Shown: positions 1 to 64,000 of the stretch, piece after piece | How positions within the stretch are numbered: position 1 is the first letter of the stretch | Layout: every line of letters starts with the position of its first letter | Assembly: GCA_051294905.1 (NCBI GenBank) | Contig: CM119384.1 | Span: 17,608,001-17,672,000 of the forward strand | DNA: 64,000 nucleotides | Source: Botryllus schlosseri | Taxonomy: Eukaryota | Reading direction: 5' to 3' | Made by a program: the position numbers and the translations under genes | The notes under the pieces: model-generated | Seen by the model: only the letters and a program-made list of their open reading frames with translations | Told to the model about the DNA's origin: nothing | Databases searched by the model: none

Positions 1-421
1 AGCCAGCGAATGATGCTAATTCAACCAATCAGTGAGATTGATATCGTTTTCTGATGAAAAAAATCTAGCAGGCGTACGGAGTCAATCTTGACTTCATATC
101 TTTACTGTATCATTAAAACCAAATCCGTGCGATTGAGGTGTTGGCTTTTGCTGTATTACTTGTTAATAGCGTAATATCGGTAGCAAGTAGCGAAATCCGT
201 TTTACACTCTGCTTAATAACAATGTAGCAATGTTCAGACGCTGAATACATTGGCCGGTCTGGCCTGGACCGTAAAGGCGTAAGCTTATATTCCCTGGTAA
301 ATCCTCGTATTATATCCGTTGATTGCCTCATTTGATACTTTTAGCGACGTTTAAAACGCCAATATGTACTTCAGCATTGTGGCATTATGTGGATGGAGTT
401 GTCGCTAGGTATCGTGTACAG

Positions 422-1776
422 CAGGGGTGGGCAATTATTTTCCTCCGCGGGCCAAATGAGAAGTAGAAAATACGTTGGCGGGCCGAGTGAAAATTTTTAG
501 CTATATTCTCCAGCGTATTTTAATTTCATTTCTAAATTACATTGTTAATATATGCTGCTCAGTGAATGTGTTCAGGTCAGGTAACGATATAGGGACGGTT
601 AATTAAAAAATATATATATTTGCCGTCATGATACGAAATAATGTTAAACATGATACATTTTAACTCTCTTTAAACCCCTATCCACGTTCTTCTATTAAGA
701 TTGCAAAACAGAGGTTCTCAAACTTATTTAGGCACGCCTCCTTTTATGATAGTGAAAATTTCGTGCCCCTTATCATAATATCACAAAATTTGAAAAAGTG
801 CAGTCAGAATGCTAGCAATCCCAACGGATAGTTTGATGACGTGGAAGTTTATGGCTGTTATTGAGTTAATTCTGAAATCTCAAAGTCGGACAATTACACA
901 GAGCAATATAACTGTAAGCTGGGGGTAAATCGCGCGAAGCGCGAAAAAAACACATTTAACTTCGGCTTCGCGCTCACTGCTGATGCTTTCGCGCCCCCCC
1001 CAGTTCGAGAACCCCTGCCCTGAATTGTATATGCAATAGAGTACGAAGCTTATTTCCTTGGTCGCTGCCTTCCTAGCAGTGTGCACTGTGCAGCTTTAGT
1101 AGCCTTGATGTTGAGCGAAGCTTGCAGTTTTTCTGAGCTCTTCCCTCCATTGACCGAGTGTTTCGTGTTTTTTGTCATAAAATAATTAAAATCCCTAATC
1201 TCGGCAACATGCTCTGCAAACATTAGAAGGAAGGTCTTACTCCTGACTCCAACAAACAAATATTTAGTGTTTTGTAGTCTAAACCTTCTTTTTAATTTCA
1301 GTTTGCTGGTTTCTTTTTTGGCATGCTCGTTAATCAATTATTGGCGATAGATATAACGAGTCATATAGTAATCGCGAGCACTGATTGACTTGTTTTACGA
1401 ATTAGGGATTTGCCAACGTATATCACGTAACAATTTGAAACACATGCCGTATAATGCGTAATGTGACAATGGCAACAAAGAAGGTTTGGATCAAACTACA
1501 GGGAAAGAGTGATTTCTTGTAACTCCAATTGCTACTCGTATTTTGCTATATTGCCTTTTTTTGAAATTTGGATTACGCATGCGAGGTACGTAGGCAGCGT
1601 AATCGTGGCACATTAATGAACAGGCTTCAAAGTAAACGAATTTCCTGTTAAGTTGATACAGCCTACGGTTTTATAGTCATTCAAAAATCAAAAAGCATGT
1701 TTTATGTCTTGAATTCCAAGCAACCTTTCGCGGGCCGCACAGAATGGCTTCGCGGGCCGCACTTTGCCCAGGTCTG
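422..1776. mobile_element. Non-autonomous hAT (Buster-type) element with a nested MITE at about 709-1017
   Basis: Ends caggggtgggcaa ... tttgcccaggtctg; perfect 8-bp TSD gtgtacag. The internal element has ends cagaggttctcaaac ... gttcgagaacccctg. Confidence 0.82.
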
Positions 1777-1920
1777 GTGTACAGTGTACTGTGTCACGTT
1801 AATAAAGGCGTCATGCCTTTGCACATGCCATGAGGTTCACGTTCGCGTTCACACAGAACCTTTAAAAAAGGTTCGAGTTCACGCGAACCTGAACCTTTCA
1901 GAGGTTCACACCATCCCTAA

Positions 1921-2782
1921 TAGTCACCGAAATACTTTAAATACGCATCCAAAATTACGATTTCACAATAGCGGTAGCGCAACCTTCAATACAAACTATT
2001 CCTATCACTCATTAGGGCATCGCAACATATCACTAAGACGCTTATATTTGCACACGATGTAGATAAAGTATCCTACTATTCTAAAAATGCATTCATTTTA
2101 TCACATCATTAAAGGTATAGTCACCGAAATACTTTAAATACGCATCCAAAATTACGATTTCACAATAGCGGTAGCGCAACCTTCAATACAAACTATTCCT
2201 ATCACTCATTAGGGCATCGCAATATATTACTAAGACGCTTATATTTGCACACGATGTAGATAAAGTATCCTACTATTCTAAAAATGCATTCATTTTATCA
2301 CATCATTAATGGTATAGTCAGCGAAATACTTTAAAATACGCATCCAAAACTACGATTCCACAATAGCGGCAACGCAACTTTCAATACAAACTATTCCTAT
2401 CACTCATTAGGGCATCGCAACATATCACTAAGACGCTTATATTTGCACACGATGTAGATAAAGTATCATACTATTCTAAAAATGCATTCATTTTATCACA
2501 TCATTAATGGTATAGTCAGCGAAATACTTTAAAATACGCATCCAAAACTACGATTCCACAATAGCGGCAACGCAACTTTCAATACAAAGTATTCCTATCA
2601 CTCATTAGGGCATCGCAACATATCACTAAGACGCTTATATTTGCACACGATGTAGTTAAAGTATCATACTATTCTAAAAATGCATTCATTTTATCACATC
2701 ATTAATGGAATAGTCAGCGAAATACTTTAAATACGCATCCAAAATTACGATTTCACAATAGCGGCAACGCAACCTTCAATAC
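1921..2782. repeat. Tandem repeat, 197-198-bp unit, about 4.4 copies
   Basis: Unit start tagtcaccgaaatactttaaatacgcatcc recurs at 1921, 2118, 2315, 2513 and 2711 with high identity. Confidence 0.93.
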
Positions 2783-3931
2783 TCGATTATCCCTAAGGAT
2801 CGTATCGCTGCAGCCTGTAGTATATTTTTGAATGCATTTTTTACTGAATAAAAACTGTTACTCTCAACACTAGCCTAAACCTAAACCCGAGCCCGAAAAC
2901 AATAATACCATACAAAGTAATACCAAGTAATAAGTGCCATACAAAGTAATACCAAGTAATAAGTGCTGAATTCACCGAGTGCCGTATAACTACACTTCAC
3001 TTTATTACTCATGCACTCGAAATATATAATTTTGTTTTGATTTGGTGGATTTCCATTAAAGTATGTAATTACCGTGATGAATATTTGGTACATCGACGAG
3101 CGAAACACTGCGTAGACAATGAATCAGCAGATTCGTATTTATGACGTGTTCATATTCCGGCGGCTTCACAGTAGTGCATATGCTTGCACTCCTGTAAGTG
3201 ATGACTGTAGTGGCTCGACCCGGCGGCTTCAGCCTATTATTTGAGAGGCCGAATCGGCACTGGAAGTTGTTGTCAGGCGTGCCCGGAATATTTCAGCAAA
3301 TATGCAAATAATTAACATAGAACACGATCATGTTAAACGCAACGTTATTGTAATGTAATCAAGTCTAGCCTGATGACCTGCAAAGACTTTGCCATGCATC
3401 ATCTGGAATACAGTCTGGATTGGAATTGCCGGATTGCAGGGGCCAGCGTCGGGCAGACTTTCGGATGTTTACCAGCCATGATGGAATGGCATTTGAACTT
3501 GACAGTTCACCTGTTAAAACTTGCGTTATCAAATGATATGGTCCAGTCCAAATTCAGTAACTACAAAACAACTTATATAATGTATGCCGTATTCAATCCA
3601 TCCATGTTATCGTAGTGCTGTTTCTTCGAATGCACGGGAAAAGAACTATTATTATTCACCCCTATTCTCGTAATGTAAAGATAGCGCATGTTGAAAACTC
3701 CAAACTATTTCTCATGCTTCAAATATCATGTTTCAATGATGATATAAAGCACGCCATGCAGAATGTGTTATGTATTTCATCTTTCATCTTCAAGCAAGAG
3801 TCGGCTATCATAATTACGCTGACGGAGTTGTGATGGACGTATCCGTCAGCTCGGATGTATAAAATTAATGATTGCCAACTAATTTTGCCATCACGATGTA
3901 CTGCAGTCGTATAATGTGCTTCTGCGAACAG

Positions 3932-4130
3932 ACGATTTGTTACTGGTGGATACGGAATCGCCAAAACGCGGATACCCGGGAGGAAATGTCACGTTGCCCT
4001 GCGAGTACACGCCGCCCGGCAAAGAGCAGCGCTATTTCTTGCAAGTGTACTGGTTCAAACGTTTGCCCGACAGGCGCGAGAGCGTTTTCAAAATCGTTCA
4101 CGTCTTTCAGAAATCTTTCGGAAAATACAG
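3932..4130 (+). CDS. Ig V-set domain 1, N-terminal half (strands A-C'')
   Basis: DDLLLVDTESPKRGYPGGNVTLPCEYTPPGKEQRYFLQVYWFKR...QKSFGKYR. Acceptor ttctgcgaacag (phase 1; alternative AG would start the exon at 3907), donor AG|gtgagg (phase 2). Confidence 0.85.
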
Positions 4131-4205
4131 GTGAGGTAACGATTTAGGGGACCAATGTCGAATGGCAATGAAACTAGTAATTCGACTATATCTTGCTAAC
4201 TGTAG

Positions 4206-4363
4206 AGATCGTGTAACCGTGTCGCCGAATCGCGGCAATGCGTCACTCACGATATCGAATTTAACAAGCGACGACGCCGGCAGATACTTTTGTGACGTAA
4301 GCATTGCTCTGAAACAAAATCGCGCCAAGGTGCAGCTTATAATCGAGAATGGAGCTGATTCGG
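4206..4363 (+). CDS. Ig V-set domain 1, C-terminal half
   Basis: RDRVTVSPNRGNASLTISNLTSDDAGRYFCDVSIALKQNRAKVQLII contains the V-set D-x-G-x-Y-x-C motif. 75-nt intron upstream; donor G|gtgaga. Confidence 0.9.
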
Positions 4364-4432
4364 GTGAGACCATCCTGTCATGCTGAGCTTATCGCTTCAA
4401 TGTAGTATTGTTAATCAACTTTTGCGTTACAG

Positions 4433-4485
4433 CCGATGGAGGCGTCGGTAGAGATGTTACAACTGTAAGAGTTACCAGAACAGAG
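4433..4485 (+). CDS. Short linker exon
   Basis: ttacag|CC GAT GGA...ACA GAG|gtgagt encodes ADGGVGRDVTTVRVTRTE; phase 1 to 0 fits both neighbours. Confidence 0.75.
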
Positions 4486-4724
4486 GTGAGTTCCCTACTT
4501 TCTCAGGGAGCTACGTTTTTAGAATACTTAAAATTCTGCTTAAACCGTTGTCTCAATCAAAACCACTTTTTTGTATTTTGAACAGTGACATTATTAGTTT
4601 TGGGATAAGTTTGGATCACTTACATTACATACATGTTAAATCGTCGTTAGAACCACTTGAAATAGCAATCACAGTAAATGTTGCATATATGATCGAGAAA
4701 TGAACACATTCGTTGTGTCATTAG

Positions 4725-5291
4725 TAGGGCAAGTTTTTGTTGCAGTCAAATCCGTGGAAAGTTGCGGTTATTTTTCACAAAAGTTGCAGTAAAAAGTTAC
4801 ATTCATTTTTCACAAAAGTGGCACTAAAAGGATGCATTTCTGGACAGGTTGCTTGAAATTATTAGGGTATGTGATATTCGAATCGATCCGTATGCAAGGC
4901 ACTGTAGCAAAACTCAGTGTTGGCGACTTCAACAAAATCAATAGCCTGAATGAATTGACCCAGCGAAAATATAATTTGCGGCGGTCTAGCCTGAATGTAC
5001 GTCAAATGAGTAAGGACCTGAAATTTAAACGACAGTGAAATAATCAAGCAATCTATTTCCATATAGTGCCAAATATTTCCTGTAAAAAGTTAGTTGCATG
5101 AAAATTTGGAAAAGGTTGCCAAAAGTTGCTTGAGAAGTCGAAAAAATTGTAAAAAGTTGCATGGACAAATGGATAAAAGTTGCAGAAAGTTCCTCCAAGC
5201 AGCTTAAAAAACCATATACATAACTTCTGAGTATTTAGGAAGCTGCCAGAATCTCTTAAAAAAGTTGCAAAAGCTGCAAAATCTTGCCCTA
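4725..5291. mobile_element. hAT-type MITE with aaaagttgc subterminal repeats
   Basis: TIR tagggcaag ... cttgcccta; perfect 8-bp TSD gtcattag. Confidence 0.85.
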
Positions 5292-5545
5292 GTCATTAGT
5301 CGATTGTGCTAGTCACCAAGATGTAGCTTGGAATTTTGAAAGTAGCCCCCGCCGATTTGCCAACAAGAGTATTCAAACCCCAATTCCAATCCACGTTTCT
5401 AAACTACTTACTTAAAATACCACTTAAATACTTTTGAGACCTTCATTTTTACTTCTACCCGAAGCCGTGTTGTCATGTCTTGAAAATCGCCATTCTACTT
5501 GTAATTGAGTATCAATTGACGGCGTTCCTGATACTTCTACTTGAG

Positions 5546-5701
5546 CAGGAGTGGGCAAAATTTTTCTCCGCGGGCAAAATGAGTTCCATAAAATACATTG
5601 GCGGGCCGAGTCAAAATCTTTAGCTATATTCTCCAGCATATTAATTTTATTTCTAAATTGAGAGCTAGGTGAAGTACAGGGCCGCACTTTGCTCAGGTCT
5701 G
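5546..5701. mobile_element. Internally deleted copy of the 422-1776 hAT MITE family
   Basis: Both ends match the 422-1776 element; TSD tacttgag/tgcttgag. Confidence 0.8.
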
Positions 5702-6550
5702 TGCTTGAGTATCTACGCTGATCACGTTAATAGTATTTGGTCCTATTCATTGAATCCTTGACTGATAACGACAATGCTGTACTATGTGGTGCGTTGTGGG
5801 TGACCAACATAGTGCGGACGAAAATCGTAAATAATTGTCACTTTTTTGACGTGGAATAATTCAAATAAACCTAATAGCATTCACAATAACCTTGTCTCCC
5901 ATCAGCCGTAGTCAATTAAAATTTGAGCACTATAATTATTACCTAATCAAAGGTCTGATTCAAAAGCGGGTGTAGTAGCAGGCATACATTGCATCAGCCA
6001 GTCTGAGTCTGCGACACTGGGGGAAAATGATGCAAGATTGACTTCGTGAATTCTTTCTCTGAACAATCATCATGTTTTCGTAATAATTGTTCGATTATCA
6101 CGAGGCGCTAATATACTAATACCATCATTACAGACCCACATTTGTAAGTTACTGTAACGGAGATTTTTCTTGTAAGAATTCTTGAAGTATGGGTTGCAAA
6201 GAGTCCTCACGGCACCAGAACGATCTGGTAATATGTATGTAATATTTGATGAATTTCGTACAAAAAATGAGACACTTGATGGCATAATCCTGCAGCCTAC
6301 TTGTTGTATCAAACTTTAACAAAATATTGTTAAGTGTCTTAATTTTCTTTATTTATAACAATTTTCGGTTGCTTTGTGCGGATGAAATTATTTTTGCATA
6401 AAAAGTGCGCATGATGCCCAAAAAGGTTGAAAAGCACTGGGCTGGACACCCCCGACATATGGGTTAGGCTTCCACATCGATGCATGAACAAACATTTATA
6501 TAACTCAATATTATACTATGATCAGGTTGATTGTATTTCTGTTTCTGAAG

Positions 6551-6683
6551 ACTACAGGCGGAGAGGCACTCACAACATCCATACCAACAACTGCAATTGA
6601 ATCATACTCGAACGCAACAACAGCAGCTGCAGAAACTGGCGAACTCGAAATATCCACCAATACGATTGCTGTCTTGCCCAGAA
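6551..6683 (+). CDS. Thr/Ala-rich linker exon
   Basis: tttctgaag|ACT ACA GGC...CCC AGA A|gtatgt encodes TTGGEALTTSIPTTAIESYSNATTAAAETGELEISTNTIAVLPR; phase 0 to 1. Confidence 0.75.
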
Positions 6684-7187
6684 GTATGTGCTCTTAACAG
6701 TTAATGATTTTGAACATTTCCAAGTTTAATTCAATGTTGTCTTAATTGTATAATGTATATGGTATAATTATTATATACTTGAACTTTCTTGTTGAATTTG
6801 TGTCAACACCTGCTAGTGTCTATTGCGGGGGATAACTGAGGGATTATATTCTTTCGTGATAGATTTTATAATTTAGTGAATTGGTGGCCGTAAATTCATG
6901 TTAGGACGTCATAACTCGCCATGTTTTATATCCGAATATATCCATTAGATTGAATCCCTTTTTTGAGATAACATTCTAAATATGAAGATGTGCGCTCGAC
7001 TCAACTCGATTTTCTATCATGAATCAGTGATCAACCAATTGATGCAAAACAGTGGTAAGTTATGTCCGTTTCAAAAATACATTCATAAAATGGCGTCGTA
7101 ATTCCACGATGACCTCACAATTCGTTAAAATTAGGGATGCGTGTAGGTAATAGACTAATAGCCCATGACTTTTTGTACTAGTGTATT

Positions 7188-7290
7188 AGAACAGCTTCTT
7201 GGAGGTACAGAACTTCCATATACAATTGAATAGTATATTCATATTGAAATGAACTCGAATATTTTCTGCTCACACTCGTCAGGGGTAATC
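7188..7290. repeat. About 100-bp dispersed repeat, second copy at about 9152-9260
   Basis: agcttc..ggaggtacagaacttc..tata..attg.atag..tatattcatatt.aaatgaa..cgaatatttt...gtcaggg is shared by both copies, which flank exon 8583-8763. Confidence 0.55.
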
Positions 7291-7549
7291 ATCAGCAACT
7301 AGTAGAGAATTCAGAAGAACATCGTATATGAACAATCGTATCACAAAATATGACGTCACCAGCATGAAATGTCGAATACCAGAGAGTTCAATGTACTATT
7401 TTTAGATGATAAACGAACTCTTTTTTTGACACTAGTGTATTAGTTAAAAAATTATATTTTCTATCATGAATCAATTTGGAAATGCGGAATTTATATACAG
7501 TCAAAAATGCATCCATAAATTGATGTCTGAGCCACAGGATGACATAGCA

Positions 7550-8377
7550 CAGGGGTGGCCAAACTACGGCCCGCAACATCGTTTGTACGGCCCGCGAAAA
7601 CCTCAAGAAACGTTATAAAATATTTATAAAATGCCTACTAAAAATCAAATTACTGCGGGTGCTTGATTAAACTTTTTCTTTATATATTTCAACATGATAA
7701 TAAGTTGTGTTCTTACCATACTATTTTTTTTATTTCATTGATGACACGATAGCCCGACATCGAGGCCCATGCATTTTGAAAGGTTTCAATTGCCAAATGT
7801 CAAATAAAGTGAAACGTAAATGACTTCATTCGGACCACGAGTGTGATTTTAGATTTGCAGCACGAGCAAGTTTATATCTTTTAGTGCTGTACTTGGAAAA
7901 ACCCATTCGCGAGTGTGGTAGATAGATTCGTTCTTTGTATGTGTAGAAGTATGTAAGTTTGTAATATTTATATACTGTAGAAGCGTATTTCAAGGTAATA
8001 TGGTTATGATGCTATCAGCATTGTGTGTCCAGGAGTTAAACAAAAAGTACAATCAGCAAATCTATCAACAGATCTCTGCTCTCAGAGTCAAATTTACATC
8101 CAGTTCTAAAAATCGGGTTAACCAACTTTCATCCCTAATTTTGACGACCGCCCTATAAATTTTCGTCAATGTTTCTGAAACGTGTACGTTATCATCAAAT
8201 CCATGTATGGTTTGTTTCAAATATACAAATACATATAAGGTATTTCCATGTAGTCGGTCACTTTATAATCACATAACAATATCAATTGTGGCCTAATATC
8301 CCAATTTTAGATGGTGCGGTCCGTGAATGGATTCAAATGTTGAATGCGGCCCGCGAGCTAAAGATTTTGCCCCCCTG
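7550..8377. mobile_element. Non-autonomous hAT (Buster-type) MITE
   Basis: Ends caggggtggccaaa ... ttttgccccccctg, ggcccgc subterminal motifs; TSD acatagca/acgtagca. Confidence 0.82.
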
Positions 8378-8582
8378 ACGTAGCAATTCATTATAATTAG
8401 GAATAATTGAGAGCCTCTGGTCTCCATGCTAAACAACAAAACTAATAAATTTCTTTCACAAGTGTAATTGATGCACGATCACATGATCTTACTCTCAGAG
8501 CTTCGTCATGATATAACTATATTCTCAAGTGGAATGTCATTTCTCTCATGAACATAACACATAAGCGTGAATAATTTTATAG

Positions 8583-8763
8583 AAGACCGCAAGGGCAAGC
8601 AAGCAAAGATCGTGGGAACGGTGGGTGGGTCAGTGTTGCTGCCATGCGTGTACAAGAAAAAGTATGGCAATTTGCAAGTTCGTTGGCTGAAGAAGAAGGG
8701 AAAGAAAACCGAAAAAATTCTCACTCGAGAACCAATATCTATTGAATCTTACGGATCTTTCAG
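8583..8763 (+). CDS. Ig V-set domain 2, N-terminal half
   Basis: KIVGTVGGSVLLPCVYKKKYGNLQVRWLKKKG...IESYGSFR; ttttatag acceptor, AG|gtaaca donor (phase 2). Confidence 0.9.
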
Positions 8764-10285
8764 GTAACAAACTAGATTATTCAGAGTTTTGTGAAGGCCT
8801 GACTGTAACTCGAGATTATCTGTAGTGTTCATCTAGAATTAGTCCACTATGATTTTATCAATAGCAAAATAGATGCTGAAATGTGATCTTATGGCATCTA
8901 TCTGTATTTAAAACACCATTTATTGACTGTGAATATGCAATTATGATACCGTATATCTGACTACATTTGTGGGAGTTTCGGTCTCACTATTGAACTGTTG
9001 TGCTCTGTTGTTGCGTAATTGAACGAACTGTTACTGATATAGCGATGATGGTATGAAATTATCTCGAGGAAAAGCATAAGTTATAAATTTATTCTTTTAC
9101 CTAGCTGTGACAAGATAATGTTGATATAGTTTCTCTAACATGGAAATATTTGAAGAGCTTCATTGGCGGTACAGAACTTCAATATATAATTGTATAGCAG
9201 CCTATATTCATATTAAAATGAATGCGAATATTTTCGGCTGACACTTGTCAGGGGAAATCGTAATCGACATTTGTTTTTACGTCACAATACAACACTGCAC
9301 AACTTTATAGTTACGATTTTTCGCACCCAACGATTTGCATTCTAGATAGGGCCGTAACTGCTGCACACTGCATCCCCCAATTGGGTGGGTGCGAGCTCGG
9401 AGGGGGCACAAATTATTCCGTGGTTCAAACTAAATTATAGAGTAATTTTGACAAATTGAATTATCTTAAAAATTTACTTTGCGCTTCTCGATTTCATGTT
9501 GCATGTCTTGATTTTATTATGCATACCCCTCGCCTTCAAGAAAATAATATGCATAATTTAAAGAAATATACACTTCGGTGCCGGCGATTACCGCGTCACG
9601 AAATACCAAGACATATGCAGTGCCGGCCAACATGCGACTTCACGAACTGTGCTACCAAAGAGAGAGAGACATAGACCGAAACTTTCTCTGCATTGTTTAT
9701 GTCTCATGCCCATTACCATAGCCACGCTGACGAATAGTCCTGTCCTCCGAATCTGAGCCCCAAGTACAAATGCCGCCCTGGGTAATCACATACGAAATTG
9801 ATGTGCTTGTGAAGAAATTAGAATTTGTGTATCTTTTGACTATATATCTTTTGACTATATAGCAGACGGGAGGTCACCTATTATCAACATTAAACAAAGT
9901 AAGAATAACAACGGGCCCGCCTGGATATGTTACACTTTCACTGCGACTCCATATCATATCAAACGTGTCTTCCAGTTGTTGTGAAAAAATCCGTCGTAAA
10001 ATGGGGGGACACATGATTATGGGGGCCAAACACCAACGTTTGGGAGCAGACGAAGTGCTGTCTCGGTCGTGATTCTATCTACAACCCACGTTAACATGGT
10101 GTATAAGCGTGTGGCTATGGCAGCAGATCAAAATGTTGAGTAAAGAATTGTGAAATAGCGATTGGTGCCTATTTCAAATAGGGCCGTATGAAAAAAGGAT
10201 AAATCGAACATAAATTCTGCATCATGAATAATGTTTCTCGCAGTTGAACAATGAGTATATGCATGCCTATTGCGTACACTCCAAT

Positions 10286-11820
10286 CGGGCGCGTAGACGG
10301 GGGTTATGCGAGTAGAACCCCCGTTTGAAAGGCAAAACCCCCGTCCTTTAGAAGTGACCATTCTGACGCTAATATTCAGTTGCAATTCACTAAGTCGTAT
10401 TGTCGGTATTGCGCGCGGTCAATCAGCGAGTTGCGTGTTGCCAATTAGCGAGTTTCGTCTGTACACAATGTAACGAGGCGCGATCTCCGGCAATCAGGTC
10501 ATTAATTGCCTTGCGCTCGGCAATCATCGCTGGCCTGATTTATCGCGTCTCAACAAGCCTAGTTCCGCTGGCTTGAAGAATCGCAACAGCAATAGGCCCG
10601 ATGCGCACGATACCATCACTGGCCTTCACAGTCGCATCTGCACCAATAGGCCTGGTACGTAAGATGTCATCGATGGCCTAACTATCGCGTTTCGGGCCTA
10701 GCATGCTTTGACTAATATCTCTCGATGGCTTGGAGACAATAGCGTTACGGGTATGGTGATTTACTGATTAGCGATTGTGATTTTAAAGAGTGCCATCGCG
10801 AAACTGAATGACATCGAATGCCCGCAAACATGTGTGACTGTGCTAGAGGTCGACCGATTATCGAGATGGCCGATTATCGAGGCCGATATTTAGAGCTTGC
10901 CCGATTATCGATATCGGTCTATGAAGGCCGATATCGCGGCCAATATTTTATATTTAAAAGATGATAAAAATACTGGAAATTCAATGCCCCGTGTTTCAAT
11001 CTCAGGAACTTGACGACGCAAAGGATAATATATGACAGATTTACCATTGTAGGGCGAGTTTAATTTGGTGAGCATGCAGAGAAACTTTGCTTCCTGCATT
11101 ACAATCTTCCTTTTCTGAACTGATCAGCAATTCTATATCGTGTTTTGATTTTCGTGTTATCCCAAATTTCAACGAATGTTCACAATTAAGCAATAAGTCT
11201 TTTCAATTTCAGTTTTCTCGTTTGTTGTTCAGCTTTCTGTGGCATGAACCAGTGCCATCTTGCCTAATATATAATATTTTTGGCGAAATTGTCCTCTGCT
11301 CCTTCCATATTAATATCGGCCTATGATATCGGTTATCGGCCTTGTGAGTGTCTAAATATCGGTATCGGTATCGGCCTGTAAAAATCAATATCGGTCGACC
11401 TCTAGACTGTGCGTGCGTACGTGCATAAATGATTTCGGTTTATACTTGAACATAACCACCAGAAGATGTATGTGAAGGCTTGATCTATTAAAGATGAGAG
11501 AGGTTTGAACCACTTGAAATCGGTGCCATTAAAGAACAGGCTCCACAACAACGCGAGCATTTTGACTACGTAATACACGTTGATAAGCACTTGTATTTAA
11601 GCGGTCACGAGAGATCAGAGACTCCATAAGTGACAGCTCTTTCGGACTAGTTGGCAAGCTTATCAAACGCGTAAGTTCGTCAACACGAGGAGATTGTATA
11701 ATCGTCATTCACGCATATATTTAACCCTAGTGAATTGATGTTATATTAGTATATTCGAAAAAATCGAATCCTCCCTTTTATTTCAAACGCTGACTTATTT
11801 TTTGGCCGGCTACGGGCCTG
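10286..11820. mobile_element. TIR element, copy 1 of the family also at 53648-54651, interrupted by a nested MITE
   Basis: Ends cgggcgcgtag ... ctacgggcctg. Internal blocks (ctaatattcagttgcaattc, catcgctggcc, gacaagcttatcaaacg) are collinear with 53648-54651. TSD not clean. Confidence 0.75.
10844..11404. mobile_element. hAT-type MITE with ccgatat/atcgg subterminal arrays, nested in the 10286-11820 element
   Basis: Perfect 15-bp TIR tagaggtcgaccgat / atcggtcgacctcta; perfect 8-bp TSD gactgtgc. Confidence 0.9.
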
Positions 11821-12379
11821 CTCCACTTAATACATATATTGCAAACTTCCTTCACTCGTAACGGCAAAGAACAGCTCGGCGAAACTTGTGTCAGTAGAGG
11901 TTGTTTTCTAATACTTTGAAGTGTAAATCGTAATGTTTCATTTGACAAGTACTAATTATCTAATCTTCGTCCGGTGTACCTGTACGTGCGTCGTACTGGG
12001 CATGAACCTACACCTTGCGAAGCAGCAATGTTCAATGTGCTTTCAACTAGGCATAACCAACGATCAATGCGAACGTTACTATTTGCAAATAGGTAGAGAT
12101 GTGATTATTAACATGCGGTGAGTTAACGGGGCTTGGACTGATATCCTGATATACGGCATGCCGGTATTTCTTACAATCCTATTTACTGTGTGGATAATTC
12201 GTTATGCAATGACGACCAAAGGTAATGCTAATGGCGTAATAATGAGCAGTGGCGTTTCAATATATGACGTTTCTACTATCATTACCAGATATTATATGAC
12301 ACTCTTCCTAGTTTACTAATGTTCTGTTTTAGTCATTTTACAAGTAAAAAGTAACCGTTCTTTCGCAAAGAAATCGATT

Positions 12380-12900
12380 CACTGTTCAACACAATTTTTG
12401 TTGACTTTAATCAGTTAATTGATTTCGACTAACTTTTGGGCTCTGAATTCAAAAATGACTTCCGTTTTTCTCTGTCACGTCAGGTTTTTGCGTTATGCAC
12501 CCACCCCATTGTCTCATAACCCACATAAAAGTACTACTTTTAATATTTTATGTTTATTGTATAACACGTTTCAAAAACCAAAATAAGTCGAAAGCAAATC
12601 AATAGACTTCAAATAAACATTTGTACTGCTTTATTTGGTGGATTCGAACTGATATTGCTTCTACAAGACAAATAAAGTGCGAGCTTCGTGGTCCAAATTT
12701 ACGTAAATAACTCATAATTCTGTGGGTTGTCTCGATTGATATTCGAGCAATAGTCAGCTAACATATGCGAGCTCTGCTACTCAGGTATCTCACCCCATCA
12801 TCTTCATATATTGGAGGATGCTTTCTCCTTGCCTATCGCTGACCATCCCAAGGTTTTCCGGAAAATTATCGAGATATTTTAGCTTGTTTGAATGTCTGCT
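12380..12900 (-). mobile_element. Decayed DNA-transposon 3' end with transposase remnant, probably Chapaev/CMC-like
   Basis: Minus strand at about 12880-12730 reads YLDNFPENLGMVSDRQGE...(stop/frameshift)...HMLADYC, matching the FPENLGxVSDEQGERFHQ...MLADYCW transposase motif I recall. Terminus begins cactg at 12380. Superfamily assignment is from memory. Confidence 0.6.
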
Positions 12901-13965
12901 GTCTGACGTATTCGATTGCGATTACTAATCACGATTAACCCATGTCCGAACTCAATAAACTGTAAGAAATGACACATATAAATCTGTTTAATCAAAATAG
13001 CACAAGAATCGTGACAGTATGAAAAGAAAGGAACGAGTCAAAATACCTTGATGAAGTCCAATAAATCAAAGTCTTACCTTGTCTTATAAATATAATAACA
13101 TGAATGAAAACAATATATATCAATAAATATAATTATAATCGTAGTTTGGCCTATAATTATTTTCATTCGCCCAAGGCACATAATGCGAAGTGCAATACAG
13201 AATGATAGGAATATATTTAAATAACCATAAATCTAAGAACTACCTTGGCCTACTGATTTTAATTAGGCTAGAATTAATGCCGAACATAACACTGACATTG
13301 ATATTGTTGGTGATCTTCAATCTGTTGTTCTTCGATGCTTTCTTGCTCTTCCAATTATTCTTTTCCAAAGATGCCGTGTGACCAAGGGGAAAGTGTAGAT
13401 GCCCAGATTACCTTCCTACTCTTCGAAACGTGTTACAGCTGAGGCCGGAATCCTCAAGTGTGATCTTCTACTGAGGCTTAAACCATCAGATGCCATTGGC
13501 GGTCACACCAACCAATTGTTCTAACTCCCACATCAGAAATTGCTCAGAAAAATATCAAAGACAGGAGCAGTCAAATGCTAGTTAAAATTAAATCTCATCC
13601 AACAGTGTATGGAATATTAAGTCAAGCTACCTTCCATTTGCTTACTTATTGGTTGGCAAATAGTATATTGCAGATCTTGCTCGTGGATTGCGATATATCT
13701 CGTCAGACTATTTTTCTGATTGCTATTGAGTCTAACACTCTAAGATATCTTAGGGAGCATAGGCTAACTAATATCAGACAACAAACAGTTTTCCTCGTTC
13801 GGTAATAAATATTCAATATTCCCGTTGATATTATTTTTACATATTTAGATTTAAGTAATATATTCATTTCATATATATATTGAAACCCGAAGCTTTTCGA
13901 GGGGACACTCTTCAGGGACAATCGTAAGCTAACAGAGAATTTCAAAAACTTGCATTCGACTACAT

Positions 13966-15204
13966 CAGAGGTCTCAAACTCAAATGTGCTCGCAGGCCAA
14001 TTTCCTACATTTTGATGGCGCCGCGGGTCGCAGCACCAACAATAAGGGAATTCAATGTATTTCCAAGTAGGCCTTATTTGATGGGACCTTGCAGACTGAC
14101 ATTCCACGCACATCGTAAAAATGTGATTTACTATTGTGAATTCACGCCTGGCACGAACAAAAAAAAACATTTTTAGATATTTGAATTTTTATTTAAAAAA
14201 ATAGTTGTAGAGACCATGCGAGAGTAGAAATGCATCAGGACAGCGTAAAAGCTGTCGCGTTATAATTTTGCACCTATAGCGGACATTTGACGCGCAGCAA
14301 TTATAGGTAGAATTTTAAAATTTTACATCGTTTGATCTGATATCAGAGCATTGGAGCAGTAGAGTCTAATCCGGGTCTCGGGTATACTGCTGATAACTAG
14401 GCTATTGATCATGTCATTATCATTACCAAAGTCAAATTAAATCTGCGTTCGATTTACCTTCGAATATTTGAACAGATCAATAACAACTTGAATTTAAGAA
14501 TTACTGTGCCACGACAATAGAAATGTCCAATCACCGAAGAATCCATTTGTGTTACAGCTGTGAAGCGTAGGCTGCGACTACTTTATACTCGCCACATTTA
14601 ATTGGCGATGATAACATGGATAAAGACACCCAAGATGACACAGGATGTAACCAACTATACATCAAGAGGGTAACATAATGCCAATGGTTGCCATACCGAC
14701 CTGCTTCTAGATATCTAAATAAGCTACGAAACGCAAGCTACGACCTTTTGATATTCTACTATTTTCCATACCAGTTTGATAGTTTGTGGCGTCCGTGGTT
14801 GTACCAAGTCACGGCGTTCCGCGTCACAAAAGTCCTTCTCTGATTGTATCTTTTGACGCAAGTCAACTCGAGCCATTTATATTTTATCACCCATTGAGTC
14901 CGAGTTCTAGTAATTCTACAAAAGGTCGCGCCCAAGTCCAAATCACAATTTTCTGTACGAATCATCATTAACGGGTCATGTTTAGCCATCATAAACAAGT
15001 AATATCACGTAAAATAGGTAATCTTTCACTGAGTCGTAACTTTTGAAGGTGATGTAATAGTGAAGTTTGATGAGTAGTTTCTGGCTTCTGGAGTAGTTTT
15101 ATAGCGAATATTATGTCCTCAAATTTAAAAAAAATGGTAGTTAAATATTGTCGAATACTTCGAAATCCAAAATGCCGTCGCGGGCCGCGTGTTTGAGACC
15201 TCTG
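13966..15204. mobile_element. Non-autonomous hAT (Buster-type) element
   Basis: TIR cagaggtctcaaac ... gtttgagacctctg; perfect 8-bp TSD gactacat. Confidence 0.9.
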
Positions 15205-15603
15205 GACTACATCATACACATCCTATTGTGACGTCATAAAAAGAAAACAACATTGAGTACAGGCAAAACGCGAGCGCAGCTAGTGGTCAATTTTCAGCTT
15301 AAACAAACGCTCTTTCTGCTGGCATATAAATATCAATATAATTGTCGATTCAAGTGCGGACAAATGGGAAAGTGTGCGGCGTCTGCCAAAAATCGAGAAT
15401 CTCTCGTCACTATAGTTTTTGTCGCAAGTAGTATGCTCAGCTAAATGCTTGCCAATGGCAGAATTCATTGCCGCGGCCTGATTGTGTTCCAACACCCGTA
15501 GATCAGTTTCGGTTTCAGTAGCATGTTGCCAAGAATTTAATGTACGCGATCTAATAAAGATCTAATATTTACATTTGATTGCCAATTCTTTTATGTTTTG
15601 CAG

Positions 15604-15911
15604 GTCCAGATCCAGAATATCCTACCAAGATGGGAATGCATCCATAGTCATATGGCAACTGAATGCCAATGATGAAGGGTTGTATATTTGCAAAGTATTG
15701 ATTGGTGCAAAATGGCGACGATCTCGTGTTCGACTGCGAGTTCTCCCAGAGGGTTCTTTCTCTTCGAGCACCAGAAGCTTCTTCTTATCTTCCATCACTA
15801 CTGTTACACCAAAAAGGCCCTTCATTAGTCTGGGCTCAACAATACCGTTAACTACGAATGTACCGTCTACAAAGAGGACCAAGCCATTAACAGCAGCAAA
15901 GGCTATAGAAA
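15604..15911 (+). CDS. Ig V-set domain 2, C-terminal half plus Ser/Thr linker
   Basis: RSRSRISYQDGNASIVIWQLNANDEGLYICKVLIGAKWRRSRVRLRVLP followed by an S/T-rich linker; ttttgcag acceptor, A|gtgagt donor. Confidence 0.9.
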
Positions 15912-16093
15912 GTGAGTTTTAACAGAGAGGGTGGAATTTTTCCCACTTGTCAAAAAAGATAGTTGTATTCTAGAGTTGATTTTGGCTTAATCTCACTGAA
16001 TACGTATTCAAATGCTGTCACATCCTTATATTAGATATCTCTATTTTATATGTAACTTATATCACACTGATTTATTTGATTATTACTTGACAG

Positions 16094-16268
16094 GAATACT
16101 ATTAAAAGGTGAGGTGGGTGGCATTGTAACTCTGCCATGCATTTACCAGACGAATCATTCGGTCGTATGGCCTAATCCAACGAAATTATGGACTGTATCT
16201 GACCTTGAAACCCCACAAAAAGTGGCAATGATGAATTTCTTTGATATTGAATCATACGGCAGTTACAG
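16094..16268 (+). CDS. Ig V-set domain 3, N-terminal half
   Basis: ILLKGEVGGIVTLPCIYQTNHSVVWPNPTKLWTV...IESYGSYR; cttgacag acceptor, AG|gtaatg donor. Confidence 0.88.
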
Positions 16269-18142
16269 GTAATGTAGATTCTGTATTATTTTGAAACGCA
16301 TCTCTAAGTGCATATATTCGGACCCTGATGGCCCTGCTAAGGGAAACTTCATAAGTTCATTCATGTTCCTTGAGCTTTTTACTATTGTCAGATGAAAGCA
16401 TCCAATTTTAGTAAAATCCTTAGTCATTATCTAAGGCTAAGCAATGCTCTCGTTTTAGTGTTTGATTCACACATGTACAGTCGATTGACTTGTTTACATG
16501 ACCTGCTCAATGTTCATTGTTTATGCTTTGGCTTGAAAGAAATCAGATATGACACCCGTGGTTAAAACGAACGAAACACGAAATTGGTTACTGGGTAAAA
16601 AACCTTAACACATCAAAGATGATTTACTGAGTTACTAGCAAACCAAAGCTTCTTTAATCCAAGGGTGGGCAACCTCAGGCCCGCTGGCCTTTCAGCGTAG
16701 GATGCTTACCCAGTTTTCTTGTCGATACCGGATCCACGTAAGCGATGCTTTTAAAAGCCAATGACAAGAGTGGGCCTTACTGCCCTTAGTTTACGTTGAC
16801 AGCTCAGGAATACTGATAAATCCAAATTTCAGCCTGATGTGACATGACCACAGAGGTCGTGGCACTATATCACTAAACAAGAACAACAGCAACACCAGCT
16901 TGTCAGAGAAATGTCTTCCAACTCGAATAGCTGATACGCATTTGAAAAATATTTCGCAGATTTTTAGTAGACAGAGAGATAGATCGTATAATATAGAACA
17001 TAAACATCGATACGACCACATTATTCTGTTCAAAATCGATGTTATGAAAGAATTCATGAAACATCAACTATCCCATTGAATTTGTACGCACTTCGTATTA
17101 TCGAAATTTCATAATAATATAGCTAGCGTCGGAAACGAGATGATTTTTCGTGTCGCCCAAATGAATTGACGCAAACGACATATTGTAACCATGTTTCTTC
17201 AAAAAGTGAAACAGAAGTTTTTAAAATGTACATAGCTCGTAGGCGACCCAAAATTATTTCGTAAATCAACATGAAATAGAGTTGTCCGGGGCAGATTTTA
17301 TTTACTTTGGAACAGATACTTCCACGTTTCGCGCGATTTATTGGAACGTGATTTCTCGATATATAATGTAGGAAACCCTCATACATATATGTATGTATGG
17401 GGAAACTACTTTAAAAATATGCATAATGTACAGAAATGAGTCCAAACGTATTAGCAAATATGAAAGAACTGAAACTTAATATCGTATGCAACCATCTGGA
17501 TGATTTAGTCTAGGAAATTGGACTGTGCAGCCTGCAGCAGCGGGACTATCATATGGACTGGCATTTCGGCACTGCGCATTTTCGCTAATTCACTAATTCA
17601 TTCACTAATTCGATATATGGTACCGAACGCAAGTTGGCTTCGAAACGACCAAAGCAACCACAGAAGATCGGTCATCGCGCGACTAAAAATAAATTATGCT
17701 AATAAATTACGTACATTCAAGCGATATATGTGTAGTGCGGCAGCGACAAAAATACTTTAAGAATCACCCGCGTAACCGATGCCTTCGCCAGCTGTAGATA
17801 ATCGGTTGGTGGGATTCCTTGCTCGAAGCACTAAATATGACAAAATTAAAAATGTTTGTGAGCGTAATAATTTCACATTTCTTTTATATTTTGGCACGCA
17901 CAATACAAAAGGTTACCGAGCCCTGAATAGCTCTTTCGAATAACCTAGTCTTAAATAACGAACAGTCACAGAAGCATGTAGCATAGCCTAACCGAGGACG
18001 TGAATTCGAGATTTGCTTAAAGCGATACATACGTATTTAAGTCTCATCACCACACTATTAAATAGATTTTCCTGACTCTTTGTCTCGCTACAAATCTCCG
18101 TGCCGTAAGATTTGATCGAGTGCTAACTACGTATATCTACAT

Positions 18143-18933
18143 CAGCGGTTCTCAAACTTTCTTTGGGCACGCTGCCCTTGAGGATATTCAAATAATAATG
18201 TGCAATAGTAGCAGGTATGGTACATATTTCGGTGTTTAATATCATTCAAGTTCATTACCTGACTTGAGCTTGACTCAAACGTACGCTACCTGACCACAAA
18301 GCCAAATCAAAAACAAATACTGCACGCTATTCAAACTTGGCAATTCTTCGCGGGGTCAAACAATTTTTCTCTGCGAATCGCAGGTATTCGGCAAGAGAAT
18401 AATAAAATTAATGACTTTTGGGCTGACATAAATTGCGCTTCTTAAGAGTGGCATTCTAGAAAATTGTCTAAATTGAGTATACTAGGAGTGGCTACTTCGA
18501 CATTCTAAGCCACTTCGATTTAAGTCCTTGTTCATTAGATTCAAAAGGAATATTATACATGGGATATGACATGACCTTATAGGAAAATATCTTATTTCTC
18601 CATAACTCTATGCCTTTCAGCGCAATCTGCACATTTGCTGGACGAACAGACTATAATAGCTAACAGCTGCACATTCATACATTTACCAGGTCCTCTTAAT
18701 TCAGAGACATCGTTTGATCGATGCAAGGTGAAGTATCAGTCGAAATCTAGCATCGTTACATGGGTGGTATGACGCTACTATAACATTTAAAATCGTAATA
18801 TTATTAGGATTATTGCCGTTGTTGTAACTTTGAAGTTTTAAACATACAACGAAAAACATCATTTCTCTCAGACGGCTTCGCGCCCCTTCCTCCCTTCAGA
18901 TGATTTTACTCCCCCTAGTTTTGAGAATCACTG
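18143..18933. mobile_element. Non-autonomous hAT (Buster-type) MITE
   Basis: Ends cagcggttctcaaac ... ttttgagaatcactg; degenerate TSD atctacat/atatacaa. Confidence 0.75.
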
Positions 18934-19004
18934 ATATACAAGTTCAGCTAGCTTGACTTAATATATCAGTGCAAGTATACAATACATCTACAACTCTATT
19001 CCAG

Positions 19005-19168
19005 AGGTCGTTCCCGTATATCTGCATCTACTGGCAATGCATCCTTGACAATATGGCAACTAAGGGAGAATGATACCAATGTATATGAATGCAAAATCAC
19101 TTCAGACCAAGAAAATGTTCGCGCCATTGTGAAACTTGAAGTCACCCCGAAGTACATTCCTCATGCGG
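19005..19168 (+). CDS. Ig V-set domain 3, C-terminal half
   Basis: RGRSRISASTGNASLTIWQLRENDTNVYECKITSDQENVRAIVKLEVTP; ctattccag acceptor, G|gtatgc donor. Confidence 0.88.
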
Positions 19169-19230
19169 GTATGCAAATCAACTCATTACTTACTATTTTT
19201 TGCAATGATTTACTCATTTTATTTGTACAG

Positions 19231-19423
19231 TTGACCTAAACTTAACAACAAGAACGCCAGTATTTGGTGTTGCTGGAGAATTGGTCACGTTACCTTGCAT
19301 ATTCAACGCATCTAAAGTGGATGTTTTCACTCTTCGTATTGAATGGCTCAAGAAAGTTGCTGGAGAAACCGTGAATGTGTATAGACAAACTGGTCTGGAA
19401 TATGAACGCTTCGGACACTATCG
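19231..19423 (+). CDS. Ig V-set domain 4, N-terminal half
   Basis: DLNLTTRTPVFGVAGELVTLPCIFNASKVDVFTLRIEWLKKVAG...ERFGHYR (not in the ORF track, read manually). 62-nt intron upstream; donor CG|gtaaga. Confidence 0.88.
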
Positions 19424-19481
19424 GTAAGAACTATTACACAGCTGGCGGGTTTTGTATCGAGTTTATAATTTTATGCTGCAG

Positions 19482-19639
19482 GGGTAGAACACGACTACCA
19501 TTTACTCTTGGTGATGCGTCTTTGAATATTTGGCAACTGAAGTCCCAAGATGCTGGAATGTATGTTTGCAAAGTCTCTGGAGTCAATCGTACAGAAAAGA
19601 TTATCACTGAATTAATTGTGGAGTCATTGTCAGCCCCAG
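19482..19639 (+). CDS. Ig V-set domain 4, C-terminal half
   Basis: RGRTRLPFTLGDASLNIWQLKSQDAGMYVCKVSGVNRTEKIITELIV; 58-nt intron upstream; donor G|gtactt (phase 1). Confidence 0.9.
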
Positions 19640-20372
19640 GTACTTTTGTGCGATACAGGTATTTATACTATATAATAATAACTCGTCCCAAAAGTCGGTG
19701 AAAAAAAGAAAAGATGACATAATCGAAATTTAAATTAGTGCAGAACTCAAGATACACAATATACAATGCGTGGCAAAAGACATCATGCAATCTAATATAA
19801 ATAACATTTATCGACAGAAATTTGTTATTATTTTCATTATATATATTGATGTACGAAACGATAATAGCTTGCGCGCTTTATAGGCATGTATAGATTTGAT
19901 GAAATAGCTGACCAGCTACAATAAATATTTCAACTTTATGCGATAGCTAGAATGTAATTGTGTTCAAACCTGTCACCTACTTTAGATATTTCACACATAT
20001 ACGTAGTTATTCGATTTCCACAAGAATTTGAATATTTTTAAGATATAGAGAGTGCTTACACATTTTAGAACAGTATTGCCATCAAACTAATTGTAGGCTA
20101 TAACCTGAAATGAAGATATGATATAAAATCCACACAGCTACTCAAATTTCTACTAAACTATAAACATCTTTAGGGTAAAGAAAGAAGTTTAGTGATGTAT
20201 TTATATTAGAATATAATAAAATATACATTGTAAATATTCAAATGAAAATGTGATACAAAATTAATATTAAAGATATTATGATACAACAGAGGACAAAGTG
20301 GATATATGAGTATGCTTGCAGTCAATCCTCCTTCATTTTTGATGTAAGATATAATTAATACTCTTATTACAG

Positions 20373-23300
20373 ATATAGGGACTGCAACATATTCAAATCC
20401 TTTGAAAGATGACGAGAATAAGACTGCAGTTTTGCTAGTATCGGCACAGACTACCCCAACAAAGATGCCATTACTGTCTGCCGCATCTCATACCTCTCAA
20501 TTTCAAATGATACTTGGAACCGACCGAACATATTCTCCCGAATCTAAACCAATATCAACAATTAAAATTATCGAAAAACCCATCACAGATGAACAACTAA
20601 GCACCCCTGTGTGGCAATCCGACACAGCAGTGTTATCTGAAGCCATGACAGAAACAATGCTCAGATTGCCCCCAAAAGAAATTGGATCTACGCCTGTTAA
20701 CAACATTGAACATTATAGGACCACCAATATTCCGGACATTGGTGTTTCGGAAGTATTATTGCTGAATGTCACTGTAGGGATATTACCTTATTTTATTCCC
20801 TCGAATAAGTCTGAAACCTTTACCATGCCAGTCACAACTCTAGAACAACTAATTGAGACAACTTCTGGAGATGTCAGAGCTTTACCAGAAGTGACTTCCG
20901 CCCAACCCAGCTATGCAACATTGACATCTGATGAAACAACTACTTTGTCACAAATGTTGTCAACGACAGCGGCGCATTCATTTTCCTCGGCACTGAACGC
21001 AATCAGTTCTGCATCAACCCTTCAGAGCGAAATTCGAGGTAGACGTCATAATTCGACACATGTCATTGTTGATGATGATGGCACGTCAGGAAGGCTTTCA
21101 ACTTTTGCAAAGAGCACCGAGCTGTACAAGGATATCAGCAACACAACTACATTTGAACGAACTATCAGAACAGAAAACATGACAAGATCAACCCATCTAC
21201 CACATCATGCTAAGACTAAAGAAGGTGTAAAACCATCTTCAACTTCTCTGCATCATGTAACTGAATCTTCAGGTCAATTTCCCCATACCTCTCCCAAACT
21301 TTCGTTGCAAAGTTCAATTATAGATAAATCCCGCGAATTGCATAGTTCAAGTGTTCAAAAAACAACTTCTAGCGTTTTGAGAATGAATTCAAGCTCTTCT
21401 CTTGTCAATATGAGCACCAGTAAAGAATTAATAAAGTCGTCGACAAAACTGTATGAAGCATCCAGAATGCCGGATTTTAATCATTCGCAATCGACAAAAG
21501 TGTATGAAGCATCAAGAATGCAGGATTCCAATCAATCACAATTTCCTTTCACCCGTAATACGTTTTCCAAAGCGCGCACATTCTCTCAACACTCGGCTAC
21601 TATGGATATAATTGATGCTTCATCTGACTCTTACGATGATAAAGATTCTCACGTTGTTACTATCCTTGATGATGAGTTATCAAGAACGTCAAATAAAGAA
21701 CCAATTTCCATGCAAGTTTCTCTACCGACACGAAAAGCTGAATTACTAGACATATCGCCATCATATACTCCAAGTAGGTTCACTGCATCACAGCAGCAGT
21801 ATTTGACCTCAAACCCACAATTCTTCAACATTTCAAGTAACGTGGGGATTTATGATGATGGATTTACAGAAGTCACCAAGCAATCTGTGAACGGGACTAC
21901 ATTAATGGGAGAAGCTAAAGATATGACCAAAACCGCAAATAATATGGATGCTACAGAAAATGCAACAACTACTATGGTTTCCACAGTTTCTTCGCCATAC
22001 ACTGTGTTAGGAGTTAATGGGTCACAATCGACGCTGTCGAATTTTATCAGTAAATTTGATGATTCAATATCTGGAAGTGGAAGCATTCATTCCGAAGCGA
22101 TTGTATCTACCAGTAAAAATATTGTTTCTCAGTCTAACGCAGCATCAGATACCTATTCAATGTCATCCACGCCAACTAGCATTTCCAGTCAATATTTTAT
22201 GAAAGTTACACCTCTGCCGAAAAAGATTGTGGGTGAATACCAGACTTCAGTGCCTTTGTCATATAAACCATCACTATATGCGAAACTATCATCAACTACG
22301 CGCAAAGATATAAATCTCATGAGAACCAATCTCATTCTAAATGCAACCCTATCTGATGATGGAGAGAGGATTTATAGCGGATCAGAACCAACAGTGACTA
22401 CTCTTAGAGAAGCAGATACTCCTTCAGATCATACCATTTCTATTAGTCTTAGCCCATATACGTCAACTGGTCAGGCTGAAGCATCTGCATCTGATACTTC
22501 TGAATTATCTACTGAAGGAGTTAGATCAGCGCAAAAGACAACGGTTGCGTTGGTGAATACGACTGTAATCAATGGAGGGGTTATTCAAACCTTATCAACA
22601 ACATCTGGATCTACACCGGATGTAGTATTAAGTATTGACGGAAGTATTGATCATTCAATTCCAATGCCTCCGACACTAACTTCCAGGCCTGTAATCTCAT
22701 TTCCTGTTCGCTCAACACCTTGGTCGTCTGAAATTCATTCAGTATCTGAAATAAATCGCTCATCTTCATATGGTACCTCCCCCAATATCCAGTACACACA
22801 TCCTCCAATATTCTCCATTGCTTCTAGTCCACATTATTCCAGTCAAACTTCAGACATCCCGAAGGTAACGGAGTCTGATACGTTTGTATATTCCGGTGCT
22901 ACTGAAACTGCGTTTGACGAGCTATCAAATGTTTCCCGTGTTGTTGAAAATTTGTCATCCTATATTTGGTTGACTACAGGACCAGAAACGTCATTCATTG
23001 ATATCTCAGACCACGAATTTATATATACCGCTACGGATGAAGATTCCAATGCTTATTCACAAACACCAAAATCTCAGATTGTAAGAAAAGACCATGATGA
23101 AGTATATGAAGATTGGGATAAATATTCGACACGGTCCACTGACAAGGAATCATCTATAAATCCAACAACTAATGAAGACTTTTCAGGTAGTGGCAATACA
23201 GAAGCTATTGCGACAGTTATTCAAAACATGGCCTCAACTCAGACCAGCACATCTTTTGGGTTATTTACACCTTCCAGAAATGATCTTACCTCTGAACGAA

Positions 23301-26300
23301 CTAGTTTTTCTGCAACTGATGGACACATATCCCAAGGAAGCCCAGTATTTTTGACTGATATATCAATTGAAGGTGCATTTTCTACAACAGAAACATTACA
23401 AAACATGTCCTCATATGACGAAACTTCTCCATTTCCTGCATCGACTTTCGCGGAATCTGGGACATCATCAATACCTCAGCAATCAACTTCATATGGTACA
23501 ATGAAATCGATTGAATCTGTGAAAAGCGTCACATACGCAAGTACAGATAGTACCACATTATCAGAAACCAAAAGTCTATCAAAGGTTTCTCCAATATACG
23601 GAATCACTGACAATATTCAGCAGGAAACAATTGTTGTACCATTCGAAAATGTGACATTTGATAATGCATCAGGTAGTGGATTTACCGAGAACACAACTAC
23701 AAAGAAGCAGAAAGACTCGCATGATCAAACTATATTTGATGAGACTTCGGAATCATCAACACCACGAGATTTAACCCAAACTAACACCAGGGAACAATTG
23801 TCTGAATCTTCTGCAAAATTATCAGAAACAATCGTTGTTGGACCGGAATATAATAAACATAACGTTACTGAAGACCTTTTATCCACAACAGAACATGTTT
23901 TATTAGAAAATATGAAATTTTTGGATGAATTATCGGGCAGTGGATCAACGGCTTCTGAATATTTTGCTCTGTCTTCCACCAGTCCAGTATCCTTTAAGCC
24001 CATTTCTGCAACAGATACTCGTCTGACTGATACTGCCGTTATGAACAAAACATTACCCAACAATATTACATTCGTTCCATTTGATAGTGAGCTATCAAGT
24101 CTTTCAACCGATATGGAAATATCTGGAAACGAGGAGATCACAAATCTGTTACCTAAAGATACAACATCGGACCTGGAAACTTTGAATGCCTACGCACCCA
24201 CTACAGGATTAAAGTCATTGGGAAGAGGCATTGCAGAATCAACAATAAAAGATATATCTTTCAATGAAATGACCACAACAAATGTAATATCAGATATGAC
24301 AACCTCTTTTACACCAGTCCTGTCTTTTAGTCAAACCAGTGTCAAGACTTCACAAATTCCAATAAAGAGCTATAAAATGACGGCAAAACCAAACGAAGCA
24401 TTCGCCAAACCAGAATCCAGTACAACTTATCCAGTTATCACAGAAACCATTCAAGGAAATCAACCAACCTCCGCATCCAAAGATTCAATAAAAATTACTG
24501 AAACAATTGATAAAGGCACTACCATGTTATTGGAAATCAAGAGTGAAGGACAACTTTCCACAATACATAACATTACTGCGGAAATGTCACCTGGAACAAC
24601 GTCAGTCTTACTACAAAATGTGTCGTTTGATGATGAATTATCAGGCAGTGGATTGTCACTCTTCACGGTTATAAATGAACAAAGTGCATCATTCAGTCCA
24701 GTATCGAATATGGCCCAGCAGAATTCAACATGGCCAATGCCCCAAGGAATTTCCATAAAGCCGACCAATGAATTATTATCAACCATTCCGATTGCCATGG
24801 AAATATCTGAAAATAGTGATACAGAAAGTGTAACGCTGGCAACTTCAGAGTTTATAAGTATGACCGAATCAACATCGAGTACAGAATTGAATTTGCGTGA
24901 TAGAAGCACTTCACAACCAACGGCAGATGTCATATCGTTTGACGACATAACCGCCATAGGTGTAACATCTGATATACCAAAGTCATATACATCAGACATA
25001 TTTTCCGGTCAAAGCGATATCAAGACTTCACAGATTTCTTTGAACAATTATCCGATGACAGTTCACCCACCTGAAGCATCCAAAGAAACTGAATTCAGTG
25101 GAACTCTACCAGACAGCACGCCAATCTTTGAAGAGTATCACACATTGTCAACATCGCACGAATCGACTGAAATCAAAATTAAAGAAGACTCGACAAAAAT
25201 GATGGAGCCACATGATCAAGACATTGATATCATGTTTGACACCACGAGTGAAGGATCAGATTCTACAATATATAACATTACTGACGACATATCATCTGGA
25301 ACAACTGGAATCGCATTGCAAAGTACAATATTTCAGTACGAGTTATCAGGCAGTGGACTGTACGAAATGAGATCTACGAATAAACCAAGACCGTCGCTCG
25401 CTGGATCAAGGAATCTCGTCCAGGAAAATGTAACACGACCTTTGTCGCATGATTTAAACTTAAAATCGACATATTCGCAAACCCTCTCTGCTGTGAACTC
25501 TGGCACGATTTTGGCAGGAGATAATCACTTGACTGCTACTGATGCTCTACTGAAAACATCAGAATATGATATGACATCTACTCGATATGATAGTGCACTA
25601 TCGAGTATTTCAACTGATACAGAAATATCTAGAAACGCAATTACAGAAGTTCCAACATTGTCAACTGAAGATGGAACTTCAGAGTTGGAAATTAGTGGTG
25701 AATTTGCTTCAACCACAGATGTAACTTTAATCAAAAGCACTGAAAAACCAACAATGCAAGACATAACTGTTGACTTCATAACCACTACTAGTGTAATATC
25801 TGACATAGCAATTTCATTTACTCGAGACATATCTACAACTCAAAACGAATTTGAGACTTCACAAATTTCTTTGAAGAACCATTCTATGCCGATAGCATTT
25901 GATTATCCGGAATTTAGCCAAACTATCTCAGTTGGCACATCGATCTTACCTGTATCACTGGCATCATCGACCTCGTGGGATTCAAATCAAACTGAAATCA
26001 AAGAAGCATTGTATGACTCGACAAACATTATTGAACCACTTTTTGAAGAGACTACCACTGTACTTGATACCATGAGTATAGGATCAGTTTCTACGATATA
26101 TAACATTACTGACGACATAGCATCTGGAACAACTGATATGGCATTGCAAAATATACCGTTGCATGATGAATTATCGGGTAGGGGATTATTTGACTTCAGT
26201 TCTACAAATAAACAAAGCACGTCATTCGATCAAACAATTAATGTCGCCAAAGAGAATGCAACGCGTCCATTGTCGCAAGAATTTGCACTATCAAGTATTT

Positions 26301-29300
26301 CATCTGATATAGAAATATCTGGAAATTCAATTACAGAAGACCCAACATTGTCAGTTAAAGATACATTTTCAGAGTTGGAAACTAGTGGTGAATTCACTTC
26401 AATTACGGAATTAAATTTAATTGAAAGTACAGAAAAGTCAACAATGCAAGACATATCTTTTGGCATCATAACCACAAATAGTGTAATATCTGACATTCCA
26501 ATTTCATCTACACGAGACATATCTACAACTCAAACCAAATTTGAGACTTTGGAAATTTCTTTGAAGAACCGTTCAACGCCGATAGAACAATATGAAGCAG
26601 TTGGCACATCGATCTTTCCTATATCACAGGCACTATCAACTTCATTGGATTCAAATCAAACTGAAATCAAAGAGCGAATGTATGACTCGACAAACATTAT
26701 TGAACCACTTTTCGAAGAGACTACCACTATACTAGATTACTCGAGTGAAGGATTAGTTTCTGTAAAATATAACATCACTGACGACATATCATCTGGAACA
26801 ACTGCCATTACCTTACAAAACATCTCATTCGATGACGAATTATCGGGCAGTGGATTGTTTGAATTCAGTTCTACAAATAAACAAAGCACGTCATTTGATC
26901 AAAAAATAAAGTTCATCCGGGAGAATGCAAGAATGCCATTGTCACAAGAATTTCGCTTGACATCGACGGATTCTCAATCACTCTCTACAATGAAAACCGT
27001 TTTCGATAAATCTGAGACACCATCAACCTCTGAATATTCAGTTCAGGCTTCCATCAATCCAGTATTGTATACATCGATTTTTGAAACAGATGCTCACTTG
27101 ACTAATACTGCTGTTATGCTCAAAGCATTAGAATATGATATGTCATCCACTCTATATGATTATGCACAATCACGTATTTCAACTGATATAGAAATATCTG
27201 GAAACGCAAGTGTCGAAGTCACAAAGTTGCCAGTTGAAGATACAACTTCAACTTCAGAGGGTGAACGTAGTGGTGAATTTACTTCGAATACTGTAGCAAA
27301 TTTAAATCCAAGCACTGAAGAACCAACAATGCCAGACATATCTTCTGGTAATACTACCAGTGAAAGTCGAATATCTGACAAAACAACTTCATTTACAAGT
27401 CAAATCGAATTAGAGACTTCACACATTTCTTTGAAGAACCATTCAACCCCAGTAGAAACATCTGAAGCATATCCGAAATTCAGCCAAACTGTTTCAGGTG
27501 GCTCGTCGTTCTTTACTGCATCACAGGCATCATCAACTTTATGGGATTCAGATCAAACTGAATTGAAAGAAGAATTACCTGAATCAACAAACGTCGTTGA
27601 ACTACTTTCTGAAGACACTACCATTGTAACCACCGCCATAAGTGAGGGATCAGGTTTCACGATATATAACATCACTGACGACATATCATCTCGCACAACT
27701 GACATTGCATTACGGAATATTTCATACGATGACGAATTATCGGGCAGTGGATTGTTTGAATTCACTTCTAAAAATAAACAAAGCACGTCATTCGATCAAA
27801 CAATGAAAGTCATCCAGGAGAATGCAACAATGCCATTGTCACAAGAATCTAGCGTGAAATCGACAGATTCTCAAACACTAACTACAATGAAAACAGTTTT
27901 CGATGGATTTGAGTCACCATCGATCTCCGAATATTCAATGCAGGCTTCCATCGATCCCGTTTATTTTACATCATTTCTCGAAACAGATGCTCACTTCACT
28001 AATACTGCTGTTACACTCATATATGATGATAACGCACCATCAAGTATTTCTACCGAGATAGAAATATCTGGAAACGCAAGTATCGAAGTCATAAAGGGGC
28101 CAGTTGAAGATACAACTTCAACTTCAGATAGTGAAAGTAGTGGTGAATTTACTTCGAATACTGTGACAAATTTAATTCCAAGCACTGAAGAACCAACAAT
28201 GCCAGACATATCTTCTGGTAATACATCCAGTGAAAGTCGAATATCTGATAAAACAACTTCATCTACAAGTCTATTCGAATTAGAGACTTCACACATTTCT
28301 TTGAAGAACCATTCAACGCCAATAGAAACATCTGGAGCATATGCGAAATTCAGCCGAACTGTTCCAGTTGGCTCGCCGTTCTTTCCTGCATCACAGGCAT
28401 CATCAACTTTATGGGATTCAGATCAAACTGAAATGAAAGAAGAATTACCTGAATCAACAAACGTCACTGAACCACTTTCCGAAGACGTTACCACTGTATC
28501 AGATGCCAGAAGTGAAGGATCAGGTTTTACGATACATAACATCACTGAGGACATATCATCTGGAACAACTGCCATTGCTTTACAAAATATATTATTCGAT
28601 GATGAATTATCGGGCAGTGGGTTGCTTGAATTCAGTTATACAAACAAACAAATCGCGCTATTCGATAAAACAATGAAAGTCATCCAGGAGAATGCAACAA
28701 TGCCGTTTTCACAAGAATTTATCATGAAATCGACAGATTCTCAAACACTCTCTACAATGAAAACCGCTTTCGATAAATTTGAGACACCATCCACCTCTGA
28801 ATATCCAGTTCAGATTTCCACCAATGCTGTATTTTCTTCAACATTTTTTGAAACAGACCCTCACTTGACTGAAACTGCTGTTACACTCAAAACATCGGAA
28901 TATGATGTGTCATCCACTCGATATGATTATACACCATCAAGTATTTCAACCGATTCAGAAATATCTGGAAACGCAAGTATCGAAGTCACAAAGGTGCCTG
29001 TTGAAGGTACAACTTCAACTTCAGAGGGTGAAAGTAGTGGTGAATTTACTTCGAATACTGTGGCAAATTTAATTCCAAGCACTGAAGAACCAACAATGCC
29101 AGACATATCTCCTGGTAATACAACCAGGAAAAGTCGAATATCTGACAAAACAATTTCATCTACAAGTCAAATCGAATTAGAGACTTCACACATTTCTTTG
29201 AAGAACCATTCAACGCCAGTAGAAACATCTGAAGCATATGCGAAATTCAGCCGAACTGTTTCAGTTGGCTCGTCGTCTTTTCCTGCATCACATGCATCAT

Positions 29301-32300
29301 CAACTTCATGGGATTCAGATCAAACTGAAATGAAAGAAGAATTCCCTGAATCCACAAACGTCACTGAACCACTTTCCGAAGACACTACCAATGTATCAGA
29401 TGCCACAAGTGAAGGATCAGGTTTTGCGATACATAACATCACTGAGGACATATCATCTAGAACAACTGCCATTGCTTTACAAAATATATCATTCGATGAT
29501 GAATTATCGGGCAGTGGGTTGCTTGAATTCAGTTCTACAAACAAACAAGTCGCGCCATTCGATAAAACAATGAAAGTCATCCAGGAGAATGCAACAATGC
29601 CATTTTCACAAGAATTTATCATGAAATCGGCAGATTCTCAAACACTCTCTACAATAAAAACCGTTTTCGATAAATTAGAGACACCATCCACCTCTGAATA
29701 TTTAGTTCAGGCTTCCACCAATGTAGTATTTTCTTCAACATTTTTTGAAACATACCCCCACTTGACTGAAACTGCTGTTACACTCAAAACATCGGAATAT
29801 GATGTGTCATCCACTCCATATGATTATACACCATCAAGTATTTCAACCGATTCAGAAATATCTGGAAACGCAAGTATCGAAGCCACAAAGGTGCCAGTTG
29901 AAGGTACAACTTCCACTTCAGATAGTGAAAGTAGTGGTGAATTTACTTCGAATACTGTGGCAAATTTAATTCCAAGCACTGAAGAACCAACAATGCCAGG
30001 CATATCCCCTGGTAATACAACCAGGAAAAGTCGAATATCTGACAAAACAATTTCATATACAAGTCCAATCGAATTAGAGACTTCACACATTTCTTTGAAG
30101 AACCATTCAACGCCAGTAGAAACATCTGAAGCATATGTGAAATTCAGCCGAACTGTTTCAGTTGGCTCGGCGTCTTTTCCTGCATCACAGGCATCATCAA
30201 CTTTATGGGATTCAGATCAAACTGAAATGAAAGAAGAATTCCCTGAATCAACAAACGTCACTGAACCACTTTCCGAAGACACTACAACGGTATCAGATGC
30301 CACAAGTGAAGGACCAGGTTTTACGATACATAACATCACTGAGGACATATCATCTGGAACAACTGCCATTGCTTCACAAAATATATCATTCGATGATGAA
30401 TTATCGGGCAGTGGGTTGCTTGAATTCAGTTCTACAAACAAACAAGTCGCGCCATTCGATAAAACAATGAAAGTCATCCAGGAGAATGCAACAATGCCAT
30501 TGTCACAAGAATTTAGCGTGAAATCGACAGATTCTCAAACACTCTCTACAATGAAAACAATTTTCGATAGATTTGAGTCACCATCGATCTCCGAATATTC
30601 AATGCAGGCTTCCATCAATCCAATTTATTTTACATCATTTCTCGAAACAGATGCTCACTTCACTAATACTGCCGTTACACTCATATATGATAATAACGCA
30701 CCATCAAGTATTTCAACCGAGATAGAAATATCGGGAAACGCAAGTATCGAAGTCATAAAGGGGCCAGTTGAAGATACAACTTCAACTTCAGATAGTGAAA
30801 GTAGTGGTGAATTTACTTCGAATACTGTGGCAAATTTAATTCCAAGCACTGAAGAACCAGCAATGCCAGACATATCTTATGGTAATACAACCAGTGAAAG
30901 TCGAATATCTGACAAAACAATTTCATCTACAAGTCAAATCGAATTAGACACTTCACACATTTCTTTGAAGAACAATTCAATGTCAGTAGAAACATCTGAA
31001 GCATATGCGAAATTCAGCCCAACTGTTCCAGTTGGCTCGTCGTCTTTTTCTGCATCACAGGCATCATCAACTTTATGGGATTCAGATCAAACTGAAATGA
31101 AAGAAGAATTCCCTGAATCAACAAACGTCACTGAACCACTTTCCGAAGACATTACCACTGTATCAGATGCCAGAAGTGAAGGATCAGGTTTTACGATACA
31201 TAACATCACTGAGGACATATCATCTGGAACAACTGCCATTGCTTTACAAAATATATTATTCGATGATGAATTATCGGGCAGTGGGTTGCTTGAATTCAGT
31301 TATACAAACAAACAAATCGCGCCATTCGATAAAACAATGAAAGTCATCCAGGAGAATGCAACAATGCCATTTTCACAAGAATTTATCATGAAATCGACAG
31401 AATCTCAAACACTCTCTACAATGAAAACCGCTTTCGATAAATTTGAGACACCATCCACCTCTGAATATCCAGTTCAGATTTCCACCAATGCTGTATTTTC
31501 TTCAACATTTTTTGAAACAGACCCTCACTTGACTGAAACTGCTGTTACACTCAAAACATCGGAATATGATGTGTCATCCACTCGATATGATTATACACCA
31601 TCAAGTATTTCAACCGATTCAGAAATATCTGGAAACGCAAGTATCGAAGTCACAAAGGTGCCTGTTGAAGGTACAACTTCAACTTCAGAGGGTGAAAGTA
31701 GTGGTGAATTTACTTCGAATACTGTGGCAAATTTAATTCCAAGCACTGAAGAACCAACAATGCCAGACATATCTCCTGGTAATACAACCAGGAAAAGTCG
31801 AATATCTGACAAAACAATTTCATCTACAAGTCAAATCGAATTAGAGACTTCACACATTTCTTTGAAGAACCATTCAACGCCAGTAGAAACATCTGAAGCA
31901 TATGCGAAATTCAGCCGAACTGTTTCAGTTGGCTCGTCGCCTTTTCCTGCATCACAGGCATCATCAACTTTATGGGATTCAGATCAAACTGAAATGAAAG
32001 AAGAATTCCCTGAATCAACAAACGTCACTGAACCACTTTTCGAAGACACTACCACTGTATCAGATGCCACAAGTGAAGGATCAGGTTTTACGATACATAA
32101 CATCACTGAGGACATATCATCTGGAACAACTGCCATTGCTTTACAAAATATATCATTCGATGATGAATTATCGGGCAGTGGGTTGCTTGAATTCAGTTCT
32201 ACAAACAAACAAGTCGCGCCATTCGATAAAACAATGAAAGTCATCCAGGAGAATGCAACAATGCCATTGTCACAAGAATTTAGCGTGAAATCGACAGATT

Positions 32301-35300
32301 CTCAAACACTCTCTACAATGAAAACAGTTTTCGATAGATTTGAGTCACCATCGATCTCCGAATATTCAATGCAGGCTTCCATCAATCCAATTTATTTTAC
32401 ATCATTTCTCGAAACAGATGCTCACTTCACTAATACTGCTGTTATACTCATATATGATGATAACGCACCATCAAGTATTTCAACCGAGATAGAAATATCT
32501 GGAAACGCAAGTATCGAAGTCACAAAGGTGCCAGTGGAAGGTACAACTTCCACTTCAGATAGTGAAAGTAGTGGTGAATTTACTTCGAATACTGTGGCAA
32601 ATTTAATTCCAAGCACTGAAGAACCAACAATGCCAGGCATATCTCCTGGTAATACAACCTGGAAAAGTCTAATATCTGACAAAACAATTTCATCTACAAG
32701 TCAAATCGAATTAGAGACTTCACACATTTCTTTGAAGAACCATTCAACGCCAGTAGAAACATCTGAAGCATATGCGAAATTCAGCCGAACTGTTTCAGTT
32801 GGCTCGTCGCCTTTTCCTGCATCACAGGCATCATCAACTTTATGGGATTCAGATCAAACTGAAATGAAAGAAGAATTCCCTGAATCAACAAACGTCACTG
32901 AACCACTTTTCGAAGACACTACCACTGTATCAGATGCCACAAGTGAAGGATCAGGTTTTACGATACATAACATCACTGAGGACATATCATCTGGAACAAC
33001 TGCCATTGCTTTACAAAATATATCATTCGATGATGAATTATCGGGCAGTGGGTTGCTTGAATTCAGTTCTACAAACAAACAAGTCGCGCCATTCTATAAA
33101 ACAATGAAAGTCATCCAGGAGAATGCAACAAAGCCATTTTCACAAGAATTTATCATGAAATCGACAGATTCTCAAACACTCTCTACAATGAAAACCGTTT
33201 TCGATAAATTTGAGACACCATCCACCTCTGAATATTCAGGTCAGGCTTCCACCAATGTAGTATTTTCTTCAACATTTTTTGAAACATACCCTCACTTGAC
33301 TGAAACTGCTGTTACACTCAAAACATCGGAATATGATGTGTCATCCACTCCCTATGATTATACACCATCAAGTATTTCAACCGATTCAGAAATATCTGGA
33401 AACGCAAGTATCGAAGTCACAAAGGTGCCAGTTGAAGGTACAACTTCCACTTCAGATAGTGAAAGTAGTGGTGAAGTTACTTCGAATACTGTGGCAAATT
33501 TAATTCCAAGCACTCAAGAACCAACAATGTCAGGCATATCTCCTGGTAATACAACCAGGAAACGTCGAATATCTGACAAAACAATTTCATCTACAAGTCA
33601 AATCGAATTAGAGACTTCACACATTTCTTTGAAGAACCATTCAATGCCAGTAGAAACATCTGAAGCATATCCGAAATTCAGCCAAACTATTCCAGGTAGC
33701 TCGTCGTTCTTTACTGCTTCACAAGCATCATCAACTTTATGGGATTCTGATCAAACTGAAATCAAAGAAGAATTACCTGAATCAACAAGCGTCGTTGAAC
33801 TACTTTCTGATGACACTACCATTGTAACCACTGCCATAAGTGAAGGATCAGGTTTCACGATATATAACATCACTGACGACATATCATCTCCCACAACAGA
33901 CATTGCATTGCGAAATATCTCATTCGATGATGAATTATCGGGCATTGGATTGTTTGAATTCACTTCTACAAATAAACAAAGCACGTCATTTGATCAAACA
34001 ATGAAAGTCATCCAGGAGAATGCAACAATGCCATTGTCACAAGAATTTAGCGTGAAATCGACAGATTCTCAAACACTCTCTACAATGAAAACCGCTTTCG
34101 ATAGATTTGAGTCACCATCAACCTCTGAATATTCAATGCAGGCCTCCATTAATCCAGTATTTTTTACATCATTTCTCGAAACAGATGCTCACTTCACTGA
34201 TACTGCTGTTACACTCAGATATGATGATGATGTACCATCAAGTATTTCAACCGAGATAGAAATATCTGGAAACGCAAGTATCGAAGTCACAAAGGTCCCA
34301 GTTGAAGATACAACTTCAACTTCAGATAGTGAAAGTAGTGGTGAATTTACTTCGAATACTGTGGCAAATTTAATTCCAAGCACTGAAGAACCAACAATGC
34401 CAGACATATCTTCTGGTAATACAACCAGTAAAAGTCGAATATCTGACAAAACAATTTCATCTACAAGTCAAATGGAATTAGAGACTGCACACATTTCTTT
34501 GAAGAGCCATTCAACCCCAGTAGAAACATCTGAAGCATATCCGGAATTCAGCCGAACTGTTTCAGGTGGCTCGTCGTTCTTTACTGCATCACAGGCATCA
34601 TCAACTTTATGGGATTCAGATCAAACTGAATTGAAAGAAGAATTACCTGAATCAACAAACGTCGTTGAACTACTTTCTGAAGACACTACCATTGTAACCA
34701 CCGCCATAAGTGAGGGATCAGGTTTCACGATATATAACATCACTGACGACATATCATCTCGCACAACTGACATTGCATTTCGGAATATTTCATACGATGA
34801 CGAATTATCGGGCAGTGGATTGTTTGAATTCAGTTCTACAAATAAACAAAGCACGTCATTCGATCAAACAATGAAAGTCATCCAGGAGAATGCAACAATG
34901 CCATTGTCACAAGAATTTAGCGTGAAATCGACAGATTCTCAAACACTCTCTACGATGAAAACCGTTTTCGATGGATTTCAGTCACCATCAACCTCTGAAT
35001 ATTCAATGCAGGTTTCTATCAATCCAGTATTTTTTACATCATTTCTCGAAACAGATGCTCACTTCACTGATACTGCTGTTACACTCAGATATGATGATAA
35101 TGCACCATCAAGTATTTCAACCGAGATAGAAATATCTGGAAACGCAAGTATCGAAGTCACAAAGGTGCCAGTTGAAGATACAACTTCAACTTCAGATAGT
35201 GAAAGTAGTGGTGAATTTACTTCGAATACTGTGGCAAATTTAATTCAAAGCACTGAACAACCAACAATGCCAGACATATCTTCTAGTAATACAACCAGTA

Positions 35301-38300
35301 AAAGTCGAATATCTGACAAAACAATTTCATCCACAAGTCAAATCGAATTAGAGACTTCACACATTTCTTTGAAGAACCATTCAACGCCAGTAGAAACATC
35401 TGAAGCATATGCGAAATTCAGCCGAACTGATCCAGTTGGCTCGTCGTCCTTTCCTGCATCACAGGCATCATCAACAATATGGGATTCAGATCAAACTGAA
35501 ATGAAAGAAGAATTACCTGAATCAACAAACGTCATTGAACCACTTTCCGAAGACACTGCCACTCTACCCGCTGTCATAAGTGAAGGATCAGGTTTTACGA
35601 TATATAACATCACTGACGACTTATCATCTGGAACAGCTGTCATTGCATTACAAAACGTATCATTCGATGATGAATTATCGGGCAGTGGATTGTTGGAATT
35701 CAGTTCTACAATTAAACAAAGCACGACATTCGATCAAACAATGAAAGTCATCCGGGAGAATGCAACAATGCCATTGTCACAAGAATTTAGCGTGATTTCG
35801 ACAGATTCTCAAACACTCCCTACAATGAAAACCGTTTTTGATAAATTTGAGAAACCATCCGCTTCTGAATATTCAGTTCAGGCTTCCACCAATCTAGCAT
35901 TGTTTACGTCGGTTTTTGCAACAGATGATCATTTGACTGATATTGATGCTATACTCAAAACATCGGAATATGATATGACATCTATTCGATATGATAGTGC
36001 ACTATCAAGTATTTCAAATGATGCAGAAATATCTGCAAACGCGACTACAGAAGTTTCAACATTGTCAGTTGAAGATACAACTTCCGAGTTGGAAATTAGT
36101 GGTGAATTTACTTCAACTACAGAGGTAAATTTTATCGAAAGCACTGAACAAGCAACAACGCGAGACATATCTTTTGGCAGTATTACGACTACTAGTGTCA
36201 TATCTGAAGTAGAAATTTCATCTACACCATATATATCTACAACTCAAACCGAATTTGAGACTTCACAAATTAATTTGAACCATTCAACACCCATTGAAGC
36301 ATCTCCATATCCGGAATTCCGCCAAACTCTTCCAGTTGGCTCGTCGTTCTTTCCTGCATCACAGGCATCATCAACTTCATGGGATTCAGATCAAACTGAA
36401 ATGAAAGAAGAATTACCTGAATCAACAAGGTCCGTTGAACCACTTTTCGAAGACATTACCACTGTACCACATGCCATAAGTGAGGGATCAGGTTTAACGA
36501 TATATAACATCACTGACGACATATCATCTGGAACAACTGCGATTGCATTACAAAATATATCATACGATGATGAATTAGCGGGCAGTGGATTATTTGAATT
36601 CGGTTCTACAAATATGCAAAGCTCGTCATTTGATCAAACAATGGCAGTCATCCAGGAGAATGCAACACGGCCATCGACAGATTCCCAAACCTATAGTGTG
36701 AAAACTGTCATTGATGAAGTTCATCCATCACCGACCTTTGAATATTCTGCTAACGCTTCCACCAATCCAGTATTCCCTACGTGGGATTTTGCAACAGATG
36801 CTCACTTGACTGATACTATTGCTATCCTGAAGAGATCAGAATATGATATGACATTCACTCCATATGATAGTGCGCTATCAAATATTTCAACCGATATAGA
36901 AATATCAGGAAACGCAATCATCAAAGTTAAAAATCTTTCAGCTGAAAATACTACTTCAGAGTTGGTAACTGGTGGTAAATTCAGTTCAAATTCAGAAGCA
37001 AACTTAATTCCAAGCACCGAGCAACTAACAATGCAGGACATATCTTTTGGCACTATAACCACTAAAAGTGTATTATCGGACATAGCAATTCCATCTACAC
37101 GCATTATATCCTCAAGTCAGACCGAATTGGAGACTTCACAATTTTTCTCGAAGAACCATTCAACACTGGTAGAATCATCTGAAGGATCTGCCTATCCATA
37201 TTTTGATCAAACTCTTCCAGCTGGCACATCAATCCTTCAAGTATCACTGGCATCATCATCTTCACAGGATTCAAATCAGACTGAAATCAGAGAACAATTA
37301 TCTGAATTAACAAACATTATTGAACATCTTTTCAAAGACACTACGACCCTACTAGATAACACAACTGAAGGATCAATTTCTACAATACGCAACATGATAG
37401 AAGTCATGTTATCTGAAACAACAGCAGTGGCATTACAAAATATATCATATGATGATGGAATATCAGGTAGTGGTTTTTCTGACTTCACCATAATGACTGG
37501 ACAAGGTACATCATTCGGCCAAACGCCGAGTGTATCCTGGCAGAATACAACATTGTCGATACCAGAAGAAGTTGACATGAAATCGGTACAATCTCACACA
37601 CCTGCTATGAAAGAAGTATTTGAAACATCATCAATGTCTGAATATTCTGCACCTGCATCCACCAGTCGACGCTTTTATCAATCAATTTCTGGAGTAGATC
37701 TTGGCGTGGCGGATAACACTACGCTTGATGGTGTGCTTGAAGGTGTATCGGCCGATATGGAAATATCTGGACACACAAGTACTGAAGTTATAAAGTTGTC
37801 AGTTGAAGAAGCAACTTTAGAGTTGAAAGCCACAAGCGCATCTACTTCAAATACAGTACTCAATGTATTTCAAAGAAGCACTGAACAGCCAAAAATGCAA
37901 GACGTATTTAGTGGTGACATAATCACAACAAGTTTCACGTCTAACGTAACGACTTCTTTTACACCAAACAAATCGCCTAGTCAAAGCGATGCAAAGTCTT
38001 CACAGATTTCGTCAAATATCTATTCAACGCCAGCAGAGCCATCTGAAAAATTCACAAAACCAGAATTTATTAAAACCTCACTGGTCACAACAACCTACTT
38101 TCAAGATTCTCAAGCCTCATCAACATCACAAGATTCAACTCAATCTAAAATCACAGAAGAAATATTTGAATTGATAAACACTATTGATCCACTTGTTGAA
38201 GACACCACCATCGTATTGGATATCACAAGTGAAGGAAGATTTTCTACGATAAATAACATGACCGAAGGCATGTTTTCTGGAACAAGAACAGTCTCATTTC

Positions 38301-41300
38301 AAAATATATCACATGATGATGAAGTATCAGGTAGTGGCTTATCTGACTTCGCGACTATAAACGAATCAAGTACATCATTCAGTGAAATTTGGAATGTATC
38401 CCTGCAAAATACAACACTACCAATATCAGATGAAATTTACGTAAAATCTACAGAATCTCGAACGTTTGAAAACTCATCTACTTCGCCGTCTACCAGTACA
38501 CAGTCATTTGCGTCAATTTCTGCAACAAAAGCTCATTTTACGGATACCCCTGTTTTATCGAAATCATCGGAAATCAATATGACATACACTACAGTCGCTA
38601 GTGCGGTACCGAGAATATCAATAGATATGGAAATATCTGGAGATGGCTTACCAGATGTTACGGTACTTTCAGTTGAGAAAACAGTATCAGAGTTGGCAAC
38701 TAATAGTAGATCTACGTTAAATAAAGAGTTGAGTTTACTTGAAAGTACTACTGAACAGCCAACAATACATAACATAACCGCAGTAGGTGTACTATCTGAC
38801 ATAGCAACTTCATATACACCAGAAAAATCTTCCTTTGAAACTGATGTCACGACTTCTGAAATTTCATTAAAGAACAATTCCATGCTATTGGAACCATCAG
38901 ATGCATCCATGAAACCGGAATTTAGTCATATATCTCCGGTTAGCACATCAATTTTTCAAGGTTCTTGGTTGTCATCATCATCACATGATGTGACTCAAAC
39001 TAATATCCAAGTAGAATTATCAGAATCAACGAAAATTATGGAGCCAACTGTACTAAAAACTTCTGTGGAAATAGAAACCTCTAATGAAAGACCACTTTCT
39101 ACGATGCAGAACGTGAGCGAATATATGTCATCTGGGACAACAGATGTTGCATTACAAAATATATCATTCGATGATGAATTATCGGGCAGAGGATTGTCAG
39201 ACTTCGTCGTAATATCGTTGCAGAATTCAACACGGCCAATGACAGATGGGTTTAGCATGGAATCAACAAAAATATACTCACTTTCTACTATGAATACCAA
39301 ATATGAAGACTTTCTGATATCATCGCTTGCTGAATATTCTACTAAGGTGTCGTCCAGTTCTCTGCTGCTTGAGTCGACTTCTGCTACAGATGACACTTCA
39401 ACCGATAATGCTGTTACACTCAATGTATCAGACAAGGAAATCACTGGTGTCACTTTTCAAAGCACGTTTTCAACCGTATCAGTTGATGAAGAATTATCTG
39501 GTAGTGTTTCTTCTGATAATACTGATAATACTGAGGAAATGATTCAAGACACTACTCCTCAGTTAGAGACAATAATTATATCTACTTCAAACATCAAAGA
39601 CAGCAAATTTGAAAGAAGTTCAATACAAACAACAGTGTCAGAACTAGACAACAAAAGTGCAAGAATCGGACTATCTGAATCCACGCTTCCTTTTATAGCC
39701 AACATATCGCATAATCCGCCCAGCAACAATTCAGGATCTCAGTCATCGTTGATATCACAAGATATAACTCAATCTACAATCACCGGTGAATTAATCGAAA
39801 ATGGTACTGACGAATTAGTGAAAAGCTCTACCACTGATACAGTATTGGTTTATCAAATGCAAAATACCACAAAAGACTTCCTTCTTGAACCAGCAATAGC
39901 GACACCGCAAGATCTCTCTTTCGATGATGAATTATCGGGAAGTGGATTTATCAAAATGACTGCTATAGATGAGCTCAATGTAACTTTCACTCAAACGGTT
40001 TCAAGTGAATTCTCAACATTCCTACCATCCATGACACAGTACACGGAAAGGCAATCAAATCAAACAATCTTTTTTGGAGACGCAATAGTAGAAATATCTC
40101 ACACATCACCATCTTCTATATATCCCACTACTCCGTTATTCAGCTCACGGCCAATACAATCAATTCCTGCAGCATCTAAAGCAATTTTCCTTACCTCACA
40201 AATTTCAATAAAGAATATTTCAGCGCCATTAGCATCATTTGAAACATTTTCTCAGAGTAATATGTATCCACTTGAAACAACGATTTATGAAGAATCTGAA
40301 GCGTCATCAATGCCTCAAGATGTAACGGAAACTTCAATCAAAGAAGAATCCTCTGAATCTACCGAAGATATTGAGACTTTGTCTGAAGAAACGACTTTAA
40401 AAATTGAAACTACAAATACTGCAGATGCTTCCAAAATGATGAACATGACTGAAGATTTTATACCGGCAACTGAAACAACGACTGGTGAATCTAATGTATC
40501 ATTTGAACAAGTCTTCGACTCCACAGCGAAAGTTTCATTGGATAATGTTTCAATGCAATTTGCACCAACTGGAATTTCTCCACAGCCTCACTCTCAAGAC
40601 ATATCAGAAAGTACCACTGAAAAATTTAGGGTGTCTCAAATGACTCCTGCATTAGTACCTTTACCAAGTACAGAATTGTTTGCAACCACAAAAGGTGTTG
40701 AGCCAGGTATGAAACACTCTACTAATGCTAGAGATAGTACTTATGAAGATATAATACCAGAAACCATATTATTTGACGAAATATCATCAGGTTTAGAATC
40801 TGTCGGATGGAGCACTGTACATTTTCTGAATATATCTACTAATGAAACCTCTTTATCCGCACTTCAAACTTCCTTGAAATACTTGCCAACTACATCAGAA
40901 TCTTTCGAGATTTCAAAGATGGATTCGAGTCAAGCGTCAGCATTCACCGAAACAATCCGCAGAACGTCTGAAGCACCATCAACCGCATATATCCTTCCCG
41001 GCAGAACTGTTGGGGACTCATTGGAAGCTACTATGTCATCCAATCGGTCAAAAACTTCAACATCTTTTTTTACCCCATTTCCATTATCGCGGAACACTGA
41101 GATATCCACGGATTTTATTGAGGTTACACATTCTGGTTACGATTCTCCTCACATGTTGAGCGAGAATCCATATCGAAATATTTCGATTGATCAAGCAATT
41201 TCTGGAAGTGGACTTAGTCCTACTAATGCGATTTTGACAGGCACTCCTACGGAGGAAAGTATGAATGCGTCAACTATTAACGAAATTGAACAAAGTACAT

Positions 41301-44300
41301 TGCAACCAACAACTTCTTTACAAAGTGTATATTTCAGTGATGGAACTACGGGAACAGAAGTTATTGAACTGGAAACTGCGTTTGAAGTGAATGTATCTGT
41401 CGATCAAACATTCATGCCAAAATCATTAACCCCATCACAATATTTTTCGAAAAATATAAGTTTTAAAAATTCTGCTTCTATTCCAGTGTATTGGTATACT
41501 AAGGAAGCAATCGAAGGATCTTCAATGCTTCAATATTCAACTCTGTCGTCGGATGATGCAGAATTATTTGCACCTTTATTAACTACTAAAGAGGATAATC
41601 AGAACTCAACAGGGGAAACAGAAACCGAAAAAGTAGAACATTTTCTTTCAACTTACAGTGATATTCAAGGCAACGTAACACAAACAACCGTATCATGGAT
41701 ACAACAAACTTCATTTCAAGACGGATTGATACCTATGTCGTCATCTGAGTCAATAGAAAGTACATATCCCACTGAAATCTCCATTTCAACATCACAAAAT
41801 ATTCCAAAGAGCTCTCCAATTCCATCACAATTGTATCATCCTTATGCCTCATCAAATACCACGTCCAAAACTCGAAGTACTTATTCTTCTGCAGCATTTA
41901 TCACAAGCACCTATGACATGCAGAAATCTCGTGATGTAGCGGTAAATCAGCAACTTTCAACCATGGCACAAACTGAAATAATACCAACAGAGCATAGCAT
42001 ATCAAGTGATGATTTTCAATCTACACTGTCTGTAGAGTCATTACCAGATACTACAACAGATGAAAAAATTTATGGGAGTGGCTTTGCTGAAACGGGATCT
42101 CAAAATGCGTTAGATGCTATTACTGCTTACAGTTTATTTGATGTTAAAGCAAATTCGACTCAAGCGAGTTATATTACGCTGAGTTTTCCAGCTGACGGGG
42201 AAATTTCAGGCAGTGGACTTTTCGAGGCACATGAGAATGCAACCCCAAACATTGTTTCGCCAACAGTAAAACCTTATCAGCAAATGTATCTAGGTGACAG
42301 GAGCACTTTCAGCAGATCGTCTATTTCACCAGCCATATTTACTGCAAAAATACCTTACAGCCATACTATCAGCAAGATGTCACCAACTTCACTGCAGTCG
42401 GAAGGAGGTTCCAGTCAAACAATCCCAACATTCACAACGTCATTTAAGGAATCTGAAATTTCGAGAAACCCTCTAAATTCCACTCAGTACCAATCTACTT
42501 CAGTAATAGTTGATGCTACTTCTGGGAGTCATGCTGTGAATTCTACATTTTTATCTGATATAACTTCCCCCAATATTGAACTATCGAGTCTGGTCCGTAT
42601 TTCGGACATACCTTCAAGTACATCAGCAGTTGTATACCAAACAATTTCTCCGGACGCGATGGAAAATACAACTACAAGGAATGTTTCTTATGCCAATACT
42701 GAAGAGTCAACGCTGAGTACTTCAACAGGGAAGAGCTATACCGGCAGTGACTTTGCTGAAAACACAACAATCATTGCCGAAGACATTTCCTTGGGAGTGC
42801 AGGATTCAACATACAACGATGTTGACGTGACTAAATTGGAAACAACCAAATTAATATCTCAAAACATTTCTTTTACTGATGTCCCTAAATATATTATATA
42901 TTCTGAGGAGCCAGCTGTTAACAAACCAAAAGATTATTTTGATAGTGAGATTGCTTCAACAGCAGATATAACACTTCCATATAGCACGATGACGCGGAAA
43001 GCTATATATTTCCCTGCGAACTTGCATTTGAATCAGACATCCTCATTAAAAACTCTTGGTTCCACAGAAATGTCAACATATATCATCGGATCTCAAGCAA
43101 TTATTAATGCTTCAAAGAGTCAGATTTTTGACAATACTGTGCAGCATTATGACATGACTACTTCAGATATTGAAGTAATTTCAGGCAGTAAGATTGATGT
43201 AGCAACTGTTCCACCAGTGGGAAACACTACCTTCCAAGAAGAAGAAACGACTAAAATTAAATCAATGTTTGCTCGACCTTTTAACACAATTAAGGTCAAC
43301 ATAAATGCTTCGCCAGGGAAAAGTATACCCAATGGTCGTAACAGTACTGAAATGGAAATCAAGACATCCGGAAGTAAAAATGAATACATTAGTCGAATTT
43401 ATACTTCGTCCCTTGGAATTCAATCTGAAATGATGGTACCAAAATCTACAACATTATTTTCGAAACTAACAGGTTCTCCTGGCCTTCGCGATTCTTCAAT
43501 TTCATCAGAATCTCAGTTTCCAACACAGCTATCAATCAGTTCATCCTCGCTTGATTTTTCTGAGACTGGTGACTTTAATGTCTCTTCGCGCATTTTCAGC
43601 AGTACTGGTGACGATCTCATATCTCCAACACTTGCTACCGGCTTGTCTGAAGAAACTCCACCATCAATGAAAGACACCACATCGAGATTCATAAAAAATG
43701 ATGCATCAGCGGCTTCTACGACATACACTGGATTGAAATTCGATAGATCACAGGAAACACCAATGCCTTTGCTAAGTGTATTTTCTAGCTCCAGCAGCAC
43801 ATACGCTGAAGGTGATATTATCGAACCAGCAACCTCTCATAAAGTAGACATATCCATGATTCATACTCCTGTTCAAAAGTCACCGAATGCTTCATTAGCT
43901 TATTTATTATCCTCCGGGCCTTCTTCAATGCCAACGACTTACCAGAATGAAACATTGATGCCTGGTACGGCCGATGACTTAACACCATCCTCCCGCAATT
44001 CTTCGTCAACAGAATCTTTGATTCAAAATCTGCCATATTTTACTAGTGAAAAACCCTCTACATCGATTTATCAATCAATGGATTCACCTCAGTTCCATTT
44101 TTCACCGGAGTCTACCACTAATAACGCTAAGATGACACGGGGAAGCACCATCAATCTGCCAGTGACTCCTGACATTTATATCACTAAAGAGAATAACACA
44201 CGACAGTCAATGATGATTGCTCCGAAAGGTGGATCCCTTGGTAATGTAATTGACGGAATTGATATTTACCAAATAACAACTGTAGATACACCGCGTGCAT

Positions 44301-45371
44301 CTTCCGGTCAAATTACCGTTGAATTGCCCGATACCAGACAAAATTACTCGACATTGTCAGATTATCAAGAAATATCTTCTTATTTCAAGCATCCATCAAC
44401 CACCTCTAAAACACACAAAAATATTTCTGAAATTCCAAGTCAGAGTATATCTTCTATTTTTGAAGATAGCATATCAACGATGGCTAATATACGAGGAACT
44501 AGTTATGCAGCAACCGCTCTTGTTAGAAGTAAGGTTTCTACTAGAAAAATGATCTCCGGCGCATCAGAGGCTTCGACAAACGAAAATGTATTAAATGATG
44601 TATCTTCTGAAGCCGTGGAAATTATCAGTGAAACAGTTTTGCCATCTATATCTGCACTTGGAATTTCCAATCAGCAACAGATTTCAGCTGAAGCATCAAC
44701 GATCATTGAACTGAAGTCTTCGAGTGAAACAGTGCCTGTATCTACGTCAGGATTACGAAGTGATTTTCTTACTAGCACTTTTTCGCCTTACTATTCAACA
44801 GAACCATTTGATGACACAATGTCTTCAGATATTAGTCTGATGCGAAGTTTTTCACCTGTCACTAACAAAGTCATCAAGAATGCTTTAGAATTCAATTATT
44901 CCAGGCCTGTAATAACAGAGCTACCTGATATTTCAGTCGATGAAGACACTACGATTGGTACGATTCCTGGCACGGAGTTCATGTCATCAAATCCAGCAGA
45001 AAAATCTACTGAGCTTGAAACTACTGCTTCAAAACAAACGTTTGCAGGTAGTGCATTGTCCGCTACGGCTGTCAGGGAAGAAATTACAAAAAGTGTCGAT
45101 ATTGAAAGTATGTCCAGCAAAGAAAAGATTGAAATTACAAAGCTGACAAGTACTAGAGTATCTGAAACAGATATATTTGAATCTGCTGCACACATGTCAA
45201 ACAGAATGGATGACAGTTCAATTTCTGTAACAAGCTTACAGTCAGCGTTACCCGTGAAGAGTTTGAAATTGTCGCACTCTCGTTATTCCACCGGAACAAC
45301 CAACATACCAGCACAAGGCGAAGAATCAGAGTCATTAACAACTACATTGCTTCTGTCAAGCACTGAATCAG
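20373..45371 (+). CDS. Giant 24,999-nt exon (8,333 codons): Ser/Thr/Glu/Asp-rich GAG-attachment / mucin-like region
   Basis: ORF 20402..45433 is open throughout. Acceptor ctcttattacag|AT ATA (phase 1) is in frame; candidate donor TCA G|gtatcc at 45372 (phase 1). More than 20 acidic-SGSG-type motifs and no Cys seen on read-through. The 3' boundary is inferred. Confidence 0.85.
23660..39950 (+). repeat. Coding tandem repeat array (about 290-300 aa units; near-identical core about 26830-36570)
   Basis: DDELSGSG-type markers at 26831, 27728, 28598, 29495, 30392, 31262, 32159, 33029, 33926, 34796, 35666 and 36566 (spacing 897/870 nt, last 900). Degenerate flanking units have markers at 23921, 24629, 25334, 26162, 37451, 38315, 39170 and 39923. 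Confidence 0.92.
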
Positions 45372-45385
45372 GTATCCATTTGACC

Positions 45386-46654
45386 CAGTGGTTCTCAAAC
45401 TTTTTGACCTCGCGGCACACTTTCAAAATGTAAAATAGTTCACGGCAAACCAACACACTGGTTCCCAGCTTTTTGTTGGCTTACGGCACCTGAAAACTAC
45501 CAGAATAGTTAGCATGCAGCGCCTTATACAGTCGTACAGAGGTGGTCTCTGACGAAGTACTTCTCTTTTTGCGGAGCATTCAAGTACGATTTGCTATGCT
45601 TCGATGAATAAATTACGGTATCTTCTATATCTGCGGACATGTCACAAATACGTCTACGAATAGCATCATTTAACACGGGAATCGTTTTCAATTCTTCCGC
45701 TGCCTTGGTTCCAAATATTTTTTTTACAATTCTAGTGCAAGCTGGAAGAATAACGTTCTCCGCTTCCGTGTGAGGTGTTGAATTTTTAGCGATTACCTCT
45801 GCCCCCACATAACTAGCCTAATGCGATCTCGTTGAAACTTCGACCTGCACTTCCTATTACATAAGATTTATTCGACAATAAACTCTGCCCACTATACCAC
45901 GCATTGTCGATGTAATTAACCAAAGCGTCGAAGAGACCAAGCACAATCGCCACAGACGAATACACAGGATACAAGGATATTAAAGTCATTTCCACGCGGA
46001 TCGTGTAGCACGCGTGAGGATTGCAATACCTAGTTCTATTGGGTCACCCGCAGTTCAATTATAGTTCCAACAAACCGGGATAATAATCTCAAAGGCGGGG
46101 AAATTTGTAAACTGATATAATTTGATCAACCTTACTTCTCACTTATCAAATTCGTTGCCTGTAACATAACGTTGCTCTCCGCGCCTACATTTTAACGGGA
46201 TAGCCGGCACGTTGTTTAACAATCGCAATGTGGATGGCTATTGTGTTGTCATTCGAATTTTTAAACGTGAACACAAATTCCAAAGCAGTTCATTTCTCGC
46301 AGGTGATCAGGTAGACGATAAGGATTTTAAAACTACATTGTAATAGAGGCGACGCCATGTCTGCTCTCCTCTGCGTTCAGTCAACGAATTGTGCAAAACT
46401 GAATTCAGCCTTCCTGGCACACTATATGTCTGGTAAAGCGAATTCGCGCTAGATGTTGATTGCGGGTATGACAGCAATTGGGATTTGTCAAATGTATAAC
46501 TTCACATCGAGCCCGTTTTTGATTATTGATCGTTTGCTATAGACTAGAATTATTTTGCGCTAAATTTCGAAATTCCGGAAAATTCTCTCGCGTCACCCTT
46601 CCGAGACGTAAATGGCACACTAGTGTGTCGCGGCACACCGTTCGAGAACCATTG
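45386..46654 (-). mobile_element. Defective hAT (Buster/Charlie-type) DNA transposon with transposase remnant
   Basis: TIRs cagtggttctcaaac ... gttcgagaaccattg and 8-bp TSD atttgacc/atttaacc. Minus ORF 45524..45808 (AENVILPACTRIVKKIFGTKAAEELKTIPVLNDAIRRRICDMSADIEDTV) resembles ZBED5/SCAND3/Buster-type transposase sequence. Confidence 0.9.
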
Positions 46655-46957
46655 ATTTAACCTCTTCAATGCAACCTTCCAATTCAATTCTGAGCCAAAC
46701 TTGCAATGGTACTTTTAAAGATTCCAGTCATGATACACAGGAGGGATATTCTATGACTGCTACAATGGATAAATCCACATTTTCCGCATCTGCAATTACT
46801 GGATATGTTACGACCATATATAGCACCTCATTTCAACAACGAACATCCACACCTATATCCAAACGATTTCTGCAATATTCTGTCTTAGATAGTAGCCTTA
46901 CTTCTGATTCAAAGCAGAATACTGCTCCCCGATATGTCCCAGTATAAACCCCTTTAG
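46655..46957 (+). pseudogene. Decayed former coding segment of the giant exon (in-frame S/T-rich sequence with premature TAA at 46945-46947)
   Basis: After removing the element and one TSD the frame reads ...SGIHLT-SSMQPSNSILSQ... continuously. A single TAA separates it from ORF 46990..48468, which is in the same frame. Confidence 0.65.
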
Positions 46958-48424
46958 CTGTAGAAAGCATTCTTTTTACAGATACTACGTTGGCACCTAT
47001 TTTTGAAGCTGAATCTTCAATGGAAAATTTCAGTACTGCTGTGTACAACCCGACAAATGCAACAGGATTGTCGTCCACCAGGGGTTCTGATCTAACTGAG
47101 GCTTCTACAGCAGCTTCTGGATCTATGTCATCGACTATTGTTAGTCGTACATTTTCGCATGATAGAGGTGGTTATCTGTCACCAAATGCCACAGTTCAAC
47201 AAGGAAATATGACTACTGCAAATTCAAATTTAGGATCAAATAAAACATCCGTTATATTACGGAGTGTGTCTACATCCACTTATGTGACACAGAGCCTTTC
47301 ATCAAATCCAGATCCTGCAGCAACCTCAGGGAGCATTTTGATCGGTCCCAAAATGATCAATACATCCCTATCTCCGTCTACGGCACAATCTCCCACACAG
47401 GACAGCAGTTCATATGATGATGCAGGATCTTTGCCATCAAGGAGAATACCTGCAGTAACAAAAACGTCTGAATTACCAGACACGCCCTCGACAACTACCA
47501 GGTTCTCTGATATAGATCATACATATGTACCAGTCACCACCCTTCTACAATTGTACACCATTGCAGCTGCACATGCTGATGATGTTCTGACCTCAACATC
47601 AATTTCACAAGATGTTTCCAGATCTGTTGAATCTACCCATAAACCATCTGAGACAAACACAAGTTCACCTAGAATGACGATCGCTCATTCAAAGTCAATT
47701 TCGCCTACATCCCGTTATGAAGGCACTGAGCTAAGCAATTCAACTGTTCCTCTAACTCAAAAAGGATTATCATACACCTCAACAATTGCTGACGCAGAGA
47801 AAAGATATGGGAAATTTCCATCAGGCACCGACGATTTTGAATCACCATCATACACCGTATCTACTAACAAATTAACATATGAAGTCGTATCCAGTGCTTC
47901 CAATTTGATCCAAACCTCTCTAACATCAATAGTGAACGCAACATCAATACGAAGTTTGCCTACTCTGGTATATTCCATATTGAACAATATTTCAAGTTCC
48001 AGCCATCCTGTCGATACTGCGAACCGGACTGAAGCAGAAATACGGTCTTATTCAACACATAGTTTGCATTTCCCCTCCCAGGGGCCCTTAGTTCACAGAA
48101 CTTCCAGCTCAGTGACTAATCTGTTGCAGAAACAAGATAGAGAAAATGCTACGGAGGAATTGAATGAAACAACTGTAATTTCCTCAGTTTCAATGGTGGA
48201 AGCAAATGTGACTGTGAGTGTACGTAACGTCTCATCAACACCTCTCCCATTTCCTGAGTCAACAGAACCAGGTGTTCCCTATTTTACTAACATGACTGAA
48301 AAGCAGCCTCAGATGCTGCAGACATTGAATATGACAGATTCAAGACAATACATCTCGAATGGGTCACCTCCCACAACCACCAAATCTTCGCCAAGTGCAG
48401 TCTCCGTTACAATGAAAGAGACAT
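46958..48424 (+). CDS. Ser/Thr-rich exon (distal part of the GAG/mucin region)
   Basis: ORF 46990..48468, donor T|gtaagt at 48425 (phase 1). Candidate acceptor cccctttag|CT (phase 1) lies 10 nt after the premature stop. Start coordinate inferred. Confidence 0.7.
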
Positions 48425-48487
48425 GTAAGTATTATCCCACAGCGGTAATTCCTTACCTACTTTTGTAATGTACCTATTCATTTTTAG

Positions 48488-48640
48488 TATATTGCCCAAC
48501 AGAATGGGTAATGTTCCAACATAACTGCTACAAACATTTTACAAAGAAATTGCGGTGGCATGCAGCTGAAGAGAAATGTGCTGAATTTGATTCTAACTTG
48601 GTCAGCATCCACAGTGCATCAGAAAATGACTTTATTTCAG
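48488..48640 (+). CDS. C-type lectin domain 1, exon a
   Basis: YCPTEWVMFQHNCYKHFTKKLRWHAAEEKCAEFDSNLVSIHSASENDFIS; 63-nt intron upstream; phase 1-1. Confidence 0.92.
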
Positions 48641-49752
48641 GTGAAGAACATCATATAAAACTCATTCTTCATGTTGCCTGCATGTGCCAATATTTCTACA
48701 ATGTTTAATATGTATTTGATAGACAAAATGCTGTTGCTGATTATATCTCGCAACAGTTTATACGCCATACAAGAATACACTGCGTAACAGTATTTTTGTT
48801 TAACTCGAATTTCAATGGCCCTTCCTGTTTTCTGGGACGCTAGAGTGAGATAGAGAGCTAAGATGAGATCGACAGCTGTCGCATGTTACATCTCAAGTCC
48901 GGCCCTTATTTTGGCACTCTCTAGACATGCCAATATGCAATCTAGAAATTTTCCACTATTAGGCTGCTTTCACTATCTTATTTGAAATGTGATTACTACC
49001 AAAGAAATATCCACATATACATAAAATAAGTTTTGCTGGAACAAATTGCGACTTACGTATAAAAAAAAAATATAAAAAGTAATTTTGCAATAACAAGGTA
49101 TCACACTCATAAAGATGTGACTCTGGTATAACCTCTAGTAATGTATCAAACCTGCGAACGATAAGCGAAATAGTTTGTAAGCAGATATTTGCTATACTAG
49201 CCAAGTTCCGCAATTCTGATGTAGATTGTCAAAACATCACAGCATTTATGAGTTAAAAGATGAGATATGGTTTTTCTTCACCTATCCAAATATGTATAGA
49301 CTAGACCTTAACCCACAACTTAATTATGGTGCCATATTAACAAATGGAATTTGTGCTTTTCAGTGTGTAGTGCAGTTTGGCACTGCTCCACTCCTCACCC
49401 CACTCCCGCAGCATAATAAAAATATCAAGGCAAATCAAAATTTCATCCGATTTTGTTACATCGTGATATGAGTGATGGTACCAATTTATAGTACCAGTAC
49501 CCCTCGTGATAATTATTGGTCAAAAAAGTTATTTTCTCTTGAAATGAACTCCATTTCATGGCATTAATTGGCTTGATAATTTGACTTAAAATTTGAAAAA
49601 CGTAATTCCAAGGTATCAAATATACCCCTGATAATAAACGATTAGCGACAGAGACATGCTTCACTATGAATACACTCTGAAAGCAAGAAACTTTCATCAG
49701 TCTCCGGTAAAATTATCCAAGTCATTATTGTTACAATTTTTAACCATTCAAG

Positions 49753-49832
49753 GACAAGCAAGAGTATCGCAATGGATTGGATTAAAATCTGAAAGAGGAA
49801 GCACATCTATGTGGTCTGATGGAACAGCTATG
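49753..49832 (+). CDS. C-type lectin domain 1, exon b (WIGL motif)
   Basis: GQARVSQWIGLKSERGSTSMWSDGTAM; donor ATG|gtgagt (phase 0). Confidence 0.9.
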
Positions 49833-50449
49833 GTGAGTTCCATTATTAGCTGTAACTGAAGCAATTATTGGAAGGAAACCCAGGTCAAGTCAAAGTCAAA
49901 CCGGTCCCTTCTAATTAACTTCATCAAGGTGATTATTTTTAGATGTACACTGAGGAAATTGACTTGAAATGAACATGGGCGGTTGAGCTGTTTTAAAATT
50001 CAATATTATGCGTTTTAGTGTTAGCATTTGTCTAATTGGAAGACAAAGTTGTTTCGATTCCTTTTCATTCTATCTCAATTTTGTGGTGTTTTGAAATAAT
50101 AAAATTATTGATATATTGAACGGAACCAAACATGTACCAGAAATTATGATTGCAGTTCTGTAACCTTATATTTTGTAAATGATTAGGTATAGAATAAATG
50201 TTTGTATAAGTTGTTATTGTTCCTATCCTCTGGCTGAGAAGGTAATTTGAAACGAGTCGATAATATTGGTTAAGACACAAAAATTGATAACAAATTTTGA
50301 TCCAGGCTTTCCATGTATGTATTATATAGTGCACCTTGTCTAGGAGCAGTTGTCCGTGGCTGCCATAACTATGGAAATGTTAAATGTTTGAATATGTAAA
50401 CCATATGCTTAGAGAATGGTTATTGGTTACTTATGATCTATTATGTTAG

Positions 50450-50729
50450 GACTATCACAACTGGAGAAGAAGGGGCGAAAACAGGAAAAAAACAAGGTGC
50501 GGAATGCTGCTACAGAAAGCCGCCAAATGGTCTCTCACTGTTTGCAACAAAAAGAGGAGGCAGTTTGTTTGCAAGATGGCTATTCCGGACAGTACGACAT
50601 CTGCTGGCAATGCTGCCACCATTGCTTCTTACACACCACCCGTAGATAGCACAGACGTCCATAGATTACAAACTGAGACAAGACTTAATCTACCCACCTC
50701 AGATTTCCTGATTACTGATATAATAACAG
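50450..50729 (+). CDS. C-type lectin domain 1, exon c plus Thr-rich linker
   Basis: DYHNWRRRGENRKKTRCGMLLQKAAKWSLTVCNKKRRQFVCKM then linker; atgttag acceptor, G|gtataa donor. Confidence 0.88.
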
Positions 50730-51269
50730 GTATAAGCATTTTTGGAATTTGTTTTCAATATCGTAATTATTCATATCATTTTTCGTGGGATCTTTCGGCT
50801 CTTGAAACTTTTGAAGGGTGATGCATACAAAAAAATATACCAGTCAGGGTAAAAGTGTATTGTGATAATAGGTCAATTTCAAATTGTGAAGATTACATGT
50901 TGAATTTTACCGATGAGTTGCAATTCATTCCAGTTGACAAACCAATATAATGACCATTGCGCAGTCTCTATACTTAATTTGTCAGATAAATATAGATATC
51001 ATGATGTTATTCCTTTTATTTTGAAATTTTCTTATTATCAAAGAATTTGTGATCATTGTATTGATTAAATTTCCTGAACTTTCCATTTTCTGAGGTAACA
51101 ATACTCGTATGATCTGAAATATCAACCCTCGCTTCCATTTCAATTCCAATCTAATTTCCTACAGGCATTCGAATGGATCATATAATACATATAATATTCT
51201 GATTTTGCACTTGGAGCATGGTTGAGGCCGTATTCAGCTGATCAATTGTATTCGTCAACTTTGTTTTAG

Positions 51270-51374
51270 CATGCGATGCAGAAACATGTCTAAATGGGGG
51301 GAAATGCTCAGAAGTGGAATCAGCGCCCTTGTGTAATTGCGCCGAGGGATTTGATGGAGTCATTTGTGAAATAG
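51270..51374 (+). CDS. EGF-like domain 1
   Basis: ACDAETCLNGGKCSEVESAPLCNCAEGFDGVICEI; 105 nt, phase 1-1. Confidence 0.92.
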
Positions 51375-51433
51375 GTAGAGTTTGTTGAGGGTGTTTTAGA
51401 TTCATTGTAATCAGCTTTCCTGTAAATATTCAG

Positions 51434-51550
51434 ATGTGGATGAATGCTTCAATGGAAAATGCGACCAGTTTTGTACTAATACCTTTGGTTCGTACATATG
51501 CTCTTGCGACATTGGGTTCCGTTTGGATGAAACTGGAGAAAGTTGTACAG
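51434..51550 (+). CDS. Calcium-binding EGF domain
   Basis: [39 protein letters not shown] has the D-x-D-E-C and C-x-N-x-x-G-S-Y-x-C signatures; 117 nt, phase 1-1. Confidence 0.93.
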
Positions 51551-51937
51551 GTAATAATGTGCATTTATCATTATCTTTATCCGTGGTTCCAATTCTAATA
51601 TATACATCTGTTCAAGACACACAATATACGATGTCCTGTAGTGAACAAATAGGTGGATGGCGAAACAATTAAGCGTAGACTGTCGGCCTTCTGGTATTAC
51701 TAGTATAAATGTCCGATATTACAGTGTTCGATATCTCAAGTCTTTATTTTAGGCACTTTCCTCGCCTTTTTCATTCTTCCATTTGCTCCCGCTTCACCAT
51801 ATCTTTATCATAAGCTTTTTGTTAATATTAGTATGGTAGAAAGTGGTAGTACCGCGTAACTCCCATAACTGACTGGTGCGCCATGGTCGAAAATTACCTT
51901 CTGGTATAAGCTACTTCGAAACATACTTTAGCTTTTA

Positions 51938-52255
51938 CTATGCAGGTCCAGATTTAAGGAATCCATCACACGATATCACAAACTCGGTAACATGTGTTAA
52001 TAGCGCAGGCAGGACTAAGAGGTATTCAGTTTTGAATGAAATGTTACAATTATGAAAGAGTTCCATGAAAAAAGAACGCGGAAAATCATATCTTGAACAG
52101 TAGAGAAGTAAATGGTCGACGGTTTCGGCGATATTGCAATGATTACAGAGCGGAGTATCTGAACATCCTGTTCTAAATAAATGAGCATAAAGCCTACAGT
52201 GACCGGATGACGGATGACGGAAATTTATGACCTCAAATTGCCGATTTTTTTGCAT
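51938..52255 (-). mobile_element. Non-LTR retrotransposon (LINE) ORF2 C-terminal fragment
   Basis: GHCRLYAHLFRTGCSDTPLCNHCNIAETVDHLLLYCSRY has the C-x2-C...ET..H..(L)..C zinc-knuckle-like tail typical of I/Jockey/R1-group LINE ORF2. Confidence 0.78.
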
Positions 52256-52363
52256 TTACGGGACTTTTTACGGGACTTTTGATGCAACTCTTTTTTGTAA
52301 AGACGGTGTAAGAGTAGCGAGACAGGAGAGATTAGGGTCCGGATAAAAATCGGTGGTTGTATT

Positions 52364-52883
52364 TAGGGCTGTTCAAAATCGAGTACCTGAGTGATTCGAT
52401 TCTGAATCACATAATATGCCTCGGGTCGAGTCGAGTAACGAGTATCACCCATTATGACGTCATAACATAATGTTATACGTCAAAGCTCAAACATGTACCG
52501 TTTATGCCACCAAAAAGAATAAGCTGCCAGTTATCCGTCTCATAAAAGATACTTGGGTATTTTTTGACCATACCGATTTCATTCCAGCTGGGGACAATGT
52601 TGTGGGATAATCATGACTTTGGAAATGTGCTATGCCCAGTAACCTTCGTAGCTTTTTACCAGATGTTTCGTACACTACGATACCGCCAATCAAGGTTTCA
52701 AGGCTTCAACAGTGAAAAATAGTATCGAAACTATAATTCTCATTGATAAATTGACTTTTAGCGCTGAGAAGCGTATAATTTCAGTACTCGAAAAAATCGT
52801 ATTTTACTACTCTACTCGACTCGAATCATCAAATTTATTATTCGATTCAGATTCGAGTACTCGAATCATTGTGCCCAGCCCTA
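52364..52883. mobile_element. hAT-type MITE with tcgagt/actcga subterminal repeats
   Basis: TIR tagggctg ... cagcccta; TSD gttgtatt/gttatatt. Confidence 0.8.
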
Positions 52884-53311
52884 GTTATATTATTTATAAT
52901 CACAAAATGTACAATCCGATACACAAGACATAATGCGCAATGCAACGTAATTAGCAGATAGAATAATACTTAAACGAACAAGTACAATATGAACTACTGT
53001 GTTAAGAAATTATTGCCCAACAATTATGCATGAAAACTCAAATATAGATAGTCTTTGTTCGAAAAAGATTTCACAGATCAACAGATTGTGGTATTATATT
53101 TTGATTAAATGTTTATTTCAAAAGTATTTTCTCTCTTCATATTATATCAGTTTATTTGTATCACCATTTATATTGCCAAAATGTATTTTCTAGAATCTAT
53201 ATGATACCCGATCATATTATCATATGTAAGAAATTTCTGTAAAACTCCAACTCAACAATTGAAGTTCTGTACCTACAAGAATCTCTTCTAACACAACAGT
53301 TCACCATGCAG

Positions 53312-53413
53312 ACTTGTGCGATTCTGAAAGATGTCTCAATGGAGGCACTTGTATCCCGAACTCTGGAGAATGTTTATGTTCCCAAGGATTTGTGGGTACG
53401 AGATGTGAGATAG
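53312..53413 (+). CDS. EGF-like domain 3
   Basis: DLCDSERCLNGGTCIPNSGECLCSQGFVGTRCEI; 102 nt, phase 1-1. Confidence 0.92.
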   Translation, partial: TCAILKDVSMEALVSRTLENVYVPKDLWVRDVR

Positions 53414-53647
53414 GTGAGATTGCAATTTTCCAATTCTTTGCAGAGCTTGAACATTTTCTGTCAACTTTCGTTTCACCGTCTGTCAGGGACGTTATACTAT
53501 TTGTGAACTGATTTAGTGTGATCTTTGTGATCGTTTATACTGTAAATTACACAAAAAGATGGATATGATACACTAGTAGCACTGTGTTGTTGCTTTCAAG
53601 CCATGAACATGATCTGGAGTATGATTCCAACTATTTTCAGTGATAGG

Positions 53648-54651
53648 CAGGCGCGTAGCCAGGGGGTCAGGGGTCAAACCCCCTTTTTGAAACGCGAAAC
53701 TCCGCTCTTTTGGAAATGAACATTATGACACTAATATTCAGTTGCAATTCAAGAAGTCAGTGTTTCGTGCGGCCAATTAGCGAGAAGCGTGCTGCTAATT
53801 AGCGAGTTTCGTCTCTGAACAATGTAACACGACGCGATCACCCGCAGAGATGATCGAGAAACTAAGTCATTGATTGCCACGCGCGCGGCATCGTCGCTGG
53901 TCTGATTTATCGCGTCTCCAACAAACCTAGTTCCACTGGCTTGAAGAATCGCATCTGCAATCAGCCGGTGCGCATTATACCATCATTGACCTACACAATT
54001 GCATTTGCATTGGTCTGGTGCGCACGATGTCATCGCTGGCCTACACAATCGCATCTGTAATAGACCTGGTACGAAAGATATCATCGCTGACCTAACTATC
54101 GCGTCTCGGGCCTAGCATGCTGTGGCTTGCTATGGCTTGGAGACCATGCCGTTAAGTGTATGATGATTAGCGATTGCGATTGAAGAGGGACATCGCGAAA
54201 CTGAATGGCATCAAATGTCCGCAAACAAGTACGTGCGTAATGGATTTTCGATAATACTTGTTAACATATAACCATCAGAAGGTTTGTGTCAAGGCTTGAT
54301 TTATTAAAGATGAGAAACGTATGAACCACCTGTAATCCGTGTCATTATAGAGCAGATTCCATAACAACTCGGACACTTGGACTTGCGCAAATCGTCTCCG
54401 AGGTAACGGAGCACGCGTCGATAACCTAACCAGTAACCACGCGTATATTTAATTATTCATGAGAGATCAGGGACTCGCTAATTGACAGCACTTCCGGACT
54501 CGTTGACAAGCTTATCAAACGTGTAAGTTCGACAGCGCGATGATATTGTATAATCGGCATTTACGCATGTACGTAACCCTAATGAATTGATGCTATACAA
54601 GTAAATTTGAAAAAAATCGACCCCCTTATTTTTCGGCTGGCTACGCGCCTG
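53648..54651. mobile_element. TIR element, copy 2 (uninterrupted) of the family at 10286-11820
   Basis: TIR caggcgcgtagccag ... ctggctacgcgcctg; degenerate 8-bp TSD gtgatagg/gtgacggg. Confidence 0.82.
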
Positions 54652-54930
54652 GTGACGGGCATGGCATTTTAACATATCTAACCCAACCACAGAATGAAAC
54701 ATGCCACTAGTCACCTGTATGATAAGTTGGTCACAACTGACATCTAAAGTCTAGTTCTCTGAGAATTTGTAAAATATGTGAATAATACTAAAAATTCAGA
54801 ACAAATTTTAGTTGATGTTGATCCCCAACCATCAACTGTCGTCAGACTGTTGGTTCATACACAGAGTTTACGGTCCGAGTTTATTTATTACTGACACTTA
54901 TTCAGGTATGATATGACTTTTCAATCACAG

Positions 54931-55038
54931 AGACTTGTAGCCCTACATCATGCTTAAATGGTGGCACATGTATTCCTGGGATGGAAAGATACTCTTGTTT
55001 GTGTGCAGACGGATTTGCAGGTCATAGGTGTAAGGCAG
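54931..55038 (+). CDS. EGF-like domain 4
   Basis: ETCSPTSCLNGGTCIPGMERYSCLCADGFAGHRCKA; 108 nt, phase 1-1 (read manually). Confidence 0.92.
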
Positions 55039-55084
55039 GTACGTGCAATGCAAGTGTATGTGTAAAGTAAGCCGACAGTAGGGC

Positions 55085-55490
55085 TCTTCAAAAATGACTT
55101 TTTTTCTCAAATCGTTCTGGCTACTTGATAAAATTGTTAGGTTACCTAATTTAGGCCTACACACCAAATTTGGTTCAATTCCAACCAGTAGCCGCATTGC
55201 TACAGAAGAAGAAAGTTTCTATTTATTATATAAAAATAAATAGCATAAAATTTGAAAATTTTCTGTTCACCCCATGAAAGTGTTAGGTTGTGTATAGAAA
55301 CGATGCTCACCAAATTTGGTTCAATTTCAACCAGTGGAAGCGGAGTTATGGCCGTCGAAAAATTTGGATTATGAATAAAATAGTATTTACGGTGACCAAT
55401 TCTTTACTTATTTATTATAGTGGTGCCACCGTAAATACTATTTTATTAAAATCCAAATCCAAGATATTGAGCGTCGAAATGCCCTAAGAT
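55085..55490. repeat. Dispersed repeat homologous to about 59440-59760
   Basis: Shared blocks tcaaaaatga...ggctact...aaaattgttag...aaatttgg(t/c)tcaatt(c/t)caac occur in both places, each with an internal duplication. Confidence 0.55.
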
Positions 55491-56573
55491 GGCATAATAG
55501 CACACTAAAACAGTGGTTCTCAATCGCTGCTGCCGGTCCGTGGCAAGCTTCCTGCCGGTCCGCCAAATATATTAGAATTTCCTGTCTCAATTCTAAAACG
55601 CAAGAAGTTGGACGTCCGGTAATAAGATAAATTAAACAGCAACTTGATGATGATTAATTTAGAAGTTTAGAACGTAATTTCCGCATGGTGTCGTAATAGG
55701 CAATTCATGGTATACTTTGAGCGTACGTGAAAAAACTTCGGTAAATTCCGACAGTGCGATTAAGCGTGATATACAGATTATCTAATTATTACTATGCGGC
55801 TCACGGCCCGCAGCCGCAATATTCATAACCATGATCAGCAGTTTTTTTTATTTTCCTCCTCTCAAGACGTTGTACCATGCAATACACACGACAGAATGCA
55901 ATGTAGTAGTGCACAGATGACGATAACGGGTGGGTAACGAGTGGACAATGGACATCTGTATATGGTTCCCATATTCTGACGAAGAAAAAAGGTTGTAACT
56001 TTTTCTCGACTACCTGGAAACCGCTTTTTTACGATACATTTGTGGTGCTGACTAAAACAATGGGTCATCAGTTCGACTCGACCTCCGCTTTTCCCGATTT
56101 TTACGAAACTTTGTCGTACGCTGTCATACGCTGCGTCGCGGTCGAGTTTTTAATGCCATTTTCATACTTTTTCTACAAATAGAAGACATTCAGGTGCCCT
56201 CCGAGTACACTTTCAATTTATTGGAAAAACAGGACAAAACCTCTGAAAAGAGGACGTATGCTAACCCTACATATATGTAGGATTTAGTGAAGAGACGAGG
56301 GAACATGGGAACAATGACCATGACCTGTTTATCAATTTAACATTGACCTCAGATGTCGCAGGCTAAATTAGCTATTTCTTGTCCGCAATTCAGGACTCAA
56401 TATTGAACTATAACAGTCAATTGAGAATCAGTTTATGCTCAGCAACTTCAGTTTCAATCTATTACTATCAAACATCACCAATACACTACTCGTGCTATTG
56501 TAGGACATACATACAAGCATCGCTGTGAACCTTCATAATAATAATATAATGCGATACTATTATTATTTCACAG

Positions 56574-56738
56574 ATATCAAAACACCATGCATGACTGGCT
56601 GGCTCAAGTTTGAGGGATATTGCTATCAAGGGCAAAGAGACAAGCTTCCATGGTTAGAAGCTGAGCAATATTGCAACGATCGCTACAATGCAACGCTACC
56701 CAGTGTCAACTCGATACACGAAAATAGATTCCTTAACC
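56574..56738 (+). CDS. C-type lectin domain 2, exon a
   Basis: DIKTPCMTGWLKFEGYCYQGQRDKLPWLEAEQYCNDRYNATLPSVNSIHENRFLN; phase 1-1. Confidence 0.92.
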
Positions 56739-56792
56739 GTGAGTGACACTCTCGACGTTCTAAAAGTCACATTCAACTGATTAAAATTTCAG

Positions 56793-56866
56793 GTTTCGGC
56801 AATAACTTTCAATGGCTCGGTTTGTCTCAATTGCAAAGACGGCGATGGACGGATGGTTCCCCTGTA
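56793..56866 (+). CDS. C-type lectin domain 2, exon b (WLGL motif)
   Basis: RFGNNFQWLGLSQLQRRRWTDGSPV; 54-nt intron upstream; donor GTA|gtatgt (phase 0). Confidence 0.88.
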
Positions 56867-57419
56867 GTATGTATAACAGCCTCTTTATAATAATGTTCTA
56901 ATATTATTTTCCATAAAAGGTGGTAGCCTACTGTGAATATGTAGTGAGCTCCAAGTGGGTGTCATACATTTCCAAACAGATTACAGTAACTTATAGTAAA
57001 TACAGGAGGACATGAATAATTAAAAAGAAGTCAAATGAATAACTATATGAAGAATTTGTAGGGATATGTCTTAACCACGTTTTAATCGTATCAGTAGAAT
57101 TCGACTACAGTTAGAACTAAGCGGTAGGAATCCGTTGACCGTGACCGATGTAGGACCACTAATAGCATTATAAAAAGGAAAGGAATCCTGTCACAGCTCG
57201 TGTTCGTATTTGCAGTTGTTATTTTGTGTAAAATCAATTTGTTCACTTGCATTAAAAGAAAATACAAATGGGGCTACTCCATCATCCAAGATCCTATCTG
57301 TAAATTGGAGATATTAAATCCAATGCCCCCCTAAAATGGAGGCAGAAACAATCCACTTTTCCAACTCAAATAGAGGATGCTAATATGAGTATTAGGGCGG
57401 ATCACTAAAGCTACTAGAG

Positions 57420-58133
57420 CAGGGGTGTAAAACATAAGGCCCGCGGGCCGCATCCGGCCCGCCAGACGATTTCGTTCGGCCCGCGAAGTAATTCTGACTA
57501 GATTGAAAAATTATTTTATCCAACACATTTGTAAAAAATATTGAAATTTTCTGCAGTAAATACTTTCATAAAGTAATCCCTCAAGACAGCAAATGTAGAG
57601 CAGTTTCAATTGTTCATAGGTCACATTATAACCAACCGACTATGGCGTTGTGATTTCACTCTATAATTCGAAAAAGCAAAAAGTGCACACCGAGTTCAGA
57701 GTTTTATTGAAAAAGGACTCTGAAGTAGTTATTCACAGAAGCGAAAACGCCAATGTGGAACAGGTATATGCAGTTTACATGGAAAGTATATTATTTATTA
57801 CACAAAAATACAATTCAAATATCTCTGATCGCACTGCTGTGTCGTTTCCACCCTATCGGTCCCCGAACTCGAGATTAGGTTAGTAACCTGTGATTCATTC
57901 TGACCGTAATCGTATTTTTGCCAGTTTGATTGTTCGCGAATAAGGGTATTGCAACAAGCTATAATAAAACCCCTATGAGCTGTGTATTTTTTCTCTATAT
58001 AAGCTTGATAATGAAGAATTCAAGTGAAAATCAAGGCCATACTGGTAACATTTTGGAATGAGTTGAATGGTCCGCTCCGCGACGGATTTGAAGGCTTGAA
58101 TATGGCCCGCAACGCAATTTGAGTTTGACCCTG
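57420..58133. mobile_element. Non-autonomous hAT (Buster-type) MITE
   Basis: Ends caggggtgtaaaac ... gagtttgaccctg, ggcccgc subterminal motifs; perfect TSD tactagag. Confidence 0.85.
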
Positions 58134-58198
58134 TACTAGAGTAGACTTTCTTCATAATACCTGTTGCAAAGGGATACTGATTTTACTCTGTAATACAG

Positions 58199-58325
58199 AC
58201 TTTCAGAAACTGGAAAAAGTCAAACCCTACGGATGGTTGTACGCTTATGTCATCCTCACAAAGCGGGATGTGGAACACAGTGAAATGTTTCCAAAGGGTT
58301 GGATTCATTTGTAAAGTCGCACCTG
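58199..58325 (+). CDS. C-type lectin domain 2, exon c
   Basis: TFRNWKKSNPTDGCTLMSSSQSGMWNTVKCFQRVGFICKVAP; phase 0-1. Confidence 0.9.
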
Positions 58326-58383
58326 GTAATATGACCATTATCCTTATGAAATCAGACTTATGCCAATTTTGCTTGCTCCTCAG

Positions 58384-58560
58384 TTGGTTGCAGAAAATTG
58401 CCGGCTGTATCGTTCGCTCGAGTACACAATCTGAGAGAAGTGTACAGTCTTGGGGAAATTGCACAATATTCCTGCCAGAGTGGCTACAAACCAACCAGTC
58501 AAACTATAGTAGAATGCTTGTCAAGCGGACTATTTTCGGAGCCTGATTTCCAATGTGTTG
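58384..58560 (+). CDS. CCP/sushi domain 1
   Basis: GCRKLPAVSFARVHNLREVYSLGEIAQYSCQSGYKPTSQTIVECLSSGLFSEPDFQCV; 177 nt, phase 1-1 (read manually). Confidence 0.9.
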
Positions 58561-58673
58561 GTAAGTTTTAGAGGATTTAGTATGTGTGTGTGATAATGCT
58601 GATTGTGATAGGCGTAATTTGTTTATTTACCTTGCATCGGTACATATGCGACAACAATATTAGCACTATGTAC

Positions 58674-60623
58674 CAGGGCTGTAACCAAGTCACATGGTTC
58701 CGAGACACGAGTCAATCTTACTTTTGTGGTTTTGACTCGAGTCAAGTTGAGTCATTTTCAATTAATCACCGAGTCGAGTCCGAGTCCAAGTCACCGTTTT
58801 AAAGGTCAAGTCCGAGTCATTGTGTTATGACTCGAGTCCGAGTCCAAGTCACAGTATTGAAGTCATGTTCAACTTATGTTTTCAATCCTGCTTGGGTGAT
58901 ATCGAATTCCCTGCTTGCCAAACATGCTTATTTTGTCCCTATCATAGTCTTGGCACATGTTTATTTAGCCAGATTACGGACAGTTCCTGGCCTCATTTAC
59001 CGATGCTACAGATAGACGAGACAGGCCGCCAATATGATAGCTTTACTAATCTTAGAACTTTAAATCAAATATCTGTCTTTTCAGTATGATATATCACAAA
59101 TACAAGCATTCAGTTTTTATTACGAGCACATCGACGACCGCTCACAAATAGCTTATAGAGAATTAATGAATTCACGTCTACATACTATCTGATAGAGAAC
59201 CAACGAATTCACGTCTACATACTATTTGATAGAGAACCAACGAATTCACGTCTAGATACAAGCTGGTAGAGAATCAACGGATAAACGTTAAGTAGAGGTG
59301 CATTTTTGCTTTCACATTATCAGGTGGTTGACCAGAAAAACGTCAACTTTCCTGCTCAGCTCCCGAAATAGTCGCCAGAGCGTTACTTTAGTGCTGATTT
59401 ACTGTTATCTTAGTCGAATTCGCCCTACATTTACCAAAAATTCTCAAAAATGAGGACAAAATCTCTAGAAGGAGGCTACTTCTTAAAATTGTTAGATTAT
59501 CTAAAAGAACTTAAATTTGGCTCAATTCTAACCAGTAGAAAGCAATGCCAAGAGAAAATATTTCGGATTAATTACAAATTGAGACTTTCGAATTTTACCG
59601 GCTACCTCATGATATTGTTAGATTGTGTAAAAATATGATTCATAGCAAATTTGGCTCAATTCCAACTAGAAGAAGCGAAGTTATTATAGTGGAATATTTT
59701 GGATATGAAAAAATAGTCGACTTACTAGTATGTAATTATATTATATGAAATCCAAAATTTTCTCCTCTCGTATCATTGATTCTACTTTTTATATAATTAA
59801 GCCAGATTCAGTGTTCTTTTTATGCAACGTAACAATTTTATCAAGTAGCCACCCAGTAGAATAAACAAGAAGTTATTTTTGATCAGCCCTATTGTACAAA
59901 CATCACACAACATTAGCCATTCAATATTACTCACGTGCACAATGCACATACCTAACAAAACGTCAAATGGACGGAGGGTATTGTGTGTTTTCACAGACAG
60001 CAGATCAAATCAGTGAGTTAAACTTCAAAAATACTAAAGTGGAGATCCTCAGATATGTTAAAGCGGCATGTCCTTAGAATAATCCACATCCACTGGATAC
60101 AAGTTCCACTGGTGCATTCTACACATGAGCGAATCAGCCTCTTCCAAGTAGGCTACTTGACCATCTGAGTCATTTCATTGCCTCTAATTAAACTTTGCTT
60201 CGATTGTTTGCTTGTATAATTGATAAGTCTTGAGTACTATGATGGCGTAGGATCTATTACCTCTTTATCACTGGATGATTTTGTACAATGCACTGCTACT
60301 ATGTACCATTGTCTTTTGTTTTTACGGCGGCATATCTGATATAACACGAGTGCAACGAAAGCAGTGGTGACAAATAGCGATGTCGCCAGAATTCGTCACA
60401 TGCGTTGATCTAACCATTGTGATTCGCAAATTTCTTCACCTGCAAGTCATATAAAATAAGCCAAGTCAATGACTTGAGTCGAGTCATGCGTAATGACTCG
60501 AGTACAAGTCGAGTCAATCCAAATATTGACTCGAGTCGAGTCGAGTCATTTTCCCATTTCAAGAAAATGACTCGAGTCAAGTCGAGTCACAAAAAAATCG
60601 AGACTCGAGTCATTACAACCCTG
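58674..60623. mobile_element. Non-autonomous hAT-type element with gactcgagtc subterminal arrays
   Basis: TIR cagggctgtaa ... ttacaaccctg; perfect TSD ctatgtac; dense gactcgagtc arrays at both ends. Confidence 0.88.
59165..59280. repeat. 37-bp minisatellite, about 3 copies, inside the 58674-60623 element
   Basis: aa(c/t)gaattcacgtctacatactat(c/t)tgatagagaacc starts at 59165, 59202 and 59239. Confidence 0.8.
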
Positions 60624-61766
60624 CTATGTACCTTGTTTTAAATGATATTGTGAACTCTCATCGCTGTACGCAACTTAACAGTGAACATCGTATTCTGTTT
60701 ATCCAACTCGCATAGGTACATATGCGACATCTATAGTGTAGCACCGTTTACCTTATTTTAAATCAGTGGTTCTCAACCGAGGGTCCGCGAAGCATTTTCA
60801 GGGAGTTCGCGAAGCCTCTGAATTTACAAAATAGTTGATAACCTAATTCACGAGGCAGTTTCGCTTCATTTCTAGTAGAACTCACATCAACAGAATGGCC
60901 GTCTGAGATGAAATATCCTGCTGTGCAGACTAATTTTTGATGCTAAATTGCCAATAGTGATACTGATAAACTGATACAAATATTTTGCTGTATAGAGATT
61001 TTTTGTTAGGGACTATGTAAAAAGTAAATAATTGGATTAGTAAAGTCAATCACGGTGACTTCGAAATATTTACAAAAATCCATTCTCTCCTGTGATTTAG
61101 GCATACATAATAATTTTTCGATAATAACGTCAAGATGAGCTGCTAGGTAGAAATGAACAGGCTTGTCGTTATATGTTCAATAAAAAGTTGATTGTCAATT
61201 TTGGTGTCATAATTGTTGCGATCATACCCAAATGTGTCGTCGGTAGCGTTACGCGTCATTATTACATTCGACACCACATTTCTTTGTCTGAGTCGGTTTT
61301 CAGCACTCGTTGATATGAAATAGAAGGTACGGATTTTCAAGACACGACCACGCATTTCAAGAAATGCAGTTGCAGAATTCGCTTTGAAATGATAAAAGTC
61401 AACCCAATTTCTACATAAATAGTATGATGCTATTTTCAAGGAAAGTCATTTTGTTGCTGTTTATCACTATCCTTACAGTTATCATTTACACAAGACAGTT
61501 GTGCTTCGTTACCGACCACCTCTGGGAAATGTAGTCTGCGATTGCTAAAGAAGCCTTTTCAAACTTTTCAGCCCTCCATGCCTACTCCCACCTGAAATAG
61601 ATCTCACAGGCCTTGGAACTCACTACTTCTTGTAATTTATACTTTTACTTCTACTTGTGTACCAACACTTACTACTTTGACGATCCCTGGATATTTGCCA
61701 GTCTTTCAATGTGCATCAGTTTTGCTGGGATTTTAAAAGTATATAATGTCACATTGTCACATACAG

Positions 61767-61940
61767 GAACGTGCCCTTCACCCCCGAACGTGCGGAATGC
61801 AATCAGCCCGCTCTTGTCGGAGTATTCTGTTTCGGACACCATTAAATATGCCTGCAACTCCGGTTACAGACTAGAAGGAGATGCATTCATACGGTGTAAT
61901 CCGGATTTGACGTGGACACAGCCGCAGTTTAGATGCGCAG
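61767..61940 (+). CDS. CCP/sushi domain 2
   Basis: TCPSPPNVRNAISPLLSEYSVSDTIKYACNSGYRLEGDAFIRCNPDLTWTQPQFRCA; 174 nt, phase 1-1. Confidence 0.93.
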
Positions 61941-62720
61941 GTATGTTTGACAATCGTGACCTGAGGTGGTCAGTTACAAAATACGTCTCCTTTTAGAAGA
62001 CAAGTGGATTATGTCTATTCAAACTGCTTGTCCATCTGTATACGTTTTTCGACTACTTTTGAAACCCGACTGCTTACTTTTTTCTTTTCGATTTTGTCAC
62101 GCCAAAAGAGTATTTGATTAGATTCGCTTCTATATTTCTTGAGTGAAATTGATATGGCAACTAGACGATGCAGACCCAATATCCCGATACCAGGTTACTG
62201 CACCTATTTGTATCTCATTACTCATTCTTCGCTGGCCTCGAAGATGCATTTGGCAATTCACACTGACACTGTCACTGACTTTGTCGATTAAATAACGAAA
62301 GTCTGCGACTAGTATGGAATCTACCTGCTTGACTATTTTGTTTGCTTGTTTTTTCCATCCAAATTATATTTTTCATGTCTCAAAACCGATACTTTTTCTT
62401 GTAATTGAGCAGGAATTTACCACATTTAGAGAGAGAGAGAGACAGCCTTTATTTTCATCCAGCCAAAATACATAACAAACAGACAGCATTGATGGTGCTA
62501 CAGAAAATATGCATGCACATGCACAGTATTCGGTATCAGATAAGAATGATCGATACGATCGTGAAGGTCAACTAGTCTGATCACGCCCGCATCAAACAGA
62601 TACACTTGTCTCTACACTTGTCCGCATTACTTCTACCTGTATTGTGTAGCAACAAAGACTACTTTTGTCCGCCTCTGATGGTGACATGGTGGATTTATAA
62701 TTGGCACCGCTATTTTGCAG

Positions 62721-62897
62721 CTCTATGGTGCTATGATCCTCCGAAGGTAGCGGGCGCGTCATGGTCCGGTCGCAGAACGAGAGTCAGACTACCAGTCGGA
62801 AGTTATCTTCGTTATATTTGTAAAAGCGGAAGTGGTGAATACAAGCTCCAGTGTGGATCTGATGGAAGATTTGAAACTCCAAATTTCAGCTGTGGAG
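62721..62897 (+). CDS. CCP/sushi domain 3
   Basis: LWCYDPPKVAGASWSGRRTRVRLPVGSYLRYICKSGSGEYKLQCGSDGRFETPNFSCG; 177 nt. It ends in donor G|gtatgc, so the gene continues. Confidence 0.88.
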
Positions 62898-64000
62898 GTA
62901 TGCAGAGGCGTAGCAGCCACTAAGCGCATATGGCTCTGCGCCATGGGCGGCAGGCCGGTAGGGGGTGGCAAAATGGGAGGTGAATACCTTATGCGATTAT
63001 AACACATCGTGTTACGTTGCAAGCGGTTACAAGGCTGTCCAGAGTAGTGTAGGGAAGGGGGCAAAAGGGTCGCAAAGCCAAATATTTTTTAATTAGTCAC
63101 GAATTGATACCTTTAATTTCCTTATCATTAAAGATGAGAATTACTGACATGAAACCGCTATGCAGAATACAGGATGTAGCCTACATTGTCTATATTAACG
63201 GTTAACGGTGATCAATGATATGACAAATACCAAAACAAACATCATATATATTGTGTCGTCACTATTAAATACATTGTAATTCCGGGTACGCGTTATCGGA
63301 TTGAAAAGATTGTCAGCCGTTTCTATCACTAAATTCAATATAATCAGCAGGTTTTGTTGCAAATAGTAATTAAAAGTAACTAGTAATGCCACACGGTTCA
63401 CTGATCTCATAATATTTCATGAGACCGTTCTATAGAACCGGCTGAATTCAACCACTGGTATACGGTCAATTTGGGCAAAAAAGTTTCGCATTCCCGCTTG
63501 ACTTTTTTCCTCTAACTGTCCAATACAGAATGTTTTCGCAATCGTTGAATTCGAGATGCAGTAGTAAGTAGGCACAAGCTATCACAAATTGTTTGGACAA
63601 TATCAAACTTGATAGTCTGATACCCCGCGATGTTACTATGTGTACTGTTGAGTTTAATGTTTGAATTTCGATGTAGTAACTATCGGCGGTGTGTTGTGGA
63701 CTGAGAGGATGAAGTACCAATACTTTTTGAAGTGCTCAAGTATGTTATGACTGGGGCGGATTTTTTTTGTTGACATGTCAAAATTTATCAAAGTTGTCAA
63801 AATTGTAGCGTTAGGTCAAAATTTGTCAAAATTATTCATGAAGTCAAATTTTTTTTGACATCTTCATTTCGTTTGTATCGTAGATTTTGCACTGTCGGGT
63901 GAACTTATCGTTTGATATTTTACAGTTTGTAGCCTACTTTATAGGCCTACCGTTGTAAACGATTATTGGTCTGCTCATTGTGAATCACAAACGGTCAAAC

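Follow-up and report, generated by a model that had tools for sequence, protein, structure and literature searches.

The window analysed here, a stretch of 64,000 nucleotides of the Botryllus schlosseri genome, carries on its plus strand an array of 23 exons that, in a hand-built model, join into a stop-free frame of 9,942 codons, with AG and GT borders at 23 of 23 exons and phase 1 at every module border. Between the first acceptor, at 3932, and the last donor, at 62897, this frame encodes four V-set Ig domains, an 8,814-residue centre rich in Ser, Thr and Glu, a CTLD, four EGF domains, a second CTLD and three CCP domains, in this order (Table 1). The first-pass annotation had proposed a single spliced frame of about 10,000 codons with identical limits, the order IgV x4 - GAG region - CTL - EGF x4 - CTL - CCP x3+ and a GAG region of about 8,800 residues, all of which are reproduced, as is its count of EGF domains (Pfam EGF in four segments); the motifs it quoted are all present in the translation, where they read GGNVTLPC, LRIEWLKK, SYGSYRGR, GDASLNI and DAGMYVC. 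Taken exon by exon, Pfam detects V-set halves in seven of the eight Ig exons, Lectin_C in four exons, EGF or EGF_CA in four and Sushi in three, while the largest exon lies within an open frame of 8,362 codons, a length beyond the reach of chance. The locus is thus likely to be a single, expressed gene of this ascidian, whose product, a giant modular proteoglycan of matrix or mucus, has 9,942 or more residues.

Table 1. Features of the gene model, with positions in the window and supporting evidence.
Feature	Position	Strand	Evidence
Ig1 N-terminal half-exon	3932..4130	+	phase 1 in, phase 2 out; Pfam V-set positions 3-44; splice sites
Ig1 C-terminal half-exon	4206..4363	+	Pfam V-set positions 59-94, E 1.5e-7; splice sites
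Ig2 N-terminal half-exon	8583..8763	+	Pfam V-set; splice sites
Ig2 C-terminal half-exon and Ser/Thr-rich linker of ~55 aa	15604..15911	+	Pfam V-set; splice sites
Ig3 N-terminal half-exon	16094..16268	+	aligns with the other three N-halves; no Pfam match alone
Ig3 C-terminal half-exon	19005..19168	+	Pfam V-set E 2.1e-6
Ig4 N-terminal half-exon	19231..19423	+	Pfam V-set; words in RNA runs X1-X4, X6
Ig4 C-terminal half-exon	19482..19639	+	Pfam V-set; splice sites
Giant exon, 24,999 nt	20373..45371	+	open frame; donor 45371 RNA-confirmed; acceptor 20373 predicted, 20379 equally possible
Intron with transposon-like insert	45372..46981	+	removed by splicing in RNA contig
Second Ser/Thr-rich exon, 481 aa	46982..48424	+	both borders RNA-confirmed
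CTLD1 exon a	48488..48640	+	Pfam Lectin_C; joints RNA-confirmed
CTLD1 exon b (WIGL...WSDG)	49753..49832	+	RNA joints 48640>49753, 49832>50450
CTLD1 exon c and linker	50450..50729	+	Pfam Lectin_C positions 68-107; acceptor RNA-confirmed, donor predicted
EGF, first of four	51270..51374	+	six-Cys pattern, phase-1 borders; Pfam EGF
Calcium-binding EGF	51434..51550	+	Pfam EGF_CA 6.3e-7, FXa_inhibition 4.2e-9
EGF, third	53300..53413	+	Pfam EGF/hEGF
EGF, fourth	54931..55038	+	Pfam EGF 4.4e-8
CTLD2 exon a	56574..56738	+	Pfam Lectin_C; PDB CTLD matches
CTLD2 exon b	56793..56866	+	WLGL...WTDG motif; phase 1 to phase 0 borders
CTLD2 exon c	58199..58325	+	Pfam Lectin_C positions 67-106; PDB matches
CCP (Sushi) 1	58384..58560	+	Pfam Sushi 4.2e-9
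CCP (Sushi) 2	61767..61940	+	Pfam Sushi 9.3e-12
CCP (Sushi) 3	62721..62897	+	four-Cys/Trp pattern, splice sites, Pfam Sushi; ends at phase-1 donor

Contigs from RNA runs contain the GT..AG joints 45371>46982, 48424>48488, 48640>49753 and 49832>50450, these four junctions connecting the giant exon, the second Ser/Thr-rich exon and CTLD1; two raw RNA-seq runs gave essentially zero reads for the gene. The junction between Ig4 and the giant exon (19639>20373) is taken from the model, as are the donors and acceptors downstream of CTLD1. The former joint being a predicted one, and a phase match at one junction occurring by chance about once in three, the Ig exons might belong to a gene separate from that of the giant exon and the CTLD, EGF and CCP exons, the single frame being an artefact of phase-compatible exons. 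Considering that (i) nowhere does the giant open frame offer a credible start codon followed by a signal peptide, (ii) no stop or terminal exon occurs among the Ig exons ahead of it, (iii) independent gene models from Styela and Ciona connect Ig straight to the Ser/Thr-rich region, that of Styela continuing to the CTLDs, and (iv) words of the Ig exons are present in the same RNA runs as the giant-exon/CTLD1 part, two or more genes here appear highly improbable. Neither a start codon, a signal peptide nor a stop codon is found inside the window, whose borders thus truncate the gene on either side. Its 5' end probably falls beyond the window, since a signal peptide followed by a Kazal domain opens the Styela and Ciona relatives and no Kazal exon occurs in the window, and at the other side it probably extends further, CCP3 terminating in a phase-1 donor.

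The centre, formed by the giant 25-kb exon and a 1.4-kb exon, contains 17.8% Ser, 14.0% Thr, 7.8% Glu, 4.8% Pro and no Cys, the product of the giant exon including about 25 repeats of roughly 290-299 residues. Acidic SGxG is the consensus for glycosaminoglycan attachment, and among the 25 SGxG sites of the centre, which recur with a period of about 290-299 residues, the DDELSGSGL(L/F)EF type predominates; SG dipeptides number 131 versus 56 expected, 105 of them in acidic context. Glycosaminoglycan substitution of the centre is predicted from these sequence features, and a Ser+Thr content of 32% would also suit a molecule that is for the most part mucin. A mucin of this kind, secreted or tethered and belonging, for instance, to the gut, the tunic or the mucus net of the endostyle, would carry O-glycans only and leave its SGxG sites unused, in agreement with the Ser+Thr content, the 193 N-glycosylation sequons and the lack of Cys, as well as with the classic Thr/Pro/Glu mucin repeats of the Ciona relative. 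We consider this rather unlikely, given that SG is enriched 2.3-fold and mostly acidic-flanked, and that SGxG is the best-conserved feature of each repeat even where repeats share just 25-50% identity. In addition, the Styela centre, similar in composition, shows a comparable SG excess (2.4-fold), Pro is low for a mucin domain, and Pfam searches of the window's open segments detected no vWD, SEA or cystine-knot domains.

The best relatives are two proteins annotated as "uncharacterized". Styela clava XP_077974545.1 (5,738 residues) consists of a signal peptide, a Kazal domain, a V-set domain, a 5,252-residue Thr/Ser-rich region and two CTLDs, while Ciona intestinalis XP_026695689.1 consists of a signal peptide, a Kazal domain, two V domains and a mucin-like region. 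All four Botryllus Ig domains match these proteins best (35-41% identity), which fits the invertebrate-chordate host, here an ascidian, initially supposed. The Botryllus gene is, thus, a member of a tunicate family with annotated, uncharacterised members in Styela and Ciona. It shares with the Styela protein the order of V-set, giant SG-enriched Thr/Ser-rich centre and CTLDs. On the contrary, the signal peptide and Kazal domain of both relatives are not seen in the Botryllus window, and Styela displays a single Ig and is annotated with neither EGF nor CCP, its gene model being truncated, versus four Ig domains, EGFs and CCPs in Botryllus. The CTLDs of both species are just 31-38% identical and do not pair one to one; the relation of the Styela protein to that of Botryllus may accordingly be one of paralogy, not of orthology.

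As to layout, lecticans (aggrecan, versican, neurocan, brevican), versican most of all, find in the Botryllus protein their closest invertebrate counterpart. In both, V-set Ig on the N-terminal side is followed by a long centre, free of Cys, rich in Ser, Thr and Glu and sparsely supplied with acidic SGxG, which a giant phase-1 exon encodes, and the C-terminal part keeps the order EGF-CTLD-CCP, with the CTLD in three exons. The CTLD exons follow phases 1-1-0-1 and measure 153/80 (CTLD1 a/b) and 165/74/127 (CTLD2), those of the aggrecan CTLD being 159/83/145. Unlike lecticans, the Botryllus protein has four Ig domains, each divided between two exons by a phase-2 intron, a further CTLD, four EGFs, three or more CCPs, a centre 3-4 times the length of that of versican V0, and CTLDs that have both lost the Ca2+/sugar-site motifs. 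Link modules are absent from the window, as had been claimed: Pfam Xlink gave zero matches in the 220 plus-strand open segments of the window, and a HAPLN-derived Link HMM reached a best E of 1.4 over its 2,003 six-frame segments. The protein is lectican-like, but by definition not a lectican. The description of the gene as holding every lectican module except Link is appropriate for the layout of IgV, giant-exon GAG-type region and EGF-CTLD-CCP; nonetheless, it omits the Kazal domain that starts both tunicate relatives and that lecticans lack.

With regard to kinship, a profile of the tunicate Ig domains gave a median of 51.5 bits for HAPLN1 Ig and at most 49.4 bits for 128 other best-of-library V-set proteins, while the reciprocal HAPLN1-Ig HMM placed tunicate Ig domains at ranks 1-4, 6 and 8 of 134. 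HAPLN1 Ig is therefore their best non-tunicate match in both directions, with a narrow lead over B7/butyrophilin-type V domains, and a tree split with support 89/85 sets the latter on the opposite side from HAPLN1 and tunicate Ig. The proposed lectican/link-protein type of the V domains is retained as a lean, since the margin is small and single-sequence scores of both types overlap. Among solved structures, the Styela CTLD finds its closest match in the aggrecan CLD (105 bits, other single CTLDs reaching at most 77). The expected grouping with lecticans consequently applies to the Ig domains as a tendency, but the aggrecan-like CTLD belongs to the Styela relative, those of Botryllus being divergent and devoid of specific lectican likeness by PDB ranking. 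Altogether, kinship with lecticans is moderately supported by these comparisons.

Two histories may account for this pattern. In one, the Ig domains and the EGF-CTLD-CCP cassette derive from a common ancestor with lecticans and link proteins, the gene being a true proto-lectican or a sister lineage. The lectican module order at both ends, the giant phase-1 exon, the reciprocal HAPLN1 match with its tree split, the Styela CTLD score and the three-exon CTLDs with their phases argue for it, as does the reported origin of lecticans by domain shuffling (PMC11788884, PMC3308698). Against it stand the lead of a few bits over B7/butyrophilin-type V, an AU test that does not discriminate (p 0.47), an aggrecan G1 Ig whose score with the Styela Ig does not exceed those of JAML or CD276, the generic Botryllus CTLDs, and the Kazal, surplus modules and split Ig exon. 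The "pre-hyaluronan proto-lectican" of the first-pass annotation, sound as to layout and lack of Link, stays a hypothesis that fits the data alike with phase-1 module shuffling or loss of Link; we regard it as plausible but unproven, and as rather less likely than not. If true, the lectican scaffold would be older than vertebrates, Link having been inserted later on the vertebrate stem.

In the other history, the lectican resemblance would be a product of convergence, phase-1 modules having been shuffled independently about a mucin-like exon that was expanding. Shuffling of V-set, EGF, CTLD and CCP modules is common in invertebrate deuterostomes, and phase 1 at every module border makes the modules freely exchangeable. 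The differing Ig numbers (four in Botryllus, one in Styela), EGFs that are absent from Styela's annotated model, the N-terminal Kazal of the relatives, and Botryllus V-sets and CTLDs that rank as generic in PDB searches are consistent with it. However, chance assembly predicts neither the reciprocal preference of tunicate and HAPLN1 Ig nor the 28 bits by which the aggrecan CLD leads the other single CTLDs in matching that of Styela, and we regard this convergent origin as a serious contender, though short of probable. The Botryllus gene is, in any case, a concrete candidate for testing the origin of the supposedly vertebrate-only lectican family.

Other known systems resemble it in part. HAPLN1 Ig is just about 30% identical to the tunicate Ig, and HAPLNs, with ~340 residues, one Ig and two Link modules, have neither GAG region nor CTLD. 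V domains of the B7/butyrophilin/CD276/MOG type share the generic V-set motifs YRGR, DASL and DxGxYxC and are the next-best library matches, below HAPLN1 in both directions, but the Botryllus gene has neither IgC nor B30.2. Selectins (CTLD-EGF-CCPn-TM) similarly place EGFs after a CTLD, here CTLD1, and CCP repeats later. Their lectin domain is nonetheless a single exon and N-terminal, whereas in Botryllus the CTLD occupies three exons and is not N-terminal, no transmembrane segment was seen in the window, and the 60 best PDB matches of either CTLD exon a include no selectin. Agrin and testican/SPOCK share with the tunicate relatives an N-terminal Kazal and GAG or mucin-like regions, but lack V-set Ig, CTLD and CCP.

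As a proteoglycan, the protein would have its centre extended as a bottle-brush, with GAG chains at the predicted SGxG sites and dense O-glycans elsewhere, forming a hydrated polyanion. Through its two ends, with the Ig domains on one side and the CTLD/EGF/CCP cluster on the opposite side, it would be tied to other matrix or cell-surface proteins, a tethering by end domains that may be likened to that of lectican G1 and G3. Both CTLDs being devoid of Ca2+/sugar-site residues, binding to protein is likelier than binding to sugar. The animal group to which it belongs is reported not to make hyaluronan; this, together with the absence of Link, would make anchoring to hyaluronan impossible for the Botryllus protein.

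The intron between both central exons, finally, shows terminal inverted repeats in its transposon-like insert (~45386-46654), and also holds apparent former coding sequence at 46624-46944.

The window has a G+C content of ~38%, and its stretch from ~20 to 48 kb displays a strong skew of C over G and of A over T that coincides with a single + strand open frame, 8,362 codons long. Upon translation, open segments upstream of this giant frame were recognized as halves of V-set Ig domains, and those downstream as pieces of C-type lectin, EGF and Sushi/CCP modules. The gene model was assembled manually, by scanning for splice sites and keeping track of the frame, and comprises 23 exons with AG/GT borders throughout and 9,942 codons with no stops. 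Its limits are exactly those proposed in the first-pass annotation, and the gene and domain order described there, including the count of four EGF domains, are confirmed. Phase-1 introns lie at every module border, all four Ig domains are split by a phase-2 intron at the same point, after a conserved Tyr-Arg, and both C-type lectin domains (CTLDs) are encoded by three exons each, with phases 1-1-0-1. Three long introns separate Ig exons, most of the others spanning 54-1,750 nt; no recognizable + strand protein domain was found in the three long ones, and Pfam searches of minus-strand and intronic ORFs of the window gave no match. The first visible exon opens in phase 1, and upstream exons must therefore exist beyond the window, no signal peptide or Kazal exon being found in positions 1-3931. 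Since a phase-1 donor closes the last CCP exon and neither another exon nor a stop codon or transmembrane segment is visible in the following 1.1 kb (62898-64000), the 3' end also lies beyond the window.

Junctions were checked against reads over positions 45000-50900, where those of the model were least trusted. Contigs of RNA run X1 contain four GT..AG joints in this region, which place the giant exon, the second Ser/Thr-rich exon and the first CTLD (CTLD1) in one spliced RNA. Sequence differences of a few percent separate these contigs from the window, in keeping with a polymorphic ascidian. The raw RNA-seq runs X18 and X19 have essentially no reads at the locus and are uninformative on expression. 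Regarding the predicted junction between the fourth Ig domain (Ig4) and the giant exon, a single gene is supported by four points: (i) the phases on both sides are compatible, (ii) nowhere in the giant frame is a start codon followed by a signal peptide, (iii) words from the Ig exons and from the Ser/Thr exon are both present in RNA runs X1-X4 and X6, and (iv) the independently made gene models of two other ascidians join Ig straight to a Ser/Thr-rich region.

Positions of the main features of the gene in the window
Feature	Positions	Remarks
Gene model	3932-62897	+ strand
Intron between Ig exons	4364-8582	4.2 kb
Intron between Ig exons	8764-15603	6.8 kb
Intron between Ig exons	16269-19004	2.7 kb
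Giant exon	20373-45371	24,999 nt
Ten central repeats	~29200-37200	model residues ~2968-5614
Transposon-bearing intron	45372-46981	
First terminal inverted repeat	~45386-45420	
Depth peak, transposon end	45394-45590	RNA-contig words
Intronic Ser/Thr-rich reading	46624-46944	
Stop codon after this reading	46945-46947	TAA
Second terminal inverted repeat	~46628-46654	
Second Ser/Thr exon	46982-48424	
Region of X1 contig differences	47095-48379	
Joint in X1 contigs	45371>46982	
Joint in X1 contigs	48424>48488	
Joint in X1 contigs	48640>49753	
Joint in X1 contigs	49832>50450	
EGF domain, one of four	51270-51374	
EGF domain preceding CTLD2	54931-55038	

The centre of the protein consists of 8,814 residues (S 17.8%, T 14.0%, E 7.8%, D 5.5%, P 4.8%), with no Cys and 193 N-glycosylation sequons. 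SG dipeptides are 2.3-fold in excess (131 observed versus 56 expected), and for 105 of the 131, two or more acidic residues lie close by. The consensus on which xylosyltransferase primes glycosaminoglycans (GAGs) is established as SGxG preceded by an acidic cluster; here, 25 acidic SGxG sites, most of which read DDELSGSGL(L/F)EF, recur every ~290-299 residues, the centre being therefore an array of ~25 repeats. Such repeats were detected from motif spacing, Tandem Repeats Finder having missed their ~870-900-nt period, which is above its limit. In the middle of the array, ten repeats, each 290 or 299 aa long, share 71-96% identity, with units three positions apart reaching up to 96% and amplified blocks of about three units, which indicates recent higher-order tandem duplication within one exon; the outer repeats are only 25-50% identical and nevertheless keep the SGxG site. 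A word-index search with residues 1-5000 of the giant exon against proteins of similar length gave no match. Judged from these sequence features, which fit a lectican central region, the centre is predicted to be heavily glycosylated and is probably GAG-bearing, and in its composition, sparse sites and giant Cys-free exon it is closer to versican GAG regions than to the aggrecan CS domain.

Among all 220 + strand open segments of ≥40 aa lying outside the giant exon, no Pfam match was obtained for Xlink (E ≤ 0.1) or for Kazal, their Pfam content being V-set, Lectin_C, EGF and Sushi only. A Link HMM made from 47 HAPLN1 link proteins and applied, with all filters off, to 2,003 segments of ≥20 aa from the six frames had its best E value, 1.4, on a CTLD exon, as expected for a fold-level echo, and a crude Link-motif regular expression found nothing. 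The gap between Ig4 and the giant exon, moreover, is only 733 nt. The absence of Link claimed by the first-pass annotation is thus borne out, neither Pfam nor the six-frame HMM detecting Link exons in the introns or upstream within the window. Lecticans carry tandem Link modules after the Ig domain, and these are absent here; since the definition of hyalectans includes Link modules (Hynes, PMC3308698), the predicted product is not a member of that class. For the same reason it is predicted not to bind hyaluronan. Working independently of hyaluronan would fit reports that tunicates lack hyaluronan synthesis (PMC8508827) and that heparin is the ligand of the ascidian Xlink domain (PMC8508827, PMC12383584). 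A lectican that has secondarily lost its Link modules is the least likely of the three readings weighed here, behind an independent mosaic and a sister lineage that predates Link.

In an exhaustive HMMER search of 1.84 billion representatives, 133 sequences matched a profile of the four Ig N-halves; these were rescored against the complete Ig domains, using a profile built from all four after splicing. The Ig domains of Styela clava XP_077974545.1 (94 bits) and Ciona intestinalis XP_026695689.1 (80 bits) ranked on top, all others scoring ≤58 bits, and the window gene is therefore a member of a tunicate family. The Styela relative, annotated as "uncharacterized", has 5,738 aa arranged as signal peptide, Kazal_2, V-set, a 5,252-aa Thr/Ser-rich region, a CTLD and a second, truncated CTLD; in composition its centre matches that of the window gene, and it contains seven SGxG sites and SG dipeptides at a 2.4-fold excess. 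The Ciona relative displays signal peptide, Kazal, two V domains and a mucin-like region. The window gene shares order and composition with them: its V-set domains, closest to those of the family, precede a giant Ser/Thr region enriched in SG, after which come CTLDs. By analogy, it should have further 5' exons, missing from the window, for a signal peptide and a Kazal module. Several fragmentary gene calls stop exactly at the Tyr-Arg boundary, consistent with the same Ig intron in other tunicates. No description of a Kazal-IgV-mucin-CTLD tunicate family was found in the literature searched.

The N-terminal V-set Ig of lecticans has its counterpart in the four V-set domains of the window gene, in which the first-pass annotation noted lectican/link-protein-like motifs. 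The third-best full-domain match (58 bits) is an unnamed fragment that further search identifies as a teleost HAPLN1 Ig. Scored with the tunicate Ig profile, 74 HAPLN1 Ig domains reach a median of 51.5 bits and a maximum of 64.6, versus a best of 49.4 bits for 128 other library matches, which by their source names are vertebrate B7/butyrophilin/CD276/MOG/pIgR-like proteins; these comparisons apply to a set picked with the N-half profile, in which the lectican/HAPLN group is represented by HAPLN1 only. Reciprocally, an HAPLN1-Ig HMM places tunicate Ig domains at ranks 1-4, 6 and 8 of 134 proteins. The maximum-likelihood tree separates six tunicate Ig, nine HAPLN1 Ig and three long-branch agnathan or reptile sequences from 37 B7/BTN-like domains (UFboot 89, SH-aLRT 85), and constraining tunicates and HAPLN1 together costs 0.75 lnL (AU p 0.47). 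On the other hand, single-sequence scores overlap, the aggrecan G1 Ig (9dff) is no better a PDB match to the Styela Ig than JAML or CD276, and the best PDB match of the Ig N-half profile is amphioxus VCBP3. Spliced window Ig and CTLD domains were compared whole with fetched proteins, while Pfam and PDB queries were single exons or whole domains of the relatives. The earlier assignment thus stands in part, these sequence comparisons pointing only moderately to the link-protein type rather than to B7/butyrophilin. As a whole architecture, B7/butyrophilin (IgV-IgC, with or without B30.2) was rejected, there being no C-type Ig or B30.2 and the B7/BTN-like V domains scoring below HAPLN1, on the other side of the split.

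Specific likeness to a lectican CTLD is seen in the Styela relative but not in the window's own divergent copies. The first Styela CTLD (residues 5488-5626) matches the rat aggrecan C-type lectin domain (1TDQ_B) with 105 bits (E 2.7e-29), versus ≤77 bits for the next single-domain CTLDs (CD23, SRCL/CL-P1), higher PDB totals being those of multi-CTLD receptors summed over several stretches; at the sequence level, this aggrecan match is a specific signal. With the Styela CTLD as query, an Atlas search yielded nothing beyond generic CTLD clusters, and in a word-index search 24 candidates shared words with it, none of which scored. The first exons of the window CTLDs give generic matches of the three-exon type, with aggrecan in the pack at 32-35 bits and no selectin among the top 60 PDB matches; their last exons are weak, that of CTLD2 reaching 14.9 bits to aggrecan and that of CTLD1 being barely recognizable as a CTLD. 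Window and Styela CTLDs share 31-38% identity with no one-to-one pairing, and the first Styela CTLD scores 61-66 bits (BLAST) against either window CTLD, below its score against aggrecan. At the EPN/QPD and WND positions the window CTLDs read ENR/WSL and SNP/WNT, which makes canonical Ca2+-dependent sugar binding unlikely in this copy, while the first Styela CTLD retains a QPR...WND-type Ca2+ site. The Styela relative may be the better tunicate candidate for a lectican-type G3 domain.

The window gene product would be a giant extracellular bottle-brush with a heavily glycosylated centre, flanked by the V-set Ig domains on one side and the CTLD/EGF/CCP cluster on the other, its ends being likely protein-binding cross-linkers. 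In outline, it would work like a lectican, but without the use of hyaluronan.

Two further classes were considered and rejected. In selectins an N-terminal CTLD leads directly into a single EGF, with CCP repeats and a membrane-spanning segment after it, whereas here CTLD1 follows ~9,300 residues and no transmembrane segment is present in the window. With mucins the gene shares a Ser/Thr-rich centre; a gel-forming or tethered mucin was rejected, the vWD, CysD, cystine-knot and SEA/TM flanks not being found in the window by Pfam, and proline standing at 4.8%.

Lecticans are treated as vertebrate-only and associated with mesenchyme, cartilage and perineuronal nets (bioRxiv 10.1101/2020.09.24.311837; PMC3308698; PMC11788884), and no invertebrate counterpart is discussed in the literature searched. 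Their C-terminal EGF-CTLD-CCP unit is present in the window gene (an EGF domain, CTLD2 and the first CCP), with extra modules around it. In vertebrates, lectican genes and HAPLN genes occur as linked pairs. The "proto-lectican" interpretation of the first-pass annotation draws on this lectican-like layout and on Ig domains that lean towards link proteins, and is weakened by the divergent window CTLDs; an independent mosaic of phase-1 modules appears slightly more likely. That the tunicate Kazal-IgV-GAG-CTLD/EGF/CCP genes are a surviving, pre-Link sister lineage of the gene behind vertebrate lecticans and link proteins is proposed only tentatively. If these genes are such a sister lineage, the IgV...GAG...EGF-CTLD-CCP scaffold predates hyaluronan-based matrices and came down to both tunicates and vertebrates from their last common ancestor, and the vertebrate novelty was the insertion of Link only, the proteoglycan itself being older. 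The family, having the lectican layout end to end minus Link, is a named candidate for the pre-Link state, and the origin of lecticans becomes a question of interest in matrix evolution that can be tested on named genes in Ciona and Styela.

For a compact genome, the 25-kb exon is among the largest single coding exons, and the product of the gene is among the longest matrix proteins predicted. Besides the recent amplification of 290-aa GAG-site repeats, the gene shows an RNA-confirmed intron that excises a transposon from the giant exon. This intron holds a transposon-like insert whose terminal inverted repeats start CAGTGGTTCTCAAAC, and it is removed precisely in RNA contigs; towards its 3' end, a Ser/Thr-rich reading persists in the frame of the next exon until a stop codon. 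At the transposon end, the word depth of RNA contigs peaks at 34-42, with one 33-nt contig at depth 120, which suggests transcription of other copies of the element elsewhere in the genome. Within the second Ser/Thr exon, X1 contigs differ at many positions (e.g., 16 in one 409-nt contig), indicating high allelic or population polymorphism there.

Follow-up and report, generated by a model that had tools for sequence, protein, structure and literature searches.

A 25-kb cysteine-free coding exon in Botryllus schlosseri that probably encodes the glycosylated core of an extracellular-matrix protein

Introduction

Is a 24,999-nt open segment in the genome of the tunicate Botryllus schlosseri truly one coding exon and, if so, what kind of molecule does it encode? 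The segment lies in a stretch of 64,000 nt (assembly GCA_051294905.1, contig CM119384.1, positions 17,608,001 to 17,672,000 of the forward strand), hereafter the window. A sequence-only reading of the window had likened the segment to the large exons of versican and had proposed strong purifying selection and a skipped isoform. We followed up these proposals computationally. In keeping with a tunicate, the genome carries GT2+GH6 cellulose-synthase-type gene pairs. Coordinates below are those of the window, and features lie on the + strand unless stated otherwise. Our analysis makes it probable that 20373-45371 is indeed one coding exon, belonging to a gene for a secreted extracellular-matrix glycoprotein in which it would specify a proteoglycan or mucin-like glycosylated core.

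Results

The giant exon (20373-45371) consists of 8,332 whole codons and two split ones, with neither a stop nor a Cys codon. It lies within an open frame of 8,361 codons (20348-45430; stop at 45431-45433), is preceded by AG at 20371-20372 and is followed by GT at 45372-45373. With 19639 as the donor upstream, and with the acceptors that lie downstream, both ends of the exon are in phase 1. Base composition predicts ∼ 531 stops in the coding frame and none was found (P ~1e-238); the other five frames contain 230-751 stops. A codon-position bias was also detected. The single phase 1-1 exon of 24,999 nt read from the sequence thus held up, as did its lack of Cys. Genome-wide matching found no dispersed repeats inside the exon, in agreement with the earlier claim that it is free of transposons.

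The encoded stretch of ∼ 8,330 residues is rich in Ser (17.7%), Thr (14.0%) and Glu (8.0%), with a net charge of -660. Ser plus Thr make up 32% along the whole length, and Pro only 4.7%. Pfam returned only sub-threshold or spurious matches in the giant exon (SMG1_N and UfSP), which we dismissed. Homologue searches with the exon (region 1-5000) and with one repeat unit (see below) were blank, and the last 1,200 aa gave 0 matches against 1.84 billion representative proteins. Within the genome, the repeat unit and both unique ends matched their own locus only. No second giant exon or paralogue was found within ±40 kb, where only degenerate CCP duplicates were seen.

Self-BLAST revealed that ∼ 68% of the giant exon is taken up by 19-20 tandemly arrayed units of ∼ 295 aa. 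The array (23594-40741; units of 290-299 aa, about 870-897 nt) separates a unique N-terminal part (20373-23593; ∼ 1,073 aa, S+T 32%, no internal or genomic copies) from a unique C-terminal part (40742-45371; ∼ 1,543 aa). A TRF run on 20-49 kb missed the array because its ∼ 890-nt period exceeds the limit of 500 nt that was used; it found only a small 51-nt × 2 repeat at 21440-21542, in the unique N-terminal part. Ten central units (26744-35566) are 87-99% identical at the nucleotide level and the edge units have decayed to 22-40% amino acid identity, so that central homogenization and edge decay are visible in the structure of the array. The reference unit (31175-32071; 299 aa) contains SEGSGF, N-I-T, DDELSGSGLLEF, ENAT, EISGN and ESSGEF. 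AF2 modelling from a shallow alignment of 16 paralogous units gave it a mean pLDDT of 33.9, with values below 50 at all 299 residues, and the unit is accordingly predicted to be disordered and to lack a fold, although low scores from so few sequences do not prove disorder.

An array of this kind might have been expanded or collapsed during assembly, in which case 24,999 nt would not be its true size. Some units are indeed 96-99% identical over ∼ 900 nt, and mucin-type arrays are usually length-polymorphic (PMC13345508). However, the units differ by 1-13% of their nucleotides and belong to two subtypes, of 299 aa and 290 aa, which are interleaved along the array and resolvable by long accurate reads; differences of this order between copies point to a real array and not to an artefact. 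Moreover, the frame is unbroken across every unit boundary, 124 kb of sequence contain no gaps or Ns, and even minus the ten central units the exon would measure ∼ 16 kb. We consider a partial assembly artefact unlikely.

Around the giant exon we could assemble a gene that encodes, in order, four V-type Ig domains, the giant exon, a second Ser/Thr-rich exon, a C-type lectin domain (CTLD), three EGF domains, a second CTLD, four CCP domains and a stop. The first Ig domain (3932-4363; Pfam V-set/I-set) is encoded by exons 3932-4130 and 4206-4363, which are separated by a phase-2 intron, have phase-1 outer ends and canonical AG/GT borders, and join without a break in the frame when the model is spliced. 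Domain 2 (8583-15911) comprises exons 8583-8763 and 15604-15911, the latter with a Ser/Thr linker of ∼ 55 aa; domain 3 (16094-19168) comprises exons 16094-16268 and 19005-19168; domain 4 (19231-19639) comprises exons 19231-19423 and 19482-19639 and ends in the phase-1 donor after 19639. Downstream of the giant exon, the second Ser/Thr-rich exon (46982-48424; 1,443 nt, phase 1-1, no Cys) has an acceptor defined by an RNA joint and a predicted donor (CAT|GTAAGT). The spliced model from the first Ig domain through this exon is 9,325 aa long and stop-free.

The first CTLD (48488-50590; Pfam Lectin_C) is encoded by three exons in the open segments 48469-48705, 49638-49856 and 50450-50818, and its matches in the PDB are LY75, PLA2R and NKG2D. 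The EGF domains (51400-55067) lie in 51400-51669 (EGF_CA), 53263-53508 (EGF) and 54912-55067 (EGF). They are followed by the second CTLD (56504-58340), with three exons in 56504-56743, 56747-56887 and 58181-58340, and by CCP (Sushi) domains 1-3 (58350-62920) in the open segments 58350-58568, 61601-61993 and 62576-62920. The fourth CCP, which ends in CPQRK-stop, lies 1.6-1.9 kb beyond the end of the window. Across the giant and flanking exons, the Pfam domains were V-set Ig, Lectin_C, EGF and Sushi only. No convincing candidate for a first exon with a signal peptide was found within 20 kb upstream. Degenerate partial duplicates of the CCP exons are present downstream of the gene.

Is the giant exon used in RNA? 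An RNA-derived contig of run X1 joins 45371 to 46982 with GT..AG borders, and the donor at 45371 is therefore used. The same joint places the downstream acceptor at 46982 and not at 46958, as had been read from the sequence. X1 contigs cover 43229-45286, that is, 2.1 kb of the 3' end of the giant exon contiguously and without internal joints, as well as 46982-47589, and leave the single-copy part of the intervening intron uncovered. The joint could in principle derive from a DNA allele with an empty transposon site (see below); this was ruled out, since it skips 1,610 nt with GT..AG borders, whereas an empty site would lack 1,277 nt (the transposon and its target duplication). X1 coverage ends near 47,600, and the link from the second Ser/Thr-rich exon to the CTLD exons is predicted.

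Phase 1 is shared by the second Ser/Thr-rich exon (46982-48424) and by the start of the first CTLD (48488). Since all boundaries are in phase 1, skipping of the giant exon keeps the frame, and the compact Ig4-CTL isoform proposed earlier is frame-compatible, although no read supports it. Phase 1-1 is the general rule for exons of extracellular modules and is therefore weak evidence for alternative splicing. It might nevertheless be argued that inclusion of the entire 25 kb is rare or absent, most mRNA either skipping it to give the compact Ig4-CTLD protein or using internal cryptic introns, with the long frame in occasional use. Such a view could point to the frame-neutral boundaries, to two bulk RNA-seq runs (X15 and X19) that showed no expression of the gene and only transposon-derived reads, and to the difficulty that exons of such size pose for exon definition (PMC3467050). 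Against it stand the last 2.1 kb, which are contiguously covered by RNA contigs and spliced from the very end of the exon, and 8,333 codons that have remained free of stops, frameshifts and Cys even after the repeats diverged, which argues that translation of the whole length is selected. We regard rare inclusion as quite improbable and infer that the whole exon is included in mRNA.

The intron that follows the giant exon (45372-46981) is young and of transposon origin. Its 1,610 nt break down into 14 nt of host DNA, a transposon together with an 8-bp target duplication, and 319 nt that used to be coding. The transposon (45386-46654; 1,269 nt, no strand assigned) has terminal inverted repeats (CAGTGGTTCTCAAAC and its imperfect inverse) that agree at 13 of 15 positions and start with CAGTGG, and it is flanked by the 8-bp target site duplication ATTTGACC / ATTTAACC. 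Dispersed copies with identical end points are 75-92% identical to it (2,135 first-look candidates), and the depth of DNA run X8 over the element is in the thousands. Short inverted repeats, an 8-bp duplication and many dispersed copies with the same ends place the element in the hAT superfamily; its longest open reading frame is 97 aa, and we classify it as a non-autonomous hAT-like DNA transposon. Reconstruction of the frame indicates that the element inserted into an ancestral exon of ∼ 26.8 kb; it is now spliced out in frame by means of a host GT 14 nt upstream of it and a host AG 327 nt downstream. The present 3' end of the giant exon is thus secondary, and the second Ser/Thr-rich exon was once continuous with it. 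The 319-nt relic of coding DNA now contains one TAA (46945-46947) and one Cys codon.

How strongly is the giant exon constrained? dN/dS was 0.88 among the central units and 0.66 among diverged pairs (range 0.66-0.9). Since the repeats diverged, 0 of 453 variant states are nonsense changes, against 19-23 expected (P 1e-8 to 1e-10), and all 38 gap runs between units are multiples of 3. The invariant columns of the unit alignment coincide with SEG, N-I-T, DDELSGSGL, ENAT and EISGN. Judging from these comparisons, the amino acid sequence of the repeats is nearly neutral, and a dN/dS of ∼ 0.9 in the centre would also fit very weak constraint. The strong purifying selection suggested previously is therefore borne out for the frame, for the avoidance of Cys and for the glycosylation motifs, but not for the amino acid sequence. 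The argument that had led from the absence of transposons to such selection is weakened, since the ancestral exon did receive an element, which intronization made tolerable. Selection acts on frame, length, composition, Cys avoidance and glycosylation motifs, while the remaining sequence drifts.

The central dN/dS close to 1, the lack of homologues and of a signal peptide, and the degenerate partial CCP-exon duplicates downstream could also be taken as signs of a pseudogene or a recently dead gene. The absence of stops, frameshifts and Cys is, however, incompatible with neutrality; the 319-nt intronic relic, by contrast, has already gained both a stop and a Cys codon. In addition, the exon is transcribed and correctly spliced, as seen in RNA from its 3' end. 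A decaying or non-functional locus is thus highly improbable.

The giant exon encodes 128 SG dipeptides, 2.4-fold more than the 53 expected, and 120 of the 128 have D or E within 4 residues. The repeat unit has 6 SG where 1.9 are expected (p=0.004). Acidic Ser-Gly(-x-Gly) motifs are typical xylosyltransferase sites, and both the acidic Ser-Gly and the N-x-T sites are kept across repeats. On the basis of composition and motifs, the giant-exon product would most likely serve a proteoglycan or mucin-like molecule as its extended and heavily glycosylated core. The motifs suggest the types of glycan: the acidic Ser-Gly sites may serve as attachment points for glycosaminoglycans, next to which the core would carry N-glycans and probably mucin-type O-glycans.

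Alternatively, the product could be a strict mucin with dense GalNAc-type O-glycans only and no glycosaminoglycan chains, forming a lubricating or barrier gel such as feeding mucus or a tunic surface. An S+T content of 32% throughout, the lack of Cys and of a predicted fold, and one huge exon of long tandem repeats with a homogenized centre and degenerate edges, as in human mucin VNTR exons (PMC13345508), are all consistent with this. Other properties are not: the protein is strongly acidic (net -660) and poor in Pro (4.7%), its best-conserved positions are acidic Ser-Gly(-x-Gly) motifs and not Thr/Pro runs, and the combination of S+T ≥40% and P ≥5%, a threshold from mucin-prediction practice, is reached by just 11 of its 824 100-aa windows. 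Nor did Pfam detect accessory mucin domains (VWD/C8/TIL/CysD as in gel-forming mucins; SEA or NIDO-AMOP-VWD, which accompany a TM in membrane mucins) in the giant or flanking exons. A strict mucin is possible but doubtful. The mucin and proteoglycan readings are compatible with each other and not exclusive.

Discussion

We propose that the giant exon encodes a core that would space the four N-terminal V-type Ig domains from the C-terminal CTLD, three EGF domains, CTLD and four CCP domains. The encoded protein would be secreted and function in the matrix, and the whole molecule may resemble a hydrated, space-filling and cross-linkable bottle-brush, like vertebrate versican and aggrecan. Sulfated glycans are known from ascidian tissues, and the gene product is a concrete candidate for their core protein. 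The array probably grows and homogenizes through unequal crossing-over and gene conversion.

The versican analogy drawn in the sequence-only reading holds for architecture and composition, namely the Ig head, the Cys-free acidic Ser/Thr/Glu core with acidic Ser-Gly and the EGF-CTLD-CCP tail, but fails in that the gene has no Link module. As in lecticans, an N-terminal Ig-type domain is followed by a Cys-free, acidic, Ser/Thr/Glu-rich core in which acidic Ser-Gly sites occur and for which one or two very large exons of phase 1-1 code (GAG-alpha/GAG-beta in versican, the CS exon in aggrecan). The versican exons are ∼ 3 and 5.3 kb, and by these sizes the giant exon is 5-8 times larger. Aggrecan likewise has tandem SG-bearing repeats; those described here are 295 aa long. 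The EGF-EGF-CTLD-CCP order of the lectican G3 region is present as well (EGF_CA, EGF, EGF, CTLD, CCP, preceded by an additional CTLD and followed by three further CCPs), three exons make up each CTLD, and the C-terminus lies just past a CCP.

The gene departs from lecticans in its domain counts: four Ig domains stand where lecticans have one, an additional CTLD precedes the EGFs, and there are three of the latter and four CCPs. Furthermore, no Link/Xlink module was found in the gene, so that the lectican G1 arrangement of one Ig and two Link modules is absent; genome-wide, PF00193 (Xlink) occurs at two loci only, on C2 and C7, and not on C14 near the gene. The gene is therefore a lectican analogue and not a member of the family, because it lacks the Link module. 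When single exons were compared with the PDB by phmmer, the aggrecan CLD (E 5e-7, 9e-8) ranked below LY75, MRC1/2, PLA2R and NKG2D, and the Ig exon matched pIgR and CEACAM first. These PDB matches are generic for CTLD and Ig domains and lend no support to a specific relatedness to lecticans; a comparison of single exons without phylogeny is a weak test.

Vertebrate lecticans are seen as built by domain shuffling. They are regarded as a vertebrate novelty (PMC1950077; bioRxiv 10.1101/2020.09.24.311837). The gene might nonetheless descend from a pre-vertebrate proto-lectican of the tunicate-vertebrate ancestor, whose giant GAG-bearing exon already lay between an Ig head and an EGF-CTLD-CCP tail; vertebrates would then have added the Link modules, and tunicates would have kept a Link-less lectican that carries sulfated glycans of the matrix or tunic. 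We think such descent unlikely; the resemblance to versican and to mucins probably arose independently. A lectican-like layout minus the hyaluronan-binding Link modules in a tunicate is either a striking convergence or a surviving precursor.

The size of the giant exon had been compared with the largest animal coding exons, and rightly so. In humans, exon 3 of MUC16 is longer than 21 kb, and TTN exons reach more than 17 kb (PMC3467050). Among mucin VNTRs, the longest allele of MUC4 measures 27.8 kb, a length surpassed by the VNTR exon of MUC12 (PMC13345508). At 25.0 kb (∼ 26.8 kb before the transposon), the exon belongs to the top size class, here in a non-vertebrate chordate, without being record-breaking. 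Like the VNTR exons of MUC16 (exon 3), MUC4 and MUC12, it is a single internal coding exon in the range of 20-30 kb or more that consists mostly of tandem repeats, with a homogenized centre, degenerate edges and a Ser/Thr-rich, Cys-free product that is predicted to be disordered and whose sequence is relaxed while its frame is kept (PMC3467050, PMC13345508). Unlike mucins, it is Pro-poor and strongly acidic, has conserved SG motifs and lacks SEA, VWD, CysD and NIDO-AMOP domains; its unit is far longer than in most mucins and, unlike the repeat of MUC16, is no folded SEA domain. Libraries with billions of predicted proteins yielded no match to the exon. Its inclusion would mean that a tunicate spliceosome, like the mammalian one, copes with an internal exon ∼ 170 times as long as usual.

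The intron at its 3' end can be compared with introns gained from transposable elements, including introners (PMC9860276, PMC12130899, PMC11282704). As in those cases, a DNA transposon with terminal inverted repeats and a target site duplication lies in coding sequence and is removed by the spliceosome with the frame kept. Here, however, the splice sites are pre-existing host GT and AG and come neither from the element nor from its target duplication, and unlike introner bursts this is one event, in which 341 nt of former coding DNA were sacrificed. The locus thus offers a clean, datable intron gain: a hAT-like element spliced by host-derived sites, with a stranded coding relic that is already decaying.

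A 24,999-nt exon open in one frame

An open frame of 8,361 codons runs from 20348 to 45430 and ends at a stop at 45431-45433. A pyrimidine-rich tract followed by AG at 20371-20372 precedes base 20373, and base 45371 is followed by GT at 45372-45373; the giant exon (20373-45371) is therefore 24,999 nt long. Relative to the upstream donor (…CCCCAG/GT, after 19639), its first pair of bases completes a codon begun upstream and its last base opens a new one, so both ends are in phase 1. The coding frame of the exon contains no stop, against ≈ 531 expected from base composition (P ≈ 1e-238); stops number 372 and 751 in the two remaining sense frames and 230 to 726 in the antisense ones. The longest other open stretches in the window are 506 codons (the second Ser/Thr frame, 46948-48465) and 161 codons. 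None of the 8,361 codons of the open frame encodes Cys. Its composition is 17.7% Ser, 14.0% Thr and 8.0% Glu, with 1,132 Asp and Glu versus 472 Lys and Arg; Pro makes up 4.7% of the giant exon. There are no N runs in the window. The borders, the phases and the absence of stops and cysteines bear out the sequence-only reading, which had proposed a single coding exon of this length with symmetric phase 1-1.

Self-comparison revealed a tandem array at residues ≈ 1074-6789 of the giant exon (≈ 23.6-40.7 kb of the window), with 19-20 units of 290-299 aa, flanked by a unique head of ≈ 1,073 aa and a unique tail of ≈ 1,543 aa. TRF did not see the array because of its 500-nt period limit. The unique head also contains a 51-nt tandem repeat in two copies (86% match; 21440-21542). 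Ten central units share 87-99% nucleotide identity, and two subtypes of 299 and 290 aa, which differ by a 27-nt indel, are interleaved. Toward both edges of the array, amino acid identity between units falls to 22-40%. A uniform middle with decayed edges is the classic signature of central homogenisation by unequal exchange or conversion, which argues against a simple assembly duplication. The unit and both unique ends match this locus alone in the 495.5-Mb genome; thus, as had been noted at first sight, no dispersed element lies within the exon. Large-scale protein searches yielded no homologue of the giant exon sequence, and Pfam gave no credible match to it.

Transcription and splicing of the 3' part

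Read coverage and junctions, of the kind that the earlier reading had called for across the exon, were examined over 42720-48719 with a mapping cut-off of 95%. RNA-derived Logan contigs (X1) covered 43229-45286 contiguously with zero internal joints, and also covered 46982-47589; within the intron 45372-46981, they had zero depth on the single-copy sequence. In one X1 contig (depth 16), 45371 is spliced to 46982 across GT..AG borders. Transcription of the 3' part of the giant exon and use of the donor at 45371 are thereby confirmed. The giant exon is a real 25-kb coding exon, transcribed at least in part. The acceptor previously placed at 46958 must be moved 24 nt downstream, to the 46982 used by the RNA contig; both AGs are in frame, and use of 46958 was not seen. 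Run X8 behaved as genomic DNA: it covered the whole stretch, and its depth rose into the thousands at the intron repeat. Two bulk RNA-seq runs (X15 and X19) gave no expression over 42720-48719, and the gene is therefore tissue-restricted or expressed at a low level.

X1 coverage stopped near 47,600, so the junction 48424-48488 is a prediction only. From 47720 to 48719, where X8 gave coverage, X1 depth was zero; this stretch takes in the final 700 nt of the second Ser/Thr exon as well as the first CTLD exon. Possible explanations are sequence divergence that exceeds the 95% cut-off, sparse coverage or an alternative 3' end. Over 42720-47600, the contigs of other individuals differed from the reference at ≈ 1-1.5% of exon sites (e.g. 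9 in 659 nt), a high level of polymorphism that is typical of marine invertebrates.

The giant exon, the second Ser/Thr exon (46982-48424) and the CTLD exon starting at 48488 are all in phase 1, so every skipping combination is frame-neutral. A compact Ig4-CTL isoform, as proposed earlier, would thus keep the frame, but no read supports skipping. Since phase 1-1 is the norm among exons for extracellular modules, the phase match is only weakly informative on this point.

A transposon-born intron

The intron after the giant exon (45372-46981) consists of 14 nt of host DNA, a 1,269-nt element (45386-46654) and a further 327 nt that include the second copy of the target-site duplication. The element is dispersed in the genome in many copies of 75-92% identity, all with identical start and end points; first-look candidates number 2,135. 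Its terminal inverted repeats (CAGTGGTTCTCAAAC and CAATGGTTCTCGAAC) and the flanking 8-bp duplication (ATTTGACC and ATTTAACC) mark it as a non-autonomous hAT-type transposon. In-silico removal of the element and one duplicate (1,277 nt) made the giant frame seamlessly continuous with the second Ser/Thr frame (…TESGIHLT/SSMQPSNS…), so the ancestral exon was ≈ 26.8 kb long. The 319 nt of former coding DNA that are now intronic contain one TAA (46945-46947) and one Cys codon, both gained.

After the transposon had inserted into this ≈ 26.8-kb exon, two host sites were recruited for splicing, a GT 14 nt before the element and an AG 327 nt after it; their use cost 341 nt of coding DNA. The joint in X1 could instead have come from an empty-site allele, but it skips 1,610 nt, not 1,277, and so reflects splicing. 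The lack of transposons in the exon had been taken to imply strong purifying selection. None lies inside now, but one did land and was tolerated; the insertion survived only because it was spliceable.

Selection on the core and its predicted character

Nei-Gojobori dN/dS was 0.88 for central units and 0.66 for diverged pairs, so most of the amino acid sequence drifts. The 453 distinct variant states seen across 12 units include no nonsense change versus 19-23 expected (P 1e-8 to 1e-10), and all 38 gap runs in the unit alignment were divisible by three. Conserved alignment columns (18 invariant, 35 near-invariant) are concentrated at S-E-G, N-I-T, D-D-E-L-S-G-S-G-L, E-N-A-T and E-I-S-G-N. SG dipeptides number 128 versus 53 expected, 120 of them with Asp or Glu at most four residues away; a single unit has 6 versus 1.9 expected (p = 0.004). 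Xylosyltransferases, the starters of glycosaminoglycan chains, recognise acidic residues adjoining Ser-Gly(-x-Gly). By the usual mucin criterion, 11 of 824 100-aa windows were Pro/Thr/Ser-rich. AlphaFold2, run on the unit with a 16-unit alignment, gave a mean pLDDT of 33.9, with 299 of 299 residues below 50 and two short strands as the only secondary structure. From the retained SG and N-x-T motifs, the scarcity of Pro/Thr/Ser-rich windows and the low pLDDT, the giant exon looks to encode a long disordered polyanionic region, seemingly built for glycosylation. In character, this core would resemble the GAG region of a lectican more than a classical PTS mucin, although it probably bears O-glycans too.

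Gene architecture

The upstream part encodes four V-set Ig domains, each with a Cys pair, a phase-2 intron inside and phase-1 introns outside. The spliced model from Ig1 to the second Ser/Thr exon has 9,325 codons with no stop and canonical sites throughout. Downstream follow a CTLD (three exons), EGF_CA, EGF, EGF, a second CTLD (three exons) and four CCP modules, the fourth lying 1.6-1.9 kb past the window end (locus L003) with a stop directly after it. No transmembrane segment was seen before this stop, and a search of the 20 kb upstream found no convincing 5' signal-peptide exon. The whole product would be a secreted tunicate matrix protein of Ig-lectin-EGF-CCP type, ≈ 10,000 aa long, whose disordered and glycosylated core the giant exon would supply.

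A Thr/Ala-rich open segment between Ig1 and Ig2 (6488-6694), which the spliced model does not need in order to close, is a possible optional linker exon. Beyond the window end, 20-40 kb downstream, are degenerate partial duplicates of CCP1 (L006, 87251-87442; 57% aa, cysteines lost) and CCP4 (L008, 103397-103708; 77% aa, equal ...CPQRK-stop ending), with no second giant exon beside them. Locus L004 (89096-90508, beyond the window end) has a 276-codon frame on the + strand and a similar 159-codon frame on the - strand, which bear a GIY-YIG-like 'YVGRTSERLQERISQH' motif; these frames may be the remnant of a Penelope-type retroelement. On another chromosome (G000:C9:15025585-15088831, minus strand) there are two pairs of a GT2 glycosyltransferase followed by a GH6-like domain, of cellulose-synthase type. 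The GT2-GH6 fusion is cellulose synthase, among animals peculiar to tunicates, and the two pairs served to assign this genome to that group.

Comparison with known systems

Human mucin VNTR exons are similar in exon size and array dynamics. MUC16 exon 3 exceeds 21 kb, the largest TTN exon exceeds 17 kb, MUC4 alleles reach 27.8 kb and MUC12 is larger still (PMC3467050, PMC13345508). As first suggested, the giant exon therefore belongs to the top size class of animal coding exons, but it is no record.

The layout is lectican-like: Ig domains form the head, one or two phase 1-1 exons encode a giant acidic SG-rich core, and the tail reads EGF-EGF-CTLD-CCP. Unlike lecticans, the gene has no Link modules and thus lacks the defining G1; genome-wide, the Xlink family was found at two loci only, both on other chromosomes. 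The best solved relatives of the CTLD and Ig exons are LY75, MRC, PLA2R and pIgR/CEACAM, with the aggrecan CLD ranking lower; these exons appear generic, with no specific sequence affinity to lecticans. For both reasons, the gene is an analogue of lecticans (by layout a 'Link-less lectican') and not a member, and the initial comparison with the versican GAG exons holds for layout and core character, not for Link modules or specific affinity. Lecticans are regarded as vertebrate-specific (PMC1950077; bioRxiv 10.1101/2020.09.24.311837; PMC11788884). In amphioxus, a search recovered nothing beyond ESTs like the C-terminal EGF-lectin part, and its authors suggested structurally related, non-orthologous carrier genes for amphioxus chondroitin sulfate (PMC1950077).

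Intron gain driven by transposons is already known (PMC9860276, PMC12130899, PMC11282704); the splice sites at this locus differ in being host-derived. The locus combines a giant VNTR glycoprotein exon with a lectican-like proteoglycan architecture, both of known kinds, and a well-documented intron induced by a transposon adjoins the exon on its 3' side.

What the first reader, a model, noticed from the sequence alone, without database searches (positions are those of the whole stretch)
45372..46957. Transposon landed inside the giant exon and appears rescued by a newly created intron (intronization)
Seen: deleting the hAT element (45386-46654) plus one TSD copy restores a continuous frame ...TCA GGT ATC CAT TTG ACC|TCT TCA ATG CAA CCT.... 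The reconstructed ancestral exon (20373-48424 minus 1,277 nt = 26,775 nt) is an exact multiple of 3. A phase-1 donor CAG|GTATCC lies 14 nt before the element. A phase-1 acceptor cccctttag|CT lies at 46957, just 10 nt after the only in-frame stop (TAA 46945-47). The segment between element and acceptor is still S/T-rich but carries a stop and a Cys, unlike the flanking exon parts. The two TSD copies differ at one base and the transposase is degraded, so the insertion is not recent. Inference: exonic sequence was converted into an intron that removes the element plus 309 nt (103 codons) of former coding DNA, a rare catchable case of intron gain.
Basis: partly seen in the sequence, partly recalled or inferred. 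Interest (0 to 1): 0.8.

Follow-up and report, generated by a model that had tools for sequence, protein, structure and literature searches.

The report
Old transposon inside giant exon, probably spliced
A 1.27-kb cut-down hAT transposon sits inside the 28-kb coding exon of a giant proteoglycan-like gene and is probably removed with about 0.3 kb of former coding DNA as a new intron, but no splice-junction read was seen.

Summary
It comprises an 8-bp target-site duplication (TSD), 15-nt terminal inverted repeats (TIRs) and a 1,269-bp element. Deleting the element plus one TSD copy restores one frame with a single stop, TAA at 46945-47.

- **The element:** it is an internally deleted hAT copy, antisense to the gene, from a family with many genomic copies. 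Its terminal branch in a tree of copies is about 0.04 substitutions per site, so the insertion is not recent.
- **Other samples:** the element's 3' junction is also present in another individual (X5). A low-coverage run labelled as a second organism (X20) probably carries this copy too.
- **New fact:** in X5 the stop codon reads TAT (Tyr), so the stop is polymorphic.
- **RNA-like evidence:** one run (X8) covers both exon flanks but gives zero depth over 46442-46977. Coverage resumes at about 46979.
- **Gaps:** no junction was displayed, and X8 also has a hole over true exon sequence. A raw RNA run showed no expression, and no orthologue or empty site was found.

Verdict: insertion into coding sequence is solid. 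Rescue by an intron from donor 45372 is likely (about 0.55) but unproven. The mechanism is a known kind. The scan earlier found a similar hAT-in-exon case elsewhere in this genome that proved to be a segregating allele.

The parts
20373..45371 (+). Upstream part of the giant S/T/E-rich exon. It has 290-299-aa repeats with DDELSGSG motifs and, in the coding frame 20375-45385, no stop and no Cys in 8,337 codons.
45369..45377 (+). Candidate 5' splice site CAG|GTATCC. The intron starts at 45372, phase 1, 14 nt before the element, in host sequence.
   Evidence: best local donor, 5.0 bits on a rough position weight matrix
45378..45385 (.). 5' copy of the target-site duplication, ATTTGACC.
   Evidence: It differs from the 3' copy at one base, a synonymous TTG/TTA Leu change.
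45386..46654 (-). Internally deleted, non-autonomous hAT-family element of 1,269 bp. Its transposase remnant lies on the minus strand, so it is antisense to the host gene.
45386..45400 (.). Terminal inverted repeat, left arm (CAGTGGTTCTCAAAC).
   Evidence: 13/15 complementary with 46640-46654
45524..45808 (-). 94-aa ORF, a remnant of the transposase. It is 77% identical to part of a 618-aa ORF in a 3.2-kb relative.
   Evidence: Pfam found nothing for the remnant on its own.
46640..46654 (.). Terminal inverted repeat, right arm.
46655..46662 (.). 3' copy of the target-site duplication, ATTTAACC. It has the central TA seen in the family's other TSDs.
46663..46957 (+). Former coding segment, still S/T-rich and open in the downstream frame except for one stop. 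It has zero depth in the RNA-like run X8.
46702..46704 (+). TGC, the only Cys codon in about 8,920 codons of the restored exon.
46945..46947 (+). TAA, the only in-frame stop of the restored exon. It is polymorphic: TAT (Tyr) in run X5.
46956..46957 (+). It gives an intron of 1,586 nt.
46980..46981 (+). Alternative acceptor AG (ttctttttacag|AT), also phase-compatible. It gives an intron of 1,610 nt and fits the start of X8 depth better.
46982..48424 (+). Downstream part of the giant exon. It is open and Cys-free and ends at a GTAAGT donor at 48425.
48488..48650 (+). Next exon, the start of a C-type lectin domain. It is in frame with the downstream part of the giant exon.

Best explanation
An internally deleted hAT element of the Buster/ZBED5-like kind inserted, antisense, into the C-terminal unique part of the giant glycosylation exon. 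The gene is large and secreted-protein-like: V-set Ig domains, then about 8,900 S/T/E-rich codons, then C-type lectin, EGF, C-type lectin and Sushi domains.

The insertion shifts the frame by 2 and brings a stop 48 nt into the element. The gene stays productive because the spliceosome removes the element together with flanking former coding sequence. Both keep the frame.

The roughly 100 codons between the element and the acceptor are no longer translated. They have begun to drift, with one Cys codon and one polymorphic stop.

- Shown: the insertion, its family and its age, the frame arithmetic, and its presence in another sample.
- Inferred: the splicing itself and which acceptor is used.
For: - Frame restoration leaves a single stop.
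- Family and ends: the family's TSDs are 8 bp with a central TA, perfect in 4 copies (3 non-autonomous copies and the 3.2-kb relative). The 3,225-bp relative carries a 618-aa ORF that gives weak DUF4371 and hAT-dimerisation matches and scores 0.98 against ZBED5/FAM200 clusters in the Atlas.
- Age: the terminal branch is 0.039, with the sister copy at 0.047. X5 carries the element-flank junction on a contig that differs from the window at 11 of 776 bases.
- Constraint upstream: if the upstream ORF had been neutral for even d=0.007, the chance of no stop is about 1e-3, and at d=0.039 about 1e-17. So the ORF has been under constraint since the insertion.
- Constraint downstream: the downstream frame joins in phase to an intact C-type lectin exon and to EGF and Sushi exons. 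The X5 indels downstream total 18 nt and 3 nt, both in frame.
- Relaxed segment: the only Cys and the only stop both fall in the 94-codon segment. The chance of that by uniform placement is about 1e-4, a post hoc figure.
- RNA-like run X8: its element bins are not inflated, whereas they are 100-2,600 times inflated in the DNA runs, so it behaves like RNA. It covers 44700-45369 and 46978-48049 at depth 8-58 and gives 0 over 46442-46977.
- Donor: 45372 is the best local donor and the only good phase-1 one.
Against: - No joint from 45371 to 46958 or 46982 was displayed. Sixteen joints were hidden, and read laying could be called only once.
- X8 is RNA only by the tool's guess plus my depth argument. 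It also has zero depth over true exon sequence at 48050-48424.
- The raw RNA run X23 (6% of it read) had no reads on the exon.
- The donor lacks the usual +4 to +6 consensus (rough matrix).
- The downstream 492 codons staying open is not significant on its own (P 0.12-0.76).
- No orthologue, paralogue or annotated protein exists in any searched database to show an empty site.
Confidence: 0.55

Rival explanations
1. Broken or hypomorphic allele, or a gene on its way to decay. The insertion truncates the protein 16 codons into the element, no productive in-frame splicing occurs, and the downstream part is no longer translated.
For: - No junction read was seen, and the raw RNA run showed no expression.
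- The reference haplotype also carries a TAA that another individual lacks.
- The openness of the downstream 492 codons is not statistically significant.
Against: - The element is present in X5 and probably in X20, and no empty site was seen.
- The terminal branch of 0.039 and the 1.4% divergence of insertion-bearing haplotypes make an intact 8,337-codon ORF very unlikely without selection. A truncated but still useful product could explain that, though.
- The downstream C-type lectin, EGF and Sushi exons are intact and in phase.
- X8 lacks the element's 3' half and the segment but has both flanks.
Confidence: 0.2
2. The element is spliced out, but through other sites that leave all or part of 46663-46957 exonic. 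One pairing uses cryptic sites at the element's own ends (donor 45388, acceptor 46646, both phase 2). Others pair donor 45372 with acceptor 46888 or 46942. In these models the TAT haplotype is the working allele and the reference TAA is a nonsense allele.
For: - In X5 the segment is open from about 46623 to 48424.
- Acceptor 46942 has the best pyrimidine-tract score, and the yUnAy branch-point consensus is matched by eye 32-40 nt upstream of it.
- The segment has no frameshifting indel.
Against: - X8 depth is exactly 0 over 46442-46977, while 46978 onward is at about 30-39.
- The element-end sites score poorly, at 1.7 and -2.7.
- The Cys codon lies in the segment, against none in the other 8,829 codons.
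Confidence: 0.1
3. The element landed in a facultative in-frame intron that already existed inside the exon: an exitron of 309 or 333 nt with the same donor and acceptor. The insertion was tolerated at once, and splicing then became obligatory. On this reading no new splice sites were created.
For: - Both splice sites lie in host sequence, not in the element.
- The host part removed is a multiple of 3 and was still open and S/T-rich, as exitrons are defined (PMC4484396).
- Giant disordered exons are a plausible home for such events (inference).
Against: - The multiple of 3 is forced by the frame arithmetic and adds no independent support.
- There are no transcript data from an element-free allele or species.
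Confidence: 0.15

Closest known systems
Removal of exonic DNA transposons by splicing through cryptic sites (maize Ds and dSpm alleles of waxy, adh1 and bronze; C. elegans Tc1). From my own knowledge, not re-read here.
   Same: A cut-and-paste element in a coding exon is removed from the pre-mRNA through non-standard donor and acceptor sites near or in the element. This gives a partly functional, slightly altered protein.
   Different: Those are laboratory or recent mutant alleles, often with sites inside the element ends. Here both sites lie in host exon sequence, about 0.3 kb of coding DNA goes with the element, and the insertion is old (about 4% diverged) and shared between samples.
Intronization of exonic sequence (Irimia et al. 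2008; Catania and Lynch 2008, as cited in PMC9860276 and PMC4484396)
   Same: Former coding sequence becomes intronic, and a premature stop or frameshift is the proposed driver.
   Different: The trigger here would be a transposon rather than a point mutation. It is unproven at the RNA level.
Introner elements (Huff et al. 2016; Gozashti et al. 2022, PMC9860276)
   Same: A non-autonomous DNA transposon with TIRs and TSDs ends up as a spliceosomal intron in a coding exon.
   Different: Introners carry or create their own splice sites through the TSD and populate many genes. Here the element and its TSD supply neither site (the TSD is ATTTRACC), and I did not test whether the family is enriched as introns.
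Exitrons (Marquez et al. 2015, PMC4484396)
   Same: An intron lies inside a protein-coding exon with coding-like sequence, and the host part removed is a multiple of 3.
   Different: With the element inside, retention is no longer coding, so today it would be an obligatory intron.
hAT superfamily, Buster/ZBED5-FAM200-like branch
   Same: 8-bp TSDs with a central TA, short TIRs that begin CAG, and a transposase of about 620 aa resembling ZBED5/FAM200/GTF2IRD2.
   Different: The Pfam matches are below the curated cut-offs, and the copy in the window is a 1.27-kb deletion derivative with no intact ORF.

Membership tests
hAT superfamily DNA transposon | 8-bp target-site duplication | tested here: met
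   The window copy matches at 7/8. Other copies are perfect at 8/8: L003, L006 and L009 and the 3.2-kb relative in L028 (CACTAGAG). All have a central TA.
hAT superfamily DNA transposon | Short terminal inverted repeats (about 10-25 bp) | tested here: met
   15 nt, 13/15 complementary. The family termini read CAGTGGTTCTCAAC ... GTTGAGAACCACTG.
hAT superfamily DNA transposon | Transposase with the hAT C-terminal dimerisation domain and an RNase-H-like catalytic core | tested here: inconclusive
   The 618-aa ORF of the relative gives Dimer_Tnp_hAT at E=0.004 and DUF4371 at E=0.003, both below the curated cut-offs. The Atlas feature search gives 0.98 to ZBED5/FAM200 clusters, which is a lead only. 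There was no PDB sequence hit. The remnant in the window gives no Pfam hit.
Spliceosomal intron created by transposon insertion plus intronization | The interrupted sequence was one continuous coding exon | tested here: met
   Deleting the element and one TSD copy leaves one frame with a single stop, polymorphic, in 8,925 codons. The segment's composition matches the flanks.
Spliceosomal intron created by transposon insertion plus intronization | Spliced junction in mature RNA | tested here: inconclusive
   The RNA-like run X8 has both flanks and zero depth over 46442-46977, but no joint was displayed and X8 has holes elsewhere. The raw RNA run X23 had no reads on the gene.
Spliceosomal intron created by transposon insertion plus intronization | Orthologue or allele without the element has an uninterrupted, unspliced exon | not testable with these tools
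   No homologue in 5.8 billion or 1.84 billion protein sets. The locus is single-copy in its own genome. No empty site was seen in X5 or X20.
Introner element | The element or its TSD supplies the splice sites, and the family occupies many introns | tested here: not met
   The donor lies 14 nt outside the element and the acceptor 303-327 nt outside. The TSD has no splice-site motif. Family-wide intron occupancy was not tested.

The most novel reading that the evidence does not exclude
This is a fixed, fairly young intron gain in a sea-squirt gene, caught midway. A hAT insertion into a 28-kb coding exon forced the use of host cryptic sites. About 100 codons were turned into intron, and they are only now picking up their first disabling changes: one Cys codon and one stop that is still polymorphic. 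That would give a datable, population-level example of transposon-triggered intronization in a close relative of vertebrates.
Probability: 0.45. Interest if true: 0.6.

Novelty: new member of a known kind. Interest (0 to 1): 0.45.

Why it matters
Documented intron gains in animals are rare, and their mechanisms are usually inferred long after the event. Here the trigger (element, TSD, TIRs) and the former coding sequence are both still readable, and the first stop is still segregating. If splicing is confirmed, the locus would allow direct tests. One could ask how a coding exon tolerates a transposon, which cryptic sites are recruited, and how fast newly intronic sequence decays. If splicing is not confirmed, it is an ordinary old insertion allele in a very large, fast-evolving gene.

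Tried and rejected
- **Protein homologue searches.** I searched to recover an annotated or transcript-derived protein crossing the site. The upstream ORF region 7800-8323, the last 250 upstream codons and the 480 downstream codons against 1.84 billion representatives all gave nothing. The gene has no relatives or models in those sets.
- **Own-genome search for a comparator.** A search for a paralogue or alternative haplotig to serve as an empty site found only the locus itself.
- **Self-comparison of the exon.** I looked for a repeat unit covering the insertion site and found none. The 290-299-aa repeats lie further upstream.
- **Pfam on the element's own ORF pieces.** No hit. The family had to be assigned through a longer relative.
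- **PDB sequence search with the 618-aa ORF.** No hit.
- **Raw RNA run X23.** No reads on the exon in the 6% of the run that was read, so it is uninformative.
- **Synonymous against non-synonymous changes.** The displayed variants in the flanks give 12 synonymous, 21 non-synonymous and no stop. This is too few and too weakly constrained to compare with the segment.
- **Rejected: an ordinary old intron that merely received a transposon.** The host part is open in the correct frame and S/T-rich, while the other two frames carry 5 and 8 stops.
- **Rejected: introner-type origin.** The splice sites lie outside the element and the TSD.
- **Not tried: a junction-pattern scan of metagenome contigs.** The chance of finding sea-squirt transcripts there seemed negligible.

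Full report
**What is there**

The window holds a very long open frame on the + strand, 20402..45433 (8,343 aa). A second open frame, 46990..48468, lies in a different phase.

Between them sits a 1,269-bp element at 45386-46654. Its 15-nt terminal inverted repeats are 13/15 complementary. It is flanked by ATTTGACC at 45378-85 and ATTTAACC at 46655-62.

Removing the element and one flank copy joins the two frames. The stretch 20373-48424 minus 1,277 nt is 26,775 nt, and its coding frame has exactly one stop, the TAA at 46945-47. The other two frames have 406 and 791 stops.

The frame as it stands runs 48 nt into the element and ends at TAA 45431-33.

**The gene**

- Upstream of the giant exon are several split V-set immunoglobulin exons.
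- The giant exon is S 18%, T 14% and E 8%. It has 290-299-aa repeats carrying DDELSGSG motifs and 175 N-x-S/T sequons.
- The exon ends at a GTAAGT donor at 48425. It joins in phase to an exon that starts a C-type lectin domain.
- Further downstream come EGF_CA, two EGF domains, a second C-type lectin domain and three Sushi exons.

This is a giant secreted, proteoglycan- or mucin-like protein whose C-terminal domains need the downstream frame. The 28-kb region has a steady negative GC skew that ends at the exon borders.

**The element**

It belongs to an abundant family: 61 scored matches out of 2,134 first-look candidates in the 495-Mb genome. Full-length copies are 75-82% identical and one partial copy is 91-92% identical.

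- A 94-aa ORF on the minus strand (45524-45808) matches at least 150 places in the genome. One of these lies inside a 618-aa ORF.
- That ORF sits in a 3,225-bp element (L028:2499-5723) with the same termini and a perfect 8-bp duplication, CACTAGAG. The window copy aligns to both of its ends and to a piece of its ORF. The window copy is therefore an internal-deletion derivative, inserted antisense to the host gene.
- The ORF gives weak matches to DUF4371 and to the hAT dimerisation domain, both below Pfam's cut-offs. It scores 0.98 against ZBED5/FAM200/GTF2IRD2-like clusters in the Atlas.
- Other copies have perfect or near-perfect 8-bp duplications, all with a central TA. From my own knowledge, that is the target pattern of the Buster branch of hAT.

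I accept 'hAT' on the TSDs, the TIRs and these leads. The domain evidence is weak. Pfam found nothing in the remnant itself, and PDB gave no sequence hit.

**Age and spread**

In a tree of 17 copies the window copy has a terminal branch of 0.039 and its sister copy 0.047. That is an upper bound on divergence since insertion.

Reads were laid once, on four runs.

- **X5:** another sample of the same species, and DNA, since its element bins are up to 2,600 times the flank depth. It has a 776-nt contig running from 33 nt inside the element's 3' end to 47397, with 11 differences and no gaps. The insertion is therefore present there, on a haplotype about 1.4% different.
- **X20:** labelled as a second organism, at depth 2-4. 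It has contigs inside the element at single-copy depth with 0-3 differences, whereas other genomic copies are at most 92% identical. It probably carries this copy too, though no contig bridging a junction was listed.
- **Empty site:** no joint skipping the element was displayed, but 16 joints were hidden.

**The stop is polymorphic**

In X5 position 46947 is T, so the codon is TAT (Tyr). The neighbouring change at 46938 is synonymous. In X5 the downstream frame is open from about 46623 onward.

**Is the gene still under selection?**

About 4.0% of random substitutions in the upstream ORF would create a stop. The chance of no stop in 8,337 codons without selection is about 1e-3 at d=0.007, roughly half the X5-to-reference distance. 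At d=0.039 it is about 1e-17. The upstream ORF has therefore been constrained since the insertion.

For the 492 downstream codons the same test has no power (P 0.12-0.76). Three other observations speak for continued translation downstream:

- The domain exons are intact and in phase.
- The X5 indels there sum to 18 nt and 3 nt, both in frame.
- There is no Cys in 8,829 flank codons.

The only Cys codon (46702-04) and the only stop both fall in the 94-codon segment between element and acceptor. Uniform placement would give about 1e-4, a post hoc figure. This is the signature of relaxed constraint on just that segment.

**Splice sites**

On a rough position weight matrix, CAG|GTATCC at 45372 is the best GT within about 190 nt and the only credible phase-1 donor.

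The acceptor at 46981 reads ttctttttacag|AT and closely resembles the giant exon's own acceptor, ctcttattacag|AT.

The two leading models differ by 24 nt. The junction peptide would be ...STES-A-VESILFTDTT... for 46957 or ...STES-D-TTLAPI... for 46981.

**RNA evidence**

- **X23:** a raw RNA run, of which 6% was read. It had no reads on the exon.
- **X8:** the tool only guessed that this is RNA. It behaves like RNA, because its element bins are no higher than its exon bins and the element's 3' end has depth 0, where the DNA runs show 100-700 times the flank depth.
- **X8 coverage:** 44700-45369 is at depth 8-25 and 46978-48049 at 12-58. Depth is exactly 0 over 46442-46977.
- **Where coverage resumes:** from the listed contigs (both start at 47007, summed depth 30.3) and the bin mean of 39.2, coverage must begin at about 46979. 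An exon start at 46982 predicts about 38 in that bin and 0 in the one before. A start at 46958 predicts about 4.5 in the bin before, where 0 was observed. This is my inference from binned depths, not a junction.

Three caveats apply. No X8 joint appeared among the 15 shown. X8 also has zero depth over real exon sequence at 48050-48424. The tool itself warns that holes prove nothing.

**Reading**

- Insertion into continuous coding sequence: about 0.97.
- Productive removal by an intron from 45372 to 46981 or 46957: about 0.55. Within that, 46981 is somewhat favoured.
- Rival, a broken or decaying allele: 0.2.
- Rival, splicing through other sites that keep the segment exonic, which would make the reference TAA a nonsense allele: 0.1.
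- Rival, insertion into a pre-existing exitron: 0.15.

**Comparison with known systems**

Splicing-out of exonic DNA transposons is classical in maize and C. elegans mutants (my own knowledge). Intronization and introners are established ideas (PMC9860276; PMC4484396).

This is not an introner, because the element supplies neither splice site. It would be a new, naturally maintained example of a known mechanism. What is unusual is that the trigger and the intronized coding sequence are both still legible and the first stop is still segregating.

Noticed in passing
window 20373-48424: The giant exon encodes about 8,900 residues with no Cys at all outside the segment under study. It has eleven or so tandem 290-299-aa repeats carrying DDELSGSG (acidic residues plus Ser-Gly, like glycosaminoglycan attachment sites), 21 SGSG motifs and 175 N-x-S/T sequons.
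   Followed up: partly
window 3883-19698 and 48488-62920: The gene architecture is several V-set Ig domains, the giant exon, then C-type lectin, EGF_CA, EGF, EGF, C-type lectin and three Sushi domains. The C-terminal set resembles the G3 region of vertebrate lecticans and the selectins. No sequence homologue of the S/T-rich parts exists in the large protein sets.
   Followed up: partly
L028:2499-5723 (G000:C9:23206893-23210117): An apparently intact 3,225-bp relative of the element, with a perfect 8-bp TSD (CACTAGAG), matching TIRs and an open 618-aa ZBED5/FAM200-like ORF. It is possibly an autonomous source of the family.
   Followed up: partly
window 47007-48040 (run X8): X8 holds two allele classes over the downstream exon part. 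One is nearly identical to the window, and the other differs at about 5.5-8% of bases (12/152, 18/219, 12/218, 13/229). This is very high allelic divergence, or a pooled sample.
   Followed up: no
window 47804-47824 and 48107 (run X5): There are in-frame length polymorphisms in the downstream exon part. Gaps of 1, 11 and 6 nt together remove 18 nt, and there is a 3-nt insertion (CAT).
   Followed up: no
window 45236-45369 (run X5): The DNA run X5 has zero depth just upstream of the element, although both sides are covered. This may be a divergent or rearranged stretch in that individual, or an assembly hole. The 5' junction of the element is therefore unconfirmed in X5.
   Followed up: no
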